In this document: positions 1-64,000 of the stretch, one piece after another
Layout: the number at the start of each line of letters is the position of its first letter
How positions within the stretch are numbered: position 1 is the stretch's first letter
Assembly: GCA_008632985.1 (NCBI GenBank)
Contig: QPGO01000133.1
Span: forward strand, 62,001 to 126,000
DNA from: Psammoneis japonica
Taxonomy: Eukaryota
Length of the DNA stretch: 64,000 nt
Reading direction: 5' to 3'
Program-made: the position numbers and the translations under genes
The notes under the pieces: model-generated
Seen by the model: only the letters and a program-made list of their open reading frames with translations
The model's database searches: none
What the model was told of the DNA's origin: nothing

Positions 1-1
1 T

Positions 2-500
2 TAGATTCTGATTGGTCTGAGAAGCAACTGAAAGAAACGAAGCAAGGCGTGCTTCGGTGCTGACGGGAGCCAAATTGCATTGTGTGACTCCGGCTGAGAT
101 TGGTTCGGACATCATCACAAAAGGTAAGTTGTTTTCTTTGTTGTGCGGGAACTCGAGCGCATCCCCTTTCGGAAGAGTGAGGGTTGCTTTGTTTCCTCGT
201 ACGTGACATTCACCTTGGTTTCCATTCTCTTGAAAACAGGCTTGAGGGCTGAAGAGTCGAATGGAAGCGTCGGGAACACAGTGGGCTCGCGTTCGGACGG
301 TCCGGATTACATTCCAACAATCGATTGCGTCCCATTCCACGAAACCTTGACCAACTGCTCGGGTGCTGGAGGACAATCCGTTGATGGCAGTGGCACCAAT
401 GGGTTCTAGCGGTCCTGCAAAGTCACCCAAGTGGGGTGTGAGCGACGAAGATGCTCCTGTGTCAAGAACAACAGGTGCGTCGACAGGTGGGCACGATGTC
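2..500 (-). pseudogene. Copia pol, aspartic protease region (not in the ORF track because it runs off the edge)
   Basis: Manual translation: VDAPVVLDTGASSSLTPHLGDF...VGQGFVEWDAID...RTRAHCVPDASIRLFSPQACFQE...SQTNQNL. DTG at 455-463. AHCVP and PQACF stand where AYYVP and PQAYF are expected. Confidence 0.8.
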
Positions 501-1684
501 AATGCTTGACATTGGCGGCCTTCGAGATCTCTTGTGTCATTGAAGGATTTGATGTGCTGCGTTGGATCATCGGTCAACCATGGTGGGTCCGGCTTGGATG
601 CAGCGACGTGAGATGGACCTGTCGTGGTCTGGTGAGAGAACATGGCTGCTCCACCGAAACCACTCGTAAAGGTTGCTGTTGTCGTGCGTGACAGGTTGGT
701 TGCGATGCAAGAGAGCGTCGGCGCTTGACCACAAGCTCGCAACATTTCGGAAGAGGCAAGTGTCTTGATCAAATGGAGCTGTTCTAAAGGATCAATGCCT
801 TGAACAAATTCGTCTAACGAACAACCGCACTGCATGTCGCACATGATCCAGGTTTGGTGTAACAGTCGGTGCTTGATGCGGTAGAACTCTTCTAGTTCGA
901 AAGCTTCAGGGTCGTCTGGAGGTGCAAAAGGTGAGGGCTCCGTTCGTGTCGCGGAGCTACGAGGTTTGGTCCTCAGGTGGTCACCTGGAGGATCAAGCAA
1001 AGTGACGAAATCAGTTAAAGTCGCACCATGAGGAAACTCGTACATCTCGGAAGGTAGATGCAACAGGCGATGTTTGATTTGAGAATGGGCTTCTGCGGCC
1101 TCTTGTTGAGGATCGACGCAGGCAAATCTGGGTGGTCTCGTTTTCCCAGGTTTGAATCGACATCTCGATCTTGAGAGTTTCCACGACTTGGATTTTCGAC
1201 AGGAGCGATCCGGATCGGCTGCCGTTGTGTTGTCCGGAACAGGAGTTCGGCGCTGTTTGCGCCAAGTCGTTGGATGAAGGAAGGACCACAAGGGGTCTCT
1301 GCGTGGGATTCGAACTGGGTGCCGATCCAAGTGGCGAACCTGAGAATGATGTGTGATCCGAGTTCGATCAGGAGGACGACGAAATGAGGTCGGTTCGACA
1401 GCAGGAACAACAGCAAAGTCGGGAAGATCGTCGTGTGAAAGCGAAGGATTCTTGGAAAAGAGAAGCAAGCAGAACAAACATCCACCTGCTAAAACAAACA
1501 GCAACTGACAAATCGACGAAACTGCTTCGATCCCTCCCTCTCCAAGAATCTGGAGAGTGAACCACAGGAGCAAAAAATGACCAACCGACAAATGAGCCTG
1601 GACATCCCTTCCAGGAGCGGACGGTTGGTTGAAAAGGCAAGAAGAGAGGGCCACACGCTCAGGAGAGGAGGCGTGCCCGAAGCT

Positions 1685-3169
1685 TCAGGTGAAGGAGGCG
1701 AAGAGGCCGGACACAGTTTCGACCATCTCCTTCTTGGCATTGGCAATGGCGAGGTCACGATCTGTGACGGGAGCGGAAGCCGGTGCCGGAGCGGGCGCAG
1801 CGGCCGGAGCGGGAGAAGGTGCAGCGGCAGGAGTGGAGGCAACGTTCCCCGTCTCAGTCACCGGGTGCCAGCGCTTGGTTTTGCAATGATGGCAATGATC
1901 CTTGCCATCAATGTTGCGGCGACTGTCATCACTCTTTTCGGCTTCAGTCGGTGGCTGCCATTTCTTGGGAATGGTCTTGGCAGAGGGACCGGAAGAGGAG
2001 GATCCCGAAGAGTTGTTCTTGCGTTGAGCTCGTTTCGTGTCAAAGAAGAGCTTCTTGTTGGCACGAACACGAGCGTCGTCGACCGGTGTCTTGCAGTCAC
2101 ACAAAGGATGAGGGCCGCCACAGTTAAAACAAGTGACGACTCCCGCAACGAACGAAGTTGCTTGTTTCTTGGCAGACACGCCGGACCACTTGTCGGAGGA
2201 GACAAGAGCGAGACACTCGCCTTTGGCAAAGAACAAAATGTCATCCACCGCAGCAGTCGGTGCTGCAGTCGTCGAGCCCGATTGCTTGAGTTTGGAGGTC
2301 TTGGAGTCCTTGGTGAGGTGCTCGAAGAGAGAATTGAACTCGGGAACACTCGACGTTTGAAAGACTTTGGTGAGATTCTCCAGAAAATCAGTGGGAATGA
2401 CAGACTGTCCTTTCTGATCCTGGAGATTAGCGAGGCGAGAACAGCCACCGCGAACAAGAGGTGCGACTTTGCTTGCATCTTCTCCATCGAAGTCGGTGAT
2501 CTTGAGGTTGGTCATGTTGGAAACCAAACAACGAGCAGCCTCTTCGGAGTTGCTCTGAAGGAGTTTCATCATGAGAACGAAGAAAAGAGGTCCGCCCTGC
2601 TCTTCCTGATCACATTTGAGGTGCGTCTCGTTGACCTTCTTCTGCAGTGCAACGGACGCGTTCCGCTCGAAGCAGTCGTGAGCAAGACGAAGGTTTTGGC
2701 TCGCCCAAGTCCCACCGGGGTCCTCGAGCATGGTTGAGTGCCATTTGTTGCTTGCGGCGACCTCCGCTGCGGTGATCGTGGAGCATTCCTTGCAAAGATC
2801 ACGCGTCGTGAATTTATCTGGGTCGATGATGGTGAAGACGTCATCCATGTCACACTTGACATGGTTCGAACGCATGGTTGAAATGGACATCGCGAGGTCA
2901 CAAGCATCCTCGAGCTTGTCAGGATCGTTGATGTTGACGTTGAGGAGGTCAAATTTTGTCTGCTGTTTTGAAGTCGCCTTCAGAAAGAGATCGTTGAGCT
3001 TGTCAGGATCCAGCCTGTTCCTCTGCGCCTCAGTGTAGAGGGCAGTGAGAGTGTCTTGCGACGCTTTCGGCGTTGCGCGGACTTTCACCTTCCGTCCATC
3101 AATGGTCACCTCGGACATGCTGGCTGGCGGAGAAGGAGGGAGTGGAATGCTCGCTGCTTTGCTCGGCAT
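1685..3169 (-). pseudogene. Copia gag-like protein with zinc knuckle
   Basis: 494-aa ORF with CFNCGGPHPLCDC knuckle and EQGGPLFF motif. Only one Tyr in the whole ORF. Confidence 0.8.
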
Positions 3170-3642
3170 GCGAATTGCGCGAGAAAGTGCAGATTCTTCG
3201 GATGACGGTTAGTTGAATTGTCGCTGTCCGTGCGGATGTGTGCGCGTTGTTCTGCAATGCGAAAGACAGTTGCTTGACGGTCTTGGACAGCAACAGAGCG
3301 TCGAAAGTTCCGGATTTCGTCAGTTATGACGACTCGGTCGCCCACACGAAAATCCGCGATGGTCAGCTCCCGTGTGGTTGAAGTAGAAGTGCGAGCGGCT
3401 CCGGCTCACGTTGGCGCAGTGAGGCGATTCTGCCGTTCTCTTTCTGCGGCAATGCGACGAACAAGCTCCACTTCTTGAAGTTGCAGGGCTTGTAGTTGTT
3501 CAATGAGGTCGTCAAGTGTCGCAGAGTTCCTTTCGGACATGTGCAACACTCACGTAGAATTGTACGTAAAGAATGTACGGAGCTCACTTCTCGTCCACCG
3601 GAGAGAAAGAGATGAGCGCAGGAGTGATCAAGCGTGATGCTT

Positions 3643-3654
3643 GGGCTCATAACC
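3643..3654 (-). promoter_or_regulatory. Primer-binding site of the copia tRNA-iMet-fragment type
   Basis: Minus strand reads ...ATCGCA|GGTTATGAGCCC, directly after a CA end and upstream of gag. Confidence 0.75.
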
Positions 3655-3774
3655 TGCGATAACTCTCGTCTGAGAGTCAGGGGAAGTCGACTGAGGTCGA
3701 ACAATAGATGTGTCGCTGGCGAAGAGGGCCAACGATAACGGTGTGATTGGTAAAGCTGCTAATGTCTTGTTACA
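3655..3774 (-). repeat. Putative 5' LTR of the Copia element (~120 bp)
   Basis: Minus strand starts TGTAACAAGAC and ends TATCGCA next to the PBS. The second LTR is outside the window, so the outer edge is inferred. Confidence 0.5.
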
Positions 3775-3985
3775 CTAGATGTTGTAATTGTGAGAAAAGT
3801 TGAAAAAGACCGATGGCGGGAAATCGCATGCGTAAGTGAGCGCGCGCGTATCGCGCATGAGTTCGTACTGTGTTGACAAACGGTTGATGAATTTCGCTTC
3901 TTGCCACGTTCAACGCGTTGGCTTGAACCATCAAAAATGATACAAGGAGAAACAAGGGGATTCGTGGTGTTCTAGCACTACTCAT
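3775..3985 (-). pseudogene. 5' fragment of a paralog of the K+ channel gene, cut at the Copia edge
   Basis: MSSARTPRIPLFLLVSFLMVQANALNVARSEIHQP aligns with MSSAITQRISLLILVSWLMVQVNALNVASSIHQP (start 34815). DNA ~3881-4045 matches ~34714-34875, including upstream sequence. Confidence 0.7.
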
Positions 3986-4459
3986 ATTGTCTCTGTAAGT
4001 GTGGCTCTCTCAGCGGCTCTTACCCTCAGTTATCATTGTCTCTTATTCTCGCTTCTACGCAGACACGGATCTTTTTCTGCTTGTTTTTGATGTGCGAGGA
4101 CAGACGAGGATTCCTACTACTCTAGAGTAGAGAGTACCTACTAGCTATGAGTAGAGCTTAGTAGCTAGTAGTGGGGCTCAGATAGACCGAGGGAGCATCC
4201 GTTTATTCGAGTCCACACAAAGCACTTCTCAACAAGGAGTCCATACTTACTACGTGGCAACCTCGATGGTCGAGGACGCTCAGCAGTGCTCAGCCGTTGT
4301 TGTGTCGACGCATGTCAAGCCTGCTTACACTACGGTACCGACAAGTGATTTCTACGCTGCAGTTGCGGAGACTAAGCCCTCGTCTAGCAAACTAAGAGAG
4401 GCCTGACTGTCTAGTAATTTGTAAGTTATGCTATCAGCAATCTATTGAGCTACTACTAG

Positions 4460-5679
4460 CTAGGAAAGACATGATTGTATCAGGGTCTTTTTTTCGCGAG
4501 CCAAAGCAAGCCCTTCTTCGTACGTTTGGACAAGATCTAACAACGCTAGACGTACCGTAAAAGCGACACCGCCGCCATCGATATCTCGACGGTGTTCCCA
4601 CCACATGCCCGTGTTGATCATTCGCAAAAACGTCACCGGGCTGAGAATTGTTTGGCCGGTAAGTTTGTAACTAAGTTGCTGGACTTGCAAGTAGAAAGCC
4701 TCAGGGATTTCGAATACCTTCTTTACGCCCTGAACAATGAGGGCAGCATCTCCAAGGACTTGCACATTTTCTGGATTGAAAACAACATTGAGAGTAGTTA
4801 GTCCCAGAGGACCAATGAGATTTTCAATGACGTTTGACCACGTGACTGCCAATTGCATCTTTTCTTGCGCAAGTTCTATTTCTTCATTGGAGAGCCGGGT
4901 TGGGCCTTTCTTGATCAAATCAATTGCTGATTGGTCGAGACCAGGGATGTTTTGTAGCAAGTGAGGTAGGATCGTTTCTGTTGCATTTTGAAGGTCTTTG
5001 ATAGAATCAAGCACTGGTTGATTTCAGCATCACCCACGGTTCGCCCCCCACCAAAAGTCTTGTGAACGCTTGTAGACAACAATCGTTTACTACTATCCAT
5101 ACTGCACCATTGCTTCGCTGTGTATCCAGGAACAACCGGAGCTTCGTCCACAACTGACTGAAAGACTCGGTATCGCCCGCGACATTTTTCAATAATCATG
5201 TGGCGCTGGATGGCATCCAAGGCGAACCAGTATACCGTGTGACCCTTCTTGCTTACAATCTCGTTTCTAAATCGAGCACCTTCATCGATCATTAGTGGCA
5301 CTCCTGGTACAGTTTCAAAGAAGCAATTCCAGATGCCACGCGCCAATTCATCACTCCGGTCGAGATTTGCAAGTTTTGGGTCCATCCGAACTCTCTCTAG
5401 AATGGAAGTGTCCCTCGCTCCAGCAATTCTCCAGTATTTAGAATCTCGGGTCGTCTTTTTGAGGTTTTCTTCCTTGACTGCAATGGTCTTTCCACCAACA
5501 GCAAATTTGGCCTTGGGTGACGATGCCGTTTCGTTCCATCCTTTGGCATGATCCAGCAGCTGAACACCGTATCGTCCTTGTTCATTCTTGGCTTCAACAA
5601 TCAGTCCTGTAATCCCATTGTAAACAGGGGCTTTTTCAAGTCCCTGCAGTATAACAAAGCTTCCAAGCTGGAGCGGCAT
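4460..5679 (-). CDS. Hypothetical protein split by a 1-nt frameshift near 5010
   Basis: Overlapping ORFs 4915-5679 and 4460-5014 with normal Tyr use. Adding one base at CAG-TG-CTT-GAT joins them. N-terminus VILQGLEKAPVYNGITG...GRYGVQL resembles a common algal N-terminal module. Confidence 0.6.
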
Positions 5680-6170
5680 AGTAGCAGTGTTTACAATGTG
5701 TGGTGTTTCATAGTTTGTTCGTCTCTAAATGAGAATAGGCTTCCTCTTCGGCTTCGGCGAAAACAATTTCAGTGAGCCCCGCCCCTGCCCCCTGCCCCCT
5801 GCTGCTGTCGGCACCAACAGCCGGATGCGCAAATGTCTTCGTGGGTTCGGCTGCGAAGGCTGGTGGCTGCACGTGATTTCGATCCCCCCGGAGGTGAGCG
5901 CTAAAAATCCTCGAAAAGCGACCCGAACACAGCTCACGAGTTCACCAGTGATGTCCCCATGTTGTTGCCGGTGCAAGGGCACATCACTTGTTTGGCATGT
6001 TTCTGGTGTCTCACCTGTGGTGATTCCTTTCCAGAAAATCCATCCTTCCCCACCTGCAATGTCGATCACCCATTGCCCCCCACCACCAGCAATGTGGCCG
6101 TTGTTTTGACCATGATTTCCCCTCACCGGCAAAGCCATTTCCCCTCGCCAGCAGTGTCGATCCCCCCCCC

Positions 6171-6177
6171 NNNNNNN
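6171..6177. other. Assembly gap (7 N) among short degenerate repeats
   Basis: NNNNNNN flanked by C runs and repeated GGCAAAGCCATTTCCCCTC. Confidence 0.95.
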
Positions 6178-6812
6178 CCCGCCAGCAATCTCCCCTTCGA
6201 CTGGCCCCCTTGTTCACCCTCCATTGGCAAAGCCATTTCCCCTCACCTGTGATGTCCGTCGCTCGTTTCTCCCGATTTCTCCTTTCTGATGTCATGGCCG
6301 TTGCCCCTCACCTGCGGCACCAATTGCCCGCTTCCTCCACACCTGCAACAAGTGGTCCCTGGGATGCAACATTGTTTGGTGTGCTGTGCTGTGATGCCGT
6401 TGCACCCGCCATTGACCCTGCTGCGCCATCGTCATTGTTGCAACAACTTTGTTGTTGCCATCACATTGCACATGCTTCTGCTGTCCACTTCTTGATGCTC
6501 TCGGTCATTGTTGTTGGCATCATCATGTCCTTCATGTCGGCAGAAAAAAGCAACAACTGCGATGGTGTCACACCTGATGACTCTGCTGCCATTGGCCATT
6601 CTGCACCCCAGCACACTGCTGCTCCCCCCAGCTGTTCAACAAGCACTTTGTTGGGCATCGGCAGAGACACAATGCTTCTCTTTGTTTTGAGGAATGTCCG
6701 GCTTGTGGTTGTCATGTCGCTGATTCCTGTGGGCAAGTGTCTCTTGGTTGTCATGAACATCCTTGGCTCATCCACCTCAGCTGTGGTCTGCGCACCTTGT
6801 CTTCATGCTGGG

Positions 6813-7432
6813 GCTTTTGCCATGCTTGCGAATCGTCCAGCCAGTTCCGCGAACTGGTTCATGGCAGCTTTGACACAAGATCGTCCCAACAGTGCTTTCT
6901 TCAATGTCACAACAAAGCTCGTCACACTCACACTGTTGCTTTTTCTTCCACAACACCTTCTGCAGATGAATCTTCCTCTGCTTCATTTCAAGATGATGGT
7001 GCCTTTGCATTCCTTGCCTCTGACTGTTGTTTGTCTGACAACAATGGCTCCAGAGCTGTTGAGGTGAATGCTGACAATTGGCTCTTGGTGGCTGCGGAAT
7101 TCAGCAACACTTTGGCTTTTGCCATGCTTGCAAATTGTCCAGCCAATTTTGCAAACCGGTTCATGGCAGCTTTGATGCAAGATTGTCCCAACGGCACCCT
7201 CTTCAATGTCGCAACAAAGCTTGCTGCACTCACGTTGTTGCTTTTTCTTCCATGACACCCTCCGCGGCTGAATCTCTGCCTGCTTCATTTGAAGATGATG
7301 GTGCCTTTGCATCCCTGGATGACTGTGCCACAGATGCTGCCTCTGGCTGTTGTCTGTCTGACAACAATGGCCCCAGAGCTGTTGAGGTGAATGCCAACAA
7401 TTGGCTCTCGGTGATCCCGGAATCCAACAACA
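6813..7432. repeat. Tandem duplication, ~300-bp unit
   Basis: GCTTTTGCCATGCTTGC...CCAGAGCTGTTGAGGTGAATGC occurs from ~6813 and again from ~7115. Confidence 0.85.
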
Positions 7433-9120
7433 CTCCCCCCCACACACACACATCATGAGAGAGGATCCCTCCTCATTTTCCCACACTGTGGGTGACTGTG
7501 CCACCAGGTTTGTTGGCACCTCACAAGGCAACATGGGTTGTGGAGTGGACCATTTGGTTGCGAAAGCACTGCAGCAAGCAAAGATTCCTGATTTTGTGCA
7601 CTGTCATCCTCGTGACACTCTTCAGATGATGAAACTGGAAATGTTGACAAAGCTGCTTCCCTCGTCACATCTCAAATTGCTGTCCACCAGTTTCACATCC
7701 AGTGTTGCCAATCTTCCACCAGCTGTTGATGCAATGTTGTGCACCCATCCCACACACATGAACGGCATCAACAATGCCCACTCTTTTGTTCTAGAAGGAA
7801 AGTGGGCCATGTGTCCTGACTTTCCGACACCTGTCGGAGAAGATGAAAGCAATCACACCAAATTGTTGAATGTCCACTCAATCCAACAGAAGCATCAATC
7901 GCAGGTTGATGCCACCCATTTTGTGTGGGCCGATGATGCCAACCCTTTCAAACAATTGAATCTGGCATCAATGCTCGCTGGAGTTGTGACAATTGCACCT
8001 GTTCATGCCAGGTCACAGACTGATGACAATTCCTTCTTGTTTTCTCTCAGCAACAAGAAGGCAGATCACCAGCCAATGTGGGGTTGTTTTCGCCAAGAGT
8101 GTCATCAACTGTCCAACCCAAGCAATGAATGGACATCATTTTTGCCATCACAAGACAGGAGCCATGGCTCAAGTTGCATTCTTTTGGAACTTCTTGCCGC
8201 AATGCAAGATTGTCCCAAATGATGCTCACACCTTCACCCAGCTGCCGCCAACTCCACCGTTGCGTGCTGCTGGATGTGCATTTTCAACTCAAAGCAGTGT
8301 TGGTCTGCCCTGGATGCATTCCAGCTCCAAGTGGGACCTCGCACTGCTGCACTGTGACATCAAGAGTTTTTTGGATCGTGCCACATGTTGCACATGCAGA
8401 TGGCTGCATGTGAAATTCTGCGAAATTGTTTCAGCCATGCTCCCCATTTTGTGAAGCCAAAGGATTTCTGTTTTCAACATTTGTGAGAATGAAAATGCAG
8501 TGGGCATGTTCTTTGATGTCTGGAGAACACACCCGGGCAAAGTGTCAATGATGTGCTTCAAGTGTGAAGGAGGAGTTGCGTTCGTAAAATTGCCTCTTTT
8601 TCTGTTGGCAATCATTCACATTTTCATTGCTCAACAAATTTGCTGCAGAGCTCGCACGCAGAATTCTACGGGCCCAATGTCACACAGAGTCCCACCTGGG
8701 GCTAGAACCCATCCCCCTGACAAGCTGCAAATGTGTTTCCAGAAGAGGCCAGATGGATGGTGTTTGTGTGGACTGGAACATGGATGGCCCCGGGAAAGCA
8801 CTTCTTGATTGCAAGGCATCATCTTCCTGTCCTTCATCTGCAGCTTTGGACCCAAATGACCCACACCTGTCTGTTTGCCAGCAAAATTTTGAGCTGCTGC
8901 AGGGGGCCTCTGAGATTGTCAAGGAGTCACATGCATCTGGAGTGTGGACCAAATCCACTGCCAAAGAGTTCTTGAAGGGCTGTTCCCACAGCTGTGAAGA
9001 GATGGATTGCCTTGTGCAATTCATTGATTTGGATGGGACAGGTGAATCCCATCAAATCCCAGTGCAGTGGGACATGGGCATTGGCATTTTTCCTGAGCAC
9101 AGAGTCAAAGAGCTCATGCA
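7401..9120 (+). pseudogene. Possible decayed DNA-transposon ORF (CACTA/Plavaka-like), interrupted by a MITE
   Basis: Weak motif resemblance only (FVWADDANP, LLAAMQDCP). Tyr-free ORFs lie on both sides of the MITE at 8313. Confidence 0.3.
8313..8713 (+). mobile_element. MITE family A copy, eroded
   Basis: Imperfect TIRs GATGCATTCCAGCTCCAAGTGGGAC ... GTCCCACCTGGGGCTAGAACCCATC. Interior resembles the copies at 15183, 16545 and 31029. No clean TSD. Confidence 0.8.
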
Positions 9121-9668
9121 GAGCGGAAGGTGTGGGAGACATGAGGGGCAGCAGGAGGCATCGAAGTGGCTGCTGAATCAGAGAGAGATGATGGCAAAGG
9201 TGTGTGGGAGAGAAAGAGATGGCAAAGGGTGGCGGGACCACAGCAACGTCAGGAGCACCAAAAGAGTTCTCAAGGCAGTGGTCAATGCACAGAAGAAATT
9301 TGTCAAAGGAAAGCAGGGAGGCAGGAACCTGATGGACAAAAGGAGCGGGGAGTTCAAGGACAGCCACTTCACAGTCACAGAGGCGCTTGCAAATGGAGTC
9401 AGCAAGGGCTGGGGATGGTGTGCAAATTCTTGGATCAACGGCACAAGCAAGTGCCAGGAAGGGAAAGAACAATGGGTTGAAAGTGGTGCCAAGCTTGTGA
9501 AGGAAGCAGTGGACCCAGGGAGGTCAGGAAAATGATGGGAGTCTTTTGGGAGAGCAGGGGGGGACCAAGGGATCAAAAAGAGGAAAGGCAAAATGGGGCG
9601 GCAGTGGAAGGATCACAATCGGAGCAGGAAGAAGATTCAGATGGGCAGCAAGCAGAGGTGTGGGGTGG

Positions 9669-10102
9669 TGTGCAGTGTGCCTCGCCACTGGACAACACGG
9701 CGAGACCGTGCATGAGCCTCTTGTGCGTGGCAACGCAGTGTTGTTGACACGCACCTGGGAAGCACGACCACAGGAGGGCGTGGCTCTAGGTCTCAGGCAA
9801 TTCCAGAAGGATGCTAAGAGAGCATCCGTGTGAAGCACACTGGCCCGTCGTCTGGCCCACGATGGTGGCGTGATTCCACACGATGACATCACTCGTGCAC
9901 AGTGCGTGATGGCTTGATTCGCACGATCCACAATGTGAGTGCACGATCGATTTGATGCAATCCAAATGTGAACGAACAGGGATTTGGCAAGATTCCCCAT
10001 TCACACGATCCCACTTTCTCCACTCTAAACTAGCTCACAATTTTCACAACGACAAAGTCGCAACACATCTTCTTTTTCAGTGCCTGGCACACACACAGGG
10101 CA
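9669..10102 (+). repeat. Gypsy 5' LTR
   Basis: Direct repeat of 13787-14218. Confidence 0.85.
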
Positions 10103-11789
10103 CAGCGACATTGCTCCCGCACGAAACTGCGAAATGTTGGCAGGACCGACAAATCTCAAAACGACCATGAAGAAGCGGATTGAGCCGCCGATTCCGTTTG
10201 CACGGCCGGAGAAGAAAGAGCCACAGCAGGGCGAGTGCCAGACGTTCAAACTGCGCAACAACCCCACTGATCCGGACAGTCCAATGCACGAGATGGGCAT
10301 TCCGTGCCTTTCTGCGGTTGCATGCGAGACACTCCCAATCTTTCTGCGCAACGTGGACCGTGTGCACGAAGGACAAAACATGACCACCGGGCCAGCAAAA
10401 TTTGCCCTTGTGCGTGACCTGCTGCAGGGCGATGCTCTGACGTCATTCAATGATGCCGCTGACAAGCAGGCATCCCAAACCAACGCTGCGTGCGCAGCAT
10501 GCGTCGCGAAGCTAAAGGAAAGCATCTTCCCACATGGGGCGGCACCATTGCAGAAGCGTCATCTGAGGCGCTTCATGCGCAAGCCCGCAGAGGTTTCCAC
10601 TCGTGACTGCATCGCGAGGGCTGTTGAAATCAACGGCCGCATCTCTCAGTTTCCACCCGTGACGGAGGATGGAGAAGCACCGGCACCATTGCCTGATGAC
10701 GAACTGTGCGACATGTTCGAGTGCGGTGTGCCGAACGCATGGCAGAAGTTCATGACGCTACAAAATTTTGACCCGTTGGCGCACACTGTCACCGAATTTG
10801 CACAGTTCTGCGAGCGCATCGAGCAGGTCGAGCTTGCCGAAGGCAACCTGGACCAACACACTGGGGTTCCACGTAAGCAGGGATGTAGAACAGACAATCC
10901 TGAGTCGTTGATCACGACCCAACCGAACACCCGCGTGAAACGTGTCAAGACTGGACATTCCAGCAACGGAGGCAGCAAGCCCAATGCAAAACCTCGGAAT
11001 GAGGAAGACATTGATGCTCTCATCAGATCGAAGGTCGAGGAGTTCTTTGCCAACGCTCAGAAAAAGCGCAAGGCACGCGAGGAGGAGCTCAATCACTTCC
11101 GCGACCTCAACTTAAGTGATTCCGAAGATTCGGACACTTGCCGACACGATGCAGGCAGTTTTAATGCATTGGATGAATGCATCAATGAACAACTGAATTA
11201 CCATCGTACACGTGTTGCAGGCCAATCCCGCAAACGAGTTAAAAAGACTCATCTTGCTCCAATCTTGTTCACAGCTATGAATGCTAAACATGGCAAGGGC
11301 AAGACTCAAACCATTAAGGCACTGCTAGATAGTGGCGCCAGCAGTGCTCTACTCGACAGTCGATACTGTAAACGTCTGCGAAGCCATTCAACGGCTGAGA
11401 CAAAATGGACTACGGTAGCAGGCTCGTTCAGTACGTCTAACGACTGTACCGTTAAATTTTGGTTACCAGAATTATCCGAAACTGCAGAACTTAAACATAC
11501 CGTCCACGTACACAACGGAAAGTTGGGCAAGTACGATATGATTATTGGACGTGACATTCTGGAGACACAAGGCATTGATATTGTCTTCTCTAAACAGATG
11601 ATAGAGTGGCCATTAGTCAATGGAGAAGTACCAATGAGGCACGTAGATGCTACGGTAGAAACCTCCTTCTATCTTCAAGATCCAGAAGCCTTATCTTCAG
11701 AAACCGACCGGATTTCGCGTATTTTAGACGCTAAGTACGCGCCGGCCTGCCTCAAAGACATAACGCGAGAGGCAATAGACTTTCTATAG
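10080..11789 (+). pseudogene. Gypsy gag plus aspartic protease
   Basis: TFKLRNNP...GQNMTTGPAKFALVRDLLQGDAL gag motifs; ALLDSGAS and YDMIIGRDIL protease motifs. Confidence 0.85.
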
Positions 11790-11806
11790 TTCAACAAAAC
11801 GACCTT

Positions 11807-13504
11807 TTGGCACTATTGAAACGCCATCAGTCCTTATTTGATGGGACATTAGGAGAATGGAAGGGAGAACCCTATCATATCCAACTCAAGGAGGGTGTAG
11901 AACCATACCACGCTCGTCCGTATAAAGTACCTCGTGCGTACGAAGCTACGCTACGTAAAGAAGTAGAACGCCTAGCACGTGTCGGTGTTCCCAAACGCGT
12001 TAACCGATCCCAATGGGCAGCTCCATCATTTATCATGCCGAAGAAAGATTTAACGGTGCGCTTTGTTAATGATTTCAGAGAGCTGAATAAACGGATCAAG
12101 CGATTGCCTTGTCCGATTCCTCACATCCAAGATGTGCCACTTGAGCTCGAAGGCTTCATGTGGGCTGCATCACTGGACTCAAATGTGGGCCATTGTCATG
12201 TCCGATTGGATGCTGATGGCAAGAAGCTCTGCACGCTCATCTTCCCGTGGGGCAAGCATGAGATGCAGGCATTGCCCATGGGATCACGCAACTTGCCAGA
12301 CATTTTCCAAGAACGCATGTCAGGCTCATTTGAAGATCTGTCGTTCGTTCGAATGCACTCAGATGACCTTCTCGTCGTGACGAAAGGCACCCATGAAGAT
12401 CACCTCAACAAACTTGAAGAAGTTTCATTGAGGGTCCAGAAAGCAGGACTAAAAGTTGACGCAACTAAATCTCACTTCTGTCAAACCCAATTAGAGTGCT
12501 TGGGTCATCTGGTCAACAGAGACGGAGTGCGACCAACACCTGACAAAGTCGACGCCATTGGGCGAATCGCGACCCCAGCCAATGAACGCGACCTGCGCTC
12601 ATTTGTTGGCATGGTGAACTGCCACCGTGACACGTGGATCAGATGTTCTGAAGTCTTGGCTCTGCTGACACGACTGGCAAGCGAGACTGTTGAGTGGGAG
12701 TGGACGTCCGTTGAAGACGAGGCGTTCGAAACCGTCAAACGGGTGACATCGGATGATGTTTCATTGTCACATCCTGATTTTAATGAACCCTTTGAGACAC
12801 ATGCCGATGCCTCTAAATGTCAATTGGGAGCAGTTTTGTCCCAAGACAATGAACCTGTCGCCTTTCACAGCAGAAAGCTCAACAGTGCGCAATTAAATTG
12901 TGCAACAACGGAGAGAGAATTGCTCACCATTGTGGAGACGTTGAAAGAATTTCGAACGATTCTCCTTGGTCATCGTGCAATTGTGTGTGCTGATCATAAA
13001 AATCTCATGTGCAAAGCACTCAATGCCGAGCGCGTTGTGCGCTGGCGGTCAACATGCGAAGAATGCGGTCCCAAATTACGTCATGTTAAGGGCACCCACA
13101 ACCTGGTCGCTGACGCTCTTGGTCGCCTTCGGCCAGCACCCAGCTTGCCTTCCGAGGCCAATCCGGATGTAAAAGACACTCCATTGAGTCGTCCTTTGCA
13201 TGAAGCTTTTAGTGCAGATGCTCAAGATGAGGCATCTCTGCCTGTTAGCTTCAAGCGCATTCAAAAAGCACAACAAAAGGACAAGCGCCTGCTCTCACGA
13301 GCTGAGGACTCGCCCGACTGCTCCATTCGCGCGTGTCGTGGGGGAGGGTCATCACGACAGTCAATCTGTCATAAGGACAAAATCGCAGCACCACAGTCAT
13401 TGCAGGTTCCGCCAACTGAATGGCGCCACGAGACACTGTGTCACCCAGGTGAGACACATGCGGAAACATCTGTTGCCCAGCACTTCTGCTGGCCTGGCAT
13501 GTAG
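11807..13504 (+). pseudogene. Gypsy RT, RNase H and integrase zinc-binding start, inactivated
   Basis: DFRELNKRI, FPWGK, LPMG, MHSDD (in place of YxDD), ADASKCQLGAV, AFHSRKL, ELLTIVETLKEFR, ADHKNL, NLVADAL, WRHETLCHPG. Confidence 0.92.
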
Positions 13505-13786
13505 AAACCAGAAAGCAGAAGCTTGTCCACTTAAACAACAAGCGTGAAAATCAGAAATGCAAGGAGCATCAATGTGCCGCAGGGCAATTGGCACTTGTCA
13601 AACAGGAGCAATCCTCTAAATGCGGTTCTGACAGCTGTGCAGGACCCGCCAGAGTTGTCCGTGTGTGTGACGACGGCACGTTGCGCACCCAGAACGGAGC
13701 GCTGACAGATGCGTGCAATCTACGGCAGATTGCACCCCATCACCAGTGAGACATCCTGTCACTTAACGGCCCTGATCATGGGGGAG

Positions 13787-14218
13787 TGTGCAGCATGCCT
13801 CGATGCTGGACAACACGGTGAGACCGTGCACAAGCCTCTTGTGCGTGGCAACGCAGCATTGTCAACACGTGCCTGGGAAGCACGACCACAGGAGGGCGTG
13901 GCTCTGGGTCAAGCAATTCCAGAAGGATGCCAAGAGAGCATCCGTGTGAAGCACACTGGCCTGTCGTCTGGCCCACGATGGTGGCGTGATTCCACACGAT
14001 GACATCACTCGTGCACAGCGCGTGATGGCTTGATTCGCACGATCCACAATGCGAACGCACGATCGATTTGATGCGATCCAAATGCGAACGAATGGGGATT
14101 TGGCAAGATTCCCCATTCGCACGATCCCACTTTCTCTGCTCCAAACCAGCTTGTGATTTTCACAATGACAAAGTCGCAACACATCTTCTTTTTCAGCGCC
14201 TGGTGCATGCATGGGGCA
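13787..14218 (+). repeat. Gypsy 3' LTR
   Basis: Direct repeat of 9669-10102, preceded by GGGGGAG. Confidence 0.85.
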
Positions 14219-14382
14219 GGTGTGATGCCAGGAGAAGTCTGGCAAATTGATGTCGGAGAGACACCGATGCAGTGGAGGCAGAGGCAAGAGATGCAGTGAG
14301 TCTTGGGGGAACGCCAGGTCTGGGCAGAGTCGAAGAGTGGGGTGTGGGAATGGACGGCAGAGAGAAGGCAGGAGTGCAGTGT

Positions 14383-14812
14383 GCATGCAGACAAAAGGTT
14401 GTTTTTGTCACGCCCTTTGTGACATTTAAAGGCTGTGACACGTCGCCGTGATGCATTGACTCTTGTTGGCAGCTGCATGTTGCACTCCTCCCCATGCATC
14501 ACGCGCAGAACTAACGTGTGCTGACACTGCACATTTTTGGCAGAACAGTGTGGGTGCGCACGAAGGAACACACAGAACTGCACAGAGTTTTGCGCGTTCG
14601 ACAGTGATCAACGTTGCTGCAGACAACTCCCGCTCAGGGTTTCGAACCCCTGGCCTCCTGCCTGATGGTTGCGCATTGAACCACTCCGCCATGAATTCAC
14701 AACGCAGCATGCATGCAGACAAAAGGTTGTTTTTGTCATGCCCTTTGTGACATTTAAAGGCTGTGACACGTCGCCATGATGCATTGACTCTTGTTGGCAG
14801 CTGCATGTTGCA
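14383..14812. repeat. ~100-bp direct repeat, copies ~328 bp apart
   Basis: GCATGCAGACAAAAGGTTGTTTTTGTCA...GGCAGCTGCATGTTGCA at ~14383 and ~14711. Confidence 0.85.
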
Positions 14813-15182
14813 GGAGGTCATCAGGGCAGTGGAGAAACTTGGAGGGGCTCGGCAACAATTGTTGGAAGAATCAGCAGAAGCGTTGTCAGCAAGACAACAG
14901 CTCTCAAAGGGAGCATCATCCGAGGGATTGCCAAGAAAATGTTCGGCAGGATTTTCAGGGAAAAGGTCATCCACAGCAGAGAAGCAATCAGCAGAGAGAA
15001 CCAGAAGGTGCGAGGTCTGAGACTGTTGAGGATGCACCGCTGGCTTTCAACCCAGCTGAGTGACACAGGCAGCAACCAGTGCAATCGCAAGGATTTGCAA
15101 ACAAACAAACCAAGAACAAAAAAATGGTCAAGTGTGTTTGTGTGTCATGGCATTGTGTTGCCACATCAGTTTGATTGCTTTG

Positions 15183-15499
15183 GATGCTTTCCAGCTCTGG
15201 GTGGGACCTCGCACTGCTGCACTGTGACATCAAGAGTTTTTTGGATTGCATCACATGTTGCCAAAGGCTCTCCATTTTCAACATTTGTGAGAATGAAAAT
15301 GTGCCAGGTGCACTCTTTAATGTCTGTAGAACACGGGAGGCACTTCAAGTGTGAAGGAGGAGACACATTCGCAAAATTGCCTTTTTTCTGTTGGCGATCA
15401 TTCACATTTTCGTTGCTCAATGAATTTGCTGTGGAGCTTGCACGCAGAATTTCATGGGCCCAATGTCACATGGAGCCCCGCCTGGGGCTGGAACCCATC
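15183..15499 (+). mobile_element. MITE family A copy, internally deleted, TSD TTTG
   Basis: TIRs GATGCTTTCCAGCTCTGGGTGGGAC / CCGCCTGGGGCTGGAACCCATC; TTTG on both sides. Confidence 0.85.
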
Positions 15500-16196
15500 T
15501 TTGGCCCTGTGAACTCCATTTGCATGTTGCACTCACCTGCTCTTTGCACATGGCGTTCCATTTTGTTTTCATGCACATCTTGTCCAAATGGCATCCCCAA
15601 CACCAATGAATGCTGAGAAGCCAATCCGGCAGTGATTCTTGAGATTGGAGATGAGGACAATCCTGCTCAAGTCCATGATGAGGATGAATGGGCTCTTGCG
15701 GGACACCATTTTTGTTGGTTTTGATTTGCAAACCACAGCGAATCCTGACTCCATGGCACACATCTCATCACCCACTGTCAATCCACGCAAAATTGCCTTT
15801 TTTCTGTTGGCGATCATTCACATTTTTGTTGCTCAATGAATTTGCTGTGGAGCTTGCACGCAGAATTTCATGGGCCCAATGTCACATGGAGTCCCGCCTG
15901 GGGCTGGAACCCATCTTTGGCCCTGCGAACTCCATTTGCATGTTGCACTCACCCACTCTTTGCACATGGCGTTCCATTTTGTTTTCATGCACATCTTGTC
16001 CAAATGGCATCCCCGACACCAATGGATGCTGAGAAGCCAATCCGGCAGTGATTCTTGAGATTAGAGATGAGGACAATCCTGCTCAAGTCCATGATGAGGA
16101 TGAATGGGCTCTTGCGGGACACCATTTTTGTTGGTTTTGATTTGCAAACCGCAGCGAATCCCGACTCCATGGCACACATCTCATCACCCACTGTCA
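15370..16196. repeat. Tandem duplication, ~416-bp unit including the MITE 3' end
   Basis: CGCAAAATTGCCTTTTTTCTGTTGG...TCATCACCCACTGTCA at ~15370-15780 and ~15786-16196, near identical. Confidence 0.9.
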
Positions 16197-16544
16197 GTCC
16201 ACCAACTCCGGCACCCACCCCAGACGCTGGCATTGCAACACTGTCAACGCCTCTTTGGTTGGGTCAATGACATTCAAGTTGGCAGGATGCTCACCCAGTC
16301 TTCCTTTTGTTTTGTTGCACTCTTCTGCAATCATCACAGCCTTTTTTGGTTTCCTGGGGGTTGACCCATGTTTCTTCTAGATGACATGGGGAGCTGAGTT
16401 GAAGCCGCAGAGGACTGTCATGGCAGAATTTTGACTTGCGAAGATCATTTGGAAGGAACCATCAGGTGCAAACACAGCACTCGGTGATGTCATTTGCACA
16501 TTTGTTGTTGCTGTTGTTGAAAAAGACCTCTGTGGGGCTGTTCA

Positions 16545-17240
16545 GATGTGCTCCAGCTCTGGGTGGGACCTTGCACTGCTGAGCTGTGACATGGTTGTTT
16601 TTTGTCATCCATCACATGTTTTGCGCACACATTTCTGCGTGTTCTGTTACAAAAAAATGTTCCACACTTCCTGTTTTGCAAAGCCAAAGGCTTTCTGTCA
16701 TCTGCACTCAAGACAACAAAAATGTGCTGGGTGCATTCTTTAATGTCTGAAGAACACACCCGGATGTGCTGCAAAGAATGTGCTTCAAGTGTGGAGGAGG
16801 AGATGTGTTCGCAAAGAAGTTGCCTTTTTTTCTGTTGGCGATCATTGGTGCATTTGTTGCTTGACAAAATTGCTGCAAAGCTTGCACGAAGATGGGCTCC
16901 AGCCCCAGGTGGGACTTTTTGTGACATTGGGCCTGCAGAATTCTGCATGCGAGCTCTGCAGCAAAATCATCAAGCAATGGACACATGAATGATCGCCAAC
17001 AGAAAAAGAGGCAATTTTGCCAGCGCATTTCCTCCTCCACACTTGAAACACATTCTTTGCAGCATGCCCAGGCACACTCTTCAGACATTGAAGAACACAC
17101 CCAGTGCATTTTTGTTGTCACAAGCGCAGATGACAGAAAGCCTTTGGCTTCGCAAAACAGGCAGCGTGGAACAATTTTTTGCAGCGGAACACGCAGAAAT
17201 GTTCAGCAGTGCGAGGTCCCACCCAGAGCTGGAGCGCGTC
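16545..17240. mobile_element. Composite inverted dimer of MITE family A, TSD TTCA
   Basis: Forward 3'-truncated copy 16545-16890 abuts a reverse copy 16891-17240. TTCA at 16541-16544 and 17241-17244. Confidence 0.8.
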
Positions 17241-18677
17241 TTCAACGCAACACACACATTGGATGCTGCATTTCTCCAAACAACGACATTGTGGAGCATG
17301 TGATCCCGAATGCCCCGTTCATTTTGGAGCGCCATTTGTTTCCCCACACATCTGTTTCCCACCCACATCTGCGGCAATGACCGACAACGGCCTTCACAAA
17401 GATCAACAACCACTGAAAAGAGGGCATGCTGGAAGCCATGGCTCTTGACAAGCAATGTGTTGATCTGACAAGATCTCATTGTGGAGTCGTGTGCACAAGA
17501 AAGAGACTGGAAGGCGGCATTTTTGGAAAATGTTGGGCGAAAATGTTGTTTTGCTTGGAGTGCGAACACCAGAAATTGCCAAGCATTTTGCTTTTTTTTT
17601 GGCATCATCTTTGTGGTGGTTTTGGCAGTTGTTACGACAAAAACTCAAAAAAGTGAGATGATGGTCCGGCAGACAACAAAAAGGACAGATGATTTCCAAC
17701 AAGAATCATGCCGAAAACAAGCACTTCAATTGAGTTTTTGTGTGTGCACGCACAAGGAAATCGGCCCAAAATGAAGCAGTTTCGTGGGACTCAGTACAAA
17801 TTCTACATACAGGCCCTTCTACCGGTAAAGGAATGGGCGTTTCACCATGTGCGCATGTGCGTGGGATAGCGGCAATGCGTGTCAAAAGGATCGTAGTACA
17901 AAGGGCGTAGAAAAGTACGGAGGAGGAAGGAGGAGCGAACGACGAAGGATGGCTGGGAATGGAAGGCCATGGCCATGGCGGAGGAAGGATCGGGAGGGTC
18001 GGGAGGCCACTTTGGAAGGTGTAGCATAGCGCTACTGCGCCCAAAAGGGGACGCCATCGCTGCAGTCGTTGTCAACATTTTCCTCATGTTTGCGGAGAGG
18101 GAACCCGCCCCACAAAAATTCATTTTCCTGCGTGGTGAGCAATTAGTAGCTCTCTTTTCGGCACAGACAATACCAAACATCGCGATCTTTGCGTATGTAT
18201 GGCAATTCCCCTGGATCTGGCGACGCAACAGCACCAAATATGTTATCGATTTCCTGGTGTATCGGAAAGAATCCACTAGGCATACGAGTGATACAGCGGA
18301 GCAGCAGCTGGCGCTATTACGCCAATTTTCAGAAGAAGCATGACGCCATAAGCTCGTTCAATTTTCTCTCATGAAAGGATTGAAGTACTGCTGAATATTC
18401 CGCGACTGCTGTAGATCTTTTTTGCTGTGACCAAGCTAAAATATTGATGTGAAAGGGTAATATATTTTACATCATACTTGGTTCGCCGTTGACAAGCTAC
18501 ATCCAAGTGGTGCAAACGTCCATGCAATCAAATAAAGCCACGTTCAAGTGGCATGTAAACGCCTCGAGTGGGAAAAAACCAAAAGCTCGACCACGTAGTC
18601 TCTTTTTTCACAATCTATGACAACTTACGGCTCCCCCCAACGAAGCTATCGATGCAAATATATATGAAAAGTGCAAG

Positions 18678-21126
18678 TCACAGGGAAGTGTCCTCTTTCT
18701 TTCGACTCTCGAGCCTCCCATTCTTGACCCCCCTTCTCAAAATGCAGGTACGCAAAATGTATGCAGAACACGAATATCTCCATACAGCAACTTACCAATC
18801 GCGACTGTTTATCTGGAACTCCAAAATGTCATGGTTGTCGCCTCTTCTTGTACCGGTCGCGCTGGTGAAGCCGACGAAGACCTCACGCCCCCTTGGGAAT
18901 AACGCGCGCAAATTATACCGGTCTCTGAGAATGGGATTGGAAGGCTTGTATTCATGTTGCCAACGATCGTGATAGACAGACAAAATCGATCCATCGTAGT
19001 CTACCCAGAGGCCTCCTACAGCTTCGCCTGACGTGCGAACTGGATGGTAGCCGGAATCGGCCTTCGAGGCATATCCACCAGCGACACCGAGTTCCATGAT
19101 TTGTATGTGATCCGGACTTTGTCATCCCCATAGGGATCATTATCTGAGGTAAGAAAGATCCGGGATGAGAACATCCAAAAATATGACAGCTGAAGGAGAT
19201 CAACAAAGATTTTAAATCTTACACCAGGGCACTTACCTGTATCTAGCTCAACCACGAGCGCAGGCCGAGGTCCTCCTCCGTAGTAGACACCAAGTCCATC
19301 ACCGGGATAACCAATTCCCAAAGTGCCATTCCTGCCCTGATGCATAGTGAATGTCATTCCCTCGCCTGACCCAGCGTTGTCACCATACATGCGGTAGGCC
19401 ATTTTCATCTCGAAGAAGAAATCGTTCCGATACATTGTCAGCGGAAGGAACGCGGAAGCGGCACTATGACTTCCTCGATCAGGAGTGAGACATATTGCGC
19501 AACAGTTCCAGCAACGAAGATTTTTGATGTGGGGATGATGGGGGTCATTTTCTAAAGAATACCCATTGAGTTCAAAATTCGGAAGATCATCACAATGGCC
19601 TTTCCAATCATACCCGTAAACTCCCTGATGTACCCGTATGCAGCCACCAGGGTCCGTGAGCGTCACAGATCCAGTGCACGTGTCGGTTAGACCACACTGA
19701 GTCTCAGCGGTGAGAGTAACACGGGTTGTGCCAATTTCATAAGGACCCCAGGGTACCTGATTTATCCGAAAGAGAGGAATACCGCTTTCATCGTATGACC
19801 CGTTGTCAATCGACACCCACCTACGATTGCACGCGGGTGGGCGCCTGGCTTTCATGGTCACATGCTTGCAACGTGGTACAGGTTTGCTGCACCTCGGCGT
19901 CTGGGGTATGCAGCCACCGGGGTCCGTGAGCGTCACATATCCAGTGCACGTGTCGGTTAAACCACACTGAGTCTCAGCGGTGAGTGTAACACGGGTTGTA
20001 CCAATCTCATAAGGACCCCCGGGTACCTGTTTTGTCCGAAAGAGAGGAATACGGGTTTCATCGTATGACCCGTTGTCAATCGACACCGACCTACGATTGC
20101 ACGCGGGTGGGCCATCGGCGTCCATTGTCACATCCTTGCAACGTGGTACAGGTTTGCTGCACCTCTGTGTCTGGGGTATGCAGCCACCGGGGTCCGTGAG
20201 CGTCACATCTCCAGTGCACGTGTCGGTTTCACCACACTCATTCTCAACGGTGAGAGTCACACGGGTCGTACCAATTTCATAAGGACCCCCGGGTACCTGA
20301 TCTTTCCGAACGAGAGAACCGCGTTGATCGTATGACCCGTTGTCAATCGACACCCGCCTACGATTGCACGCGGGTGGGCCATCGGCGTCCATGGTCACAT
20401 CCTTACAACGTGCTTCAGGTTTGGGGCACCTCGGCGTCTGGTGCGGGCCGGGTGGGCAGCCACCGGGGTCCGTGATCGTCACATATCCAGTGCACGTGTC
20501 GTTTAAACCACACTCACTCCCAGCGGTGAGAGTCACACGGGTCGTACCAATTTCATAAGGACCCCCGGGTACCTGATCTAACAGAAAGAGAGGAATACGG
20601 CTTTTATCGTATGACCCGTTGTCAATCGACACCCGCCTACGATTGCACGCGGGTGGGCCATCGGCGTCCATGGTCACATCTTCCTTGCAAACTGCTACAG
20701 GTATGGTGCACCGCGTCACCCCGTCAGTTCCGCCTTCCGGATCGACATCCTCGGGGTCCTCGCCTTCGGGATCCACGGGTGGAGCCTGTTTTTCCTTGAG
20801 ATGGAACGCGAACAGAGAAACACAGAAAAAAACAGTGATTTGAGATGATTCATGAGTGGACCGGACTGCCGAAGCACCTGTGTTTCATTGTCAGACCATG
20901 GAAGAGACTTACCTCGACGGGTGAAGCAGCGGAGTTGTCCTTATCCGTGTCTTTATGGCATTGGTATTTGCATTCGTGTGCGAAATGCGAAGTTGCGAAC
21001 AGCAATGTGTCAGCAGGAACGAGGGGATGAAATTCACCGACTCTCCAGATTACAGTGATGCGTTTCCTCACCTTGAGCGTGCGCAGAGAGGACAAGAGAG
21101 GCTATAAGGAAGGTATCAAATCGCAT
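18678..21126 (-). CDS. Secreted protein with four HYR-like Cys-rich repeats and an L-type (legume/ConA-like) lectin domain; multi-exon
   Basis: Signal peptide MRFDTFLIASLVLSAHAQ followed by a GTGAG donor. Four ~90-aa units (VSIDNGSYD...PGGPYEIGTTRVTLT...DTCTG.VTLTD). Lectin motifs LTPD, GEGMTF, GDGLG, VVELDT, WVDYDG, VFVGFTSATG, HDIL. The 3' end and some exon borders are approximate. Confidence 0.75.
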
Positions 21127-21272
21127 GAGAATCGATCGTTACTAACAATGCAAAGGTAGCTGATGATTCGTTGTCGTCGTGTTTTGACTTTTTTTCTTTT
21201 TATGAGAACTCCTTTGTGAATGCTGTTTGTAGTGCCGCCTTTCGTTCTGATGCTCGAGACCAGACGATGTCT

Positions 21273-21527
21273 TAAATGTTCAGGAACATTTATACGGTGA
21301 ATCGGAATTCAAGACAAGATGTACATAAAAAGAAAGTTTTTATCAATTTGTCGGTAGCTCCCAATAAATTAAGGTGAATAGGCATGTATTTAGGGGCAAA
21401 GTATGTGTCAATATGTCGGACATATCCGTGTTTAAATGACATTACTAAAATATGGAACATGTTCCTGGCAAAGGGCATGCAGCTTATCAAGGTCGACATC
21501 GTCATGATAAATGTTCACGAACATTTA
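21273..21527. repeat. Two copies of the 20-bp palindrome TAAATGTTC-NN-GAACATTTA bounding an AT-rich segment
   Basis: 21273-21292 (spacer AG) and 21508-21527 (spacer AC). Confidence 0.85.
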
Positions 21528-21887
21528 AAGTCGCGTTTTTGACGGCGTCCTGCATGTCACACGGAGGGATCAGCAGCAGCTGCTTGTTTACAGTGTTAAC
21601 TAAAGGCCCTGCCGTTACCCTTGCGAATCCTGCGAACTTCGAGGCCGGATGTTTTGATAAAAACGTCAAGGGACAATAATTAATGACTTTTCTCGCATTT
21701 CCCTCGCATGATTTCGCCCACAATTGTTGCGAAGCCTTGCCAGTCGATTCCAAGCCGACTGGCAAGTTCGCAATCGTGTGGAACCTGTGTGCCAATCTGT
21801 GGCATGTGCCTTGTCATTGCAACACATGGCTGGAAGGGACCAATGCGTGATTGCACTGTGAGACACCAAGGAGGAAAATCAGCCGCA

Positions 21888-22150
21888 GGCCTGTTCCAGC
21901 TCCAGGTGCTCCGCGCGGGTTCGATTCCCATCATTTGGAAAATTTGTGCATTTGGCGCAATCAACTTTTTCCAAATCCGTTTTTTGCCAAATCGAAGGGT
22001 GAGTGTGCACTTTGCACATGCATTTTCGGGTGCACACTCACCTTTCGATTTTCGAAACGATCAAAATTGAAGGAGTCAATTGCACCAAACTGCGCAGAAA
22101 ATCGGCCTCTCGCGTGATGAAAAGCAGAGCACCTGGAGCTGGAACAGGCC
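21888..22150. mobile_element. MITE family B (263 bp), TSD CGCA
   Basis: Perfect 24-bp TIR GGCCTGTTCCAGCTCCAGGTGCTC; CGCA on both sides. Confidence 0.9.
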
Positions 22151-24663
22151 CGCACCAGCCTCTGGCCTGTCAGTCATCCTCAAGATGCCGGACACAGATT
22201 TTTGCCAACCTGTTCTCTCTGCCAGTCTGTCGCGGTGGAAGTGCTGGTCAACTGGGAGACCAAGACTGACCACCCAGCTGGGCAGTGTCAAAAGTCCCCA
22301 GTCCTTGGCAATGGGGAAGATGTCTCTGCTCAAGAAGAGCTGGGAGAGTCCCTCCAAGACCACATGGTGGCGGCTGAGTTCAAGACTCCTGGATGCAAAA
22401 AGCTGTCTGGCTTGCCTCCTCCAAGTGACCGGATGGCGTTCAATGTGTTTGCGCCCTGCCGCCCGTCTGTCACAACTGCACCGGCTTGGCTCTTGGCAGC
22501 CAACAAGAGCCCGTCCGCATTGACTGGGGTGGTCCAGTTGGCAGAGGACAAACCACACAATTTGGGTGCTGTCTCAGTGGAAGTTGGGAAAAAATCCCAG
22601 TCTCAAGCCAAGTCTTCAGATGACATGGTGCAGTTGCTCAGTCGCAAGCTGGACCAGTTGGACACTGCCTTGGGCTCCCCCCTCAAGGCTTCGACCCAAG
22701 CCCAGAAGCGCCCGCTGTTTGGGGGCCCCAGCAAACATCACGTCAAGGTCACCAGGACCAGGTGCGGGAGGGATCAGAGCTGACATCCAGGAAAAGCTGA
22801 AAAGAGTTGACCAAAAGTTCACGGACCATTCGAACCATCTGGTGACCACACTCAACTCGCAGATCCAAACTCTCCAAACCCACATCAACTCTTGTGCGGC
22901 AGGCTCTGATCTGGATGTCTTGAAGGGGGACATGCTCCGAGCATGCAGCCAGTCAGCGAACAGGATCCGGGGTCTAGAATCTTGGGACGGCAATGGCCCA
23001 GCAGTGGGAAGTGGTGCTGGCTCATCTGGCTTGAACATTGCAGGGTTGGAGGCTTGCATGTCTCAGTTGGATTGGACTGCAAGCGAGTTAAAATCAAAAT
23101 GGACAACTCAGCTGTCAAGTTCTCTGGAGTGGGAGTTGCCACTTTCGGCAAGTGCCAAGCGTGGATGGTCCACCATTTTCCGTCTCATGCACGTGGGTGT
23201 CTTTCGGATGCAGTCATTTTGCTGGACTGCATCAAGGGCATTGAACCCACAGCCCTTCACCATTTTCTGGTGCAGTGGGCAAAACAGATGAGCGCGAACA
23301 TTGAAGTGGAGGAAGACGCCCGAATGCCAGCAGGATTCCAGCATCGGATGCCGCACCTCCTGGACTCAGGGGCAGTGGAGGCGGCTGAAACTCTTGGTTT
23401 GCATCCATCCCATTTGGACAAAATCCCCACATGTGAGCATTGGTCATCTGGTGTTGCGGGTGTCAAACACACTTCATTGAGAAGAAGACAGCTGTTGCAG
23501 AGAATGACCTCATGGAAGACACAAACCAATGCGTCGCACCTGGGACTTTCGAGAGCCAGGTGGTGTGAGACCTGCTGTCAAGAGTTTGAGCAAGTTTTCA
23601 GAACAACAAGCTCAGTCTCTGATGTCTGAGCTTGTGCACAGGGTCTTTGATGACATCCAGAAGGCTCGCTTGGGGGTGTTCACCACTGTCAAGGGCACTG
23701 ATCTGGTGGACTCGGTTTGCAGCAAGATCTTGTGGGTGGCATTCCGGGCCCAAGACATCATGGTGGAATGCATGGCTGCAGGGTTCGCCAACCACCCATC
23801 CATCACGTCGGAATGTGTGAAATTCTCAGCTGTGAATTCAGGTTTCAAGGTGGTGATGGATCTCCAGTCCATGGTTGACACTCTCACAGACAAAGCCAAG
23901 AACGCCAGTTTGGAGGCAAAGTCTGCTCAAGCCCGTGGCAATGCTGCTCATGTGGAAATCACAAAGCTGCGGAACAAGCTCAAAGAGGTGACGAAGCATT
24001 CAAAGGCAGTGGAGAACAAGAAATGATGGTCAGGGGGGTCTGCCGATGACCACCTCTGCTCCTCCAGGTCGGATCTCAGCATGGACAGCCCCATCAATCC
24101 AAGCCATGTCATGTGGGGTCACAAACCTTTTTCTTTTCAAGGATCGTGTTTGGTGGTTGCGTCGGGGCCCCCTGTCTGGTTGTTGGCCCTCCGACCTTCA
24201 GAATGGGTTGAAGTTTTCTTGGCTCTCTGTGACTCAAATCCCATGGTTTGGGATGTGGAGTTCTTGAGCTTGTTTCAGTCTTGCTTTGGTGGAAAAGCCC
24301 AAGGTGTCTCTTGGTCCTTGGAGATTGTGTCTGTGTCGGAGACTGCAGATCTGGTGCTGGCATTGGGCCCACCTCTGTTCCTGGAAACCTTGGTGTGTGT
24401 GTTGCCTGCCATCTCTCTGTTTGTGATCCCCTTGGGGGCTGCATCTCTTGGCACATGTTGGGAGGTTTGAAACACCTCAATCACCTTGGGGTCTCTCACT
24501 TGGCAGTGGGCGGGGTCACTTCCTTTCAAACAACGCCATTCTGGCAACACATGGGGGGTCCTGATGTCACGGGAGGACTCCATTGGTTCACAAAAAAAAA
24601 CAACATCCATGTTTTAAGTGTCACATCATTGACTGCAAATTGGCTGGTGCCCCGGCCACCCCA

Positions 24664-25712
24664 AGCCAGGACCTTGTTTTGCATGCAGAAGGAGACAGGC
24701 TCCACCCGGGATGCCTGGACTGTCCCGTGCTGCACCAATCCTGCCAATCCCTTGCGGGTTGGATCTCCCGCTCTCTTTCTGTGGATGAAATTCTGGCAGC
24801 CTGGGACTTCCCACTTTGGCATCATTCGCAGGGACTCATGAACCTCATGGAGGCTGAGGGTGATTTGTCCAATGCAGTTCCGCTCAATGTCCTGGCGGTT
24901 CCGTTGGGCCAGGACCTGACGTGTTCCAGCCGCACGTGAACCAAATCGTGCACAAAAACGACATTTGCGCGATTTTTGCGCGGTCCCTAACTTACGATCG
25001 AACTTTCACCACCAAAAGTATAGATTTATACAAATATAAATGTTTTGCAACACTAACAAGACTCGTGTGAGTGTTGCAATATCATTGTTATTGTGCTATC
25101 TATGTTTTTCATTGCGTTAAATAAAAGATTCGTAACACAACGGATGATTTTCGGCGAAAATATTGCCGTTATTTGGATGTTAACTAAATATATCTTTCTA
25201 CGATGCTACTTGGTAGGTTTTCTACCTACAAAAAAATCTCAGTATAATTCTACTGACGTACAATCAGTATTGAGTCTACTGAGGAAGTTTATGATACATA
25301 TGCCATGAGGATTTGAATACCCCACAAAAAACTATTTAAATGTACATACTCTAGAAGCCTATAAAAGTCAATCCGTCTAAGTATTTTATATTAAAATGCT
25401 CCATACACTAAAAGATACATAAATTATATTCAAAATCCGATTGTCGTTTTGTGCGTCACCTGGGACTGGAACACGTCACCTTCTTGTTTTGCATGCAGAA
25501 GGAGACAGGCTCCACCTGGGACGCCTGGACCATCCCTGCACCAATCCTGCCGATCCTCTGCAGGCTGGATCTCCCACTCTCTTTCTGCGGATGAAATTCT
25601 GGCAGGCTGGGACTTCCCGCTTTGGCATCATTCGCAGGGACTCATGAACCTTGTGGAGGCCAAGGGCGATTTGTCCAATGCAGCTCCGCTCAATTCCTGG
25701 CGGTTCCGTTGG
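24664..25712. repeat. ~245-bp tandem duplication, second unit interrupted by MITE C
   Basis: GCCAGGACC(T)...TTGTTTTGCATGCAGAAGGAGACAGG...CCTGGCGGTTCCGTTGG occurs twice. Confidence 0.85.
24918..25477. mobile_element. MITE family C (560 bp, AT-rich, TA intact), TSD ACCT
   Basis: TIR GACGTGTTCCAG ... CTGGAACACGTC; ACCT at 24914-24917 and 25478-25481. Confidence 0.9.
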
Positions 25713-26963
25713 AGGCCTTTGTTGAGGGTCGCTCCTTGGTCCCTTCAAGTGACCTCATTTCCAGTCTCTGACCAGCCTCACGGGTGCCACGGACGGCCAC
25801 TTGGTTGGAGTCCTTGAGACGGCATTTGCCTCACAGTTGGATTGACACAACCGTGATCACAGCAAATGCGGCAAAAGGGGATGCGGCCAAGCCTCCATTT
25901 TGCCTCTGGGACAAGTGGATCACACTGCTTTGCCCTTCTTTTGGGAAAGCCTTGTCAGGTCTCCGGTCCCTTGCTTGTTGCTCGGTGGTGGCAACAGCAC
26001 ACTGCTCGTTCTTTCCTTGCTTGTCTCAGGTGGTGCCATGGGACCGCCTGGCCGGCCCGCCTGTTGGTCCTCCAACGATGGCACGGGGATGCCTCAGGGC
26101 ATCTGCAGGGGGGCGCATTGTCATCCTCCCCTTCCTTCATTGCTCTTGGATGTCATTCTGGGGAGGAATGTGCCATCTCAAGTCATGGCAAGCAGCTGGT
26201 GGAATTGGGATGGCGGGTCATCCCTGCTTTTTTGGCGATGGCCTGCAGAGGACTTGTTCGTCATGCCAGCAGGAATCTTCCTCTCCCTCCACATTGCCGC
26301 GGCCCTCAACAAAGCTGTCAGTGCCCAGGCTGCTCGTGCAACTTCCAAAGGCTTCTGGTGTCACAGCTGGACAACTGTCCCAGCCAGAGCTTGCCACAAC
26401 CTGCAGCCACTGTGTGACCATCTCGCTGAACCGTGCTTCAATGGCTTTTGGTCACAGCACATCGGCCACCTTGTGCCTCGCGATCACATGGAAGAGGTGC
26501 CATCCGATGCATCCCATGCCGGTCCAGGGGGTTGGAGCCCAGACTTCAACTTTGTGTGGTGTCTCAGCCACGCCAATCTGGTGCAGGCGGGTCTGCCAAT
26601 GAAGCTGATGGAGGACAGAACACAAGAGCCCCTGATTGACATGGAAGGGTTGCACATCAATGTGCTGGAGTTCATGGCCATCATCATCAACACACACATG
26701 GACACAGAACTGTTGGCATTGGTGGATGAATTCAGCACGCTCAAGATGACTACACCAGTGTCCTGTTGTGGTTGTGTCATGCCAGCCTCTCTCACTGCCC
26801 AGTTGCACAGAGTGCCTTGCTTGCTTCTTGAATGCTCTTCTCTTTGCTGCTGATTTTCGGGGGGGGGGCTGACCAGCAGTCACACGGCTGGCATCTCTAA
26901 CAACAAAGCGGATGCTCTCTTGCACCCAGCGGATTGTCCAACGTGGGCATCCGTTGTTGAGAA

Positions 26964-28221
26964 ATGTGCTCCCGCCTCTCAACAGTGCCAAGCATGCCGA
27001 GTCCCCTCCAAGCTTGTTTCCACAATTTCATTGCTCGTTGGACAAGATGCGACCAAGGACACATCCACAACGTGAATGACTCAACTTTTGAAACTCGCGC
27101 TGGCCACTTTGCAAACTGGCTTGAGCAGCGTGGCTTCAACAATGCCAGCCTCGCAAAACCAACTCTGGCCCAGACCTTCCCCATCCTCGGCTGCTACATG
27201 CTCAGCCTGGCAGAGGGAATCTCTTTGCAGAACACCACTGTTCTTGCCAAAGACTCTCTGATTGGCCATCGCAACACAGCAGCAGCCTGGCTGAAGGTTC
27301 ACTTTGGAGTCAAGGCCCCTGCCAGTCAGCAAAAGAATGGCAAGTCCCAGCTCCTGCCTTTCTGCGGTGAGATCATTCATCAGCGGAGCACCTGGCAGAA
27401 GAAGTGCAACAAGAAACAACTGATTTCCAGCAAGATGCATCTCCACATGGAGCAGCAATGTGCCTCAGACCTGGCAGCTCATGAAGCTGCGTTCCTTGAC
27501 CTGCCCGTGGCTGTGACCAACTGGGAGCACCTCTCCTTGTTCACCGGCTCGCGCCCAGCAGCCAAATGCACCCAAAGCAAAATCCCCAAGGGCCAGTCTT
27601 TTTTGCGATGATCCCCAACAATGACAAAGCCTTTGAGTGGGCAGGCATGCCTCTTGCTTTCATTGAATCTGACTTCACTTTTTACAACTCCACATTGATT
27701 GCCCCGCCGCCTCATCGGAAACTCATGGAAGAGGCCACAGAGGTTCACGCCCTGTTTTGTGACATGACAAAAGCAAGGAAAACTTCACCGTTTGGCAATG
27801 CCACTGCTTGAATGGATTCCTCTGTCCAGTGAAGGCCGCGCAAGCCATCATGCACCATGCCACACGGTTGGGCATTCCACCGCATGAGCCGATGGGAGCC
27901 TTTCAAGCCTCTCCCTTGGGGTCCCATGCACTCCTGTGAGGGAAAAACATCATTGAATTCCTTCATGACACATGTCAAGCAGCCCATCCTGATCTGTCTC
28001 ACTGCCTGTGGCTGCACATTGAATGCCTGGTGTCACACTTGAACCACGTCACAGCAGCCGTCGCCCCATTTGGCGCTGGCATCTCCATTGAGGACATCGC
28101 CCATTGCCTTCGCTGGAACTCTGACACCGTCAAATTCTGCCTTTGCGATTGCTTTTGCACCACAGGCCTTCTTGCCCAGCAGGCCATGACAGGAGCTTTG
28201 TTAGATGCTTGGCAGAGTTGA
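26964..28221 (+). pseudogene. Tyrosine recombinase remnant
   Basis: LSLFTGSR (catalytic Arg box). SHLNHVTAAVA...GISIEDIAHCLRWNSDTVKFCL matches HSxR...LRWxS...Y, with the catalytic Tyr read as Cys. Frameshifted. Confidence 0.7.
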
Positions 28222-28473
28222 TCACTCTGCCCACCATGCAGGCTCTTGCAGGGTTCATTGCCCATCTCAGACTGTCTCTCAGCCCTGCTGGAGCTTGTTG
28301 CCATCACAGACACACCTTCTCATTGCCCAGACCCAGCGTCGCCCCTCCTTCCTCCTGGCTGTTTTACTCCCATTGGCTTGATGCCCCTCTTGCTCAGCTT
28401 CCTGCCACCGGGCACCCCGCGCCGCTGCGTGGTGCCGAGCCTCTCAGCACACATGCCACCCAGTGGCCTCGCG

Positions 28474-28865
28474 GATGCGTTCCAGGTCTGCTGGGTGGGA
28501 CCTCGCACTGCTGAACTGTGACATCGACAGTTTTTTGAATCGCGTCGTATGTCGCGCAAGTGCAATTCCATGTGATGTTGACGAAATTTTGTGTGATTTT
28601 GCAGTGCAATTGTCAGGCGATCCATTCAACAACTTTTGACATTTTTTCCTTCTGCGCCATTCTCGAGTGTCTTAAGAATGGTGTGGGGCAGGCGCATCAT
28701 CCAAAACTTTGAGTGCGAACAGAGACACATGCACTGCAAACTTGGCCGTTTATTTTGTGTTGAAGACAAACACACGCATTGACCAGAGTGCGAACTGCAG
28801 AGCTCACACGCAGAATTCCATGGGGCAAATGTCACAAAAAGTCCCACCTGGGACTGGAACCCACC
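28474..28865 (+). mobile_element. MITE family A copy, eroded sister of the 44400 copy
   Basis: Colinear with the reverse complement of 44400-44790. TIRs recognisable, TSD not clean. Confidence 0.85.
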
Positions 28866-28977
28866 TCGTCATGATCGCTGCTTTGCCACCTGCCCTCCCT
28901 TTGCTTTGGCTCCCTTCTTTCTTCTTTCTCTCTCTCTCTCTTTCTGTTGTGTGGCCTCTTGTCTCCTGGTGGGACGG

Positions 28978-29520
28978 CGGCTCTCCAGCTGGAGCTCCAA
29001 TTCCGGGTCCCCGGAATGGGAGCTCTGGCTCAATGTCTGGTGCTCGTGGCTTGCGCCACAACCAACCAGAGTGCTCAACTAAGAGTGCATCAGACACAAG
29101 AGGAAGCAGAGTCAGCAAGCAACAGAGGGCAATCAACACATCGATTGTTTGGTGCAGATTGGAGACCAATGAGAGACAGTGGTCCATGCCTCCCCCCTGT
29201 GCGAGTGGGGAGTTGTTTTTGCAGCTGTGTGTGAACCTGCAAGCACCCTTTGAGCCACAGCAAGCTTCCTTTTTTTCTTCATCAACATTGCGCCGCATGT
29301 TGATGAGACAAGAGAGCAAGTTTTGCTTGCAGCCCACACCACCCACCCTTTGTGGCTCTCCAGCTGGAGCTCCAATTCCAGGTCCCCGGAATGGGAGCTC
29401 TGGCTCGAGGTCTGGTGCTTGTGGCTGATGCCACAACCAACCAGAGTGCTTGACTGAGAGCACATCAGACACGAGAGGAAGAAGAGTCAGCGAGCGACAG
29501 AGGGCAATTGACACATTGTT
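28978..29520. repeat. ~160-bp direct repeat (period ~375 bp), each copy with a GC-rich hairpin
   Basis: GAGCTCCAATTCCGGG-TC-CCCGGAATGGGAGCTC at 28992-29025 and a variant at 29367-29400. Confidence 0.85.
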
Positions 29521-31028
29521 TGTCATTTTTTGGGGTGTCAAAAATCAAAAAATCCAAAATGCTGCACTCTTTGTCAGTCGTGGTGGTGGCGGATGATGGC
29601 ACAGGAAGCTTCATGGATCAAGGCTTTCATTGGCATGTGAATGAGGTGCTGCATTGTGTGTGAGACACAAGAGCAGTGAATTGAAAGCACTTTGAGACAA
29701 ACTGCAATCGTTGGTGATGAACAAGACAAAATCATCCTTTGGTTGGCAATGCCATGTCTCCTTCACCAACATGCTGCCAACTTGAGGGATGAATGATGAA
29801 ATTTGCTTTTGGCAAAGATGAGCACATTAAAAAAATTTGGCAAATTTGCTGCACGCACAAAAAATTTTGTGGTGCATGCGACAAATTTGTTGCACATCCG
29901 ACAAACACCAACAAACGCCAACACCATTGTGCAACAAACACCGCACGACAAATGCCAACAAAAGCAGGCGAAAGCAGACAAACATGGGACAAACATGTTT
30001 TGCCAAACCACGCACGTGCTTGTGCAGCAGGGCCCTTCAGACACAGCCTCATCTTTGGAGCTGTGCACAACAATGCCGGCTCCATCCAGATGACCGCAGA
30101 CCTCAACAAACAAAAGGGGCAAGACATGCAATGGCATGTTTGAATCCATCATTTTATGATGGCAATTGTCGATCAATCATGACACATGATTGAATGTCAT
30201 CTGCAGCCTGAAAGACAAGGTGAAATGTGGCAGCTTGTGTGCAGAACACTTGTGCAACAGATCGGTTGTCAAAAAGTGATGCTGTTCTTGTGTCATGTCA
30301 TCACAAGTGCAAATCACAAGGTGACCAGAGTGATGGCCAAGGCAAAAGCAGAACCTTGTGTGGCTGACAAAAATGTGGCAGATTGAACAGCCATGTTGTT
30401 TCCTCCCTTCGTCGCATCTTGTGTGCAGAATGCAGCGGATTGCACTGTCATGCTTTTGTCATGTGGTCTTAAAATGCACGCCATGAGGCATCCACAGCAA
30501 AGGCCAAGGCTGCAGTGGAGCCGTGTTTAACTGACATTGACATGGAGAATTTAATGGAAAAACTCATTCCTCCTCATTCCACCAGAAGGGGCCGCATCAC
30601 GTCGTTGTGTCAATGCGCCATCATCGCGCACAAGAGACAACATGTCAGCCAAGACCAGAGGCTCAGTTGCGCACCGTGGGTGTGTTTTGGTGAGTTGCGC
30701 CGACAAATTTTATTTGTCGCAGAAAGTTTTGGCTGTGACAAAGATCGCCAAATTTTGTCAAATGCAACACTCAATGAAAGGACATTGCCAAAGCACATGT
30801 TGTGCATGAATGACATTGAACACCTCATCTCTGAATTTTGCAATGTGTTTTTGTCCTGTTTGTTGTGAACAATTTCAGTTTGTCTCAATTGCATCTTTTC
30901 AAGACAAAACACAAATCCATTTAAGAAAATGTTGCCAAGTGCCACAAAATGCCGTGTGTCCCAGGGATGCAATGACACAAGGGATGCACCATTGCAACAA
31001 ATCCATGCCATCAAACTGCAAAGCTGTT

Positions 31029-31424
31029 GACGCGTTCCAGCCCTAGGTGGGAGCTCGTAGCACTGACGTGTGACAACAATAATTTTTATCATCCGTCGTA
31101 TGTTTCGTACGTAGATTTCTACGTGTGATATTTAAAAAAAATTGTCCAGACTCGCTGTTTTGCGAAGCCCCAGACGTTTTATATAACAAATTTATAGAAA
31201 CAATAATGCGCCAGTTACATTCTTCAATGTCTGAAGAATGTAACTGGCTAAGTAAAAAATGATGTACTTCAATCATGTGCGAGTTTGTGCGTTCGCAAAA
31301 TTGCCTCATTTTCTGTTGGCGATCATTGACATTTTAATTACCGTATAATTTTACTACGGAGCTCGCACGTAGAAGTCTACGGGCCCAATGTCACACGGAT
31401 TCCCACCTGCGTCTGGAACGCGTC
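31029..31424 (+). mobile_element. MITE family A copy, well preserved, TSD TGTT
   Basis: TIR GACGCGTTCCAG-N4-AGGTGGGA at both ends; TGTT on both sides; TA-rich interior. Confidence 0.92.
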
Positions 31425-31565
31425 TGTTGCCTTTCACCGCAACCACAAATCAGCCAAAAAAGTTGCACCCCAGGAACAAAACAAGTGGAGGGAAACAGTG
31501 GATCTGGATTGGTGGCAAAAACCGCAGCAAGCTGAGAGAAGAAGACAAAGAACAAGACGAAAGGG

Positions 31566-33235
31566 GTGTTCGCGAACAAGCAACTCCATCCTCTGCATCC
31601 CGAGAGAACACAGACCATCACTTTCAAGGTCACAGTGGAGAGTTCAGACATTGAACTGCATGCAGCCTCTCTGAAAACACCGTGGGATCCGAATTGGATG
31701 CACACCCAACACCAGGTGCTTTTGCAACAAATCCAAATGGGCAGTTTGCACGAAGCCTCTCTGACAGCACCGATGCATCTGAGCTGGAGACTGGCCAATC
31801 AGCCAATGATGCAAACCCCCCATTCCGCCCTCTCGTGATGACAGGACCATCCTCGTGGAAGCTGAGCTTGCACTTCCTAGCAGCAATCGTCTCCAAGAAG
31901 AAAACAGGGTGTGTCCAGACCTCGTGCAGACGCCAGAAGACTTGGAGAGAGCAAAAAGAAAAAAGCGCGAACTTTGTCTTTTCGTGCTTGTCGGTTTTAT
32001 CTTGATGCTTGTTGTGGCTTTGATGTCAGGCTCAATCCTTAGACCGATCAGCAGCCCTGACACTTGTGCTGGGTCAGTTGCTTTGTGATGAGCTGAGCAT
32101 CCCACTTCAGCGCCATCATTGTGGAATTGTGTCTGGTGTGTCAACCGAAGTGGCAAGCAGATGTGAAATCTTGAAAGGTGATTTCAACCTCACCATAGAG
32201 TCGAACACAACTTCTTGCGAGCCTCACAATCTCGCATTGCTTTGGCTGGCGAATGACACTCTTGCAAGCGACATGGCCGTTCCATTGCCGCCAGAAGGAA
32301 ACGAGACTGGCGCAACATGCCTGCGTGGCGAGCATCAGTGGATGGCACAGCGGCATGTTTTGGCATTGCGTTATTTTTCTTTGAATGGCCATCTCTGGAC
32401 AAGGCAACAGAATTGGCTCTCCTGCAAAATTGAATGTGAATGGGAAGGGGTGGAGTGCGCTGCTGGAGGTCAAAGGCAAATTTTTGAGTTAGGCTTGGAC
32501 GAACAAAATGCGCGTGGCACACTCCCGATGGAATTTGGGCACCTTTGCGACTTGGAGAAGATCGATCTCACTGTCAATCGCATTTTAGGCCAGCTACCCA
32601 GTGGATTGCTTCTGCCGCTGGCGTCTCTCCGTAAGTGCTCTGTAAGGTTTCAACTCTTCAACGAAAACGTTGGTTTTGTCGTTCAGTGCTAATTTAACTT
32701 TGATCTTGCCACGGAGTATTTGAATGTTTCGTTCAATGAGCTGACAGGGACGTTACCTACAGAGCTCGGACAATTGGAGCAACTAAGTAAGTTCGGTGAT
32801 TTTGAAGGTAATGATGAGTGTTGAGAGCAAGAGCGACTCACCATGCTTTCTCTCGCTCTTTAAAATCGTTTCAGCGACTCTTTTGTTGGGAGGAAATAGA
32901 TTCAATGGAACAATACCCACAGAACTACAGAATCTTGAACGGATAGGTGAGTTCCTGGCTGGACGATTATCCATGTTGCCAATTCCGTGCTTCCTCATTT
33001 TCGTTCCTGTGCCTTCGCTATCCCCATCGTCCGCTGCCATACAGTCGATCTAGACCTTAGCAGTTCTCTGTTAGAGGGGCCTTTTCCGGCGGAGCTTTGT
33101 TATCAAACTGTCTTGGAGCCCCCAATTGTGATCCACTGCGATAGTTCATTAACGGAAGACTGCGAGTGCTGCTGCTGTCGATGTGATGCGCCACCGTGCC
33201 GAGATGCTGCAGTCGCAGCTTGCCACCCGTCGTGA
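31566..33235 (+). pseudogene. Membrane-anchored LRR receptor-like gene, 5' half degraded
   Basis: TM segment LCLFVLVGFILMLVVALM; ALLWLAND, QRHVLALRYFSLNG..W, NWLS..ECEWEGVEC; LRRs GTLPMEFGHL, GTLPTELGQL, FNGTIPTEL; GTAAG introns; stop/frameshift near 32080. Confidence 0.75.
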
Positions 33236-33437
33236 ACCCGGGGAATAGCACCCTGAACTTGTATCAAATCCACATTCCATGTTTCTATATTTTAGCACGA
33301 AAATTATGTTGTCTGCTTCTCTCTAGTGGCTACTTCCATAAGCAGTACCAGGTCACTCTCTAGCTAGCTCCTCTACTGGAGCTAGAATAGAGAAGATCTG
33401 AAATGCAGTCAAACTGCTTCTTCGCAATGGTGCTGCT

Positions 33438-34815
33438 TCATAGTTCCTGCTCCCTATGTATCTTTGCCATGAGCTTCAAATCACTGTGATCCAAGCTTCC
33501 GTTCCCCGTCGCATCTAACCTATCAAACTGTTCATGCAACTCTTGCAACTGCTTTGGCTCCACCAATTGCAATTCAACCAACATAAATTCCACATACTCG
33601 TCCTTGGTGACCGTACCATCCCCATTGGAATCCATTTTATTCAAATAGTCCGTCGTTAGTGCTCCCGCCGTGCACGTTGTGCCTCCAACAATCGACTTCG
33701 ACGTTGTTGCAATGAAAAGGATGCAATATAACTCAACACTTGTCCCACCGTGGCAACCGCCATGGGTATATACAAGAGTGCAAACAAGCGTCCCCGGCGT
33801 GTCGACGGAGAAAAATCACCATAGCCAACCGTCCCTGACGTAATAATGGAATAGTAAATGGAGTCGATCCAAGACCACTTTTCTAAATGACCCATGTAGA
33901 GACCGCCCATGAACAGAACCGAAATGGGTGGAACAAGCGTTTTGGCAATGTTGCGAATCTGAGAAAACCGAGACGAAATTGTCTGTTTTGTACTACTTGT
34001 CGCCTTCGTTTTCTTGTCACTTGCTTCCATTATACCAGCAGTCTCATTATTATGGCTTGAGTATTTTGTAGAATTCACGAGATGATTCATTTTGTCAAAC
34101 AGGTCAACGATACGTTTCCGACTACGGTCTTGTGCAGCCTCCATGGCGTGTACTTCGGATTGCAACAAGTCACTTCCAATTCTCGCCAGAGCCGTTCCCA
34201 AAAAGCTAATGCCACCCAAACCAAAGAGACACGTAAACACCTTGGCTTTGGTCGACAATGGACTCGCCAAATCGCCATATCCACCGTGGTGAACGTTGTC
34301 ACACTAAAATACAAGGCATCCAGACAGGACCAGTGGGATTCGAGCAAGACCGAATACGCCACTACGCCCACTAGCAGATACAACACAATTCCCAACAGGG
34401 CATCTCGAGCCGTTGTCATGGGCATGGATGGTGTAGTGTCATCGGTATTGTTGTGACTGATTTTTGTAAAGATTCGTTTTGCGGCAGGAAAGTAGGGCAG
34501 CGAAATGCCCCTCCATAAGTTTCGAAGAAATCGTGATGTGAAGACTTGCAACTTGTTTCTTGGCGAGGCATTGTTCTTGTTTGTAGCACAGAGCAATGTA
34601 GAGATTGAGCGCTCTTGAATGCTACTTATGCTGTGACCTTGATTTTTATGATACAACGAGTTGCCGTTGACGCTTCTTTTTGACGAGTAAGTCGAGTGAA
34701 ATGCCATCATCAGCGGTTGATGAATTGAGCTTGCCACGTTCAACGCGTTGACTTGAACCATTAACCAAGATACAAGGATTAGCAAGGAGATTCGTTGTGT
34801 TATAGCACTACTCAT
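33438..34815 (-). CDS. Two-pore-domain K+ channel (TPK/KCO-like) with two C-terminal EF hands; two 1-nt frameshifts in this sequence
   Basis: Pore 1 DALYFSVTTFTTV-GYGDL (restored across a shift at ~34280), pore 2 DSIYYSIITSGTVGYGDF, EF hands DSNGDGTVTKDE and DATGNGSLDHSD. Second shift at ~33660. Confidence 0.85.
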
Positions 34816-35029
34816 ATCGTCTCTGTAAGTGTGGTTCTCTCAGCGGCTCCTATTCTCAGTTCATTGTCTCTTTTCTGTGCCGGTATCTTTCGTCCGGTAT
34901 CTTTGTGCAAAAAGATATCTTTCTCGTTCTCGTACGAGACAGGCGAGGAGACTGTACCAGTAGATTTGTAGCTCAAAAATGCAACACATGGTTCTCCACA
35001 AGTATGACTTTATAGTATCGCAAGTGAAT

Positions 35030-37192
35030 CTATAGCAAATGAGACAGCTGCTGCTGTCCATCTTGGTGGCCTCTGATTAATCTTGATTCGTTGGCAGGTT
35101 CGGAACCGTCGCCTCTGCTGCCCAAGGCAATGCCTCGACCCTCAAATGGACCCATGCTAGAAGACTGACCTCTAGAAGAAACCAACCTAAAGAGATTCCG
35201 ACCAAGGACCTTGGCGTGGTCCAAGATTGTCCACCCAAAAACAGCAGCAAAAATGCCACCGCCTCCGGTTTCATCCAAATCGTACACGTGCTTTATTACC
35301 AAGCAAGTTGCCAGCAGCTGAATCAAGATTCGAAACATCCACAAACACAGGACCATTGCCCAAGTGGCCGTGTCGTGCCAAAAAAAGATGCTCCTCGTGG
35401 ACCAAACAGCCAACCAACCGGATAACGTCATGGAATCGGTAATGATCAGTACAATAGACGTCACCACATAGCCCTTGTAAAGGGTATTTAATCGATCCGT
35501 CTCGTCAGTTTGTTGCTTGCCGCTGCCACTCTTGACTGTCGTGCACCAGTCTTTGTGACGACCCACAGCACACCAAAACAACAGTGTCACCAAACAATAC
35601 GACAAGGCGATGCTTCTGCTTTTAAAATGCCACATACCCGCAACTCCAATGAATGCCATGGCGTTCCGCACGTAGAGTAAGGTTGAATGAAAAAGCTCGT
35701 CATCATTGTGTTCATGTCGTCGCCCTAACCTAATGCCGCCCCATCGATTGTCGGATTGCTCAGCTAGTTCTTCATCATCATGGTGGCCAGGTAGTAGTCT
35801 CTCAATGGGCGCGGGTAGTTTGAAAAGCGGCGGACTCCGTCCAAAGGAATAGTGCAGTACCAAAATAAAGGGCAACAATACCGCGGGTTGTATATACTCG
35901 AGCGGCAAGAACTTCCAATGCAACAAGAATCCAATAATAATTCCCGACAAGTGTCCCAAAAAGGAGACACGCTTCATGATGAATTGTGCCACAATCAATT
36001 GAATCAGGGGACTTAAGTTGAATTTCAAACCCCAAAACAAACTATAGGTTTCAAAACAAACGTCTGGAAACATGGGTATCGGACACGTTGCATCCGTTCG
36101 TTCCAAACACGAAACCACCATCCATGCAAACAAAATTCCGGAATAACCCACGGTGCTCGTGTGACGGTGTTCGTGATTCGATTCATATCGAATTCGAGCA
36201 TACACCAACATTAAAAAGACACATGTCGTCAGAGGAATGAGTGAAACATTGTACAAGAGAAATTCAATGCTTGGATAAACACCAAAATTTTCCAATTCTT
36301 GTCCAAGACTGTACAGACTCATCATGTTGAAGGCGATATGCAAGGCATCAAAATGAGCCGTGGCACCGGAAAAACTTCTCCACAATTCGTGGTTATTCAG
36401 AATTTTGCAATACACCTTGGCAACACTGCTGGGATGGACGTGACAATTCCAATACACGACAGCCAACCCAATGTTGAGTGCCAAGAGCAAGACGGTTGCA
36501 GGATGTCTCAAGAAAAAATCCAACGATTGATTTCTTTTTCTATAATTGCTCGAGAGTTTGTTGGGATTTTTCCGGACACCCTCCAGAATATTGGCTTTTT
36601 CTTCTTGTTGTTGCGCTCTTGTTGTATCGGTTTCCGGCAGCAATCGAGTAGTTGCCGTAGTAGTAAACCGCGACTTTAGAAACGACGATGACTTTTCTCG
36701 CTCAAAACAAAAGACCTCGAGAAACTCGTCAGTGTCGATTCGTTTCCAGTTACCACTGGTCGGGTACAACAGATTGCTATTACTTTCCGCAGATGAACAC
36801 GCAATCATGTTCTCATTTTCGTCCACAACACACCACGTTTTGTTCTTGTATATAATTTTTTGATTTCTATTACTGTCGTCGTTTTGTTGCGGTGGATGCC
36901 AATATTGTCTTTGAGCCGACTGTTTGAGAGCACTTGCGACTTGTACAATCGACGGCCATGCGGCGTTATTTCCTGATGATGATGATTCGAGCACATCGTG
37001 GTCATTTACATTCATAAAAGGATTCCGTACATAGGCACCTTGAAAAGCCTTTTCCTTTATCCAACATGTCGGTACATATAGTATGCTTGTCGAGTGAATG
37101 TAGTATCGTAAATGAGCAAAGGTCAAGAGAACTGGAAGTACCACGGTGAAGAATGCCAAACAACATGCCGCCTTTACAACTTGTATTGGCAT
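35030..37192 (-). CDS. Rhomboid-family intramembrane serine protease
   Basis: 720-aa ORF with ELWR, HIAFNMMSL, catalytic GYSG and GHLSG motifs and several TM segments. Confidence 0.9.
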   Translation of the reverse strand: MPIQVVKAACCLAFFTVVLPVLLTFAHLRYYIHSTSILYVPTCWIKEKAFQGAYVRNPFMNVNDHDVLESSSSGNNAAWPSIVQVASALKQSAQRQYWHPPQQNDDSNRNQKIIYKNKTWCVVDENENMIACSSAESNSNLLYPTSGNWKRIDTDEFLEVFCFEREKSSSFLKSRFTTTATTRLLPETDTTRAQQQEEKANILEGVRKNPNKLSSNYRKRNQSLDFFLRHPATVLLLALNIGLAVVYWNCHVHPSSVAKVYCKILNNHELWRSFSGATAHFDALHIAFNMMSLYSLGQELENFGVYPSIEFLLYNVSLIPLTTCVFLMLVYARIRYESNHEHRHTSTVGYSGILFAWMVVSCLERTDATCPIPMFPDVCFETYSLFWGLKFNLSPLIQLIVAQFIMKRVSFLGHLSGIIIGFLLHWKFLPLEYIQPAVLLPFILVLHYSFGRSPPLFKLPAPIERLLPGHHDDEELAEQSDNRWGGIRLGRRHEHNDDELFHSTLLYVRNAMAFIGVAGMWHFKSRSIALSYCLVTLLFWCAVGRHKDWCTTVKSGSGKQQTDETDRLNTLYKGYVVTSIVLIITDSMTLSGWLAVWSTRSIFFWHDTATWAMVLCLWMFRILIQLLATCLVIKHVYDLDETGGGGIFAAVFGWTILDHAKVLGRNLFRLVSSRGQSSSMGPFEGRGIALGSRGDGSEPANESRLIRGHQDGQQQLSHLL

Positions 37193-37652
37193 TTTTGTGT
37201 GTGTGTGTGTGTGTGTAATTCAATAATCAGAATGTCTACTTCTTTGTTTCCTTACGCTGCCGGTAGCTTAAATAAAAGAGATATCGGTGTCAACACACAA
37301 TAGCAGCTGTTGCCCCGCATCATGGTGTGAACGCTGTTATGAACGCACCGCGATCCGCGAGTCGTGATTCGTGATTGACTGCCCAATCGTGCCCGCTTGT
37401 CATCGTTGATCGAAGGTTTGATGATTGTGACAGATGATCCCAATATCGTGTGAGACAAAAGGTCGAATAATGCCCAAGAGAAAAACCCTCTATAGTCGAG
37501 TTGGTTATAATTTGAATATACTATGAAATCTTGTTTATCTGTTAGATTAGCATCTAAAGTACAGAAGAGCAATGAGCCAAGTCTGCGTGGTGCGTCAACT
37601 AACCAACCACGACATGGCCGCCTTGAACAACATAGGCCTACAATAACGATGT

Positions 37653-38769
37653 TTATAGCGCAGGAGCATCCACACCAGCGGCCGTGTACTTGTCATAGAC
37701 AATTTGCACATCACGCTTTCCACCCATGATAATGGGACACTTGGCGTGAATCTCATCGGGCGTGAGTTCCAAGACACGTCCCACTTTTCCCTCGAAAAGA
37801 CCCGTGGACGCCACTCCATCGGCTTGTTCAATAATCATGGCCATGGGAATGCCTTCGTACAAGAGACGCAATTTGCCCTTGGGTGATTTCTTGTCGGCGG
37901 GGTACAAGTAGATGCCTCCGTAAAGGATGGTGCGATGAATGTCGGCCACCATACTTCCGACATAACGGGCGGCATACGACTCTGTCTTGAAGTGCTCGAC
38001 GGCATCCAACAGAGGCTGATCCCAATGCTTGGAGTTTCCCTCGTTACAGGAAAAGATTTTCTTTCCTCCATCGGAAGGAAACTTCATATCGGGTCTTGTA
38101 TGAACAAATTCCCCAATGGTGGGATCCAAACAAAACCCGTGAACCTTGCCTCCCCGAAAGGTAAAGACCATTTCCACGGCCGAACTGTACGCCACGTATC
38201 CTGCACAAATGCAATGCGCCCCACTCCGCAACAAATCCTTGGCGGTCCCGTCACTTCCGGGAGCACGCTCGTAGACGGAAAAAATAGTCCCCACACTGAC
38301 GTTGCAATCAATGTTGGACGACCCATCGAGCGGATCAAAGGCAACACAGAATTTACCGGATTTGCCCGGCGGAACGACGATGGGTTCTTCGTTTTCTTCG
38401 CTCACCAATACGGAACACACACCGGAATTGACGAGTGCGTTAATCATCATTTCGTTGCTCAACACGTCGAGCTTTTTTTGATCGTCACCCGTGGAATTGA
38501 CTTCACCGGCCAAACCGTAGAGTTGAGCGACACCGGCGCGTTTGACCGCCGACGTAATGAGCTTGCACGATGTGGCAATGGCATTCATTAAAATGACCAA
38601 ATCGTGATCGTTGCTCTGGCTCATGACGAACCGATTCAACGTGGGGGCGTCCTGAATTTGAAACAAGAAAATGATCAAGAAGAATGTTGTTAGAAGTATT
38701 CAAAATAGCGCATCCGATAGAGAGAACGCAAGTCATAAAGCGACGTACCGCATCAAACTGTTCCGTCAT
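37653..38769 (-). CDS. FBP: Fructose-1,6-bisphosphatase class I, probably cytosolic (exons 38749-38769 and 37653-38651)
   Basis: GDDQKKLDV, VSEE, FDPLDGSSNID, RYVGSMVAD, GKLRLLYE. Exon 1 MTEQFDA, then a 97-nt GT...CAG intron in frame. No signal peptide. Confidence 0.95.
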
Positions 38770-41700
38770 GGTTCTTTTTCTTTTTTTATTGTTATTACAG
38801 AACAATCGCTTCTTACTATGATGCGAGAGACACACAACGCCAGATGCAACAGCAAATCAAACACCACGTACTCGTGTGTGTCGTCGACGAACCCTCTTTT
38901 TATTCTTGTCGTGTGTTTGCATTCGTATGTTCGTGTGTGTTGGTACTGCCTCTGTAGAATTCTACATAAAATTTCAAAATTCAATTGACTGACGACAGTC
39001 AACCACGTACCGTACGATGGCTACGTACGTACATGCTGGTAATTTTGCCACGTGAAAAAATGGCGGGAAAAATGAAAAAGGAACACGACACATACAAAAG
39101 AGCAGAGCACGGCCACACAGACAGACAAAAAAAAGTTGGGTGCTTTGAATGAAGATGCACGCATTGAAAATGGAGGGCAACATGTTTTTACATGACGGTT
39201 GTTTGTTTCTTACTTGGGAATGTCTTTTATGCACAATGTTTTGGTCAAGTCTGGTGTGACATGCACAAGCCCACAAAGGACATCATCCGCTGGCACTTGT
39301 GGCACAAATTTGGGGGTTTTCAGCCATGACACCCACCCACGCACATGGTGATGGCACACAACTGCCAGCAGGCCTGGTCCTTCAATGTGACTTGAGTGCC
39401 CTCCATGTCAAAAAAAAAGCCATGACAGCTTGAACATCCACAAGTTCATCAGCAGACGACTGCAGCACACAAAAGAGGCAGGAAGAAACCCTGGGCGCCA
39501 AGGCGAAGCACAGCATGGAGTCGGCAGGTTCGTCTGACTCCGGTGTCAGCACCAACTCTGCTTCATCACTTTGTGCCAGGAAGAGGAGCAAGACATCAAA
39601 ATCAAAATGAAAGTTGCCCAGCAGAGAACCACTTGAAGCTCCGAGACCAAGCAATTGACGCAGGAGAAAAATGGGAAACTTGGCCTGGAACAAAATCACG
39701 GTCTTTGTCCAATGAAGAAGCTTGTGTGTGTGCGTCAATTGTTGCCAAGCATTTGCATGATGAGTTGTTGCCTCCATTGAGTGGATGTCAGTTGGTTGAG
39801 CCAGCCGAAGAAGGATGATGGAAAATCTCAAGGAGGTTGATCGTCTGGCGAAAACTCCGCCCAGAATGTGAGGGCCAGGACAAGATTGACGGGGAGTGGG
39901 CTGTGTTTGATGAACAAAATGGGGGGGGGACAAGCATGCAATGCTCTGTTGCTGCAGCAGCACTTTGGTTTGAGTCTCTGATGCCTGCGGAATGGCCCAG
40001 CAGTGATGGCATGCAGGAGGCCTCAAGATTGCAAAAATGGGCGCCAGCCCCAGACTCAAAGCCAAGCAACGAGAGGAAGCTGTGGCTGTTTGAGTTGTGG
40101 GGATCATTGTGAAGATGGACTGGTGAGGGACAGATGGGAGGCCAAGGATGGAGGACAGATGGATGATGTGACAAGATCCCAGACATGTCCAATCCACCCA
40201 CAGTTCACTTGGCAGAGTCAGCATCAGAGGGGTTGCAACTGTGGTCCACTGTGGCAACCATGTCTCATTGCAAAATTGTCACTCTGGTTGCAATCATCAA
40301 GGTTCTGAGAGGTGACATGTGTCCCCCATGTGTTTCTTGTGTCAAACTCTGTGCTTGTTGTTGGTTGACCATTGTTGGAATGGTTGGCGGTGGTGGCCAC
40401 GCCAAGAGGTGGGCAGAGTGGAGGACAGAGCTCTGGAGGGTGGAAGATGTGGCATGCTCTTTGTCAGTGGTGGTGATGATGATGGGGCAATGGGGGGTTC
40501 TCCAAATGACCATGGAGGCATTGGGTAAAGAGAAAGTGTGTCACACAGCAGCTTCTCACAAAGAGCGTCCATCTTGTTGGGGGCAGAACCTGCAACTTTC
40601 CACAGATCCTTCAAAGAGTGAGCCAAGCAAATCAGACCATGCCAGTGGCAGCTGGATCATTGCCACGCCAATGGTCTTTGACAAAATTGCAGCCAGCAGT
40701 GATCTTGCAAACATTGGTCCCATGATGATGTGAACAAATGTCAATGGATGGACAAATTGGACCAAAAGGTCTGGAATGATGACCTTTGCTGAAGCAGGCT
40801 CAAGCCAGAGCAAGGTCCACTCAAGTGGAGATGACGAGTCCATGTTTTCCCACAGCTGACAGCTCAAATTTGCTGTTTTGCCACAGGATCGTTCCCCTTG
40901 AGTTTGACAACCATGAGCCACAGGGCACATGCTTGGGAATGTGCTTGCCATTGTGTGATGGGGGCTCCTGTGTGGCACCTTCTTTGCATGTCACATGGGA
41001 GCCCAACTTGCATGTGGCCTTGTGCGGGCTTCCATGTTGCCCACAAATGTGCCCCTCAACTGAGAAAAAAATCATTGGAGAGTGTCTCATGAAAACTCTT
41101 TCTTCTCAAGTCATGTTGCAAGTTCAAATGAAACTTGCACAAAGGATCGATGAATGCACTCAATGGGTGCTGTCATCAGCCACAGTTTTCATGTTGGAAG
41201 CACCTTCTTGAGGATGAGAACTTGGATGATTTGCAGATCTTGCAGCAGCAGCAGCAGCAGCAGCAAAAGAGCCAGCGCTGGCTTCTGTTGTCACAGACAA
41301 ACCAGCGGCAGTGACAATGGAGTCAGCAGCAGTGGCAGTCATGACAGGTGCCAATCCACTGCCAGCTGCAAGAACCAAAACAACCAACAACATCTGGTGC
41401 ACCACCACAAAGTGCAGCTGCACAAGCCAAGGGTTCAAACTCTCAAATTTGTTGAATTTCAAAGAGAAAAAAGTTTGCAGTGCCATCCGTTGTCCGTTGT
41501 CATTTCATCCCAGGGGAACAAGAAGATGCGTGATGCAGCGCAGCACCATCATCTGTCCTGGTTCCTGGTCCACCACGATTGGGTGCGAGGTGCAAAAACC
41601 AAACAACAACACCCAAGAGAACACTTGTGCTGGAGGCCAACGTCATTGTTGTGCTGGGGCATGCACTGCACTTCCTCCAACAGCAAGATGTTGAATTGAT

Positions 41701-44399
41701 GCTGCACTTGAGCTTCATTGGAACACAAACAAGTGTGGCGCACCACAAACACTGCTTTGCATTTTGGACTTTCCATGCAGCAAAACAGACCAAGCCCTCT
41801 TTGGAAACTGAGACCTGCAGTGCCAACAAAAAAAATGCCAGGTGGAAACCGAGCAGATTGTTCCATCCCTTGCATGAGAAGAATGACAAAATGCAGAAAC
41901 GAACGGATGATTGAAGCCAGCCAAGTGGGTGAACTGGTGGGAACGTCGTTCGTGTCAGGCGCAGCCCCTGTTTCCCGACAACTTGTTTCTGTTGTTTTCT
42001 TGAAAAGCGTGCCAGTTGGCTGTGGTTTTCAGGGACGAGGCAACAAGAGAGCAACTGCCGGCGTGCTTTGGCCAGGGAGGGTCACTTCAAGGACCAAAAA
42101 TCAGGGGCTCGCATGGGGCTGAAACTCATGGTGTGAAAAAGGTCAAGTTCGAAGAGTGCGCATCCTGCAAGGCAACTCTGTTGACGGCCAAACACAATCT
42201 TGAAGCTGATGATGGGGAAGAGCACATCCGAGCATGTGTTCAATTCACAGAGACCGGTGCGACAGATGTTGCAATGCCTGATGGAGGCTGCAAGCTGACA
42301 GATTGCATCCAAGTGCAACCTGCGACTGAGGACATTGCGGCAATTCATGCACAAGATGATGATGTTTCTTTTGGCACCAAAGAAAGGGCTGCAGTGCACA
42401 CCATCACCAAGGTGTCTCTTTCCTGTTTGTCCAAGCCCCAAAGACTTTTGAGCTGAAAAGGGGGCACAAGATCGGAGTGGCTGTTTGTCGCTTGCATGAC
42501 ATTGGCCACAAGGATGCCGAAGCCCCGTCATTGATGGCTTGGTGGCTGGGTGTGGGCCAAGGCAACAAGCCTGCATTCACACGGGAGAAGTCACAGAAAT
42601 TTCTGAGAACGGCAAAACCTTTGGTCACAATGTCAACACTTTTTAAGGTTGCTCTGGTGCTCTTGTCTTTCTCCTTGACAAAGGACAGCCCGACAATTTG
42701 GGTTCAGACTTGTGTGGCCTGGCAGTTGGTGTTCACAGTGGGGGGCTCAACATCAGCAACAACCTTGCGTTTGAGCTGCTTTAACTGCTGTCAAGATGGA
42801 TTCCTGGCTGCTTTGCTGCCAAAATTTTTGCTGGCTCAGATTGCCAGCATGTCTTGTCATGCCTGCAGAGACCTGTCTGTGGAGCCGTCTGTTTTTTCAG
42901 GGACACAACACACATCAGCTTCTGCATTTTCAGGTTGAGCCAAAGAAGAAGGAACAGATTGTTTTTTGTGCTGGTGAACAGTGGTGTCATGGCAGGAGGT
43001 GTGCACAAAACTGAAGAGGGGGTCTGAGAATCTGGGACAATCTTTGCACACAATCCACCAAACACTGCAGGAGAGGCACTGGAGTGAAAATGCCCATTCA
43101 CAGGGGCACTTGTCAAAAGAAATTTGGGGCACAATTCCTGGCACTGAGGGCACTGGAGCAACTTTGTGGGGCAGTTTCTGCACAAAACACAGCAGACAGT
43201 GAAGCAGGGCCACAGCTTTGAAGGACATGCTGGAGAGAGCTGGCCTGAACACAGTGTCGGGTGGGTTCTGGCTGGGTGGAGTGTGCGCCACAATGGGAAA
43301 ATGACAGGGTGACAAAACAGAAGATGGCAGGTGCTGCAAAAAATTGTGCTGATGGGCAAAGGCATGTCATCAACAGAGAGGACATCACTGCAAGGAAAGG
43401 AGGTGGCAGCACCTTCAAAGAGGGGCTGGAAAGAACAAATGTGATGCAGAGCAGAGAGCAGCTCACAACAAAGGATGCTCTCACATTGTCGTGCAAGACC
43501 AAGACAGGATTGACACGCTGAGAGAGCCAGCTTCACCCATGCAGACTGGCCCAATGGAGGGATTTGATGACAACACAGACTTCCACATTGGCAGATCAAC
43601 CTCACTTTCTCCTCACAGCTTGACACACAATGTTGCAGCAGCAGGCCCCAGTCTGCATTTTCATCTTGTTTGGCAAAACTTCTGCACACACTGTCATTCA
43701 AAACGGCTTCTTTGCAGCCTTGCAAGAGCTTGCACTTGAGTGTCACAACAGGCAAGCCACAGATGAAGGGATTGCCCAGGTTTGCAACTTTTGTGATGTC
43801 TGCTTTGAGAGGTCTGTTGCTGTCAAAGCAGAAAAGGAGGATGACTTCAACCATCATGTCAACAGCTTGAGGAGCATTGGCCAAGGAGACTTTGCCAAAA
43901 CTTGAGAAGCCCTGCAAGCTGCTCATTAAATTTCAGTCATTTGCATTTTCTTTGACACATTTCATCATTGTGACCGATGTTTTCATTGTTCCATTTTTTG
44001 CCAGAAAAAGAATTTGAGAATTTTGCAGCTTCTCCTCATGCCTTTTGCTGATCATGGCTGATCTGTTGTTTGTTGGTTGTCACGTGGTGACGAATGTTGT
44101 GTGACAGGAATGAAACGTGGTGGTGCAATGCTCAGATCAGTTTGCTGTGTTGTCATCTGCATCACATTGTTCATTTTGTGACAGGTTTGGATGGATGCTG
44201 GACAGACGGAGGGAGAGTGCGTGGTGTTGGGTGCTGCAGCGTGCGTGCGGCGCATGTGAGACATGGAAAGAACATGGCAGAAATTGGTGATGAGTGCATC
44301 ACATTGTGTTTTTTTTCAACAGAGCGTTGCATGGAGTGCAACAAACAGTTCACAAATGCAGCCAACATGAGCAACAACAGAAGTGCAAAAATCACAGAC

Positions 44400-44790
44400 G
44401 ACGCGTTCCAGCCCCAGGGTGGGACTCCGTGTGACATTGGGCCCGTAGAATTCTACGTGCGAGCTCCGTAGTACGAGAATTTAATCAATGGATATATTTG
44501 TCTTCAACATCAAATAAACGGCCAAGTTTGTGGTACAATTATGCCTCTTACCACTCGACGTTTTTGCAAATGCGCCTGCCCTACGCGATTCTTATGACAT
44601 TATAGAATCGCGCTGTAACAAAAAATGTCAAAAGTTGTTGGACGGATCGCTCAATAAGTGTACCGTAAAATGACACAAAATGTCGAAAAAATCACGTAGA
44701 AATCTACGTGCGCGACATACGACGTGATTCAAAAAACTGTCGATGTCACAGTTCAGCAGTGCGAGGTCCCACCTAGACCTGGAACGCGTC
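44400..44790 (-). mobile_element. MITE family A copy, well preserved, TSD AGAC
   Basis: GACGCGTTCCAG...GGTGGGAC TIRs; AGAC at 44396-44399 and 44791-44794; TA-rich interior. Confidence 0.92.
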
Positions 44791-46249
44791 AGACCCCCCC
44801 CTTGACCATGCTCATGCCATCCTCACAAAAAAGCAAGCCTCAATTTTCTCTCCCTGCTTCTGCTGCCACCTTCTTTGTGCTCCACACATGGAGTGCACTG
44901 GAGGTCATTTCTGGCCACCTCAGATGTTGCTGCTTGCCTGCTGTGAACTTCTGCTCTTTTCATCTTTTCCTTCTTTTTTGTCGCCGTTTCCTCCCGAGTG
45001 ACTGCAAATGACTGCATTTTGCATTTAACCCCTACATTTTACGCACACAAAGCATGCAGTCATCATTCAAAGACACATTTCTCAGATGAACAATTTCGCG
45101 TTGAAGCATGTCCAAATTAAATGCGAAACGATGGCGACTGTTGCAGGGCGGCAGACACATCAGATGCAGATGAGGGGTCATGCCATCAGTGTCGAACAGC
45201 AGCGTCAGGACCCAAATGATCCTGCGGAACAGCCCATGGCTGTGGAAGGCACCCATTTTGACAGAAGTTAAATGGGGGCAAAGTCATCGCTAAAATTGGT
45301 CCTCTGCGCAGAACTCCGCACGCGTTCATCTGTCCATCGCCAGTTCGCGCCAACATTTGGGGGAATGAACGAGTGGGCTGGTGTCTGCATCCTGAGTGAT
45401 CAATCATCGCAGATGAAGCAACAACGTCTGCTCCAACTGTGCAGAGCAACAAGAGACAACAACCAAGCACATGACAGCTCGCAGACACAGTCATTGAAGA
45501 GACACACTAATTCAACAGGAGATTTGGGCGTGTGCAAAAGCACAAATTTCTTGTGTGGTTGTGCATTTTCACTTCGATTGAAAAAAAAAACACGTTCGGG
45601 AGGAAACTGTTGAAATCCAAGTTGCTTGTTCTGTGCTGCTTGGCACCTTGCAGGTGACTGCGTGCATTCTTGAGCCGCCACCCTGCTGGTCAAGGCTGCG
45701 CCAAGTTGACTTGCTTCTCTTTGTGTGTGTGTGTGTGTGTGTCTTCTTCTTGACTTCACTCATGTCATCAGTTGTGCATTGAAACAGTTCTTTGTGAGGC
45801 AGATCTTGGCATCGCCAAAGCAGTCTCACAATTTTCCCCTTCTGGCATTTTCTTTGCCTCTTCCACCAGGTTCTTCAAGGCAAAGCTCACACCACCACTC
45901 TCCTCTCTGTGTGGGCTCTTGCCACCCCCCTGGCTTCTTCTTCTTGCTCTGTGCCTCTTGCAGCCACTGGCAAAGTGGCCAGACACTCTGTTTCTGCACA
46001 AGCTCCTTGCGTGCATGTTGCACTTTGTCTCACATGTTGTTCCTTGTCCTTGCGTGCAGCTGCCTTGCTGGCACTTGTGCAGTTGTTGGGTCTGCCCACT
46101 TTGACATCTGGGTTGCTTTTGCAAGCCGACTCTTGTTTCGCTCAAGCACACCAGGTGAATGAATGCTGCACAGGATGAGTGTGTCTTGCAGTGTGTCACA
46201 CAGGGAGTGTGCCCCCTGCTCTCTGGCCAAAGAGCTGAAAGAGGGTTGT

Positions 46250-46680
46250 GCACCTGACAAGCGATGAGAGCAGATGTGTTGCAAAGTGCTGTTGTGAAAA
46301 TTGTGAGCTGATTTGCTCCAGAAAAAGTGCGGTCATGCAAACAGGGAATCATGCCAAATTTCCTTTCACTCGGGTGTTTTGCACTGCATCAAAACCATCG
46401 CTGTTTGTGCGCCATGGATTGCACGGATCAGGCCATCACATGTCTTCCACGAGTGATGTTGCTGCCACTGGGGGCAGACAAAGTGTCAGTGCCATGTGCG
46501 CAGATGCTCCCAGCATTCCTCTGAAATCTCCCAACCAAGCCAAGGAGCCATGCCCCTTCCTTTTGGATCGTGTTCTCCCCCCCAAGGTGCATCTGAGCAC
46601 AGTGCTGCTCTGCCGCACACCAGAGGCCAGAGGCCAGTGCACAGCCTTGCCACTTTGGCCAGCAGATGTGTGCTGCAATG
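46250..46680 (-). repeat. Diverged solo LTR related to the Gypsy LTRs
   Basis: AGATGTGTTGC..GTTGTGAAAATTGTGAGCT, GGGAATC.TGCCAAAT, GCCATCAC, CACGAGTGATGT and GATGCTC are colinear with the reverse complement of 9669-10102. Ends approximate. Confidence 0.65.
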
Positions 46681-48391
46681 GACCTCTCCAATGACGCACA
46701 TTTTGCCTGAGTGAGCAACCTTTTTTCTTGTTGTTGGTGTCAGGGGAGACACCCACCCATGATCTCCAAATTCTTTGAAGCTTGAGTGACAAAGGTGGAG
46801 ACCTTGCTGTTTGAAGTGTGGCAAAGTGGCCTTGATGATTTGAGCACTTTGCTTTTGTTGCCACACAACAAAGTCTGGCAGGCAAAGAGCTCTGTCAAAG
46901 ATGGTTGGCTGCTTGGCCACAAAAAGAAGCACACAGGCACTTGTCAGTTGATGACAAAGCTGTCTCACAGCATCACAGTGATTGGAGTGAATGACTTGTC
47001 TGTTGTGGAGAAAAGGCTGAGACAGATTCAATTGTGTTCTGTTGGCTCTGTCTTTCTTTAGCTCAACATTGCAGCGGGGACAAGATGGCAAAACTGTGCA
47101 GCCAACAACGAACCAACCTTGCAGCTGCAAACACAGCCCCATTGACAGATCCTGGGTGCTCCACCTGTGTTGCTTGGTTGCCTGAACAGAGAGAAGGCAC
47201 TTCAAAAATTGGTGCACAAGCCCAACACCAAACTGAGTGCCCCACAGAAACAAAGCAAAAGACAGACATGGCAGGGTGACTGACAAACAAATTGGCTGCA
47301 GCAGGTGAAGACAGGATCACAGTGCAGTGCTGCACGCATTTCAGCACAGATTGGAGACCAACAAAGACAGTGGTCTGTGCCCCCCATGCAAGTGCAGATT
47401 TGTCTTCTGCAATCTGCTTCTGTGCAAACATCTGGTGCGCCAGAAGCTTTTTCTCATGATGTCAGGCTGCAATGTTGCTGAGCTCAAGTGTGAGTTTTGC
47501 CTTCTGACAATGTTTGGGTGCTGTCATCCTTCCATTGGATTGGAGCCAATCTGGCAACGTGGCAACCAGATGTCATGGAAGGGCTGTTGTTTGTGGCGGG
47601 GGATCTGGTGTGGCAGAAGATCGGGCAAAAAAACTGGGCAGTGTGTTTCTTCGTTGTTTTTTTCCAACAACCTTCAGAAGCCATGTGTGTTTGAAATGAA
47701 TGTGAGGGATTTAATGGTGATGCTCACTTTTTTTCTTGCAACCAGGGGCCGCTGTGGCTTTGATGTTTGTGAAAACTTGCTTTGCAGCTTTGCTCTGCTG
47801 CCAACTGCGCACGAAGAAAACAGCAGTGAAGCATGTGGGTCAACCACCAGTGCTCCATGTCATTGAGGTGACACCCACATGATCAAGTTCATTGCTTTTG
47901 TTCTACAGAGGTTATTTTCATCACCACAAGGTGACAACAATTGTGCCGTCGTGGGCGCTGAATGTCATGTTGGTTCGACAGCGATGCGTGCATTATCATG
48001 GCGAAATCCGGGAAATGTTTTTCTACCTTATTCGTATCGATAGTTTTGAAAAGAGTATCAAATATATCAATATTTTGAAAAGAACATAAATAACCGCTTA
48101 TTCGTATGACTGCATTACATATATATGAATATTCACTTTCCCATGATAGAACCACAGTAATTCCAAACAATACATAGAAGTTTGATAATACTGTAGTCCT
48201 TTCAACGGCTATCGAAAAACGGCAATCCGGCGGGTGCGGCCGAGGGATTTTGTGAAGCGTTCAGCCCGCCTCACCGCTCAGCCAGAGTGAATAACGCAAC
48301 GCATTTTTGCCGCACCTACTACCAGGTAGGTAGCACCTATTTTGAGTAGTCTATCCCAATTATCCGCCTATCACTTGAATTAGATTGCGAC

Positions 48392-49800
48392 ATGACGAAC
48401 GGGGGAAGTAGGCAAAGAAACGGGATAGTGAATTGGCGTGTGTTGGCGTTTGCGGTCTTGATTATTCTTTGTTATCATTTACTAGACACGAGCGAAAGCC
48501 TTTTCCACTCTTTCATTCCAAAGATCATTGGCGAACCGGAGCAGAAAGCATCGCAAGACAATTTTTCGTTAGCCAGCAATAACATTCAACAAAGTGTATC
48601 ATATAAAGCAGAATTGCCAGAGGCTCTAAAATCTGTCACTTTTTCAGGCTGTTGCAGCGGGCATAAATCGGGTTGGAAGCAACATGCCTCACGGAGAAAG
48701 CTTGCAATGTCTCCTATTATCCATTTTCATCCCCGGAAGAGGCGTCTTATTTTCGCAGATTGGAACTAAGCAGGAACGAGTCGCTGTCGTTGAAACGAAA
48801 ATGTCGTGAATACGCGGAGAGAAAACCGCCTCCTACGCGGTGGTGTTCGTCCGAGAGATTGCCCACGGATTTCAAATATCCTATGGGCTGTAGCATGATC
48901 TCCATGGGCGGTGGTTCAGGGCCTTATGATCGTGCTTTGGTATTTCCGCAAGGAAAACTGGCATTTTGCGGGATCCCCAAAGCCGGGGTCACGCAGTGGC
49001 TTCAGTTTCTGCGCTTCACCTATGGCGCAAAGGATTACCTAAGTGTTCCATATTTCAAAGTAGACGTGGACTATTCCAGGCTCGACGTTATGACTGAAGA
49101 AGCGAAGGACGAAATTTGGAGAGGCAAATCGTGGACGAAGGCGATCTTTATTCGTAACCCGGCTGAACGTTTATTGTCAGGGTATCTCGACAAGATTAAG
49201 GGCAAAAAAGTACACTTCGATCGAGCGAATGTGACCTTCACAGAGTTCGTCGATATTCTTGCAATGAAGAACATTACCAGAAGTGATTCAATGAATGGCC
49301 CATCGAAAGGCATGTTCGCTGGGCTTTCATGGCACACTGATCCACACTTTAGACCACAAGCTTGGGCATGCGGATTGTCTGAGGAACTGGATACGTTTCA
49401 TTACGTCGCGTCAATGGACCGTGTCGACTTCCATACAAAGTCGTTGCTGCAGCAAGTGAATATGTGGGGGTCCTTTGGAAGGCATTATCGTTTGTCAAAA
49501 AATGAAACAAATTCAAAAAATCAAAGATGGGCAATTTGGCCTCCTGAAGTCCAGCAACAACAAGACGAGGAGGCAGAATTGGGTTTCCAGCAACAGGTTG
49601 GCAAGATTACCGACAAGGCGCAAAAGCACAACACTGGTGCAACCACCAAGATCAACGAATATTATACTCCAGAGCTTATGAAGAGGGTGCGAAATGTGTA
49701 TTGGATGGACTTTGCATTGTGGGATGCACTGCAAGAGGCAGACAAGGAAGGCCTTGTCCACGGCAACGACATTGCAAAGAAACTGAACCCAAATTGTTGA
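48392..49800 (+). CDS. Carbohydrate sulfotransferase (Sulfotransfer_2 type), copy 1, with a 1-nt frameshift at ~48678
   Basis: N-terminal TM, FCGIPKAGVTQW (5'-PSB), FIRNPAERLLSGYLDK (3'-PB), DPHFRPQ. TGGAAGC here versus TGGAAAGC in copy 2. Confidence 0.85.
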
Positions 49801-52563
49801 ATGCTAGAGTGAACGTTTCGCATTGTTTATTCCTTCGTTTCGCTAGCTTTAATTTATTTGAGTTTTACTCGTTTTCTTTGATCATGCTTTCACTGATGCC
49901 GACTAAGGAGTTGTTTGTTCTTACAGCTTTTGCCTTGTTTCCAGAGCGACAAGAACTGTGCTGCTGTAACAAGACAAGCTTTCACATTGCTGTGCTGATG
50001 TTGAACTAGTCTAGTTGTCGCTTTTACATCGTTTTGTGTAAGGTCGGAGAACATGAAAGTGTTCTTCAAGCAGGGTCTCAAACACTCGCTTCTTCAAATG
50101 GCATGGTGTGCGTCTCTGAAGAACTCGGCCAAGAACAAACACGAAACTCAAAGGGTCCACACAAGCCATGCATTTAACGACTGGGAAAGCTGCAGATGGC
50201 ACCCCTTCCAATGCCAGAAACTGATTAAGTGTCACATTTGGGGTTTCCTCCAATCCCAGCAACACTCGTTGGCGTGGCCTTGGGTTGGTGAATTGGGGTG
50301 TGTTTTTCTCTCCTTTTTCATTTGGCACTCTTTTGTGCCAAAAATCACTTGTGAGACACCTCCTTTGCTGTGCTTTGCATGGCTCCACAGCCACAAAATG
50401 TTGGCAAATGAGCATGACTGCCTTCAAAAATGTTGTCCTTTGCAGCCACCCCACACTGTGAAAATGGGCTCCAGCAATTGATCACGTTTTGTGGTGTTGT
50501 TTTCTCATGCTGTTTTTGCACTTGTTTCACAAGCTCCTCAAGCCATTTGGCTGTGAAGCAGTTCACTCAATTGCTCCCATGCATCATCAAGTGTCAGAGA
50601 GCAGTGGGCACTTGGACAAAAGCACACCAGATGAGATGCCTTTCCATGTCAGAAGCAGCAGTTGTGCATTTTCCTCATGTTGCCATCATGGCAAGAAAAA
50701 GTGGCCTGGTGTGTGCACTGACTTTGAAGCTTTGGCATTTGCAGGGGTCTGTGGAGAAACACAAGAAAAAACAAAAGATGGCCAAAGAGACAGATGCATG
50801 GACAAAGACATGACAGTGTGTGCACATGAATCAACCTCAACCACCAAAAATGGTCTGCATGTCATTCACAGCTCCACAGCCCCCCAGTCAGGGGCAATGG
50901 CAACACATGTGTTGCTCTTGTCACAAAGAGCTTGTTTCTCATGTGATGCTCCATTGCAGGAATGTTGGGTGAGTGCTTGCACACACAAACAACAACCCAG
51001 CAATGACCCAGCAGCAACTGCAGCACACAGTTGTTTCCATGCGAGGGTCTGCATCTGCACAAGATTGACAAAATGTCAACATTTTTGTTTTGTGTGTCCA
51101 CCACAGACAGCTGCTCCTTCAAGTCTCTTTGTTGCTCTGCACAGGACTTGCAAAAGCTCTGGCCACCCAGCTTGTTTGTGACAACAACAACAACAACAAC
51201 AACAAGTGTCCAAATGCCCCCAAACATGGAATGGACAAAGGGCCTGCCCCCGCATCTGTTGTCACAGCCAGCACTGGATCAACACCATCATCATTTCTTC
51301 CCTTGTGGGCTGGGCATGAAAGTCTGTTTGGTTGACAGTGAAGGCTGCACAACCACTTTTTTGCAAGGTTCCACAGCTGCTGAGCACAATTTTGCCAGAC
51401 TTGACTTGATGTGCAGATTGTCAAAGAGGGTTGAGCTGATCAAAAGCTTGGTCAGCAAATCAAGAATCAGTGTTCAAAGCTCATCTTCCAGCAGCACATG
51501 CCACATTGCAGCAGCAGTGCCACAGTCATCTGGCACATTTCCATTGTGCCCATTTTGAGTTTGGTGCATGCCTCAGTTTTCCACATTGAGCATTGTCTGT
51601 CACACAAAAGATGTGGCAAAGATGATGATGACAGCTGAGGCAATTCTGTGAACATGAGCTGCGATGCTGAGTGTCAAAGCTGGTGCAGCCAATCATGCAG
51701 CCAAATCCAGCAGCTCAAACTGGGAAAGAGGCTGCAACCTTTTTTTTCTGTTGTTGGTGCTGCCATGTGCTCACAACACTCTCATGCACCTGTTTCAGCA
51801 GCTGCCAAGAGACACTTCTTCAAGTGGCAGTTCTTGGGCCATGGACACATGTGGGCTTTCATCTGAGAAGTGCCCTCACTCAGCACAGTTCCATCCGGCC
51901 TTCATGCTGGACCTGCTGAAAACCACTTTTACAAACCACCACAAAAATTGCACACCATGACGACTGCCGCTGACATGCCATCGTGTGTGGCTCAACAACC
52001 TTTCAGTGTTTTCTGATGCCACTGACAGACTCGGTGGTGTGACTCTTTCATCTCAGATCACCAGGGTGGCTTCAGCATTGTCACAAAATGTCACAACCAT
52101 TAAAAGAAGGCATCAAAAAGTGTGTGGTGAATCTTCTCCATCAAACAGGGTTGCAGTCAAATGTGAGCTTGACATGCTTCATTCGACCATCAAGTCATGT
52201 GCAGCACGCATGATGGAAAGCTTTGTTGAACTGGGTTGTGCTGGAAAGTGTGCTCTTTGTGTCTCTTGCTGTGCCCGGTCTGTTGGGTTGAGAGGTTGTG
52301 ACTTGATGTTGTGCTGCACGGTGTGAAACAGCCAAAGGACTGAATTTGAGATGTGCTTGGTCTGTTTTGAGCAGCATTGCTGTGGCATTAGAGCTGTTCA
52401 AGGTTCTGTTGCTCACACAACCAATCCTCCAAACCCCAAGATCAATTCGGTGCATCATTTCATGCACCACAAGAAAAGCCCAGGTCAGCTCTTTGCGGAT
52501 GACGTTCGCGCCATTTCATGATCACGAACCGGCTGAAGATCTTGCAGAAGGAATGCAGGAGAT

Positions 52564-52637
52564 GACTGAAAGTCAAGAGTCTGCAAAGGAAATGATTTTT
52601 GACTGAAAGTCAAGAGTCTGCAAAGGAAATGATTTTG
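52564..52637. repeat. 37-bp tandem duplication
   Basis: GACTGAAAGTCAAGAGTCTGCAAAGGAAATGATTTT twice. Confidence 0.9.
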
Positions 52638-54699
52638 AACCTGGAGGCTTCAGTGCTGAGAACTCTGTCATGGGGGTTCATGGACAAACTGGCCAAGTCA
52701 GGGCTGCATCTGGGAGCACCATCAGCAGACTGTTGTCACATTGAATGCATCTCTGACCCTGTTGTGTCACTGTTTGCAGAGTGCCCTGCTGGATGAAGAG
52801 TTGTCAACAAAGAGGAAGAGCTCAGCATTGGAAAGATTCAAGAGAGAAGTGCAGCATTTAAATGGAAAGCTCTCCTCTCTCTGATGATGCAGCTTGAAGC
52901 TGAACGGAGGAAGCTCTCACCATCTGGTGAAGATCTTTTAGATGTCATTCAGCAACTTCAACATAAAAGAAGAATTTGCAAGAGACACATTGCACCAAGA
53001 AACTCTCACGAACTGTTGCCTCTCTGCAGAAGGTGCAGTTGGTGGTGCTGCCAAGTGTTTTGATGACCATCTGGCCCATTTTCACAAGTCCCTTGCCAGT
53101 GTCACCATTGCTTGTTGATCTCTCTTGACTGAGTTGAAAATCACTCTAGAACAAACCTGGAGGATGCTTGTCAAGGTGGTTGAAGGAGAAGTGGATGCCA
53201 GTGAGGATTTTTGCTGCCCTCCCCCCCCCTCCCCCTCTCAAAAGAGTTCATTCTTGCGTGCATCAATGAGATGACAAAACTTCTCAAAATGGGGCTGAGG
53301 ACATGCTGACGCAAAGCAAAATCAAGGCTCTTGCAACAGTGTGGGAGCGGGCACTGAACACCAACACAAGTGAGCATGGTCTTTTCTGGGGGAAATCAAG
53401 GAAGCTGCCTCTTTGCTGCAATCAGAGAGATTGAGTCCTTTTGACATCATCTTGCAGTCATGCAATTTGGAGGGTGCCAAGGAACAGGTGATTGCAGAAA
53501 CAAAGCAAGCCAGCAAGTCATGCTGTCAGCTGAGGGTGAAGCTGGAAAAATTCAACCTGGTCCACAAGGATGTGGAAAAGTTGAGGTCAAAGCCAGATGC
53601 AAAAAGCAAAACCATCTCCCTTTGTTGTGAGATTCAAAATCTGAACCCCAAGCTTGCCGATCTTGATGAGAAGAAATGCAGCAAACAGTGATTGCTTGCC
53701 AAGAAAACAAGCAGCTCAGCTCTGCCTGAGGAAGATTGATTTGGGAAAGACACGCAAGGGGCAAAACAAGTCTTGAAGTTGCCACCATTCTGCCAAGATG
53801 CCAAGGCAGTCGCGTCCATGTGCAATTCATCCATTTTGTGATCCACTGTCAGATGAGAAGACCCTGAACAATGAAAATGAAATGATGCAACAGAGCACGG
53901 ATTGGTTTGCCTGTGCAGTTTGTGTCTTTTGAGAAACAGAAGACCAGATGTGGTGCAGGGCAATGTTCAATGAGTGCTGTGCAGGGTGTGTTCAACTCCT
54001 TTGGGCAAGAGCATTTCCAACAGCCAGCTGTTCACGCACAGCATCAAAATCAGCATGTTTCAGCCACAAAACCACAACGCATGCACTGTCACCAGTGCCT
54101 CCTGTTGCTTCATCAGCAATGTGTCATGCCATGCTTTTTCATCATGCATGCTTCAACAGCCCAACATCCTCCTTGTCAGAGGCACCCGGCTAAAGTGAGT
54201 CTGCCAGTCTTGCTTCTGATTCAACAATGTGAAGATTCGATGCTCACATGGAACCTTCCCCATTGCTGGAAAGCCAACAAGGTGCACCCATGATCTCATT
54301 GCTGTGTTGGTCCATGAGCTCTGATTCTGGGACAGAGCAGAGGCTGCAAGTTGGACACAGCCGTTCAATGCCAAGCACACAACACACACATGGTTCATTG
54401 TCATGTCAATTTGGACAGTGTGCTGCATCAGCAGCAGTTCCTGCTTTCTTCAACAGTGCGTGAATTGAATCAATTGCAGCTCTGTCCACCTGTTGGCTGA
54501 GATCAGCTGCATTTGTTCCTGCAAGATGCAAAGTGTCTCAAGATTTTTTGCCTTTTCTGCATCTTCTGTCAAAGCCAAAGGTTCTTCTGCTGGGGAAAGA
54601 AGTGATGTGGCCTTCAGATTGAAGCTTGAGCTGCTGTGTCTTTGGTGGAGGTGCTTGTTTGTTCCTCAGACTCCAACACAGGAGTTCTGCTGCAATGCT

Positions 54700-55620
54700 T
54701 TCTGCACTTGCCTCTCAAAAGAACTTCAAAAGGTCCTGCACGAAGGATGGACGGAACTGCTCTGAGTGAGGTTGCTTCTTAGATGAGCTTTGGCTGCAGC
54801 TTGAGACTCTTGCCAGCAGCCCTGCATTTCTTGGATGCAAGTGCTTGCCTCTTGCCAAAGCAGCAACTGCCATGGGTGCCCTTGTGGCATCAACAACAAT
54901 GCACAGCAGTGGAGTGCCAGGTCTGGGTCTTCTTGGACAAGGTCTTGGGGGCTTGGTGTGGCAGCACAGCCACTTGAGCATTTAATTTCCTTTTCCATTC
55001 TTGTCAAACTTTTCCTTTTGCTGTGGTCCTTTCCAGTCTTCTGATGTTTGTCTCCCTTGCCCACCTTGCCCCAAGGGCTGGGCTTCTGGAGCTGAGATTT
55101 TCTCTTGCTTTTGCTGGGGGTGTGCCCCACTTTTCCTTTTGTGAAGGAGAGCCCTGTGCTTGTTGTTTGCCAAAGTCATGAGCTGATCCACCATCAACAA
55201 GAAGTCATTTTCATCTTTGTGCACCTCTTGCTTGCACAAGAGCAGTGTGCTCAAGCAACAAATGTCTTGTCAGATGATGTCAAGCAGCCCTTGAAGAACA
55301 AACTGGTTGGCAAAGCTTCAGCAGTTTTTCCTTGCAAATGAAAAGTTGCTGGGAGCAGCCAGACTCATCAGCTGAGTGGCAATTGGGTGTCAAGTTCAGA
55401 CACAGCTCAGTTTGGGTTTCACTTGCAGCATGTCTCACATCTGAGCAGCTCTCCTGGATTGTGACCATGCCCATTGTAAAACAGGCTCTAAAAGCAAAGT
55501 TTTCAATTTTGTTCTGTCCTTCTCAGACCCTTGCTTTGACCTCTGTGCCTCTTTTTAGAGTGAAAGCATTGTGCAACCTTGTGCATTGCATGCTGTGTGT
55601 CTTGAGCTGCTTGGCTTGAA
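54700..55620 (-). pseudogene. Highly decayed Copia gag-like remnant
   Basis: Fragments LFFKGCLTSSDKTFV, QLMTLANNKHRAL and QEKISAPEAQ resemble gag segments LFKGY..SD..FV and LM.LA.NKY..L. Confidence 0.45.
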
Positions 55621-58600
55621 ATGCAAATGTGAGTCTCTTCAGACACACAATTTTTTTCCAACTCATTCTGCCCACAGTTGCACCCAGAAAATTCCTGAAG
55701 TTGTCACAATGGACATGTCAGCTGCAGCTTCAAAAGGGATGTCAGCAATCCAAATGATGCCACCTTTGGCTGCCCAATTTTGCTTCCTCATGTGGTCTTC
55801 CAGCGACAACTTCAAGAGTTGAAAGAGCTCACCAGGTGCACAGCAAAGAGTTTCCACACAGCTTCTGAGCTCTGCATGCTCCCACAGAGCTTGTGTCCAT
55901 GATTGGGGCAGCAGCCAATGACCCTGTTGCATGCCTGTGCTGGGGTCAGCACAAACAAGACTGGTGCTGGGCTTGCAAATGAGAATGAGTTTGTGTGCTG
56001 CAAACTTGCACTGCACTCAGAGGATTCAGCACCCAACATTTTCTTTGGTGCAGAGGGGAAGCACATGTTTGGCAAAACCAGAGCCAAGCCAGAAGGCAAC
56101 AATCTTGTTGTGAGCAGTGGTGATGGGGGACATCTGAGAGAGGCCACTTGTTGCCAAAGGTTGCCTCTGATGGAGAAGCAAGAAGAAGCAAGAAGTTGGA
56201 AGATTTTCATCAAAGAAGAGCCATTTTGAGGAAAGGGCCACAATGTTCCAAATGTGTGCACAACAAGATGAAGTGGTGTGATCTGTGCCCAGTCATGAGA
56301 ACATGCAATGCAGGCTGGCAATTCAGTCAACTGCTCATGAAGAGATGTGTGACCACCTCAAAATGACTGGGCAAAAAAGAGCCAGAGCAGGAACTCACAA
56401 AGCCAGCAAAAGCCCAGTGCAAGAATCACCTCATGCAAAGTGGGAGATGAAAGAGGGCTGCAAAAAATGCTGGAGAGGAGTTTGATGCTGACAGCACCTT
56501 CCAACAGAGAGCAGCCTGGAAGACAAGGTGTCAAAGCCAGCCAGTGCATGTGAAGATGGGAGTTTGGCAAAGATGACATTGATGACAGTGTGCTCATTTC
56601 TGTGTGCCAACAAGAGTCACACAAAGCAGCCTTGAGTGGGCTGCAAAAAAGCTCACTTGGAAAGGGGCAGCACCAACTGGCAAAGTTGCCCACAGAGTCA
56701 ATTTCTCCCACCAAAACTGCAAAAGCCACATCAAAGCATTGATGGCCAGCTGTCAATTTTTTGCAGTCAAGCTGCAAAAAGGAAAAAAGATGACAGCCAG
56801 AAACCCAAAACTGATTTGATCCACAAAAGGGCACTCCATCTCATGGAGTGTCAACGAAAAAAAAACAAGTCAGTTGGGCACATTGCTGCAACTGTGCTGC
56901 CCCAGTGAGAAAAACAAACAAAAGCTTGAGAAAAAAGCTGAGAGGCTCAACCTGACTGACAAACTTTTTTGCTTTGACAGCAGCAAGCTGTGATGAAAAA
57001 ATCACCAGCACCATCTGAGCAACCTGCCATCAAAGCTGACAGAAGGTGCCCCAAAGCAACACCCAGCTCTCTTCAGGATGACAGCTCATTTCCAACTGGT
57101 GACAATTTTCACAACTTTGACAACAACAGCTCAGTCAGTGCCATCCAGAGAAAAAAAAACTGCTCCCAAGATGAACAGCTCTGACAACACAAAATTGCCA
57201 CACCCCCGGACAGCCACCACCAGCTGCAGTTTTTCCTCATGCAGGCAAACTGCCTCCTGGCAATTGCGCACATCTTGCTGTGCTCTGCACCAACCCATTC
57301 AAATGGAGCAGCTTCCTTGAGCAAAAGGTGAGAAAATGACTTTGACAATGGGGTGGGGAGCACAAATCTTTGGACACAAATCTTTTGATGTGTGAGCAGG
57401 GCGAGTGCTGTTGCCATGGGCGGGAGACACACTGGGCAAGGAGACAAAAAAAAAGTTCAAGCAAATGACAATGCATCTGCACAACCCCAAGAGGATGGCT
57501 CCCTCATTGCCAGTGGGGTGCACATGGTGCAATGGCACAAAGAGAAGTTGCTGCCCTGCAGCACAATTGATCCATGCGGGCTTGTGGTGTTCACCGCAAG
57601 CTGCAAGTGAAAAACTGCAGTCTGTCCTCTGCCTTTTGGCATCTGTGTAAAAGTCAACTTTGTTTCCAAAATTGATTTGTTTTTCACTGCACAGTGCTTC
57701 TTGCATCTTCTGACATTGTCAATTGATGTGCTCCTGTGCCTGCATTTGCCAGGTTCGTGGTTCTGAGTGCCATTGCTGCTGTGGCAAGGAGGGTTTTTTT
57801 TTTGCTCCAAGAGGACAGACTGGTCATCAGCAGAATTCTGCGTGGCAATGCAGGGCCCATCAAGAAATTTGCAAAGTTTTTTTAGCATCCGGTGTCAAAC
57901 GCTTTGCCGCCACAATGGGAATCTTTTGAAAATGACCCGTGACGTGTGACGCCTCAATTGCTTGAAAACATCCGCACAATCTGTGAGTTTTTGCACCAAA
58001 GCTGTTGTCTTCTCAAAAGTTTTGCAAAAAAGAACTTCACTGCCAACTGATCAGGTGCATTTCTGCAAATGTGTTGTTCTAAAATGCTCCTGATCAGTTG
58101 GCAGCAAAGTCCATTTTTCGCAGAATTAAAATTCACTGAGGGCAGACAGACAGAGAGTTCAACATTTTTCTTGGCACTGGTCTGCACAATTTCCGCACAT
58201 TTTTCAACAATGACTCTGCAGCATGAAAGATTGCCATTGCTCTCACAATGGCATCATGGCAAAAACTTCACAACACACACTCTTGTTGAACAATGTGGGC
58301 CGATGAGCTCTCATTCTTCATTGTTGTTTTGCCTTGTCAGCCACATTTTGTGTGCGGGCATTTGTCATGAATTAGAGGTGCACAATGTAAAAGTCATCCC
58401 CATCAACAAGGACATTTGATGACAAAAAATCTGTGAAAATTCTCAAACCACAGATTTTTTTAGAAAGTGGCCATGTGCCATCTTTGGCCCCCAATTGTGC
58501 CATGATGCAACACTCTTTTGCCCCGCTGTTTTCACAAAGATCTTTGTTGACCTTCTGACCAATGCCAGCAGATGGGGTCTGCATGTGAAAAAATGGGAAG

Positions 58601-59224
58601 CCACTCTTAGAGTGGTTTTGGACAGTTTGCTCTTCCTGGAGGACAGGCCGGTTGGAAGTCAAGAGGACAGACCGGTTTTGTGTTTGCAGTGCACGGTGGG
58701 GCCCCACCAACGGTGCATTTTTCCAGACCGGGTGAGGCACAGACAGATGACAGAGTTTAAATTTAATCCCCATTGAGCTTTGAATGATTGTTCAAATTTG
58801 GAGATTGTGTTGTGATCGCGAGTCACCTTGTGAGCTGGCCGGCCTGCATTCATTTCAGTTTCTCCAAATCTTTTTTGTCAAGTCACCACGCGTTTTGCCA
58901 TGCTTTGAGTTTTTTCATTTGACGATGTTGCGTTCATCAAGATGGTGTCTTGGTGCCATGGTGAAATTGTCAAATGTTGCAAAGCAGCACTCCCCACCCA
59001 GCAATGAATCCGCTGCTGCATTTGTTGACGATTCTGCTGAACAATGGGACAGCGTTGTGGTTGTTGTGATGCACCAGCATGGTGGCATGGAGTCATTTTG
59101 CAACCTGATTCTGAGTCTGATTCAGGTGCTCCATTTCTTTGCAATTTGCTTGGGTTGCCTGAGAGTTCTCATGACAAGCTTTTGACACTTTGTGGTTTGT
59201 TGAAAGTGAAATTCATTTGCATGA

Positions 59225-59830
59225 TTAGAGACTTGGCTGCCACTCCAAGTTTTGTTTTTCCAGGAATTTGTGCATGATGAGGAAGGCTTCATTCACAAAA
59301 AGAGTGAAAGCGTGATGTGTCCCACAACAAACAGAAAAGGATCGGCCTTTGTTCATGTGTCGGAAGCAAAGGACAATGTTGGCAACGCAACTCATGTGCT
59401 GAGGTGGGCTTGGGGGGCAGTTTGCAGATTGAGAAATTTTCATCTCTTTGCTCAAAGATTGCACTTGCTGATTCACTTGCATTGTTGAATGTCAAGTCTC
59501 TCAGACACACGATTGGTGGCCCCAATTGCGCGCACTTTTGGATTTGTTGTTGCTTTTTTGCGTCAATCAGCATCAAGTGGCTGATGACATTGAAGCATCC
59601 AAGGCCATCACAATGGACACGTTTGTTCAAAAGTCAAGTGATGGGCATTGGTCGTGTCGTTTGCATGATGTTGCCACAGGAAAACCCAGTCTGCCTTTCT
59701 CAAGTGTGGCGCATCTTTGAAACCACATCTGCAGCTCAAAAGGGAAACGACTGCGATGTGAACAGCCATGCCGCCGCATCAAAAGGAGTGTCTCTTGCAT
59801 CAGTTGATTGTTGGAACAAAAGATGTTGGG
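59225..59830 (+). pseudogene. Decayed member of an algal host gene family often annotated as kinesin-light-chain/TPR-like
   Basis: CPTTNRKGSAFVH...DNVGNATHVLRWAWG, FWICC-FCVNQHQV and IGRVVCMMLPQENPVCLSQVWRIFE, split across frames. Assignment from recalled motifs. Confidence 0.5.
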
Positions 59831-60349
59831 AGCGTTGATGCTCTCACGGCGGTTTCAATGGACCGTGTGCGCACCCATCAGTGTCTTTTCTGCGTGTGCA
59901 GATGTTTTGCATGGCGTGATTTCTGCAGGACAAATTGCGCAATCTGACGTCGGCAGGGATCTCCCTCCGTCAAAAAATTTAGCCTGCAAAAGGACAAAGC
60001 ACACGAAACAAAAAATGCCGACAACCATGACGAGCACCGTCGGACAAAATGCCGTCCCAGAGAACCAGCCAATGGCCTCCACTTGCCCCTTTCAAGGAGA
60101 TGACTCAAGACATGCCGAAGCATCAGTGGTTAAAAAGGGGCAAGTGGAGATCAAAGAGTCAAACAAAAAACCGGGGATTGCACTGCGCAAGATTTTTGCT
60201 GGATTTCTCCACGGGATGAGGACACAACGGGAGCGGTGGTTCCTCTGAAGCATGCCGCAGGGGCAAAGCAGTGTGGCGGGATAGACCGGGTTGCATTCAA
60301 ACGAAGAAATTCATGCATGTTAGCAGTTGTCGTCGACAAAGCAACGAGA

Positions 60350-60660
60350 ATGTCATTCCACCAGCATGTTTTTTTAACACAAATTACAAAGCACACGGAT
60401 GCCGCACTCCTGCCAGAGGGCCAGGCTGCAGCTGTCAACAACCAGCATCTCAAGCGTGTGATGCTGTTTTTTGAGTGCAGTGGTCTAGAGTCTAAGTCGA
60501 CGAAGCAACTGGGGTGTCATTCCACCAGCATGTTTTTTGCAAGACGAGTTGCAAGATGCACACCGGCGGCATCCGATGAAGGCTCCTGCTGGAGGGCTGG
60601 GCTGGGCCACAGCTGTCAACAACCAGCATCTCAAGTGTGTGATGCTGTTTTGCATGAGTG
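60350..60660. repeat. Degenerate direct repeat
   Basis: TGTCATTCCACCAGCATGTTTTTT and GCTGTCA.CAACCAGCATCTCAAG.GTGTGATGCTGTTTT each occur twice. Confidence 0.75.
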
Positions 60661-62034
60661 TCGCATGAGTGCAGTGGTCTGGAGACTAGAAAAGCAAGTG
60701 CAAAACATCCCAATTGCTGCCAAGCAACTTTCAGACTCCATCATTCCTCATTGCTCATGGCAATCCACAAATTAGAACATCTGTAAAGCTGAGAGACCTT
60801 CAACTCATACAAGCCTTTGAACTCTTGCAGGGTTTTCCACAAGAGCCCTCTCATTCACGCAGCATGGTGATGGCAACATCATTCCCATCACACTTCACAA
60901 GCTCCCTGGATCGTTGCGAGAAAGGCTTCACCTGCACGTTGAAGTGCTACACTCATCCATCTTCAGGCACAACTTCTTTCAACATGGCGGCACTCTCAAA
61001 CATGAACAAACCTGTGCATCTCCACTGTGAATGGATCCATGTCGTTGCCCAAACAATTGAGCTCGGCCAACAAATGCGAAACCACAGAAGTGTCCAAAGA
61101 AGGTTGGCAGCTGACCATTTCACATTTCTCTTGATCGTTGAGTCTGAGGTGAAAAGTTAATTTACAATCCAGATCAGCCCTGTCGAGCTGAGTAAACACT
61201 CTTTATGAGCAAACAAGAAAACCGTGACAAAAAAGGGGTTGAGTTTTGTCGATTCACGATGCACGGCATGGCATGCAAAACACAGAAGGAACGTCTTTAC
61301 ACTTGCCAAACAAGACCAATTTTCCCATCTAGACCTGAGCATTGCTTATCATACACGAGGGAATTCGTCAAATCATCCACCGTTGTTTTCTTAGAAGAAC
61401 TGGCTCTTTGTTTCTTCGTGCCACGAGCCTGCTCTTTTTCCTCTTCGTGGTGAAGTCAGAAAAACGAGAGAACTTAAAAGATGGCAAAAGTGTGCAACAA
61501 TGTAGTTACTTATACTCTACCTTGCTTCCTTTTGTTTAGATTGTGCAATTGACAACGGCGCCGCGACGATTGCGGTGTGTAGGAAGTGCCATTGCGTTGC
61601 GACTGAAAAAGATGCTCCGAGCTCCGAGCGAGCCGTTGGATTTGTGAGACGTCATCACTGTGTAGAAATGTACACAGAGAGTTGGTACAAATCAGATTAG
61701 TACCACATCCTACGCACAGGGTCCCCGTGTAGGGCCTACGCGCGTGAAACCGTCGTGCTCTCTGCATTAAGTTCAGTTCTTTTTTCTGTCGCGCTTTCTT
61801 CTCTCCACTGGCAGACATGTTTTTGACTACGGTGCCGTAGTTGCTCCTCGACGATTGGCCCCACCCGGCACATAATGCCTGTGTGAATTCTGGTTCGCGC
61901 GTTCAACGGTCGAATTTTTATTCGTTCCCAATGACATTGCTGAAACGTCGAAGTTTTTGAAACGGGTGCAGGTTAGCAATCATCAACAATACATCATCGC
62001 AACAATCTGCCCATCGCTTGAAATAGATTGCGAC

Positions 62035-63408
62035 ATGACGAACGGGGAAAGCGGGCAAAGAAATCGGATCATGAATTGGCGTGTGTTGAGGTTTGCGATT
62101 TTGATGATTCTTTGTTATCATTTACTAGACACGAGCGAAAGCCTCTTCCACTCGTTTATTCCAAAGATCGTTGGCGAACCGGAACTGAAAGCATCGCAAG
62201 AAAATTATTTGCTTGCCAGCGATAATGTTCACCAACTGCCAGAGGCTCTTCTACCCGTCACTTTTTCAGGCTGTTGCAGCGGGCACAAATCGGATTGGAA
62301 AGCAACATGCCTCACGGAGAAAGCTTGCAATGCCTCCTATTATCCATTTTCATCCCCGGAAGAGGCGTCTTATTTTCGCAGATTGGAACTAAGCAGAAAC
62401 GAGTCGCTGTCGTTGAGACGAAAATGTCATGAATACGCGGAGAGAAAACCTCCTCCTACGCGGTGGTCGTGTTCGTCAGAGAAATTGCCGGCAGACGAGA
62501 AATATCCGATGGGTTGTAGCATGATCTCCATGGGCGGTGGTTCAGGGCCTTATGACCGTGTTTTGGTATTTCCGCAAGGAAAACTGGCATTTTGTGGGAT
62601 CCCAAAAGCCGGAATCACGCAGTGGCTTCAGTTTCTGCGCTTCACCTATGGCGCAAAGGATTACCTAAGTGTGCCATATTTCAAAGTAGACGTGGACTAT
62701 TCCAGGCTCGACGTTATGACCGAAGAAGCGAAGGACGAAATTTGGAGAGGAAAATCGTGGACGAAGGCTATCTTTATTCGTAACCCGGCTGAACGTTTAT
62801 TGTCTGGGTATCTCGACAAGATTGATCAAGCGAATGTTACCTTCGCAGAGTTCGTCGATATTCTTGCAATGAAGAACATTACCAGACTTGATGAAACGCC
62901 CGGCAAATTGAATGGCATGTTTACTGGGCTGACATGGCTAACTGATCCACACTTTAGACCGCAAGCTTGGGCATGTGGATTGTCTGAGGAATTGGACACG
63001 TTTCATTATGTCGCGTCAATGGACCGTGTCGACTTCCATACGAAGGCATTGCTGCAGCAAGTGAATATGTGGGAGTCCTTTGGAAGACATTATCGTTTGT
63101 CAAGTAAGAAAATAAGTGCAAAAAATGTACCATGGGCAATGTGGCCTCCTGAACTCCAGCAGCAACAAGATGAGGAAGCAGAAATAGGTTTCCAGCAACA
63201 TCAGGTTGGCAAGATTACCGACGCGGCGACAAGGCACAACACTGGTGCAACAAGCAAGATAAATGAATATTATACTCCAGAGCTTATGAAGAGGGTGAGA
63301 GATGTTTATTGGATGGACTTTGCTTTGTGGGACGCACTGCAAGAGGCAGACAAGGAAGGCCTTGTACACGGCAAAGACGTTGCAAAGAAACTGAACCCAA
63401 ATTGTTGA
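62035..63408 (+). CDS. Carbohydrate sulfotransferase (Sulfotransfer_2 type), copy 2, intact
   Basis: Same motifs as copy 1 in one frame. ATG at 62035 (MTNGESGQR) matches the copy 1 start. Confidence 0.9.
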   Translation: MTNGESGQRNRIMNWRVLRFAILMILCYHLLDTSESLFHSFIPKIVGEPELKASQENYLLASDNVHQLPEALLPVTFSGCCSGHKSDWKATCLTEKACNASYYPFSSPEEASYFRRLELSRNESLSLRRKCHEYAERKPPPTRWSCSSEKLPADEKYPMGCSMISMGGGSGPYDRVLVFPQGKLAFCGIPKAGITQWLQFLRFTYGAKDYLSVPYFKVDVDYSRLDVMTEEAKDEIWRGKSWTKAIFIRNPAERLLSGYLDKIDQANVTFAEFVDILAMKNITRLDETPGKLNGMFTGLTWLTDPHFRPQAWACGLSEELDTFHYVASMDRVDFHTKALLQQVNMWESFGRHYRLSSKKISAKNVPWAMWPPELQQQQDEEAEIGFQQHQVGKITDAATRHNTGATSKINEYYTPELMKRVRDVYWMDFALWDALQEADKEGLVHGKDVAKKLNPNC

Positions 63409-64000
63409 ATGCAAGAGTGAACGTTTCGCATTGTTTACTCCTTCGTTTCGCTAGCTTTAATTTACTTGAGGTTGACTCGTTTTCTTTGATCATGCTTTCA
63501 CTGATGTCGACTAAGGCGTTGCTGTTCTTGCAGCTTTAGCCTTGTTTCCAGAACAACAAGAACTGTGCTGCTGTGCCAAGACCAGCTTTCACAAAAGCTG
63601 TGCCGATGTCAAACTGTTGTTGTTTTTACATTGTTTTGTGTCATCGGAGAACATGAAAGTGGTCTTCAAGCAGAGTCTCAAACACTCACTTCTTCAAATG
63701 GCATGGCGTGCATCCCTGAACTCAGCCACGATCAGCACGAAACTCGAAGGGTCCACAAGTCATGCATTTAAAATGACTGATGAAACCTGCAGATGGCACC
63801 CCTGCCAACAACATGAGTTGAGGTAATGTGGCATTGGAAATTCCTCCAATCCCAGCAACACCCATCGGCGCCACCTCAGATTGGGGCATTGGGGCACATT
63901 TTTCTCTCTTTTTCATTTGGCCCTTTTTTGTGGCAAGTTTTTTGTTTTCTGAAACATCTTTTACAGCATGTTGTTTGGATTTGGAAAAAAATGACAGGAG

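Follow-up and report, generated by a model that had tools for sequence, protein, structure and literature searches.

What process could have removed the dinucleotide TA from most of a stretch of diatom DNA while host genes between the emptied blocks retain it? We addressed this question in 64,000 nt of Psammoneis japonica (hereafter, the window), which contains 1,077 TA (observed/expected ratio, O/E, 0.26; TG 1.50, CA 1.52 and CG 0.61). TA-depleted segments were called by a two-state HMM on T followed by A, and 11 segments were obtained, summing to 44,422 nt or 69% of the window (Table 1). These segments hold 140 TA. Base composition alone would predict 2,749 (O/E 0.051), and 1,796 would be predicted by applying the O/E of the remaining segments, in which 927 TA occur over 19,505 nt (O/E 0.653). 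TG and CA are raised in the depleted blocks (O/E 1.65 and 1.68, versus 1.17 and 1.18 elsewhere), the GC fraction is 0.502 versus 0.461 in the rest, and the longest run without TA in the window reaches 2,118 nt. The TA loss is a product of mutation, not of base composition. Its borders are abrupt: to the left of position 12088 one TA occurs per 15-20 nt, followed by 362 nt without TA, and similar borders lie at 21681, 25427 and 39228, with a resolution of tens of bases. An earlier note on this DNA had listed TA-poor stretches, with which the HMM segments agree to about 200 nt, and had described TA-normal gene islands with sharp edges, as we also found.

Table 1. Features of the window (positions in nt; strand where assigned)
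Feature	Position	Strand	Remarks
HMM-depleted segments, left half	1-783, 1059-3550, 5741-11112, 12096-17791, 21684-24984, 25429-31036		
HMM-depleted segments, right half	31389-32585, 39230-44438, 44780-47902, 50044-61157, 63466-63992		
Ty1/Copia element	1-3550	-	gag, protease, start of pol; continues past left window end; TA-depleted, CpG normal
Ty3/Gypsy element	9661-14203	+	LTRs 9661-10087 and 13779-14203; integrase-core deletion; depleted except 11113-12088
TA-normal island within Gypsy	11113-12088	+	protease and N-terminal RT; 976 nt, 65 TA, sharp edges
Host island, HYR/legume-lectin repeat protein, TA-normal	17795-21681	-	270-nt tandem repeats
Host island, TA-normal	32586-39228	-	Pfam: EF-hand/two-pore K channel, rhomboid, fructose-1,6-bisphosphatase (FBPase); TA O/E 0.59, CG 1.03
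Host gene, sulfotransferase family 2 (PF03567), TA-normal	47904-50039	+	first copy of duplicate; second 61158-63463
MITE copy, AT-rich, TA-normal	24917-25478	.	inverted repeat 24917-24939 / 25456-25478, 87% complementary; same TIR family
MITE copy, TA-normal, very high copy number	31029-31424	.	TIRs 31029-31052 / 31401-31424, 88% complementary
Young MITE insertion, TA-normal	44399-44795	.	397 nt; inverted repeats 44400-44427 / 44763-44790; AGAC on each flank
Degenerate MITE copies	8320-8726, 15260-15499, 16537-17180, 28474-28860	.	within depleted blocks
TA-depleted unclassified repeat DNA	5741-9660	.	degenerate MITE 8320-8726; internal tandem 6812-7434; 7 Ns at 6171-6177; no Pfam match
TA-depleted block	14204-17791	.	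degenerate MITEs 15260-15499, 16537-17180; 416-nt tandem 15370-16202
TA-depleted, unclassified	21684-24984	.	3 TA per 3,301 nt
TA-depleted, unclassified	25429-31036	.	degenerate MITE 28474-28860
TA-depleted, unclassified	31389-32585	.	HMM segment
TA-depleted, unclassified	39230-44398	.	4 TA per 5.2 kb; CG O/E 0.28
TA-depleted, unclassified	44796-47902	.	partly multi-copy: public-run depth ~410-460 over 45342-46675
Largest TA-depleted block, unclassified	50044-61157	.	39 TA per 11.1 kb; CG O/E 0.24, reaching 0 in some 500-nt bins
TA-depleted block	63466-63992	.	homologous to 50040-50341; second copy of tandem duplication

The change falls on mobile DNA as far as the depleted blocks could be classified (some 30 kb could not) and leaves the adjoining host genes unaffected (TA O/E 0.52-0.69). 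The host genes belong to a raphid pennate diatom, homologues of the FBPase encoded in the window are diatom proteins, and the two sulfotransferase copies, which are 86% identical over 2 kb, served as a control mutation spectrum. A transposable-element (TE) origin is demonstrable for no more than ~14 of the 44 kb of depleted DNA (Copia, Gypsy and MITE copies). Homology searches of the other ~30 kb found nothing; for example, the 383-aa ORF at 42784-43932(-) has no real homologue, with 1 weak match among 1.84 billion representatives. Pfam searches of all 376 stop-to-stop ORFs of at least 75 aa in the window detected TE domains in a single ORF.

We compared the coding sequences of the two LTR retrotransposons with those of their homologues. 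The Copia ORF 2-1684(-) matched 10 polyproteins with PF07727 RVT_2 and PF13976 (best E 1e-47), and tblastn located polyprotein matches at 2-844(-). None of its 4 conserved Tyr is kept (2 His, 2 Cys), compared with 49/55 of the other conserved columns; its frame shows 1 stop (TGA) per 1,069 codons and 0.3% Tyr. TA O/E in this block is 0.07-0.14 at a CG O/E of 0.93-1.03, with positions 785-1055 forming a weakly spared patch. In the Gypsy element, RVT_1, RT_RNaseH and RT_RNaseH_2 were found in ORF 11735-13501, and 120 pol homologues align across 10182-13806. Within the depleted part of pol, 90 of 316 conserved columns have changed: a single TA>TG/CA step accounts for 49, CpG decay for 7 and neither for 34. 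Tyr is kept at 0/19 columns, including the two at 12191 and 12194 with 99-100% conservation among homologues, as against 19/19 for Gly, 12/12 for Ala, 8/8 for His and 10/10 for Gln, and the Leu replacements are L>S (6) and L>P (1). Over both elements, 0/23 conserved Tyr codons are left, the replacements being His in 11 cases, Cys in 8 and something else in 4. These missense changes at conserved residues bear out the earlier claim that TEs are inactivated. The accompanying claim that Tyr and Leu codons are altered in three TE classes held for Gypsy and, at Tyr, for Copia. The third class named there, a YR element, was not reproduced in the Pfam search of the 376 ORFs; a MITE family, derived from a DNA transposon, takes its place as the third class confirmed as affected.

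The same Gypsy ORF contains both TA-normal and TA-depleted parts. In the TA-normal island, 102/113 conserved columns are identical, 2 of the 11 changes are TA-type and Tyr is kept at 4/4 columns; an untouched island of 976 nt is not predicted by a uniform element-wide process.

The two Gypsy LTRs are 90.4% identical over 427 nt and differ by 29 events, namely 14 TA-type, 10 CpG-type and 5 other. The TA-type events comprise 10 TG<>CA doubles, compared with ~0.6 expected from CpG, and 4 TA<>TG/CA differences; shared TA number 0. In the TA-normal gene duplicate, only 7/136 events were TA-type, so that TpA changes are in excess over other changes, a point that had been put forward for testing. We estimated a TA loss of p = 0.90 per LTR from ~23 ancestral TA; this single LTR pair also gave, indirectly, a TpA rate ~295-fold that at the other LTR sites. 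Because LTRs are identical at insertion, the 14 TA-type differences indicate that each LTR was altered separately, once the element had integrated. TA poverty is no lineage trait of related Gypsy elements: 74 related loci from metagenomes have TA O/E values of 0.57-1.18, in a scan that used a Tyr-containing peptide pattern and was biased against mutated copies.

A comparable record is found in the MITE family. The copy at 24917-25478 has a TA O/E of 1.02 over 24988-25427, the copy at 31029-31424 reaches a summed word depth of 45,158 in a public DNA run (versus ~50-60 for single-copy bins), and the copy at 44399-44795 is polymorphic, being missing from one public-run contig in which the joint 44398>44796 skips 397 nt. 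When four degenerate copies were aligned with a TA-normal copy, 4/92 of its TA sites were kept, compared with 30/94 for CG and 42-80% for the remaining 14 dinucleotides; TG or CA occupies 17/26, 14/20, 16/25 and 15/23 of the former TA sites. Recently inserted MITE copies are spared and old copies are depleted. As to whether active copies might be equally TA-free, as the earlier note had asked, the polymorphic, high-copy MITE and the 74 Gypsy loci are TA-normal. The untouched young MITEs and the untouched Gypsy island are compatible with episodes of activity, but also with youth or gene conversion. At ~1,000-fold depth the MITE family is unmutated, and its ~400-nt length could fall below a duplication-sensing threshold.

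CG is also reduced in the depleted blocks (O/E 0.46). CpG loss per Gypsy LTR was estimated at p = 0.19, with a rate ~26 times background versus ~300 at TpA, and this ~ten-fold gap indicates that CpG decay is a separate, slower process. The Copia block and 9.5-11.1 kb combine TA O/E values of 0.07-0.17 with a CG O/E of ~1, while metagenomic Gypsy relatives have lost CpG to decay (0.02 at the lowest) and kept normal TA. Diatom TEs carry DNMT5a-dependent CG methylation, as reported in PMC9998398, which explains the CpG part of the loss.

TG and CA counts are nearly equal in every depleted block (e.g. 1,205 and 1,232) and runs tests were null, in agreement with the proposal that A is changed to G at TpA on both strands; Tyr codons were accordingly replaced by either strand outcome (His 11, Cys 8). 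The TA sites surviving in depleted DNA are 3 RTAY, 47 mixed and 90 YTAR, compared with 275, 503 and 149 in normal DNA (P = 5e-38). All 4 TA remaining in LTR1 of the Gypsy element are YTAR, and TAG-type sites are among the slowest to change. R-TA-Y sites are thus lost first and Y-TA-R sites last, an order that is new here. At the level of single strands the evidence for such a flank rule is contradictory: in the degenerate MITE copies, three of which may share ancestry, the strand with A followed by a pyrimidine is favoured (35 versus 9), whereas Tyr codons at Y-TA-Y sites gave Cys 5 and His 7.

Contigs of the public DNA run span the TA-free blocks with 0.4-1.4% differences at a word depth of ~50-60, matching the TA-free state for which a platform artefact had been considered. 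Since this run may be the assembly's own sample, it is at best an independent check of base calls, not of biology. Among 40 listed of the 282 differences between the window and these contigs, 4 are TG<>CA, which is only suggestive of recent mutations.

These results suggest, with a probability of about 0.8, that mobile DNA of this diatom has undergone post-integration TpA hypermutation on both strands. The A:T pair of TpA is converted to G:C in DNA after integration, giving TpG or CpA according to the strand attacked; both strands are equally affected, almost to saturation, and the process halts abruptly at host gene edges. Elements are disabled not by stops but by missense replacement of Tyr with His/Cys, Leu with Ser/Pro, Ile with Val/Thr and Thr with Ala. 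LTR retrotransposons and a DNA-transposon derivative alike are targeted, newly inserted copies are spared, and CpG decay runs in parallel at a slower rate. The process is probably enzymatic and most likely converts adenine to hypoxanthine through a DNA-acting TadA/ADAT-like deaminase, an enzyme class to which we give slightly less than even odds; no gene for a candidate enzyme, including the TadA/ADAT type, was found in the 64-kb window. Targeting probably involves a mark or guide that tracks element sequence, rather than spreading chromatin, and the activity may have been episodic.

Because A>G after T is T>C before A on the opposite strand, sequence results cannot separate adenine from thymine lesions. 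A primary lesion on thymine, in which a modified T at TpA (e.g. of the 5-hydroxymethyluracil type, through a TET/JBP-like enzyme) would mispair with G within the same targeted post-integration process, appears unlikely. Dinoflagellate 5hmU is enriched at TpA, which counts in favour of such a lesion, and the symmetric R-TA-Y preference would suit an enzyme reading duplex DNA. However, it finds no direct support here, and a preprint on Bigelowiella natans argues, likewise by inference, for adenine deamination (Mettrop et al., bioRxiv 2026, doi 10.64898/2026.01.13.699255). Considerably less probable still is a single enzyme acting on TpA and (methyl)CpG alike, the two YpR steps that are self-complementary, to give TpG/CpA: TA and CG are both low in most blocks, both yield TG/CA, and ADAT2 enzymes whose deamination target is A when acting on RNA and C when acting on DNA are cited in the same preprint (doi 10.64898/2026.01.13.699255), but the TA-poor regions with normal CG, the rate gap in the LTR pair and the TA-normal relatives with CpG decay all argue against it, and DNMT5a methylation accounts for the CpG part.

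Editing before integration, by ADAR/ADAT A-to-I conversion in element RNA or in cDNA that is then reverse-transcribed into the genome, has almost no probability given the 14 TA-type differences between the LTRs (discordant doubles at 10 sites, TA in one LTR only at 4), the equal effect on both strands and the mutated MITE copies, whose spread involves no RNA stage. ADAR moreover favours a 3' G, and TAG-type sites are slow here. In support of editing, UA is reported to be favoured by RNA adenosine deaminases (doi 10.64898/2026.01.13.699255). An artefact of sequencing, base calling or assembly at a modified base at TpA in repeats would be compatible with a public run that is the assembly's own data, but can practically be set aside: the run repeats the TA-free state, a strand-specific miscall would leave TA and create CG in the consensus (TA is ~0 and CG depleted), young MITEs within the depleted blocks come out with normal TA, and graded Y-TA-R survival with CpG decay resembles time-dependent mutation. 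There is similarly a negligible chance that the elements are intrinsically TA-poor through selection on the element, for example to evade a TA-cutting nuclease, rather than through host mutation. The nearly open Copia frame might suggest this; however, open frames are expected because hypermutation at TpA removes TAA and TAG, and conserved Tyr were replaced, related elements elsewhere are TA-normal, one Gypsy ORF holds both states and the LTRs acquired their TA-site differences once inserted.

Among known systems are the tRNA adenosine deaminases TadA and ADAT2-ADAT3, together with the adenine base editors derived from TadA. The natural substrate of these deaminases is A34, which follows the invariant U33 to form a UA step and in bacterial tRNA-Arg is itself followed by C. 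Such a site fits a T-A-pyrimidine target; the strand-level T-A-Y evidence is mixed, the window holds no such gene, and natural action of these enzymes on chromosomal TE DNA is putative. APOBEC3 and ADAR in animals target cDNA or RNA that has yet to integrate, and they leave their mark on a single strand. They resemble the present process as deaminase-type mutational restriction of mobile elements, but here the changes are post-integration, affect both strands and include a DNA-transposon derivative. ADAR also favours U before the edited A (doi 10.64898/2026.01.13.699255). Methyl-CpG decay, seen here in the blocks as CpG>TpG/CpA, accounts for the CpG loss only: it cannot remove TpA, is ~ten-fold slower and is missing from the youngest depleted elements. 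RIP of ascomycete fungi causes C>T changes mainly at CpA and generates TpA and stop codons. Both processes act after integration through transitions at particular dinucleotides, affect the two strands of mobile DNA, stop at sharp edges, kill elements where they lie and drive LTRs apart. In contrast, the defence-like process described here runs the other way: TpA is destroyed, GC is higher and TAA/TAG vanish. The earlier note had likewise excluded RIP and 5mC decay, as C->T processes. A TA-normal MITE family of ~1,000 copies is not predicted by simple repeat-sensing. C>T transitions creating TpA are also how RIP is described in the B. natans preprint (doi 10.64898/2026.01.13.699255), and a RID-related DNMT4, of unknown function, is reported in some diatoms (PMC9998398).

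The closest parallel is in B. natans itself, in which integrated viruses undergo TpA-to-TpG/CpA hypermutation (doi 10.64898/2026.01.13.699255); the statement that no description was known must therefore be withdrawn. Our literature search found no report of TpA hypermutation from diatoms, and so far the process is reported only in this one 2026 preprint, on an unrelated alga. According to the preprint, nearly all changes are A>G or T>C and lie without exception at TpA; they are local to foreign DNA, their rate exceeds that of the genome ~1,000-fold, and the process is inactive at times. Reverse transcriptase and DDE domains are over-represented among predicted low-TpA genes, and an ADAT2 homologue is named as the candidate enzyme (doi 10.64898/2026.01.13.699255). 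The R-TA-Y/Y-TA-R rule is absent from its main text, in which context, flanking, trinucleotide and tetranucleotide have 0 occurrences. B. natans is a chlorarachniophyte (Rhizaria) and P. japonica a diatom (Stramenopila); the targets are NCLDV and virophage there versus LTR retrotransposons and MITEs here; Rho is 0.45 in the viral region there versus near saturation (O/E 0.05) here; and mutations were observed there in real time, whereas our evidence is historical. The process in P. japonica is likewise TpA-specific, acts on both strands and strikes mobile DNA, at ~300-fold (one LTR pair), and it is probably the same as the real-time TpA hypermutation of B. natans.

A two-state HMM based on whether T has A next divided the window into 11 depleted and 10 normal segments, and the TA-poor stretches listed in the earlier note matched these segments to approximately 200 nt. 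The near absence of TA that it had described was likewise borne out: 140 TA dinucleotides were found in the depleted segments, where base composition predicts 2,749 and the observed/expected (O/E) value of the normal segments predicts 1,796, and the borders were abrupt. At position 12088, for example, TA appeared every 15–20 nt up to the border and was then absent for 362 nt, and the borders at 21681, 25427, 39228 and 44438 were as abrupt; the longest run without TA was 2,118 nt. For the whole window, we counted 1,077 TA (O/E 0.26), with O/E values of 1.50 for TG, 1.52 for CA and 0.61 for CG. The corresponding values of TG, CA and CG were 1.65, 1.68 and 0.46 in the depleted state and 1.17, 1.18 and 1.04 in the normal state. 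The features are summarized in the table.

Features of the window (window positions; minus strand as –)
Feature	Position	Properties
Depleted segments (11)		44,422 nt (69.4% of window); TA n = 140; TA O/E 0.051; GC 0.502
Normal segments (10)		19,505 nt; TA n = 927; TA O/E 0.653; GC 0.461
Ty1/Copia element	1–3550	561-aa ORF
Small gap	6171–6177	seven Ns, within depleted block
Degenerate MITE copies	8320–8726; 15260–15499; 16537–17180; 28474–28860	in depleted blocks
Gypsy element	9661–14203	LTR1 9661–10087; LTR2 13779–14203
Gypsy island	11113–12088	976 nt; protease and start of RT; 65 TA, O/E 0.90
ORF with TE domains	11735–13501	Gypsy-type RT and RNase H
Four tandem 270-nt repeats	19636–20712 (–)	88% alike; in HYR/legume-lectin-domain gene; TA-normal DNA
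TA-normal MITE islets	24917–25478; 31029–31424; 44399–44795	in depleted blocks; common terminal inverted repeats, one family
Fructose-1,6-bisphosphatase	37656–38699 (–)	
Longest ORF of an unannotated block	42784–43932 (–)	
Direct repeat, 13.6-kb period	48353–50341 / 61996–63936	sulfotransferase gene and start of downstream depleted block

We compared the window with a coded public DNA run (X1), which contained 87% of sampled words from 32001–42000. X1 contigs (word depth ~50–60) placed on 30001–50000 spanned TA-free blocks at low difference (9/2,516, 6/731, 5/852 and 19/1,461 nt) and showed 0 differences in 2,217 nt of the gene region 34968–37184. Because these contigs reproduced the TA-free state at this depth, an assembly artefact was rejected, although X1 is possibly the assembly's own sample, so that the agreement tests base calls and not biology. 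Miscalling of a modified base on one strand was also rejected, as the consensus should then retain TA and gain CG, and neither was observed.

A Pfam scan of 376 stop-to-stop ORFs of at least 75 aa under the standard code (118 of at least 130 aa and 258 of 75–129 aa) detected TE domains in one ORF, which belongs to the Gypsy element. The bounds of this element were set using 120 full-length homologues; its LTRs (427 nt) share 90.4% identity, and its integrase core is deleted. The ORF of the Copia block matched 10 polyproteins with RVT_2 and a gag-pre-integrase domain (best E 1e-47). With the 120 Gypsy and 10 Copia polyproteins as probes, no further matches were obtained in the window outside 10182–13806 and 2–844, respectively. 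The YR element named in the earlier note was found neither by the Pfam scan nor with these probes. Approximately 30 kb of depleted DNA had no TE class, and parts of it were multi-copy in X1. The longest ORF of one unannotated block had no real homologue, with a single weak 41-residue match among 1.84 billion representatives.

The direction of change was determined from conserved columns of the Gypsy pol, defined by at least 70% agreement among at least 60 aligned homologues. In the depleted part, the consensus residue was kept in 226 of 316 columns. Of the 90 losses, a TA>TG or TA>CA step in a codon of the consensus residue, or in a TA shared by adjacent codons, was enough to explain 49; CpG decay accounted for 7, and the remaining 34 fitted neither. 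None of 19 conserved Tyr remained: 9 had become His (CAY) and 6 Cys (TGY), with Trp, Arg, Met and Ala at one site apiece. All conserved Gly (19), Ala (12), His (8) and Gln (10) columns were kept. Ile>Val (10), Thr>Ala (8), Leu>Ser (6) and Lys>Glu (3) were also frequent. Where this reading frame has normal TA, the consensus residue was kept in 102 of 113 columns and all four conserved Tyr remained; two of the 11 changes were of the TA type. For Copia, 0/4 conserved Tyr columns were kept (2 His, 2 Cys), compared with 49/55 other conserved columns. The replacement of Tyr by His or Cys, proposed for three TE classes, is accordingly seen in two of them, Gypsy and Copia.

Since TA>TG and TA>CA never create TAA or TAG and convert them to CAA, CAG, TGA or TGG, elements are killed by missense changes and their frames stay open. 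Per kb and strand, the blocks contained 2.6 TAA plus TAG, compared with 20.4 outside, and the 1,069 codons of the Copia frame included a single stop. With so few stops, ORFs arising by chance averaged 214–231 aa, with a 95th percentile of 280–306 aa (blocks of 5–11 kb). ORF length by itself therefore carries little meaning in these blocks, and gene callers will over-predict long false ORFs (chance ORFs of 200–300 aa are normal, e.g. in 39230–44438).

The MITE family provided a direct comparison of young and old copies. Its terminal inverted repeats start with GACGYGTTCCAGCC, and the copy at 44399–44795 is bordered on either side by AGAC, the duplication at the one clear insertion. This copy was missing in one X1 contig, which links 44398 directly to 44796, and is therefore a polymorphic, recent insertion. 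Together with a summed X1 word depth of 45,000–82,000 for the family (compared with ~55, i.e. ~1,000x single copy), this indicates a recently mobile and very abundant family; its recently mobile copies have normal TA rather than being equally TA-free. In four alignments of a TA-normal copy with degenerate copies, TA was kept at 4/92 sites and CG at 30/94, compared with 42–80% for the other 14 dinucleotides. At the TA sites, the four degenerate copies had TG or CA in 17/26, 14/20, 16/25 and 15/23 cases, and the reverse change was rare.

At insertion, an element carries two identical LTRs. Those of the Gypsy element now share no TA and differ by 29 events, consisting of 10 adjacent TG-versus-CA doubles, 4 TA versus TG or CA, 10 of the CpG type, 3 other transitions and 2 transversions. 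This divergence at TA sites places TA loss in the chromosome, after integration. CpG hits in both LTRs (22 shared and 10 one-sided CpG) would be expected to produce only ~0.6 such doubles. A TA-normal sulfotransferase duplicate (1,510 nt, 87.7% identity), used as a control, showed 1 double, 6 TA-type, 25 CpG-type, 39 other transitions and 65 transversions; the excess of TA-type change entailed by the earlier claim is thus present, at 14/29 events in the LTR pair compared with 7/136 in the control. Under a simple independent-hit model of this single LTR pair, ~23 ancestral TA per LTR (normal density) were lost at 90% independently in each, and the rates relative to other LTR sites were ~295x for TpA and ~26x for CpG. 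The action on both strands proposed in the earlier note agreed with the balance of TG and CA in every block (e.g. 1,205 and 1,232) and with the conversion of Tyr codons to 11 His and 8 Cys. Strand clustering of changes was absent (null runs tests, no long one-strand tracts).

The TpA and CpG losses are two separable processes. The Copia block and 9.5–11.1 kb had TA O/E of 0.07–0.17 with CpG near 1, and both values were near 0 at 50.5–57.5 kb. CG methylation of diatom TEs via DNMT5a is described in PMC9998398, and this DNMT5a-dependent methylation explains the slower CpG loss. Environmental Gypsy relatives commonly show CpG decay while their TpA is retained. In 74 related metagenome Gypsy loci, TA O/E was 0.57–1.18 (median 0.83), with CpG O/E down to 0.02 in several. 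None of the 74 was TA-depleted, and no 1-kb window fell below 0.2, in a search biased against mutated copies, as one of its two patterns held Tyr; the loci therefore show only that the Gypsy lineage is not inherently TA-poor. Six loci (L039, L041, L062, L063, L067 and L074) had CpG O/E of 0.02–0.36 and ordinary TA (0.57–0.78).

We further analyzed the flanks of surviving TA. Depleted and normal DNA contained 3 and 275 R-TA-Y sites, 47 and 503 mixed-flank sites, and 90 and 149 Y-TA-R sites, respectively (chi-square test, P = 5e-38). Relative survival with strands pooled was 0.385 for TTAA, 0.277 for CTAA/TTAG, 0.006 for GTAC and 0 for ATAT (0 versus 136 occurrences). All four leftover TA of LTR1 lay in CTAG or CTAA, and each was TG or CA in LTR2. 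The old MITE copies were saturated (YTAR kept at 0/11) and hence uninformative on this rule. At the strand level the signal was contradictory, and both 'A then pyrimidine' and 'purine before T' were considered. The strand with A then pyrimidine was favoured 35 to 9 in the old MITE copies, of which three are possibly related by descent and the fourth has no such bias; block-wide gains favoured it by ~2.5:1, and Tyr codons at Y-TA-Y sites yielded 5 Cys and 7 His.

The Gypsy island lies inside one continuous reading frame and has kept all of its 65 TA, a normal density, between flanks that have lost 80–90% of theirs; its right edge is abrupt within ~50 nt. Possible explanations are gene conversion from an intact copy following a hypermutation burst, protection of this stretch, episodic action or mosaic assembly. 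Borders in the two sulfotransferase duplicate copies correspond only to ~200 nt, and the depleted part of this duplicate showed 79.5% identity with 4 TG<>CA doubles in 303 nt. The direct repeat is probably a tandem segmental duplication running past the window end. From borders within tens of bases and an untouched 397-nt insertion amid a depleted block, we infer targeting by a guide or mark tied to the element's sequence, or episodic action, rather than spreading chromatin.

Integrated mobile DNA in the window has undergone TpA-specific A:T>G:C change on both strands, hundreds of times above background, sparing both very recent insertions and host genes that begin only a few bases off. The LTR divergence, the hits on both strands and the mutated MITE copies exclude RNA editing of the elements and editing of a single cDNA strand. 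The change would most simply be made by a TadA/ADAT-like adenine deaminase acting on DNA, whose product, hypoxanthine, would be copied as G. Such an enzyme is supported by the natural TadA/ADAT site, where A34 follows U33, and by the U/T-A-C preference of bacterial TadA and of early base editors. A thymine-modifying route would generate the identical base-pair change, so that sequence cannot separate it from adenine deamination.

The host is a raphid pennate diatom and not Bigelowiella, as indicated by the fructose-1,6-bisphosphatase, which has 82–84% identity to Nitzschia, Epithemia, Amphora and Fistulifera proteins (best match 88%). At its 3΄ end (37570–37782; 212 nt, TA-normal, 1.4 kb off a border), the window has CA and an X1 contig has TA at 37570, 37628, 37631 and 37782, on one strand; these differences may represent leakage into a host gene on one haplotype, in either direction of change. 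A second coded run, X2, presumed to be DNA, covered only 14 of 30 bins, all gene islands, and skipped 97 nt with GT..AG ends (38651–38747, minus strand). X2 looks like transcript data, with the skip marking an intron near the 5΄ end of this gene, and its lack of reads over TE blocks does not show that they are silent.

The same kind of mutation has been described in Bigelowiella natans (Mettrop et al., bioRxiv 2026, doi 10.64898/2026.01.13.699255). According to the preprint, 231 of 302 nuclear mutations in 15 mutation-accumulation lines fell in integrated giant-virus and virophage regions; 230 of the 231 were A>G or T>C, all of them on TpA, and they arose in only 11 of the 15 lines, at a rate (~6e-7 per site and generation) that exceeded the rate elsewhere 1,000-fold. 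It also reports that low-TpA predicted genes are enriched for reverse-transcriptase and DDE domains, and proposes an ADAT2 homologue as a candidate enzyme; the words context, flanking, trinucleotide and tetranucleotide do not occur in its main text. A full-text literature search returned this preprint as the sole relevant work and no diatom report of TpA hypermutation. The hypermutation of TEs proposed in the earlier note is supported by the LTR, MITE and Tyr evidence, and its belief that the process was undescribed, like one of its TE labels, is not.

The broadest interpretation is that diatoms possess a dedicated, sequence-aimed and episodic DNA base-editing defence that rapidly erases R-TA-Y in new mobile DNA, a homologue of the Bigelowiella system and an ancient SAR defence, mirroring RIP and built around a natural adenine deaminase that acts on DNA; we consider this tentative, with a probability of roughly 0.3. 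Natural chromosomal A:T-to-G:C editing as genome defence is so far the subject of one preprint, whose main text presents neither a confirmed enzyme nor a flank rule. If diatoms share the process, it would not be one alga's curiosity but would act in at least two SAR branches, on ordinary transposons and to saturation, and it could be tested in organisms for which transformation, CRISPR knock-outs, methylomes and numerous sequenced genomes exist. A natural DNA-acting adenine deaminase or thymine-modifying route would then be relevant to genome-defence biology and base-editor engineering. TE annotation through protein homology fails in depleted blocks, and ~30 kb here is unrecognisable; in diatom repeats, the process distorts both GC content and the substitution spectrum.

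Compared with the B. natans system, the window carries the same TpA to TpG/CpA signature. However, its host belongs to a different SAR branch, its targets are ordinary transposons instead of an integrated giant virus and virophage, and its depletion is near saturation (O/E 0.05), whereas the preprint gives a Rho of 0.45. Beyond B. natans, the present analysis adds LTR proof of post-integration action, distinguishes TpA loss from CpG decay and describes the flank rule.

Follow-up and report, generated by a model that had tools for sequence, protein, structure and literature searches.

RIP of ascomycete fungi converts C to T at CpA, creating TpA. It depends on a homologous repeat and on the sexual cycle. 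It acts after insertion as a dinucleotide-specific transition hypermutation of both strands, kills repeats and is tied to a methylation system. The process reported here behaves likewise, with a link to methylation that the accompanying CpG decay suggests, but it removes TpA by A>G where RIP creates it by C>T. RIP itself was rejected as the cause, since C>T at CpH is not raised in the affected zones and TA is lost, not gained. To our knowledge, the only published TpA mutator has neither a known enzyme nor a known targeting signal.

This mutator was described for Bigelowiella natans, where integrated viral DNA undergoes TpA hypermutation (Mettrop et al., bioRxiv 10.64898/2026.01.13.699255). It consists almost purely of A>G/T>C at TpA, hits both strands and is confined to bounded regions, and the same was found here. 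The main text of the preprint gives a rate of about 1000-fold and activity in a subset of lines, proposes an adenine deaminase as editor and reports an enrichment of reverse transcriptase and DDE domains in TpA-poor sequences; the terms "CpG", "diatom" and "LTR" are absent from it according to a term search (bioRxiv 10.64898/2026.01.13.699255). The targets described there are single-copy NCLDV/virophage inserts, measured in mutation-accumulation lines, and TpA is modestly depleted. In contrast, the targets here are multi-copy LTR retrotransposons driven to saturation, and about 48% of the sampled windows are TA-poor. Further differences from the published description are the host, a diatom-like stramenopile, the preference for TAY, a minor editing at nAY and the co-location with CpG decay. 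Bigelowiella is not mentioned in the accessible part of PMC12344493. In diatoms, TEs including Copia-like ones are CG-methylated by DNMT5a (Hoguin et al. 2023, PMC9998398), which provides the expected substrate for a slow decay of CG to TG/CA. The accessible sections of that article describe no adenine hypermutation, whereas at our locus CG methylation is deduced from the sequence. In general, the TA mutator resembles the B. natans type; its coupling to CpG decay, as well as TpA hypermutation in diatoms, was found in no paper of the mostly non-subscription literature searched.

The window, a stretch of 64,000 nucleotides of Psammoneis japonica (contig QPGO01000133.1, positions 62,001 to 126,000), carries the 5' half (1-3878) of a Copia element of 7735 bp on the minus strand (contig coordinates 58144-65878; Table 1). 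Its LTRs of 224 bp with TG..CA ends are 98.2% alike and bordered by a 5-bp target-site duplication, and a match to RVT_2 (PF07727, E 9.6e-22) just left of the window supports the Ty1/Copia label. RVT_2, short TG..CA LTRs and the 5-bp duplication are shared with the CoDi-like Ty1/Copia elements of diatoms; named homologues were found in Nitzschia inconspicua and Cylindrotheca closterium with 55-58% identity. The homologues contain about 2-4% Tyr, whereas nearly all Tyr codons of the window Copia now encode Cys or His. The gag assignment follows from the position in the element, as the ORF had no Pfam match; comparison with phage records gave no match either. The LDTGAS motif of the pol ORF is protease-like. 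For integrase no Pfam match was obtained in the Copia pieces scanned; many homologues have PF13976 together with PF07727.

Between positions 1 and 3480 there are 23 TA (o/e 0.12; mean 189 and minimum 158 in 2000 base shuffles) and 247 CG (o/e 1.02). The Gypsy segment 9670-11100 shows a TA o/e of 0.11 and a CG o/e of 0.95, and five host ORFs of the window have TA of 0.44-0.66 and 3.3-4.2% Tyr. Thus, the near absence of TA from Copia and the Gypsy gag, including the single Tyr of the 494-aa gag, was described correctly in a preliminary description of this DNA. Its term "CG-rich" applies in so far as CG is retained, but the content is merely normal (o/e about 1) and about 10% of the CG sites are already lost. 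The element had been placed at 1..3480; this part is TA-erased, but the element continues to 3878, and TA is retained in the 5' LTR and the leader, which make up its outermost 385 bp or so. The long intact frames it pointed to are weak evidence, because erasure of TA removes TAA and TAG from all six frames; pol lies in several pieces and its RT motif reads HVDD. The blocks at 39200-47880 (TA 0.07, CG 0.33, TG 1.73, CA 1.78) and 50100-61150 (TA 0.05, CG 0.24, TG 1.75, CA 1.77) lack both TA and CG and are dominated by TG/CA, as had been stated.

Table 1 Features of the window (positions within the 64,000 nucleotides)
Feature	Position	Strand	Remarks
TA-erased, CpG-retaining Copia interior	1..3493	.	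11/106 ancestral-type TA kept, 128/144 CG kept
Start of pol, after in-frame stop	2..1684	-	LDTGAS motif; RT beyond left window end
gag-position ORF	1685..3169	-	494 aa from first Met, 1 Tyr
Leader behind 5' LTR of Copia	3494..3654	-	TA-containing; inner edge of spared rim
5' LTR of Copia	3655..3878	-	224 bp, TG..CA; TA largely kept: 11 TA, 19 CG
Target-site duplication, 5 bp	3879..3883	.	same 5 bases border 3' LTR left of window
Gypsy element, test of coupling	9661..14203	+	RVT_1, RNase H; LTRs 9661-10087 and 13779-14203, 90% alike
TA-spared patch inside Gypsy	11326..11973	.	wider compositional limits 11113-12089
Block without TA and CG (late state)	39229..47904	.	interrupted by TA-normal repeat island 44446-44775
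Block without TA and CG (late state)	50040..61158	.	remaining TA: 29/39 are YTAR

The genome was sampled with 398 kb of the 91-Mb assembly (forty 10-kb stretches at round coordinates, mostly on large contigs), scored as 795 windows of 500 bp. TA was below 0.25 in 380 of these. The relation between TA and CG is L-shaped: CG of at least 0.8 together with TA below 0.15 occurred in 25/795 windows, CG below 0.5 with TA of at least 0.35 in only 4/795, and TA o/e drifts from 0.13 to 0.04 as CG falls. According to segmentation, TA is erased in bounded regions and host genes are spared.

One young copy cannot show the speed of TA loss, because a TA-poor sequence might be inherited. The ten longest of 18 Copia matches were aligned and the six closest copies used for site counts, with the ancestral state of each site called from the other copies only. 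Between the closest two copies 78 TG/CA double differences were counted, which require a parent with TA or CG. The codon phase identifies this parent as TA: a pyrimidine follows in 40/40 TA-type columns at codon position 1 (Tyr, never stop), whereas the corresponding CG-type columns are split 51 to 31 (pyrimidine in 51/82). The first residue of the RT motif is H in five and C in three copies, which are all eight copies where the motif was found, compared with Tyr in 108 of 120 homologues (1 His, 1 Phe, 10 unmatched). At ten columns with Tyr in at least 60% of the homologues the window Copia has C five times, H three times and F twice. Lost TA sites of its interior (about 1-3493) are now TG in 50 and CA in 45 cases.

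A target-site duplication of its own borders each of the six Copia copies in which both LTRs were examined. TA changes account for 13/17 LTR differences in copy C22, for 13/18 in copy C95 and, as TA>CA/TG, for 4/4 in the window Copia. One copy retains 1 TA in one of its LTRs and 14 in the other, two LTRs of the same age. LTR pairs from 14 of the 20 Gypsy loci used resolved TA oppositely at 96 sites and in the same way at 164. The closest Copia pair agrees in TA resolution at 140/208 sites, above chance; therefore perhaps a third of the sites had been changed already in a common parent or was homogenised afterwards. A starting state is seen in a young multi-copy Copia family, 98.5-98.9% alike, with TA of 0.63-0.65 and CG of about 0.9 (3/10 loci). 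From this family it follows only that being repeated does not by itself bring about TA editing at once. We consider it almost certain that Copia inserts with normal TA content and that TA is converted after insertion, independently of CpG chemistry.

TA survival in the six Copia copies is flat (0.099, 0.119, 0.148, 0.131, 0.086, 0.089) while CG survival of the same copies spans 91% to 45% (0.905, 0.888, 0.874, 0.819, 0.723, 0.454). Therefore TA is lost first and not as a by-product of CpG deamination. TA was converted to near saturation (85-91%) while only about 10% of CG was lost, and the slow decay of CG to TG/CA continues after TA has levelled off. Conversions per site amounted to 2.32 for TA vs 0.099 for CG in the window Copia and to 1.84 vs 0.132 in the hit zones of Gypsy. 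The loss of TA is at least 14 (Gypsy) to 23 (window Copia) times faster, and saturation of TA makes this ratio a minimum. In Gypsy copies that carry 0-2 private background changes 66-84% of the TA was converted, and in the copy at locus L078, with 16 such changes, 18%; age is therefore not the driver of TA loss. CG loss correlated only weakly with background divergence (rho 0.41, p 0.08, 19 Gypsy copies). For the window Gypsy 6 background changes were found in 2804 sites. With P. tricornutum's rate of mutation as stated in PMC6604790 (4.77e-10), its age would be a few million generations and the TA process would hit each TA adenine with a frequency of about 2e-7 per generation or more, values that give a rough scale only.

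Hence, the earlier proposal that TA loss is fast, precedes a slower CpG decay and is not a by-product of age or CpG deamination was supported by the Copia copies, across which the two depletions do not scale together, and by the L-shaped genome sample. The proposal of two separate clocks holds for order, speed and chemistry but not for targeting, as CpG decay is concentrated where TA was hit. The TA loss is also no usable clock, since it saturates early and depends on position, as the equally old LTRs mentioned above illustrate. It behaves as a saturating switch rather than a clock. With respect to a burst or a continuous course of TA editing the results point both ways: sites are strongly heterogeneous (228/334 TA sites survive in less than 10% of cases and 40 in at least 50%), and a clock-like model predicts a fall of TA survival from 0.26 to 0.04 where 0.10 to 0.09 was seen, but the genome sample shows the above drift of TA o/e with falling CG. 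In such genomes LTR-divergence dating, ORF calling and annotation of repeat proteins are misleading unless TA sites are masked.

In TA-type columns TG was counted 2311 times, CA 2134 times and CG 16 times, corresponding to A>G/T>C transitions. TG about equals CA in each copy, i.e. both strands are hit, and strand runs were found in none of the six Copia copies. Survival of TA in hit zones depends on context, with 32/1438 for RTAY and 448/1261 for YTAR; conversion is fastest in TAY, and TAAA and TAGA are nearly immune. A>G outside TA is fivefold up in hit zones (0.0071 vs 0.0014), mainly at nAY, and no rise was seen for A>C and A>T (0.0005-0.0007). The hazard per A is 0.92 at TA vs 0.007 at other A, and TA conversion exceeds background transitions at least 200-fold. 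Symmetric transitions, the absence of strand runs and flat transversions fit a deaminase better than an error-prone polymerase, and we lean slightly towards deaminase chemistry for the TA conversion. The TAY/nAY context resembles TadA-type preferences. No statement on the context preference of TadA was found in the accessible part of PMC11405849.

CG decays on both strands as well (TG 333, CA 306). In hit zones the loss per C is 0.066 at CpG vs 0.0043 at CpH, about 15 times, and C>T at CpH is not raised there (0.0043 vs 0.0069). An excess of about 15-fold of CpG over CpH is within the range for spontaneous 5mC decay. We regard 5mC as the likely source of the CG decay.

The coupling of both losses was examined with the Gypsy family, which has many copies at about 90% identity; 20 loci among the matches listed were used. 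A TA-spared central patch is present at 12 loci; in one further copy almost the whole length was spared, and in seven the hits extend across the centre. In the window Gypsy CpG was lost at 2/42 sites of the spared patch vs 33/265 of the hit part. Over all loci CG loss was 40/1064 (3.8%) in TA-spared vs 599/4835 (12.4%) in TA-hit zones, site counts that are not fully independent, as copies within a family are related. In the same central columns 13/562 (2.3%) were lost in copies with a patch vs 57/363 (15.7%) in fully hit copies, a difference in CG loss reached by 0/2000 label permutations (19 Gypsy copies, L078 left out). Towards the patch CG loss falls per 150 bp outside from 0.172 to 0.108, 0.085 and 0.033 and is 0.014 just inside, with borders that were defined from TA states, a procedure that in part accounts for how sharp the TA edge is; the same columns of fully hit copies show 0.134-0.164. 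CpG loss is already fading 150-450 bp outside the TA border while TA conversion across this outer rim is 0.74-0.86, and the TA zone therefore exceeds that of full CG decay by 150-300 bp.

Comparable results were obtained for LTRs and element ends. In Gypsy LTRs CG loss was 76/736 where TA survival is below 0.3 and 4/160 elsewhere. At Copia ends it was 4/128 at six spared ends, 12/60 at three partly or fully hit ends and 19/25 at one older hit end, and in C22 and C95 the LTR with the TA hits also contains the CG transitions (3/3). L078 is an exception: 23/299 CG (7.7%) were lost at a TA conversion of only 18%, which corresponds to a ratio of about 2.5. CG decay can therefore run without saturating TA loss, and L078 fits the reading of a shared territory poorly. 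In general, TA editing and CG decay very probably share one territory, and the occurrence of both losses on the same stretches suggests that one silencing mark guides both. No nucleosome-scale periodicity of CG loss was detected in 309 columns (best period 212, p 0.44). A trend of TA survival with nearby CG density was seen in YTAR only (0.43, 0.35, 0.22); the three other context classes showed no such trend.

We consider it rather probable that two chemically different processes of very different speeds act inside one silenced territory, probably 5mC-marked chromatin. As the copies demonstrate, an element arrives with normal TA, and a host process then changes its TA adenines to G, one site after another and on both strands alike. 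The slower CG decay stays largely within the TA-hit zones, which, as observed at the patches, extend 150-300 bp past full CG decay. The slow process would be deamination of 5-methyl-CpG; in that case CG loss would be a fossil map of methylated chromatin, and the TA-spared patches and rims would be mostly unmethylated. The fast process may be an enzymatic deamination of adenine to hypoxanthine, which is read as G, by an editor that this chromatin would recruit or license. The rim could arise because the editor reaches past the mark, or from a delay behind a front that advances. Whether 5mC chromatin or another upstream signal is the gate for the TA editor appears evenly balanced to us.

The C5-methyltransferase profile PF00145 gave 27 matches of 29 scored in the genome, and at locus L089 a chromodomain adjoins the C5-methyltransferase domain. 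No DNMT5 was identified among the methyltransferase genes examined; two weak ORFs gave DNMT3-like and no PDB match. According to PMC9998398, diatom DNMT4 is related to fungal RID and some of these enzymes carry a chromodomain. Deaminase profiles matched five times for PF14437 and four times, in two genes, for PF02137. No candidate editor stands out among these, as the deaminases found look housekeeping-type.

The territory could also be set by an upstream signal such as histone marks, small RNA or repeat pairing, with 5mC not guiding the editor and the CG decay perhaps enzymatic by a RID-like DNMT4. This would explain the coupling equally well and is compatible with the TA front ahead of the CG front, with some decoupling in L078 and with the chromodomain next to the C5-methyltransferase at L089 and the RID-related DNMT4 of diatoms. 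Nevertheless it seems unlikely to us, because the loss at CpG relative to CpH is within the spontaneous 5mC range and, if the systems are the same, the single-copy target in B. natans speaks against repeat pairing. Pol eta has hot spots at WA. A causal chain in which repair of deaminated 5mC opens patches and a Pol eta-like polymerase misreads T in TA context, so that CpG damage would lead to the TA loss, would accordingly account for AA as second-best context, for the spatial coupling and for the slight extension of the TA zone past that of CG. We judge such a chain improbable: transversions at A are not raised, strand-coordinated runs are missing, the 3' pyrimidine rule is strong with TAAA nearly immune, and TA survival in resistant contexts is hardly tied to local CG density, except in YTAR.

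Two wholly independent clocks with independent targeting would agree with the L-shaped relation, the flat TA survival across CG ages and L078. They are very improbable, since at equal age and sequence the CG decay of TA-spared DNA is reduced by a factor of 3-7, the coupling recurs in LTR pairs and element ends, and CG-poor windows with normal TA are as rare as 4/795. That TA poverty was inherited, from a TA-poor master or by selection against UpA, or arose by editing of RNA or cDNA in retrotransposition, is favoured by the excess agreement among close copies and by a different Copia family here, whose spread apparently took place with His fixed in the RT motif. We hold this to be highly improbable in view of the equality of TG and CA in each copy, the destruction of invariant tyrosines and the non-coding blocks that are affected too; moreover, LTRs of one insertion differ, often oppositely, with 13 TA hits in one LTR. 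These LTR-pair differences rule out an inherited TA-poor master as main cause, and for APOBEC/ADAR editing during retrotransposition a one-strand bias and edits common to both LTRs are absent. An artefact of assembly or base calling must be considered because the two sets of DNA runs listed come from one sample, probably the source of the assembly (runs of RNA, bisulfite or nanopore methylation sequencing do not appear among them); contigs of these runs match TA-poor DNA over 2156 bp with 1 difference, a match that is maybe not independent of the assembly. Sharp borders inside single elements, the logic of codon phase and the same Y/C/H exchange in Copia proteins of other assemblies make an artefact practically negligible.

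The locus shows in which order the events took place and, with mutator and CpG decay in a common territory, supplies a candidate for the gate. If the reading of two processes in one 5mC-marked territory is true, DNA methylation would be linked to a second, adenine-based killing of transposons, a mirror image of fungal RIP, and a natural adenine editor acting on dsDNA would interest the base-editing field. More speculatively, diatoms and other microalgae may possess a methylation-guided defence by adenine editing, in which a T-A-pyrimidine deaminase would reach about one nucleosome past the mark and remove all Tyr codons of a newly inserted element well before its CpGs decay; it would be active in other organisms, and one or more Copia lineages would have spread with a mutator-proof His in the RT motif. 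This wider proposal is tentative, and we regard it as doubtful in its full extent.

Among the 120 Copia homologues, four have 2-6 conserved Tyr replaced by Cys/His and 112 have none. For homologue P0112 there was no match above 58% in this genome; for a member of the P0094 cluster no match was found in this genome at E 1e-60, a result that is weak on its own. In the clusters around P0094 and P0112, most differences between members are exchanges of Y/C, Y/H and C/H, e.g. 10/17. Judged by this exchange of Tyr, Cys and His in Copia proteins of other assemblies, the TA process therefore probably acts in other organisms, too.

The spared patch of the Gypsy element, in which TA was kept, lies at window 11113-12089. 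Eleven other Gypsy copies showed such a patch, in the same part of the element every time. It extends from the protease to the start of the reverse transcriptase (RT), has a lower GC content and varies in width from about 0.6 to 1.7 kb. For the Copia elements the ends were examined, at window 3494-3878 and in ten copies. TA was usually kept for 200-400 bp at ends adjoining TA-normal DNA; at ends adjoining TA-poor DNA it was usually not kept. Exceptions to this rule were the 3' ends of the copies C95 and C2.

TA-normal sequences were also detected among the erased blocks of the window (table). The two sulfotransferase genes stand either side of such a block and are a host duplicate escaping the mutator, i.e. 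the conversion of TA to TG or CA after insertion.

TA-normal features among the erased blocks
Feature	Window position	Characteristics
Small AT-rich island within erased block	24988-25428	TA-normal
Small AT-rich island within erased block	31044-31379	TA-normal; matches ~400-bp repeat family of other loci
Small AT-rich island within erased block	44446-44775	TA-normal; matches same ~400-bp repeat family as island at 31044
Duplicated sulfotransferase genes	48353-50341 and 61996-63936	TA-normal; 86% alike

A young Copia family (L148-L150), with copies 98.5-98.9% alike, had normal TA values of 0.63-0.65, CG of about 0.9 and normal Tyr. At these repeats the mutator has not yet arrived. A different Copia family of the same assembly (e.g. 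L146, L147 and L151) carries mostly His at the RT motif: matches to the motif pattern comprised 67 HVDD, 8 CVDD and 2 YVDD. Among the matches listed, the first residue was His in 59 cases of its main subgroup, with neither Cys nor Tyr. Within this subgroup the codon preceding the motif is split into GTG and GCA, the pattern expected of a mutated TA site. As judged from these sequences, His seems to have been fixed, probably before the family spread. The fixed residue would be a natural variant, a sign of a non-autonomous lineage or a counter-adaptation.

In Copia proteins of other assemblies (P0094, P0112, P0036, P0086 and the clusters P0121-P0134) copies differed chiefly by Tyr, Cys and His. 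This exchange is probably the protein footprint of the same TA process in other organisms. The Copia protein P0052 contains 0.77% Tyr, with Phe at 7 of 13 conserved Tyr columns; this Tyr loss is a different route from replacement by Cys or His.

Between gag and pol of the window Copia a stop was found at 1685-1687. It occurs at the equivalent place in several Copia copies, which suggests an old read-through or frameshift junction rather than damage.

Several C5-methyltransferase gene copies (L086-L088, on contigs C301 and C297) are themselves TA-erased, with a TA o/e of 0.07-0.10 and CG of about 0.7; perhaps a mobile element is their carrier. The adenosine-deaminase domain (A_deamin, PF02137) was detected in two separate genes (L096-L099, on contigs C40 and C79), and the second paralogue, alongside ADAT1, is a possible candidate editor.

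Follow-up and report, generated by a model that had tools for sequence, protein, structure and literature searches.

The closest precedent for the pattern analysed here is the chlorarachniophyte Bigelowiella natans, in which de novo hypermutation of integrated viral DNA from TpA to TpG or CpA has been described and ADAT2 has been put forward as a candidate enzyme (Mettrop et al., bioRxiv 10.64898/2026.01.13.699255). According to the same preprint, this hypermutation is ongoing and switchable, proceeds at ~1e-7 to 1e-6 per site per generation, and leaves a genome-wide signature, TpA being scarce and CpA+TpG abundant, that is enriched for reverse transcriptase and transposase domains (bioRxiv 10.64898/2026.01.13.699255). 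TA-specific hypermutation of mobile DNA has thus far been described in this one rhizarian alga, in a main text that gives no flanking rule and in which the words "context", "trinucleotide" and "flank" have 0 occurrences (bioRxiv 10.64898/2026.01.13.699255). Among adenine deaminases, native TadA is reported to depend on UACG, of which TadA-8e keeps only UA (PMC12296453), and ADAR, as worded in the B. natans preprint, favours 5′ U and disfavours 5′ G (bioRxiv 10.64898/2026.01.13.699255).

A 64-kb window (the whole stretch of DNA that was analysed) from a diatom-like genome was divided by a two-state HMM over TA counts per 100 bp, run along the whole window, into 11 TA-depleted and 10 normal blocks. 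The depleted blocks make up about two thirds of the window and hold 137 TAs in 43,400 bp, while the normal blocks hold 940 in 20,600 bp. Depleted DNA has a rho_TA of 0.05 and a rho_TG/CA of 1.70 (per-block ranges 0.01-0.15 and 1.2-1.8), as against 0.60 and 1.19 in genes, with rho_TA lying between 0.50 and 0.69 and rho_CG at ~1 in the five gene blocks. The depleted blocks contain the LTR retrotransposon and the MITE copies, and host gene blocks are spared; TA has changed to TG or CA within sharply bounded transposon blocks, about equally on both strands, and no strand bias was seen between RTGY and RCAY on the top strand of the depleted blocks. Among the NA dinucleotides, depletion in these blocks is limited to TA. 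AA/TT is not depleted (rho 1.25 in depleted blocks vs 1.17 in genes), and mutagenesis by polymerase eta, whose WA motif gives A>G at both TA and AA, was rejected on this ground. CpG in the depleted blocks also decays to TpG/CpA, more slowly than TA.

As in the B. natans preprint, targeting is strictly of TpA, TpG and CpA arise as products on either strand, and only foreign or mobile DNA is affected. The differences lie in the host (a chlorarachniophyte there; here a genome that is diatom-like as judged by homology of its fructose-1,6-bisphosphatase), in the extent of depletion, which is mild in B. natans (rho_TpA 0.45 in the NCLDV region) and near saturation here, and in the loss of CpG, which the main text of the preprint does not describe. 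The features to which the following paragraphs refer are as follows.

5801..11100, TA-depleted block that contains MITE copy A as well as the LTR element's 5′ LTR and gag part (13 TAs, rho_TA 0.04, rho_CG 0.53, rho_TG/CA 1.65)
8300..8730, + strand, mutated MITE copy A
9659..14218, + strand, Ty3/gypsy-type LTR retrotransposon, no integrase
9659-10102 and 13777-14218, + strand, LTRs of this element
10080-11789, + strand, its gag-protease ORF
11807-13504, + strand, its RT/RNase H ORF
11101..12100, + strand, unmutated 1-kb island within the LTR element (66 TAs, rho_TA 0.90, rho_CG 1.13), with sharp borders (successive TAs at 10886 and 11113, and at 12088 and 12450)
12101..17800, TA-depleted block (29 TAs) with the RT/RNase H part and MITE copies B to E
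15175..17190, several mutated MITEs lying in a cluster: copy B at 15175-15510, a tandem pair at 15370-15786 / 15786-16202, D at 16530-16900 and E at 16880-17190 (- strand)
21701..24900, TA-depleted block (3 TAs, 3/3 YTAR)
24917..25478, + strand, unmutated MITE-like element of the GACGYGTTCCAG terminal-repeat type (GC 0.36; 55 TAs in 24901-25500), embedded in mutated DNA, with a 235-bp direct duplication on its flanks
25501..31000, TA-depleted block (17 TAs)
28465-28875, mutated MITE copy F, within the preceding block
31000..31440, + strand, unmutated MITE copy G, which served as reference for copies A to E, with 29 scored TA sites
31401..32500, TA-depleted block (6 TAs)
32501..39300, normal gene block that served as baseline (287 TAs, rho_CG 1.02)
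35030-37192, - strand, rhomboid, within this gene block
37653-38678, - strand, fructose-1,6-bisphosphatase, within this gene block
39301..44400, TA-depleted block of 5.1 kb (4 TAs, rho_TA 0.01, rho_CG 0.27, rho_TG/CA 1.80)
44395..44800, - strand, unmutated MITE copy H, reference for copy F
44801..47900, TA-depleted block (9 TAs, YTAR 7/9)
46266-46465, - strand, solo-LTR fragment, within the preceding block
50101..61100, largest TA-depleted block (39 TAs in 11 kb, YTAR 29/39; minimum rho_CG 0.02 per kb, at 55-57 kb)

The unmutated MITEs, together with the 1-kb unmutated island in an otherwise mutated element, show that targeting is not simply regional, and the presence of unmutated MITEs amid mutated DNA is compatible with an episodic action of the mutation process. 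A comparison of 144 ORFs with Pfam gave 0 significant families, and most of the depleted DNA is without a recognisable domain. The pattern resembles RIP of ascomycete fungi, which is likewise permanent, dinucleotide-specific and transition-only, acts in sharply bounded blocks of mobile DNA and destroys reading frames, but its direction is reversed, from CpA to TpA in RIP and from TpA to CpA/TpG here. Fungal RIP itself was ruled out, because TpA is lost rather than gained and because the duplicated host genes in the window (a sulfotransferase pair, 86% identical over 2 kb, and HYR repeats) show no depletion. The kingdom is also a different one.

The two LTRs of the Ty3/gypsy-type element differ at 43 of 432 sites; 41 of these differences are transitions, 36 fall in YR steps and 11 are TG/CA discordances, so that the pair is 90% identical in letters and 99.1% identical when read as purine/pyrimidine. 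The two LTRs therefore grew apart once the element had integrated, which places the damage on integrated DNA, and it affected both strands. The MITEs, whose terminal inverted repeats make them look like DNA transposons, are mutated too. Clustered deaminase-type transitions in mobile elements are also known from ADAR hyper-editing of repeat RNA and from APOBEC3 editing of retroelement cDNA, but the substrate of ADAR is dsRNA and that of APOBEC3 is minus-strand cDNA prior to integration, whereas MITEs of the DNA-transposon type are affected here and both strands are equal. ADAR-type dsRNA hyper-editing, which would precede integration and be limited to retroelements, was ruled out in view of the post-integration divergence of the LTRs and the mutation of MITEs with terminal inverted repeats. 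The damage also reaches the coding capacity of the element: a Tyr that 44 homologues keep is lost at 18 of 18 conserved positions in the RT/RNase H part (9 His, 7 Cys, 1 Trp, 1 Met and 1 Arg; His or Cys at 16 of 18), an inactivating change, the YxDD motif of RT now reads HSDD, and in the unmutated part of Pol the conserved Tyr is kept at 2 of 3 positions.

A preliminary description of this DNA had claimed that the surviving TAs are mostly YTAR, and NTAN counts in depleted and normal blocks bear this out. In the depleted blocks, YTAR accounts for 89 of 137 TAs (65%; TTAA 36, TTAG 23, CTAA 19, CTAG 11), followed by YTAY with 24, RTAR with 20 and RTAY with 4 (2.9%), while the normal blocks have YTAR at 152 of 940 (16%) and RTAY at 275 of 940 (29%; Fisher, YTAR OR 9.6, p=3.1e-31; RTAY OR 0.07, p=3.2e-14). 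Within 5760-61150, to which the claim had referred, the depleted blocks give YTAR 81/120 and RTAY 3/120, and the 11 survivor positions that had been cited are all as described, two of them off by one base (correctly 7792 and 60486). The same bias appears under a definition free of the HMM: TAs whose neighbouring TAs on both sides are 100 bp or more away are YTAR in 32 of 48 cases, as against 111 of 718 clustered TAs (p=4e-14).

Chance or the ancestral composition of the elements, for which no support was found, can account for this bias with only negligible probability. When the depleted blocks' own frequencies of flanking dinucleotides set the expectation, YTAR is observed 89 times against 43.2 expected and RTAY 4 times against 26.3, and uniform survival after composition correction is thereby refuted (chi-square 98, p=3e-14). 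None of 100,000 label permutations reached 81 YTAR, the maximum being 47. In unmutated copies of these elements the NTAN spectrum is ordinary, the unmutated transposon islands (YTAR 34, RTAY 49, mixed 90) lying at about the gene baseline.

It is very improbable that the residual TAs are instead new, having arisen through C>T/G>A changes at CA/TG (for example by deamination of methylated CWG), or that they are protected by selection or site-specific methylation. The loss of CpG suggests that the blocks are cytosine-methylated, and at least one residual TA is demonstrably new, namely the CTAG at 8703 in MITE copy A, which derives from a terminal-repeat CTGG. However, of the CA+TG sites in the depleted blocks, 53% are mixed, 24% are of RTAY type and 23% of YTAR type, so that unselective creation of TA leads one to expect 23% YTAR, vs the 65% observed. 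Deamination at CWG predicts RTAG at least as frequent as YTAG and no TTAA, but ATAG (2) and GTAG (4) are outnumbered by CTAG (11) and TTAG (23), and TTAA (36) is the commonest of all. Furthermore, the residual TAs at 8667, 28548, 28673 and 28751 align to TA in unmutated copies. We regard the leftover TAs as probably being slow substrates of a TpA-directed A:T>G:C hypermutation acting on integrated transposon DNA.

Survival of these slow substrates is graded. The density of YTAR in the depleted blocks is ~27% of normal, so that its loss is slowed with no exemption; the sites that persist above all are TTAA and the TTAG/CTAA at junctions of T-runs and A-runs, and RTAY sites (ATAT, GTAC, ATAC/GTAT) vanish first. 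An additive half-site model with four parameters, one for each base 3′ of the A on each strand, gives a relative loss of T 7.7 : C 5.0 : G 2.3 : A 1, rates that derive from pooled survival and are compressed by unequal exposure among blocks. This model fits 10 of 10 tetramer classes (deviance 2.9, 6 df, p=0.82) and is better than a context-free model (LR 211, p=2e-45), and its four-letter form is better than an R/Y form (p=4e-6; 130 of the 137 survivors, with block 1-800 left out). The motif is graded, in the order T>C>G>A, rather than binary, and the early loss of RTAY and the persistence of YTAR follow from these flank-dependent rates. An A at +2 also protects (53% vs 29%, p=1e-6), with a further slowing of ~2-fold that is present where +1 is A, G or C; half-sites with T at +1 have A at +2 in 0 of 13 cases, where this would make a second TA. 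ADAR prefers a 3′ G, which is opposite to the order found here.

The preliminary description had gone on to infer a TAY target from the YTAR survivors. The reasoning is sound, yet it leaves a gap: TA reads the same on the opposite strand, and survivors alone therefore cannot separate a pyrimidine at +1 from a purine at -2, an RTA preference predicting YTAR survivors equally well. The products can separate the two, because TAY predicts YTAY>YTGY and RTAR>RCAR, and RTA the opposite. Judged by the composition of the purine/pyrimidine skeleton, TG was the outcome for a share of 0.84 (95% CI 0.68-1.01) of the lost YTAY with genes as baseline and of 0.69 (bootstrap interval 0.57-0.83) with unmutated transposon islands as baseline. 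Both estimates depend on which ancestral baseline is assumed and on CG having gone evenly to TG and CA, the latter backed only by 19 vs 16 differences. The excess of TG in the Y-YR-Y class is positive in 11 of 11 depleted blocks (Mann-Whitney p=0.007). Where mutated MITEs are aligned to unmutated copies, YTAY gave TG 29 times and CA 5 times, and RTAR gave CA 15 times and TG 10 times, with balanced symmetric control sites (RTAY 7 and 8, YTAR 4 and 3); the copies share ancestry, the reference copies are themselves not pristine, and a hand tally of minimum independent events gives 19 vs 10, non-significant alone. In addition, AT falls (0.054 vs 0.067) and GC rises (0.075 vs 0.056), as predicted by TAT>TGT and TAC>TGC. 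This AT/GC shift occurs although CpG decay pushes the opposite way.

The Tyr codons of Pol in YTAY context became Cys (TG) 4 times and His (CA) 5 times, which speaks against TAY and lies below the prediction for p=0.75. Of the TG/CA discordances between duplicated copies, 11 fall at RTAY sites, 10 at mixed sites and 8 at YTAR sites, counts that fit p ~0.85 with a confidence interval that includes 0.5. These two results, along with the ratio of only 15:10 at RTAR sites of MITEs, speak for a reading in which a palindromic RTAY would be recognised symmetrically in the duplex, by a dimer or through DNA shape, and either base pair would be changed at random. The purine at -2 would then weigh as much as the pyrimidine at +1, a single-strand TAY would be a misreading, and the survivors fit such recognition exactly as well as TAY, the additive half-site model being symmetric by construction. 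Symmetric recognition is nevertheless unlikely, given the TG excess in all depleted blocks, the 29:5 ratio at YTAY sites of MITEs, the AT/GC shift, and the two bootstrap intervals, both of which exclude 0.5. The product tests partly show that an A with a 3′ pyrimidine is the usual target and not the sole one, receiving ~70-80% of edits at YTAY/RTAR, and the TAY motif is retained to this extent.

The same products could also come from chemistry on thymine, in which the T of 5′-R-T-A-3′ is oxidised (to 5-hydroxymethyl- or 5-formyl-uracil, TET/JBP-like) and mispairs with G to give T>C. Seen from the opposite strand, RTA>RCA reads as TAY>TGY, and the same sequence data support both equally, and thymine modification favouring particular dinucleotides exists in other protists. 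We hold this reading to be quite unlikely, because the sole worked precedent proposes A deamination (bioRxiv 10.64898/2026.01.13.699255) and because the 5′ U/T need of TadA-type enzymes (PMC12296453) explains the strict TA rule without an extra assumption. With adenine as the more probable target, the agent might be a sequence-selective DNA adenine deaminase of the TadA/ADAT2 kind, which would be recruited to silenced mobile DNA and would convert A to hypoxanthine, read as G; such editing could serve as a permanent genome defence, the mirror image of fungal RIP. A deaminase gene was not found among the ORFs of the 64-kb window or with Pfam.

A resemblance to TadA had been pointed out beforehand, and it holds in part. 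TadA, ADAT2-ADAT3 and the TadA-derived adenine base editors have a T/U directly 5′ of the edited A, as here, where only TA is depleted among NA dinucleotides, and native TadA has at +1 a C, a pyrimidine (UACG; PMC12296453), while here T at +1 equals or exceeds C. Neither the C at +1 nor the G at +2 of native TadA is matched, the order at +1 being T>C and TACG surviving better (0.082) than TACT (0.017) or TACC (0.025), and the substrate here is chromosomal DNA on both strands, unlike that of the tRNA deaminases. The likeness is limited to the relaxed UA/UAY specificity.

The four half-site rates and the +2 effect describe a specificity that any candidate deaminase or thymine-modifying enzyme must reproduce, and the published mutation-accumulation data could test flank specificity directly. 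There are also consequences for annotation. TAA and TAG stops vanish in depleted DNA, so that gene callers report long false ORFs (145 ORFs of at least 110 aa are present in the window), the changes from Tyr to His or Cys cause domain searches to fail, and copies whose purine/pyrimidine strings still share 99% identity are under-detected by standard repeat finders.

As a tentative proposal, diatoms may carry a natural, sequence-selective DNA adenine-editing genome defence with the footprint 5′-T-A-Y (T>C>>G>A, A at +2 disfavoured), saturating on integrated transposons and either the same as or convergent with the chlorarachniophyte system. If this is true, the extended motif would be an enzyme fingerprint that would allow identification of the deaminase, the original state of mutated elements could be reconstructed by computation so that they can be classified, and a DNA A-to-G editor of a new class could be found. 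To our knowledge, there is little documentation of natural deaminases acting on adenine in chromosomal DNA, and an enzyme with a TAY footprint would therefore be of interest for base editing. Moreover, a diatom-like genome shows the same kind of process, carried almost to saturation, so that many SAR protists may share it.

In kilobase blocks between the genes of the window, TpA is near-absent, CpG is low and TpG/CpA is almost doubled. The blocks were separated by a two-state HMM on 100-bp TA counts, and their dinucleotide ratios (rho) were compared with those of genes.

Block classes from the two-state HMM and pooled dinucleotide ratios
Depleted class: 11 blocks, 43.4 kb, 137 TAs
Normal class: 10 blocks, 20.6 kb, 940 TAs
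TA ratio: depleted 0.05, genes 0.60
TG/CA ratio: depleted 1.70, genes 1.19
CG ratio: depleted 0.40, genes 1.01
AA/TT ratio: depleted 1.25, genes 1.17

These pooled ratios indicate that the loss is TA-specific, with CG decaying more slowly, and place a wider WA motif outside the process. TA is lost faster than CpG decays: rho_CG and rho_TA drop together over sub-blocks (Spearman 0.72, p=0.001), and CpG is still normal where TA is almost lost, at 9651-11100, 12101-14210 and 1-3300. The decay of CG proceeds about equally toward TG and CA (19 CG/TG versus 16 CA/CG differences between duplicates). At 55-57 kb (55001-57000), CpG rho per kb falls to 0.02. Block 1-3300, with a rho_TA of 0.05-0.15, normal CpG (0.92-1.01) and only a mild TG/CA excess, may be an element that was hypermutated recently, before CpG decay. 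It carries two long minus-strand ORFs (2-1654 and 1685-3169) without a Pfam family, whose closest Atlas clusters consist of unnamed proteins from diatoms.

The window is eukaryotic DNA with few introns, and its ordinary genes encode fructose-1,6-bisphosphatase (FBPase), a rhomboid, two sulfotransferases and an HYR-domain protein. The closest named relatives of the FBPase are from diatoms (Nitzschia inconspicua, 84%; Epithemia, Amphora, Fistulifera), while the top unnamed match reaches 88%; neither the FBPase nor ORF 1688-3208 gained a functional lead from Atlas look-ups. A contig of run X2 links 38650 to 38748, consistent with a 97-bp intron (38651-38747) near the FBPase 5' end; this run covers 17 of 30 bins, mainly the gene block, and is cDNA-like although it bears no RNA label. 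The depleted blocks are mobile DNA, in which the following features were located.

Mobile elements and unmutated copies in the window
9659-14218: Ty3/gypsy-type LTR element with gag-protease and RT/RNase H reading frames
24917-25478: unmutated MITE copy amid heavily mutated DNA, terminal inverted repeats GACGYGTTCCAG
31000-31440: unmutated MITE copy, as above
44395-44800: unmutated MITE copy, as above

The MITE-like family measures ~400 bp, has terminal inverted repeats of GACGCGTTCCAG type and is also present as copies in other depleted blocks. In bins within 24901-44800, covered by two (X1 and X2) of three runs from one sample, MITE contig depth is 21,800-132,900 against about 50-60 for single-copy DNA; as the best run may be the assembly's own source, it gives no independent support. 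Changes over the same interval are predominantly transitions (205 A>G, 196 T>C, 157 C>T and 159 G>A), with 19-32 of each transversion kind. Most other depleted DNA has no recognisable domain: a Pfam search of 144 ORFs from depleted blocks returned no significant family, and a self-comparison of the window in the purine/pyrimidine alphabet found no further large repeat families. A 14-base MITE motif matched 119 metagenome loci, none with a blastn hit to the MITEs, and these are chance matches to the motif. Seven Ns at 6172-6178, inside a poly-C run, mark an assembly gap in a depleted block.

The three unmutated MITE copies give a direct look at the ancestral state, and their position amid mutated DNA suggests that the process is either episodic or blind to those copies. 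On either side of the copy at 24917-25478 lies a 235-bp direct duplication (24673-24907 and 25483-25712, about 90% identical), which far exceeds a normal target-site duplication in length. An unmutated 1-kb island with sharp borders (11101-12100; 66 TAs, rho_TA 0.90, rho_CG 1.13) also lies in the middle of the mutated LTR retrotransposon, crossed by both of its reading frames, and three origins could account for it: gene conversion by an intact copy, protection of the segment, or a chimera of copies made in assembly.

The two LTRs of one element are identical at integration. In the LTR pair analysed here, 43 of 432 aligned sites differ, 41 of them by transitions and 36 in YR steps (Y, pyrimidine; R, purine), and the two LTRs written as purine/pyrimidine strings are 99.1% identical; TG in one LTR faces CA in the other at 11 sites. 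Such TG/CA discordances between duplicates form a small sample. MITEs, whose terminal repeats are DNA-transposon-like, are mutated too, and the top and bottom strands are affected equally. LTR divergence, MITE mutation and strand equality together place the action on integrated DNA rather than on an RNA or cDNA intermediate. Duplication alone is not the trigger, because duplicated host genes are unaffected. The sulfotransferase pair lies within a 2-kb duplication (48353-50341 and 61996-63936, 86% identical); the genes are without TA depletion, and their common 3' flanks (50101-50341 and 63601-63936) are depleted.

The TAs that survive in depleted blocks have a distinctive flank spectrum.

Surviving TAs by flank class
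YTAR: depleted 89/137 (65%), normal 152/940 (16%)
Mixed (YTAY + RTAR): depleted 44/137, normal 513/940
RTAY: depleted 4/137 (2.9%), normal 275/940 (29%)

The YTAR survivors comprise 36 TTAA, 23 TTAG, 19 CTAA and 11 CTAG, and both their enrichment and the shortage of RTAY are significant by Fisher test (p=3e-31 and p=3e-14, respectively). With expected NTAN counts derived from the depleted blocks' own flanking dinucleotides, 89 YTAR were observed against 43.2 expected and 4 RTAY against 26.3, so that survival is non-uniform after correction for composition (chi-square 98, p=3e-14). The preference for YTAR is thus real and strong, as the preliminary description had proposed: all 11 positions it cited were confirmed, and 81 of 120 residual TAs within its range of 5760-61150 are YTAR. 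Independently of the HMM, YTAR accounts for 32 of 48 isolated TAs versus 111 of 718 clustered ones, and none of 100,000 label permutations matched the observed YTAR count. Since transposon islands without mutation have an ordinary spectrum (34 YTAR, 49 RTAY, 90 mixed), ancestral composition is ruled out as the cause. Age had no significant effect on the survivors (YTAR 48/76 where sub-block rho_CG is at least 0.5 and 40/57 where it is lower, p=0.46).

It is very improbable that the residual TAs are new, having arisen by ordinary transitions at CA/TG. One residual TA, at 8703, is demonstrably new; however, such an origin would mirror CA/TG contexts, which are 23% YTAR-type as against the 65% observed, and the residual TAs at 8667, 28548, 28673 and 28751 align with TA in unmutated copies. 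Deamination at methylated CWG, for its part, predicts RTAG at least as frequent as YTAG and no TTAA, and the observed counts are opposite. Thermal breathing was also considered and rejected, as the loss of GTAC is about tenfold more complete than that of CTAG; by nearest-neighbour energies, GTAC is the more stable.

Each TA has two half-sites, defined by the base 3' of A on the top and the bottom strand. When TA loss is modelled as Poisson with the two half-site contributions added together, four parameters suffice to fit all ten reverse-complement tetramer classes (deviance 2.9, 6 df, p=0.82), and this model is strongly favoured over a context-free model (LR 211, p=2e-45).

Relative loss by the base 3' of A (95% CI)
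T: 7.7 (4.9-14.7)
C: 5.0 (3.2-9.4)
G: 2.3 (1.3-4.4)
A: 1 (reference)

For survivors outside block 1-800, the four-letter model is better than an R/Y-only model (p=4e-6). At +2, A occupies 53% of survivor half-sites versus 29% of normal ones (p=1e-6), an effect seen with A, G or C at +1; where +1 is T, A at +2 is absent from all 13 survivor half-sites. Positions +3 to +6 are flat. Half-site survival is 0.49 for TAAA, 0.32 for TAGA, 0.018 for TATT, 0.017 for TACT and 0 for TATA. YTAR contexts are slowed rather than exempt: relative to normal blocks, density is about 27% for YTAR, 3.8% for mixed and 0.5% for RTAY.

Because TA is self-complementary, YTAR survivors fit a pyrimidine at +1 of the edited A (TAY) and a purine at -2 (RTA) alike. 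The products discriminate: TAY yields YTAY>YTGY and RTAR>RCAR, and RTA the opposite. As the changes are all transitions, the purine/pyrimidine skeleton is kept and product tests are possible; skeleton class totals per 1000 are similar, at 63.6, 58.1 and 55.3 in depleted blocks versus 67.1, 59.0 and 53.1 in genes. Within Y-YR-Y, the share of TG gains more than that of CA in all 11 depleted blocks (Mann-Whitney p=0.007). Of the lost YTAY sites, a fraction of 0.84 (0.68-1.01) turned into TG with the gene baseline and 0.69 (0.57-0.83) with the transposon-island baseline, assuming an even split of CpG loss, which the 19 versus 16 duplicate differences back. AT is down and GC up in depleted blocks, which matches TAT>TGT and TAC>TGC under TAY. 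In the alignment of mutated with unmutated MITEs, YTAY went 29 times to TG and 5 times to CA, and RTAR 15 times to CA and 10 times to TG, with balanced symmetric controls (RTAY 7 and 8, YTAR 4 and 3). A hand tally limited to a single event for each outcome at a site gave 19 versus 10.

When the RT/RNase H frame, a single ORF, was aligned with 44 homologues, 18 of 18 conserved Tyr in its depleted part were replaced (9 His, 7 Cys and one each of Trp, Met and Arg), the YxDD of RT becoming HSDD, whereas 2 of 3 persist where the frame is unmutated, and the homologues retain theirs. Tyr codons after a pyrimidine (YTAY) gave 4 Cys versus 5 His, which does not favour TAY, and those after a purine 3 versus 3, with one double change. 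The even split in the YTAY context is what symmetric recognition of RTAY, with either base pair changed, would produce, although we consider this reading unlikely. Codon-boundary protein counts (TA>TG in 12 of 43 conserved sites for I/M/T and 4 of 31 for N/K, with Leu>Ser also tallied) tend towards TAY, but only one of the two possible outcomes alters the protein, which biases these counts, and they were left out of the assessment. Taken as a whole, the tests assign roughly 70-80% of the changes to the pair in which A is followed 3' by a pyrimidine; a purine at -2 may contribute to a lesser extent. The preferred target 5'-TAY-3' put forward in the preliminary description has the right direction but is too simple. 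T-directed chemistry at RTA would leave an identical sequence trace; this reading seems decidedly doubtful.

Literature searches turned up no account of diatom transposons depleted in TA; the single TpA match in a diatom paper proved to be the word 'Tpase'. The sole matching report found is a 2026 preprint on Bigelowiella natans (bioRxiv 10.64898/2026.01.13.699255), which followed mutation-accumulation lines: of 231 mutations that arose in two viral inserts, 230 were A>G or T>C, every one of these on TpA according to its authors, who proposed an ADAT2-like DNA deaminase as the agent. The main text of the preprint gives no flanking context, which its Table S2 may carry (10.64898/2026.01.13.699255). 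Compared with that account, the window belongs to another lineage and the process is much further advanced. Native TadA needs UACG, while the evolved TadA-8e retains UA only (PMC12296453). The suggested resemblance to TadA, set against these requirements, extends to the 5' T rule and partly to the +1 pyrimidine, but not to G at +2. As far as the literature search reached, the extended flank motif is new, while the phenomenon belongs to a very recently described kind, the TpA hypermutation of B. natans. Since TAA and TAG stops are gone from the depleted blocks, 145 stretches there run for 110 aa or more without a stop, in overlapping frames, and gene callers would predict many false ORFs in them.

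Follow-up and report, generated by a model that had tools for sequence, protein, structure and literature searches.

Herein, we report that the Ty3/Gypsy LTR retrotransposon at 9661/9669-14218 of the window, meaning the whole 64-kb stretch of DNA analyzed, was probably hypermutated in its chromosomal DNA after integration, by A:T>G:C changes specific to TpA. Foreign DNA seems to be eroded in a targeted manner reminiscent of RIP. The changes run from TpA to TpG and CpA, are specific to the TpA context, occur on both strands, arose independently in each copy and spare the genes.

The coordinates of the element are collected in Table 1. Its ends read TG...CA, and the end at 14218 is backed by the loose end of a contig at that position. 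One contig comes from a diverged paralogous flank that lacks the element: there, 9658 and 14219 are separated by 6 other letters. The original prediction placed the LTR start at 9669. Homology between the LTRs begins at 9661/13779, yet 9669/13787 may be the true start, as suggested by the purine run directly upstream of 13787. In the pol frame, Pfam matches were obtained to RVT_1 (8.4e-12), RT_RNaseH_2 (6.2e-26) and RT_RNaseH (1.7e-22), with reverse transcriptase and RNase H over the cut-offs, and homologues showed 47-59% identity. The protease gave weak matches to aspartyl protease families (E 0.004-0.007, under the curated Pfam cut-offs), and tblastn with homologues reached 11268-11777 of the gag-protease frame. 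Homologues carry rve downstream of RT-RNase H; this element shows only the start of the zinc finger and the C-terminal remnant of integrase, the catalytic core (approximately homologue residues 735-900) being deleted at ~13500.

Table 1. Features of the element (positions in the window)
Feature	Position	Strand	Remarks
5' LTR	9661..10102	+	homology start 9661, TG start possibly 9669; end ...GGGCA
3' LTR	13779..14218	+	0 TA; 90.4% identity to 5' LTR across 427 bp
Candidate target-site duplication GGTG	9657..9660 and 14219..14222		4/4 letters; with LTR start 9661
Alternative target-site duplication, GGTGG vs GGTGT	9664..9668 vs 14219..14223		4/5 letters; with LTR start 9669
Purine run GGGGGAG	13780..13786	+	possible polypurine tract if LTR starts at 13787
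Gag-protease open frame	10029..11786	+	586 codons, stop to stop
Pol open frame	11735..13501	+	589 codons; reverse transcriptase, RNase H, start of integrase zinc finger
Integrase C-terminal remnant	13498..13746	+	tblastn with homologues
TA-normal (spared) tract	11110..12100	+	4-10 TA per 100 bp vs 0-3 elsewhere in element; Tyr codons retained

The two LTRs were aligned over 442 columns, with 2 gap columns and 45 mismatches in the 440 ungapped columns. Adjacent CA/TG swaps account for 26 of these mismatches (13 swaps), CG facing TG or CA for 10 and TA facing TG or CA for 4; the 5 others are 3 transitions and 2 transversions. Counted as events, 17 of the 32 differences are of the TA type or swaps. 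The four TA sites retained in the 5' LTR, each in a CTAR context, are the ones originally noted as facing TG or CA in the 3' LTR, and all coordinates are correct: TA at 9787-88 faces TG at 13905-06, and TA at 9815-16, 10026-27 and 10031-32 faces CA at 13931-32, 14142-43 and 14147-48, respectively. TA lies in the 5' LTR every time. Many of the other differences had been described as CA<->TG swaps, as the 13 counted here confirm, including near the LTR ends, where CACACACACA (10088-10097) pairs with TGCATGCATG (14204-14213). This clustering is well above what chance would give: when 45 mismatches were placed at random 20000 times, the mean was 4.1 adjacent pairs and the maximum 12, so that 13 was never reached. 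Two host sulfotransferase paralogues, used as a negative control (2000 bp, 86% identity), gave 6 swaps in ~200 differences. At the 13 swap sites, the 5' LTR reads CA nine times and TG four times, and outcomes across both LTRs amount to 14 TG vs 16 CA. All 7 swaps from 9977 onward read CA in the 5' LTR, a weak hint of a strand-coordinated cluster.

Under a TA model, the 13 swaps and 4 kept TA would imply ~30 ancestral TA in the LTR, or 6.8 per 100 bp. This inferred ancestral density matches that of the spared tract (6.3 per 100 bp). It also fits the TA content of related elements in metagenomes, which is normal in the 79 examined (TA O/E 0.59-1.18, median 0.77); these belong to other families (48-61% protein identity) with unalignable LTRs and give only a baseline TA content; the scan pattern that retrieved them contained ...NMGY and was biased against eroded copies. 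The Jukes-Cantor (JC) distance between the LTRs is 0.110 over all sites vs 0.0115 (or 0.007) from the other differences, in line with the earlier expectation that LTR-based ages would be inflated.

The direction of change was read from conserved columns of the pol reading frame against 120 homologues. Past nt 12100, 0 of the 17 conserved Tyr columns are still Tyr (8 His, 6 Cys, 1 Trp, 1 Met and 1 Arg), compared with 2 of 3 in the spared tract. The eight His (TAY to CAY) and six Cys (TAY to TGY) bear out the claim that TA was lost rather than gained. Among the 67 changed conserved columns, one-step TpA>TpG/CpA fits 33 and CpG>TpG/CpA fits 6, while other A>G contexts fit 0-2 each (ApA 1, CpA 2, GpA 1) and none fits the RIP-type CpA>TpA. 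The codon test starts from whichever ancestral synonymous codon best favours a one-step change; its control is the other contexts, treated by that rule as well. Outcomes in pol were 21 TG and 14 CA which, together with the mixture in the two LTRs, upholds the proposal that either strand was affected. No kataegis-like runs were found in the order of TG and CA in pol, where a hand count gave ~17 runs vs 17.1 expected. As for whether the agent reads the base 5' of the T or the one 3' of the A, TTAT sites among the 35 polarised events gave 4 TG vs 3 CA, which favours neither. Surviving TA sites are mostly YTAR, above all TTAA. Such survival suggests a possible flank preference of the agent.

Other copies of the family were compared through contigs, each assigned to the better-fitting LTR; 49% of the element's sampled words were present in run X1. 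Transitions make up 440 of the 457 variable places. The alignment of the LTRs with the family, proposed as a check, succeeded in part: the 40 variable places listed of the 457 give the TA state at 2 swap sites and 2 TA sites and leave 11 of the 13 swap sites and 2 of the 4 TA sites without a direct outgroup. Among these 40, TA predominates in the family at both swap sites with rows and is also seen at the 2 TA sites, and CG occurs in none of the family rows at swap sites. At swap site 10021 the family carries C>T in 25153/26329 depth, which yields TA. The corresponding values are 11774/11826 for C>T at 14142, 102/216 for C>T at 14147 and 199/293 for G>A at 14155; at 14138, A is found in just 4185/16817. 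TA is kept by nearly all other family contigs at 10021, 14142, 10631, 12360 and 12458, where this copy reads CA or TG, the last three positions being private losses in the internal region. A further 8 private sites have TG or CA for CG in the family. These private losses, together with the different resolution of the same sites by the two LTRs, support the original prediction that mutation followed insertion and struck each copy separately.

Some differences predate insertion or mark a subfamily, because the two LTRs share them and differ from the family: CA at 14016-17 vs TG in 90% of family depth, and C at 10014/14130 vs T. Recent conversion was considered as the origin of the spared tract, but the density of private non-TA differences in the 40 listed rows does not set the inside (5 per 0.99 kb) apart from the outside (18 per 2.69 kb). 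No second family copy was found in the window; the sole match is a 69%-identical LTR-like stretch at 46269-46459, which is TA-depleted, and so uninformative on TA vs CG, and has no CG at alignable swap sites.

TA depletion extends over ~70% of the window (~45 kb). The window TA O/E is 0.26 and drops to 0.01-0.05 in many 2-kb bins, with G+C staying near 50%. CG O/E is 0.08-0.5 in the old background DNA of the window, and CG density inside the element is normal. CpG decay is slower here than TA loss: nearly all TA has disappeared from the element, whereas its CG is close to normal. Single-exon host genes are TA-normal, and all 8 ORFs with host-type Pfam hits, out of 144 scanned, sit in TA-normal segments. 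At codon boundaries, TA reaches 0.44-0.63 of expectation in host genes vs 0.12-0.32 in the depleted gag and pol parts. The latter hold 0 TA at codon positions 1-2 vs 40.7 expected and zero Tyr, which makes up 3.3-4.2% of residues in host genes. A second repeat family shows the same erosion, with one TA-normal copy (31000-31440, 29 TA), itself embedded in depleted DNA, and four depleted copies (0-3 TA). At the TA sites of this family, 99 ungapped cells include 39 TG, 23 CA, 3 CG and 1 TA; at 9 sites some copies carry CA and others TG. Within the window, hypermutation is confined to mobile and intergenic DNA, with host genes spared.

Several other processes could be proposed for these patterns. 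In one, the swaps are ancestral methylated CpG deaminated on opposite strands in the two LTRs, and the TA vs TG/CA pairs are second steps or chance. CpG decay is real, as the 10 one-sided CG of the LTRs, the 6 CpG-type pol changes, the 8 private sites and the low CG of the background attest. However, 22 CG are still shared by the LTRs, and a CpG-only model based on these and the 10 one-sided CG expects 0.48 discordant double decays vs the 13 swaps observed (P(>=13) = 7e-15). The normal CG density of the element and the Tyr>His/Cys changes, which prove the TA origin of 14 CA/TG pairs in pol, point the same way. A CG consensus at most swap sites, named beforehand as the outcome that would overturn the TA reading, was not seen, TA being found at both sites with rows. 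We therefore regard CpG decay as an extremely improbable source of the swaps. A genome-wide TpA>CpA/TpG bias without targeting, with selection keeping TA in genes, would agree with the location of the TA-normal segments in host genes. Against it, T>C at codon boundaries is mostly silent, yet TA there is lower in depleted gag and pol than in host genes, just as it is missing from codon positions 1-2 of those parts. TA loss in the element is also near saturation vs ~1% for the other LTR differences, and the TA-normal repeat copy at 31000-31440 lies inside depleted DNA. This makes an untargeted bias very improbable.

Editing before integration, on RNA or cDNA (ADAR- or APOBEC-like) or in an eroded master copy, would deprive the LTR pair of its value as a clock. 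The states at 14016-17 and 10014/14130 shared by both LTRs are compatible with it, concordant conversions are undatable, and the spared tract could reflect a template switch between edited and unedited RNA. Such changes are expected to be identical in both LTRs or strand-biased in each, whereas the 5' LTR mixes CA and TG and the LTRs are discordant at 17 sites. As originally predicted, this is unlike strand-biased RNA editing. The interleaving of TG and CA in pol and the TA retained by nearly all other copies at the five sites above also speak against it, and we consider it very improbable. An artefact is judged to be very unlikely as well, be it a join between different family copies made in assembly or a miscalling of modified bases in repeats. 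The family is indeed high-copy (summed word depth 10,000-45,000 vs ~65 in the flank), X1 contains about half of the element's words, and none of the contigs listed runs across the stretch. However, a 475-nt contig of depth 65 matches 9400-9697, covering TA-free flank and LTR start, with 0 differences; ~53 depth units at 14142 show the C of this copy; a target-site duplication is present; and the identical signature recurs in the second repeat family and across 45 kb of the window. A different chemistry deserves more weight, in which thymine in TpA is modified (e.g., hydroxymethyluracil-like) and then mispaired or misrepaired to C. Preferential modification of T at TpA occurs in some protists. 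Whichever strand is hit, T>C at TpA leads to identical products, and sequence cannot separate this route from adenine deamination. For Bigelowiella natans, the main text of a preprint favours adenine deamination from the 5'-U preference of ADAT/ADAR, without proof (bioRxiv 10.64898/2026.01.13.699255). We consider the thymine route unlikely.

In the preferred reading, TpA-specific hypermutation after integration, the agent would be an enzyme deaminating adenine in 5'-TA-3' DNA. ADAR-type enzymes prefer a 5' U/T next to the edited A. Because TpA reads the same on both strands, top-strand hits would leave TpG and bottom-strand hits CpA. Each LTR would have been hit independently and close to saturation. 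Former TA would now appear as TA/TG or TA/CA pairs and, after opposite-strand hits in both LTRs, as CA/TG swaps; concordant hits in both would leave no visible difference. Ordinary CpG decay would run in parallel at a slower pace, and it adds 10 differences between the LTRs. Target choice and possible episodic action we infer only. The TA-normal tract at 11110-12100 does not fit a simple process acting on the element as a whole.

The closest known case comes from B. natans, in which integrated DNA of giant viruses and virophages is hypermutated specifically at TpA (Mettrop et al., bioRxiv 10.64898/2026.01.13.699255). According to the main text of that preprint, two integrated viral regions of mutation-accumulation lines gained 231 mutations, of which 230 were A>G or T>C, all at TpA; an ADAT2/3-like deaminase is proposed only, and the nuclear genome has 6.0% TpA overall and 124 depleted clusters. 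Its described features resemble ours: A>G/T>C almost exclusively, only at TpA and giving TpG or CpA by strand; chromosomal foreign DNA affected and the standard genome not; and tracts that are low in TpA, high in CpA+TpG and enriched in domains of reverse transcriptases and transposases. Unlike that chlorarachniophyte (Rhizaria), the host genes here point to a diatom-like stramenopile. The target here is an LTR retrotransposon family and most intergenic DNA, ~70% of the window, rather than the two viral inserts described there, and CpG depletion co-occurs. The preprint measured new mutations in culture lines, whereas our evidence is historical (an LTR pair and a protein outgroup), and the terms 'LTR' and 'retrotransposon' are absent from its main text. 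In a literature search covering a minority of subscription journals, the signature was found solely in this preprint, and none was found for diatoms. What we describe looks like a new, more extreme case in a diatom-like genome.

Other systems share parts of the pattern. Like RIP of ascomycete fungi, the process is a transition hypermutation of chromosomal repeats and mobile DNA that acts per copy on both strands, spares single-copy genes and inflates divergence-based ages. RIP, as generally described, is C>T mostly at CpA and makes TpA and AT-rich DNA; here TpA is destroyed, as the absence of CpA>TpA changes, the G+C near 50% and the low window TA O/E indicate. CpG methylation-deamination decay of transposons likewise ends in CA/TG and occurs in this element and window, but it cannot account for the Tyr>His/Cys changes, for TA facing TG or CA or for so many swaps. 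APOBEC/ADAR editing of retroelements before integration (Knisbacher and Levanon 2015, PMC4866542) resembles the process proposed here in that deaminases leave fossil footprints in LTR retrotransposons. Those edits are described as strand-biased and made on RNA or cDNA, and would be inherited by both LTRs, whereas here both strands were hit and the LTRs differ.

The LTR pair serves as a natural experiment, timing the process after integration and revealing its per-copy, both-strand action. LTR-divergence dating is inflated ~10-15 fold in such genomes. In eroded transposons, the disappearance of the stop codons TAA and TAG leaves long frames open in each of the six phases, and the Tyr>His/Cys changes in their proteins could mislead annotation and homology searches. 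The YTAR/TTAA survivors offer a testable handle on the agent's flank preference. TpA-specific hypermutation of mobile DNA after integration would here be seen for the second time, independently and in far more extreme form, and in another major lineage than that of the 2026 preprint, which argues against the process being a curiosity of one alga. Tentatively, and with slightly less confidence than an even chance, we suggest that diatom-like algae may possess a transposon-directed DNA-editing defence mirroring fungal RIP. Adenine would be deaminated at TpA on either strand of integrated copies, in discrete, sharp-bordered tracts (hence the 1-kb spared tract and spared young copies) and faster than CpG decay, and most non-genic DNA would be rewritten as CA/TG-rich, stop-codon-poor sequence. 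If this defence reading is true, the process originally described from a chlorarachniophyte would occur widely across the SAR supergroup and be a major force in shaping these genomes.

The region from 9661/9669 to 14218 is a Ty3/Gypsy-type LTR retrotransposon, bounded by direct repeats that are 90.4% identical over 427 bp. Taking TGTGCAG as the LTR start gives a target-site duplication of GGTGG/GGTGT. Tblastn with six full-length homologues found the integrase core (approximately homologue residues 735–900) to be absent near 13500 and no further pol-like sequence in the window outside the element. Contigs of other copies, drawn from one public sample with three runs, show a high-copy family, with summed word depths of 10,000–45,000 vs about 65 for the unique-flank contig. 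At one diverged copy of the flank the element is absent, a contig there joining 9658 to 14219. Shortly downstream of the element lies a very high-copy repeat (14359–14500; its summed word depth reaches about 155,000 in run X1), two copies of which (14376–14484 and 14704–14812) are 96% identical and 328 bp apart.

Features of the element, informative sites, second repeat family and genes in window coordinates
Feature	Position	Detail
5′ LTR	9661–10102	starts TG, ends CA
3′ LTR	13779–14218	starts TG, ends CA
Alternative LTR start TGTGCAG	9669/13787	at 3′ LTR directly after purine run GGGGGAG
GGTG flank copies	9657–60 and 14219–22	either side of LTR pair
gag-protease open frame	10029–11786	between LTRs
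pol open frame	11735–13501	RVT_1, RT_RNaseH_2, RT_RNaseH above Pfam cut-offs
Integrase C-terminal remnant	13498–13746	tblastn, six full-length homologues
Swap site, 5′ LTR	10021–22/14137–38	this copy C at 10021; family T in 25153/26329 depth, giving TA
Swap site, 3′ LTR	10021–22/14137–38	this copy G at 14138; family A in 4185/16817
Swap site	14154–55	this copy G at 14155; family A in 199/293
TA site	14142	this copy C; family T in 11774/11826
TA site	14147	this copy C; family T in 102/216
CG/TG site	14166	this copy T; family C in 206/295
Second family, TA-normal copy	31000–31440	29 TA; embedded in depleted DNA
Second family, four depleted copies	8300–8740, 15240–15510, both arms of 16520–17215	0–3 TA each
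HYR/lectin protein gene	19019–20884	TA-normal island
EF-hand two-pore channel gene	33441–34839	TA-normal island
Rhomboid gene	35033–37219	TA-normal island
FBPase gene	37656–38699	TA-normal island
Sulfotransferase genes (two)	48667–49797 and 61876–63405	TA-normal islands

The LTR alignment spans 442 columns, with 45 mismatching and 2 gap columns. Its differences comprise 13 adjacent swaps (CA in one LTR facing TG in the other), 10 cases of CG versus TG or CA, four of TA versus TG or CA with the TA in the 5′ LTR every time, three other transitions and two transversions. The 3′ LTR holds zero TA. When 45 mismatches were placed randomly in 20,000 trials, adjacent pairs averaged 4.1 and never reached 13. 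Two carbohydrate-sulfotransferase paralogues (48353–50341 and 61996–63936, 86% identical over 2000 bp, 13.6 kb apart) served as a negative control. Their difference spectrum is ordinary and transversion-rich (6 swaps, with 8 TA-type and 37 CG-type differences alongside 59 other transitions and 93 transversions), and because this pair is swap-poor, swaps are no general trait of diverged duplicates in the window. The original prediction was that the LTR pair records TA loss after insertion; all of its coordinates proved correct on re-reading of the sequence and LTR alignment, and the underlying observation is confirmed. Its expectation of inflated LTR-based ages is also borne out. The JC distance between the LTRs is 0.110 over all sites, vs 0.0115 from the five differences outside the TA, CG and swap classes (0.007 if the first eight columns are flank), so such ages would be overestimated 10–15 fold.

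A CA/TG swap can arise from CG, by two opposite-strand deaminations, or from TA, by two opposite-strand losses. CpG decay alone is a very unlikely origin. The LTRs share 22 CG sites and have 10 one-sided ones; if CpG decay acted alone, 0.95 sites should have decayed in both LTRs, 0.48 of them discordantly, vs the 13 swaps seen (P(≥13) = 7e-15), and the element itself has a normal CG density. Under a TA model, the 13 swaps together with four surviving TA point to roughly 30 TA in the ancestor (6.8 per 100 bp), a density that matches a TA-normal tract within the element (6.3 per 100 bp). It is also in line with TA O/E values of 0.59–1.18 (median 0.77) in 79 related metagenome elements, from a scan biased toward intact copies. 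Family states were read from the 40 of 457 variable places listed, and among these CG was absent from swap sites. CG at most swap sites had been named as the outcome contradicting TA ancestry, and it was not found at the two of 13 swap sites with a direct outgroup. At internal sites 10631, 12360 and 12458, this copy reads CA or TG where almost every other contig has TA. Transitions account for 440 of the 457 variable places.

The direction of change was read from the pol frame, aligned with the best 120 of 497 database homologues (47–59% identity). Beyond nt 12100, 17 columns have Tyr in at least 60% of homologues, and the element keeps it in none of them, carrying 8 His (CAY), 6 Cys (TGY), 1 Trp, 1 Met and 1 Arg (CGC) instead; before nt 12100, Tyr was kept in two of three. 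No tyrosine is encoded in the depleted, TA-poor parts of gag and pol, whereas it makes up 3.3–4.2% of the spared tract and five host genes. Among 248 columns conserved at ≥80% in the depleted part of pol, 67 differ in the element. One-step causes were TpA>TpG in 19, TpA>CpA in 14, CpG decay in 6, other transitions in 5 and transversions in 8, with 15 needing more than one step. Applied to other contexts, this permissive one-step rule explained few columns (ApA 1, CpA 2, GpA 1, CpC 0, CpT 1), and RIP-type CpA>TpA explained 0 of the 67. The dominance of TpA fits indicates a TpA-specific loss of TA rather than a gain, as predicted, and the outcomes (21 TG vs 14 CA, including two tract-edge events; binomial p = 0.31) point to both strands. 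Some conserved residues, tallied as multi-step, lie two transitions away, for example at 13424 (CGC; Tyr>Arg via TAC>CAC/TGC>CGC) and 12977 (GCA; Ile>Ala after T). Double hits at a single TA step, or at two that overlap, may account for them.

A second short repeat family, which forms an inverted duplication at 16.5–17.2 kb, replicates the LTR logic with its outgroup copy visible within the window. At the TA sites of the normal copy, 99 ungapped cells gave TG 39, CA 23, CG 3, TA 1 and other 33. The copies differ in CA vs TG outcome at nine sites, having resolved the same TA sites independently.

Surrounded by TA-erased retrotransposon sequence, the 1-kb tract at 11110–12100 has sharp borders, 4–10 TA per 100 bp and intact Tyr codons; only 6 of its 59 conserved columns differ from the homologue consensus. 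A nested insertion is ruled out, since the tract continues the reading frame of the eroded parts. It may have been spared through patchy action of the process, or could reflect a template switch during reverse transcription, an assembly join, or ectopic gene conversion with an unedited copy as donor. Private non-TA differences among the 40 of 457 places listed are similarly dense in the tract (5 in 0.99 kb) and the other interior (18 in 2.69 kb), which, as a weak test, lends no support to a very recent conversion. Chimeric assembly has a low probability. In its favor, only 49% of the element's sampled words occur in run X1, and none of the contigs listed spans the stretch; against it, a depth-65 contig matches 9400–9697 with 0 differences, and this copy's C at 14142 occurs at about single-copy depth. 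Part of the divergence from the family is either older than the insertion or a subfamily mark, since both LTRs share CA at 14016–17, whereas TG makes up 90% of family depth, and both have C at 10014/14130 against T in the family.

The change is a TpA-specific A:T>G:C conversion on either strand of integrated copies, independent in each copy, near-saturated and sparing genes. This supports the predicted reading of change in chromosomal DNA after insertion; strand-biased pre-integration editing by APOBEC/ADAR does not fit, fungal RIP runs in the opposite direction, and CpG decay does not explain the pattern. An enzyme would act on DNA, most likely an adenine deaminase with a 5′-T preference, inosine pairing with C. 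A thymine-modification route would leave identical products. TA surviving in depleted DNA (n = 161) is strongly YTAR-biased (TTAA 40, TTAG/CTAA 43, CTAG 11), with other contexts nearly extinct (ATAT 0, GTAC 2, ATAC/GTAT 5), and each of the four that the 5′ LTR retains lies in CTAA or CTAG. This bias suggests that the mutating agent prefers certain flanks. TA survival fits an additive per-flank model; among 35 polarised events, those at TTAT sites divide into 4 TG and 3 CA, favoring neither strand's flank.

The closest known case is a 2026 preprint on Bigelowiella natans (bioRxiv 10.64898/2026.01.13.699255). There, 231 of 302 nuclear mutations in mutation-accumulation lines fell in two integrated viral regions, 230 of these 231 were A>G or T>C changes and every one of the 230 lay at TpA, and TpA-poor, CpA+TpG-rich clusters were enriched in reverse-transcriptase and transposase domains; an adenine deaminase was proposed there without proof. 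The mutational signature is the same as here, whereas the present targets are an LTR retrotransposon family and most intergenic DNA. The depletion extends over about 70% of the window and is accompanied by CpG decay. The host also differs, the window's nearest named FBPase homologues being from diatoms (79–84% identity). Our incomplete literature coverage returned no report of a TpA signature in diatoms, so its absence there is unproven. The case is best classed within this very recently described kind of process.

Across the window, dinucleotide O/E is 0.26 for TA, 0.61 for CG, 1.52 for CA and 1.50 for TG, with TA at 0.01–0.05 in many 2-kb bins. The window is a sharp mosaic of CA/TG-rich depleted DNA (45,000 of 64,000 bp at 200-bp resolution, 0.1–0.9 TA per 100 bp, O/E down to 0.01) and TA-normal islands of 0.4–3 kb, with 2.5–8.8 TA per 100 bp in non-depleted DNA. 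Six-frame scanning gave 176 stop-to-stop ORFs of at least 110 codons; Pfam matches, which identify the HYR/lectin, channel, rhomboid, FBPase and sulfotransferase genes of the table, occurred in 8 of the 144 scanned, all in TA-normal segments and mostly single exons, and 136 had none. Long spurious ORFs arise in depleted DNA because TAA and TAG are lost along with TA, a trap for gene finders. Codon-boundary TA is 0.44–0.63 of expectation in host genes vs 0.12–0.32 in depleted gag and pol, where TA at codon positions 1–2 is 0 vs 40.7 expected; the higher boundary values indicate that genes are spared by the process itself and not simply restored by selection. CG density is uneven among depleted segments, at 1.3–1.6 per 100 bp in 39201–44400 and 50201–61200 vs 6–7 per 100 bp in 1001–3400 and the element. 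Old background DNA is strongly CpG-depleted (O/E 0.08–0.5) but the element is not, so TA loss is the faster process. TA loss appears to saturate first, with CpG decay following, and this order offers a possible relative clock.

Follow-up and report, generated by a model that had tools for sequence, protein, structure and literature searches.

RIP in Neurospora and other ascomycetes converts CpA and TpG to TpA by C:G>T:A transitions, raising the AT content and creating stop codons. In animals, APOBEC3 (G>A) and ADAR (A>G) hypermutate retroviruses and retroelements; their substrates are RNA or single-stranded cDNA that has yet to integrate, and only one strand bears the marks. Hypermutation directed at TpA has been the subject of one report so far, a 2026 preprint on one chlorarachniophyte, Bigelowiella natans, in which integrated NCLDV and virophage DNA is hypermutated specifically at TpA (Mettrop et al., bioRxiv 10.64898/2026.01.13.699255). 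According to its main text, de novo TpA>TpG/CpA mutations arise in integrated viral DNA at about 6 × 10⁻⁷ per site per generation, around 1,000 times the background rate and in only some lines, a candidate ADAT2-like DNA adenine deaminase is put forward, and RT and DDE domains are over-represented in clusters poor in TpA and rich in CpA+TpG. That main text nowhere uses the words ‘context’, ‘flanking’, ‘diatom’ or ‘retrotransposon’, and our literature search returned no report of TpA hypermutation in diatoms.

Here we describe, in a 64-kb stretch of diatom DNA that was analysed as a whole (hereafter referred to as the window), a Ty3/Gypsy LTR retrotransposon and surrounding DNA that carry a TA-restricted signature, laid down on both strands after integration, arranged as a regional mosaic and marked by a neighbour-base preference. 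As described for B. natans, nearly all changes are A>G or T>C, fall on TpA only, give TpG or CpA according to the strand, and are found in blocks of foreign or silent DNA only; the B. natans rate, orders of magnitude above background, probably has a counterpart here. Unlike that system, the host belongs to the diatoms (stramenopiles) rather than the chlorarachniophytes, an LTR retrotransposon and repeat-rich DNA are the targets, and the change is near saturation, with a pooled TA observed/expected ratio (O/E) of 0.05 compared with 0.45 in their NCLDV region, and is joined by CpG decay; moreover, the footprint alone is seen here, whereas in B. natans the process was caught de novo. With RIP the locus shares dense, dinucleotide-specific transitions on both strands of repeated or mobile chromosomal DNA, with genes spared, but the change runs from TpA to CpA/TpG, raises the GC content and can make no stop, whereas a RIP-direction change would make stops at 34 codons of the ORF part studied here. 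RIP itself was considered for this element and rejected, given the opposite direction, the CA/TG excess (O/E 1.65–1.70) beside the pooled TA ratio in mutated bins, and the lack of stops. APOBEC3 and ADAR share with the locus deaminase-type, context-dependent transitions that cripple retroelements; here, unlike in their case, each LTR was changed on both strands once integrated, and the effect extends to DNA outside the element.

Element architecture

The RT/RNase H region (12100–13504) is part of a Ty3/Gypsy LTR retrotransposon that occupies positions 9661–14218 of the forward strand, on which all of its features lie, in a genome placed among the diatoms by named hits to its FBPase. The 5′ LTR (9661–10102), which has TG…CA ends and retains 4 TA and 25 CG, begins with its TG directly after one copy of the target-site duplication GGTG (9657–9660); the 3′ LTR (13779–14218), with 0 TA and 29 CG remaining, is directly followed by the other copy (14219–14222). 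The two LTRs are identical at 395 of 443 aligned columns (89% identity). Between them, the gag–protease ORF (10029–11789, 586 amino acids), TA-depleted in its 5′ two thirds, gives weak aspartyl-protease matches of 17–18 bits, under the Pfam cut-offs, and its end can be aligned with protease and linker sequence in intact relatives. A frameshift separates protease from RT (11765–11790) in a region that forms one continuous frame in relatives: the gag–PR frame follows them as far as …DITREA, and the pol frame follows them from NRLSIVQQ….

The RT–RNase H ORF (11735–13504, 589 amino acids) stops where the zinc-finger region of integrase begins. It matches Pfam RVT_1 (45.7 bits, as against 88.8–99.0 bits in five of five intact relatives), RT_RNaseH_2 (90.8 bits) and RT_RNaseH (80.0 bits), and its best match among solved structures is Ty3 RT/RNase H (4OL8, E = 1.1 × 10⁻⁴⁵). 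At a deletion joint (13487–13505) about 230 amino acids of integrase are missing, comprising the remaining zinc finger and the DDE core; the pol frame stops at HFCWPGM, and the next frame picks up at the …W.YI..RKQ… region of the relatives. There a TA-stripped integrase C-terminal remnant (13505–13749) continues in a third frame and carries Y>C at 13573 and Y>H at 13738. Only the two ends of integrase are left, and neither Integrase_H2C2 nor rve has a Pfam match in the element, whereas both are present in five of five relatives.

The three frames align in the order PR–RT–RNase H–IN to 80 relatives of that organization, and the nearest proteins are PR–RT–RH–IN polyproteins with 59% identity. 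The element is a dead member of Ty3/Gypsy and not a non-member. It shares with that group the LTR ends, the 4-bp target duplication and the gag–PR–RT–RNase H–IN order. Unlike working elements, it has lost its conserved Tyr past 12100, including the Y of Y-x-D-D, carries one frameshift and lacks the integrase core; intact catalytic motifs (Y-x-D-D of RT; HHCC and DDE core of integrase) are thus absent, Y-x-D-D reading H-S-D-D. It also resembles the GyDi elements of diatoms as described by Maumus et al. (2009; PMC2806351). Self-BLAST of the element against the 64-kb window found no second copy, only the LTR pair, an LTR-like fragment (46269–46459, 67–69% identity) and a short local repeat.

Tyrosine loss in RT and RNase H

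In the TA-stripped part of the ORF (12100–13501), 467 codons encode 0 Tyr, 23 His and 18 Cys, and the 122 codons upstream of 12100 encode 4 Tyr, 4 His and 0 Cys; the mean composition of 120 relatives is 3.8% Tyr, 2.7% His and 1.2% Cys. Conserved Tyr columns, defined as Tyr in at least 70% of 80 relatives, were kept in 4 of 4 cases upstream of 12100 and in 0 of 18 downstream (Fisher P = 1.4 × 10⁻⁴), where they now read His (nine, CAY), Cys (seven, TGY), Trp (one) and Arg (one).

The preliminary description had listed ten RT/RNase H motifs as destroyed by loss of Tyr, and the observation is confirmed. Eight of the motifs (GHCH, GKHE, HSDD, LECLGH, VNCHR, HPDF, AFHSRKL and LNCATTE) fall on columns that are 78–100% Tyr. 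The other two are weaker cases: at the EECGP column 50 of 80 relatives have F and 30 have Y, and at the HFCWP column 32 of 80 have Y and 25 have T. The derivation of HSDD from YLDD holds for its first residue (Y in 80/80), but the S column is I in 75 of 80 relatives and L in 5, with L in Ty3.

One dominant mutational signature

Across 12100–13750, TA>CA/TG alone explains 50 of the 89 changed conserved columns, 48 in one step and 2 in two steps. Of the other changes, 7 were of CpG type and 19 took several steps, the rest being 8 further single transitions and 11 single transversions; five multi-step rows and one transversion row were dropped as frame-overlap artefacts. The remaining 39 of 89 changed columns fall outside the TA type, so that part of the change is due to ordinary decay and to CpG decay. 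The claim of a single signature is borne out in the sense that one signature dominates, the non-TA changes failing to match the TA-type count. Changes of A/T to G/C outside TA are few, in 7 of 326 conserved columns as against the 50 TA-type columns. In 11000–12099, the range taken for the island, 104 of 114 conserved columns are kept and TA-type steps account for 2 of the 10 changed ones; TA-type changes thus affect 50 of 320 columns downstream and 2 of 114 in the island (Fisher P = 1.6 × 10⁻⁵).

Reversal of the changes, proposed in the preliminary description as a check against random transitions, was run site by site. Restoring TA from CA/TG improves the profile score at 89 of 215 nonsynonymous candidates, with a gain of 525.7 bits, compared with 149.5 bits when the same dinucleotides are turned into CG and with 103.4 and 24.7 bits in the other controls; in the untouched island all four classes gain 34–41 bits, with no excess for CA/TG>TA. 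The ancestral states rest on relatives of no more than 59% identity, and individual inferred sites may therefore be wrong; a search of metagenome contigs for related loci gave one relative, whose 43% identity is too distant to polarise DNA changes.

Inactivation by missense loss of Tyr, as earlier suggested, describes only part of the damage. Tyr>His/Cys makes up just 16 of the 50 TA-type missense changes, about a third, the rest being L>S/P, I>V/T, M>V, T>A, K>E, N>D, S>G and V>A, and the element is also broken by the PR/RT frameshift (~11765–11790) and by the loss of the integrase core (~13500). The 589-codon ORF does contain no stop, but its openness, previously read as inactivation without stops, is a by-product of the chemistry, since TA>CA/TG turns no sense codon into a stop and erases TAA and TAG. 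As TA is lost, GC rises from 0.45 to 0.52–0.55.

Both strands changed after integration

In the 443 LTR columns, 13 sites read CA in one LTR and TG in the other, 4 read TA against CA/TG and 10 read CG against CA/TG, with only 5 substitutions and 3 indel columns besides. At the 13 discordant CA/TG sites the 5′ LTR has 4 TG and 9 CA, and the 3′ LTR the reverse. Because the LTRs differ mainly at TA-derived dinucleotides and each carries both outcomes, the change took place after integration, at the DNA level and on both strands. The 76 inferred converted sites of the coding part likewise divide into 32 T>C and 44 A>G. We estimate that about 56 of 60 LTR TAs have gone, and as a rough indication the LTR pair would place the rate two orders of magnitude or more over that of the background.

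Strand-coordinated (processive) tracts were considered and found unsupported: T>C and A>G sites are interspersed, with 36 runs against 38.0 ± 4.2 in shuffles (runs test, P = 0.36 for the coding part and P = 0.085 for the 13 LTR sites).

Regional mosaic, edges and neighbouring bases

TA O/E is 0.26 over the whole window, and the loss is confined to blocks. In 79 of 128 500-bp bins, about 60% of the window, TA O/E is below 0.2 (pooled values: TA 0.05, CA 1.70, TG 1.65); 33 bins are normal, with a TA O/E of 0.68. The reading of the damage as specific to a gene or element is not borne out, given this spread, and non-element DNA flanking the element on both sides is equally TA-free. None of the 49 bins with TA O/E of at least 0.2 is CpG-poor (Spearman ρ = 0.77). 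Host genes are spared: TA O/E is 0.44–0.66 in ORFs that carry Pfam domains of host genes (FBPase, rhomboid, K+ channel, sulfotransferases and HYR). No Pfam domain was found in the TA-free ORFs at 42784–43932, 6024–7064, 2–1684 and 1688–3208.

Within the element, the mosaic leaves a TA-normal island (11113–12088, 66 TA), whose TA O/E of 0.90 and CpG O/E of 1.15 were measured over 11100–12099; TA O/E in 12100–14218 is 0.15. The TA content switches near 12088–12100 within about 130 bp, and past 12088 the next TA lies only at 12450. Of the 26 TAs that remain outside the island, 17 are YTAR and none is RTAY, as against 18 and 17 of 66, respectively, inside it (P = 0.0016), and the preferential survival of YTAR-type sites holds across the whole window. 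The process is thus faster than CpG decay, works in patches below the size of a single element and prefers certain neighbouring bases.

The sparing of this island was counted against the explanation preferred below. Considered as a younger gene-conversion patch, the island has non-TA changes in 8 of 114 columns compared with 39 of 320 outside it (P = 0.16).

Proposed mechanism and alternatives

The reading that we favour, with a probability of about 0.8 for the whole of it, is that a single, fairly recent insertion of a diatom GyDi-like Ty3/Gypsy element was subjected, once integrated, to a host process on chromosomal DNA that changes TpA to TpG or CpA and targets the silent or foreign compartment. 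Each event would be an A:T>G:C transition on either strand of a TA step. The process would have come near saturation in both LTRs, 5′ gag and RT/RNase H/integrase, leaving the central island of about 1 kb. Tyr codons (TAY) would become His (CAY) or Cys (TGY), and all conserved Tyr downstream of 12100 would have changed because TAY contains TA; TTA, CTA, ATA and GTA codons, and A-initial codons after T, would be altered too. The window's repeat-rich DNA, with its decaying CpG, would for the most part have lost its TA to the same process. With repeat-rich DNA cleared and host genes spared, it appears to behave as a compartment-targeted hypermutation, a mirror image of fungal RIP.

As for the chemistry, enzymatic deamination of adenine (A>I, read as G) at 5′-TA-3′ by a putative deaminase guided by chromatin state is a possible route, if one that we hold at somewhat under even odds, and the process may serve genome defence. 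We put forward tentatively, and as a joint proposal, that diatoms defend their genomes with a dedicated DNA adenine deaminase guided by chromatin, in a kind of ‘reverse RIP’ that would rewrite newly integrated retrotransposons faster than CpG decay does, with RTAY most susceptible, YTAR resistant, and sub-element tracts with edges sharper than about 130 bp, and that TpA-hypermutation immunity is old and widespread in SAR. If so, silent DNA would be recoded from Tyr to His or Cys, lose its stops and fill with long open frames, and the chlorarachniophyte and diatom cases would be two instances of this old immunity within the SAR supergroup.

The same TpA-specific, post-integration process could instead work through a modified base (hydroxymethylated or otherwise modified T, or N6-methyl-A), with mispairing or error-prone repair. 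The strand-symmetric, neighbour-dependent signature is what a sequence-specific DNA-modifying enzyme would be expected to leave, and the TA-poor bins are the CpG-decaying, presumably methylated ones. However, nothing in the present data favours any such base, and we know of no such TA modification in diatoms. Furthermore, the sole experimental precedent, the B. natans preprint, proposes deamination, without proof. We regard the modified-base route as unlikely.

Editing before integration, by an ADAR-like activity on element RNA or by a deaminase on single-stranded cDNA in the manner of APOBEC3, might account for a central unmutated stretch, which resembles the hypermutation gradients of retroviral cDNA. 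ADAR also favours an A after U, as the Discussion of Mettrop et al. points out. Yet RNA editing predicts A>G on the sense strand only, and thus Tyr>Cys, whereas 9 of 16 converted Tyr became His and T>C makes up 32 of the 76 inferred sites; cDNA editing is strand-specific, yet each LTR has both TG and CA at discordant sites; and the non-element DNA on both sides is just as free of TA. These observations make editing before integration very improbable, and favour the post-integration process on chromosomal DNA.

Still less likely is an assembly or base-calling artefact in which C or G is called in error for modified bases at TA and the true RT is intact. In its favour, the pattern is extremely clean, the frame is open and the source platform is not on record. 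The contigs of sequencing run X1, which come from one sample that may be the source of the window and so are not independent with respect to base calling, nevertheless include a 475-nt contig that matches 9400–9697 with 0 differing letters, and of the 6,023 aligned X1 pieces, 1,257 are at least 99% alike. In addition, CpG decay is seen in the TA-poor bins, an indel and a deletion mark the element as they would real old DNA, and the neighbouring genes, assembled from the same data, keep a TA O/E of 0.44–0.66. Neutral decay, GC-biased gene conversion or general TpA avoidance, with no targeted process, would fit the mild under-representation of TpA in most genomes and in the normal bins here, but has a negligible chance of being right against the rarity of A/T>G/C changes outside TA, the 5 other LTR substitutions beside the estimated loss of LTR TAs, the abrupt edge near 12088–12100, and catalytic residues whose destruction means that the gene was not kept by selection.

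Implications

The element constitutes a natural experiment in a second lineage, in which an LTR pair times the process and shows both strands, an untouched internal kilobase serves as a built-in control, and the protein read-out is Tyr to His or Cys with no stops; the neighbour-base preference could help to identify the enzyme. For annotation, TA-free DNA lacks two of the three stop codons, and because TAA and TAG are erased, long spurious ORFs arise in such DNA where it is non-coding. Mutated transposon proteins score near or below family-model thresholds. Ages from LTR divergence are badly inflated, the 89% identity here including only 5 substitutions outside TA and CG steps.

Variation in sequencing run X1

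The element family is highly repeated in run X1, with 6,023 aligned pieces, and the summed depth over the island is not clearly below that of its flanks, contig depth not being equal to copy number. Compared with the window, the X1 contigs differ at about 385 variable places (385–387), 370 of them transitions, and this variation among other copies was counted in favour of the preferred reading. Among the 40 of 387 variable places that were listed, 23 lie within the element, a sample that is illustrative only: in these, six places restore TA alone, two pairs show CA against TG, three restore CG, the window keeps CG in two, and eight are other changes.

Architecture of the element

The RT/RNase H stretch at 12100–13504 is part of a single Ty3/Gypsy LTR retrotransposon on the forward strand (9661–14218). 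Its 5′ LTR (9661–10102) and 3′ LTR (13779–14218) are direct repeats that start with TG and end with CA and are identical at 395 of 443 aligned columns, and GGTG flanks the element at both ends. Between the LTRs, on the forward strand, lie a gag–protease ORF (10029–11789), an RT/RNase H ORF (11735–13504) with Pfam RVT_1, RT_RNaseH_2 and RT_RNaseH domains and, as revealed by frame alignment to relatives, a 98-residue remnant of the integrase C terminus in the third reading frame. The best solved-structure match of the RT/RNase H ORF is Ty3 RT/RNase H (4OL8, E = 1.1e-45), and the nearest proteins in a large protein collection are PR-RT-RH-IN polyproteins of at most 59% identity. Diatom Ty3/Gypsy elements have been named GyDi (Maumus et al. 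2009, PMC2806351). The FBPase gene of the host (37656–38699, minus strand) identifies it as a diatom, all its named matches, at 79–84% identity, being diatom sequences: Nitzschia inconspicua, Epithemia clementina, Amphora coffeiformis, Fistulifera solaris, Craspedostauros australis, Mayamaea pseudoterrestris, a Bacillariaceae MAG and Attheya.

Besides its TA-type changes (those explained by TA>CA or TA>TG), the element is dead through a frameshift at ~11765–11790, between protease and RT, which share one frame in relatives, and through the loss at ~13500 of ~230 integrase residues comprising the remainder of the zinc finger and the DDE core. Integrase_H2C2 and rve gave no Pfam match in the element and are present in 5/5 relatives.

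Tyrosine loss and its TA signature

The part of the ORF at 12100–13501 contains no Tyr, 23 His and 18 Cys in 467 codons; the 122 upstream codons of the same ORF contain four Tyr, four His and no Cys, and the mean composition of 120 relatives is 3.8% Tyr, 2.7% His and 1.2% Cys. We aligned the three frames of the element with the best 80 of these 120 relatives. Among columns with Tyr in at least 70% of relatives, Tyr is kept in 4/4 upstream of 12100 and in 0/18 downstream (Fisher P = 1.4e-4), where the residues are nine His (CAT/CAC), seven Cys (TGT/TGC), one Trp and one Arg, bearing out the Tyr loss that a preliminary description had reported. Eight of the ten altered motifs it named (GHCH, GKHE, HSDD, LECLGH, VNCHR, HPDF, AFHSRKL and LNCATTE) correspond to columns that are 78–100% Tyr; the case is weaker for EECGP (50 Phe and 30 Tyr in the 80 relatives) and HFCWP (32 Tyr and 25 Thr). 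In the Ty3 structure sequence, Tyr likewise faces several of these His and Cys residues, as in Y-L-DD versus H-S-DD and N-Y-Y-R versus N-C-H-R.

The signature extends beyond Tyr. Of 326 columns conserved at ≥70% in 12100–13750, 231 are kept and 95 changed: 48 by one TA>CA/TG step, two by two such steps, seven by CpG-type changes, eight by other single transitions, 11 by single transversions and 19 by multiple steps. Six non-TA rows (five multi-step and one transversion, 13453–13489) were dropped, as a third frame overlaps the pol frame there, leaving 50/89 changed columns of TA type. These include, besides Y>H/C, the changes L>S/P (TTA/CTA), I>T (ATA) and V>A (GTA) and, after T-ending codons, K>E, N>D, T>A, I/M>V and S>G. 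In a control stretch (11000–12099), 104/114 conserved columns are kept and 2/10 changes are of TA type, both at its right edge (12035 and 12065), so that TA-type columns number 50/320 versus 2/114 (P = 1.6e-5). As that description claimed, one mutational signature dominates.

Reversal, the check proposed in the same description, was scored per site, each single transition being rated against the column profile of the relatives, with no altered sequence built. In 12100–13750, reverting CA/TG to TA improves 89/215 nonsynonymous candidates (525.7 bits in sum), as against 45/184 (149.5 bits) for the matched control CA/TG>CG at the same dinucleotides, 39/348 (103.4 bits) for other G/C>A/T and 15/308 (24.7 bits) for other A/T>G/C. 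In the TA-normal part of the element (11113–12088, the island), the four classes yield 40.7, 33.6, 34.4 and 34.4 bits. Ancestral states were taken from relatives of ≤59% identity. The RVT_1 score is 45.7 bits in the element versus 88.8–99.0 in intact relatives (5/5).

At a few sites, A>G in a CpA context has made a new CpG: 13424 (the Tyr column that now reads CGC, Arg), 13672 (N>D, where other copies read CA) and 10933. Each could reflect a second hit where a TA step once stood, or a rare off-target event.

Timing, strand and rate

LTRs are identical at insertion, and their differences therefore arose afterwards. They comprise 13 places where CA faces TG, four where TA in the 5′ LTR faces CA/TG in the 3′ LTR, ten where CG faces CA/TG, three other transitions, two transversions and three indel columns; four TAs are left in the 5′ LTR and none in the 3′ LTR. 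At the CA-versus-TG places the 5′ LTR has four TG and nine CA, and the 3′ LTR the reverse. As both outcomes occur within each LTR, the two LTRs were converted independently, with both strands of each affected. Such a mixture within each LTR is not what one would predict if cDNA intermediates had been edited strand-specifically. Editing of sense RNA is ruled out, each LTR carrying hits from both strands.

If TA becomes CA or TG with equal likelihood, the 13 discordant pairs imply ~26 doubly converted sites and, with the four half-converted ones, ~30 ancestral TAs per LTR, an estimate that agrees with the TA density of the island. On this estimate ~56/60 LTR TAs are gone, compared with five substitutions at other sites, which roughly suggests, under the equal-outcome assumption, that TA changes outpace background by two orders of magnitude or more and clearly outpace CpG changes too. 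In the coding sequence, the 76 sites scored as converted (gain ≥2 bits; 32 T>C and 44 A>G) are interspersed (36 runs versus 38.0 ± 4.2 in shuffles, P = 0.36), a pattern of numerous independent hits, not of long single-strand tracts.

The sequencing run X1, one sample containing the stretch (0.56 of sequence words shared), yielded 6,023 contig pieces aligning to the element at 80% likeness; the family is thus abundant. These pieces differ from the window at 385 variable places, 370 of them transitions; among the 23 listed inside the element, six read TA at a CA/TG of the window and two pairs are CA versus TG. A base-calling or assembly artefact is weakened, not eliminated, as an explanation by the X1 contigs, among them a 475-nt contig without a difference over 9400–9697, spanning the left junction, since X1, of unrecorded platform, is possibly the window's own source.

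An untouched island and a neighbour-base rule

The island retains 66 TAs (observed/expected ratio (O/E) 0.90) and normal CpG content, and its flanks retain eight (9661–11099, O/E 0.11) and 18 (12100–14218, O/E 0.15). Its right edge, with which the start of the stretch originally described (12100) coincides, is ~130 bp wide, with converted sites (11976, 12037 and 12065) among kept ones, and the first TA past 12088 is at 12450; the left edge is more gradual (~10900 to 11300). The island may be a part that the process has yet to reach, or a protected part. On a third reading, it may be a patch of younger age brought in by gene conversion, which the data neither favour nor disfavour: non-TA changes affect 8/114 columns inside and 39/320 outside (P = 0.16). 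Within the island, the window departs from other copies at private non-TA sites (for example, 11828 and 11991).

Surviving TAs of the element outside the island are in YTAR context in 17/26 cases and RTAY in 0/26, versus 18/66 and 17/66 inside (P = 0.0016). Window-wide, survivors are over-represented in TTAA (7.0-fold), CTAA/TTAG (3.5-fold) and CTAG (2.7-fold), and ATAT (0/123), ATAG/CTAT, ATAC/GTAT and GTAC are nearly lost.

A mosaic of TA and CpG depletion

TA loss is a property of a genomic compartment, not of the RT/RNase H gene. The whole window has O/E values of 0.26 for TA, 1.52 for CA and 1.50 for TG. TA O/E is below 0.2 in 79/128 500-bp bins (pooled TA 0.05, CA 1.70, TG 1.65 and CG 0.42), and 33/128 bins are normal (pooled TA 0.68 and CG 1.03). 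ORFs with host domains (FBPase, rhomboid, potassium channel, two sulfotransferases and HYR) have TA O/E of 0.44–0.66, and the TA-free ORFs tested had no Pfam match.

TA and CpG O/E correlate across bins (Spearman rho = 0.77), with 59 bins TA-poor and CpG-poor, 20 TA-poor with normal CpG, and no CpG-poor bin among the 49 with TA O/E ≥0.2. Because CpG depletion occurs only in TA-depleted bins and 20 TA-poor bins have normal CpG, the order of events suggested is fast TA loss followed by slow CpG decay. The element (CpG O/E 0.82–0.94) falls in the TA-poor, CpG-normal class, an early state with TA mostly gone and CpG remaining.

Two long minus-strand ORFs (561 and 507 residues) at 1–3208, with TA O/E of 0.05–0.17, CpG O/E of ~1.0, two and one Tyr, many His/Cys and no Pfam match, probably represent a further young mobile element at this early stage. 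A minus-strand fragment (46269–46459) resembles the element's LTR at 67–69% and lies in an old block that is free of TA and poor in CpG; it probably represents a solo LTR, or a relative, that has decayed. TA-free DNA just 3′ of the 3′ LTR holds a 109-bp direct repeat (14376–14484 and 14704–14812, 96% identical), which is abundant, judging from the very high summed X1 contig depth there. Seven Ns (6171–6177; an assembly gap or masked bases) lie at a border of TA-normal and TA-free blocks.

Comparison with known systems

The conversion is TA-specific, acts on both strands after integration, is restricted to a compartment and depends on context. The only matching report found in a literature search is a preprint by Mettrop et al. 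(bioRxiv 10.64898/2026.01.13.699255). In mutation-accumulation lines of Bigelowiella natans, two viral regions integrated in the genome took 231/302 new mutations; A>G and T>C make up nearly all of these, every one is at TpA, and the rate is ~6e-7 per site per generation, in some lines only. The preprint suggests an ADAT2-like DNA adenine deaminase as the agent, and flanking context is absent from its main text. Our full-text search did not find TpA hypermutation in diatoms, and one match naming both diatoms and hypermutation proved unrelated. Repeat-induced point mutation (RIP, CpA/TpG to TpA) is a functional analogue of opposite direction, and APOBEC and ADAR hypermutation, unlike that of the element, precedes integration and affects one strand. 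We tentatively favour enzymatic deamination of adenine at 5′-TA-3′, to which we assign a probability of roughly 40%; such a process might be guided by chromatin state and could serve in defence.

Open frames without selection

The frame is open, as had been claimed in attributing inactivation to missense without stops, but this follows from the genetic code, and the frameshift and integrase loss also broke the element. By direct enumeration of the code, T>C before A or A>G after T turns no sense codon into a stop, and TAA and TAG are themselves converted; an open frame is hence expected and is no sign of selection. In the RIP direction, the ORF part at 12100–13501 offers 34 target codons (CAA/CAG/CGA/TGG).

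TA-free non-coding DNA of the window likewise holds ORFs of 200–380 residues in several frames, for example at 6024–7064, 42784–43932, 46489–47316 and 50462–51178, with no family match where tested. Such overlapping, spurious-type ORFs are a trap for gene callers. In these ORF-filled blocks, TGA is the only surviving stop.
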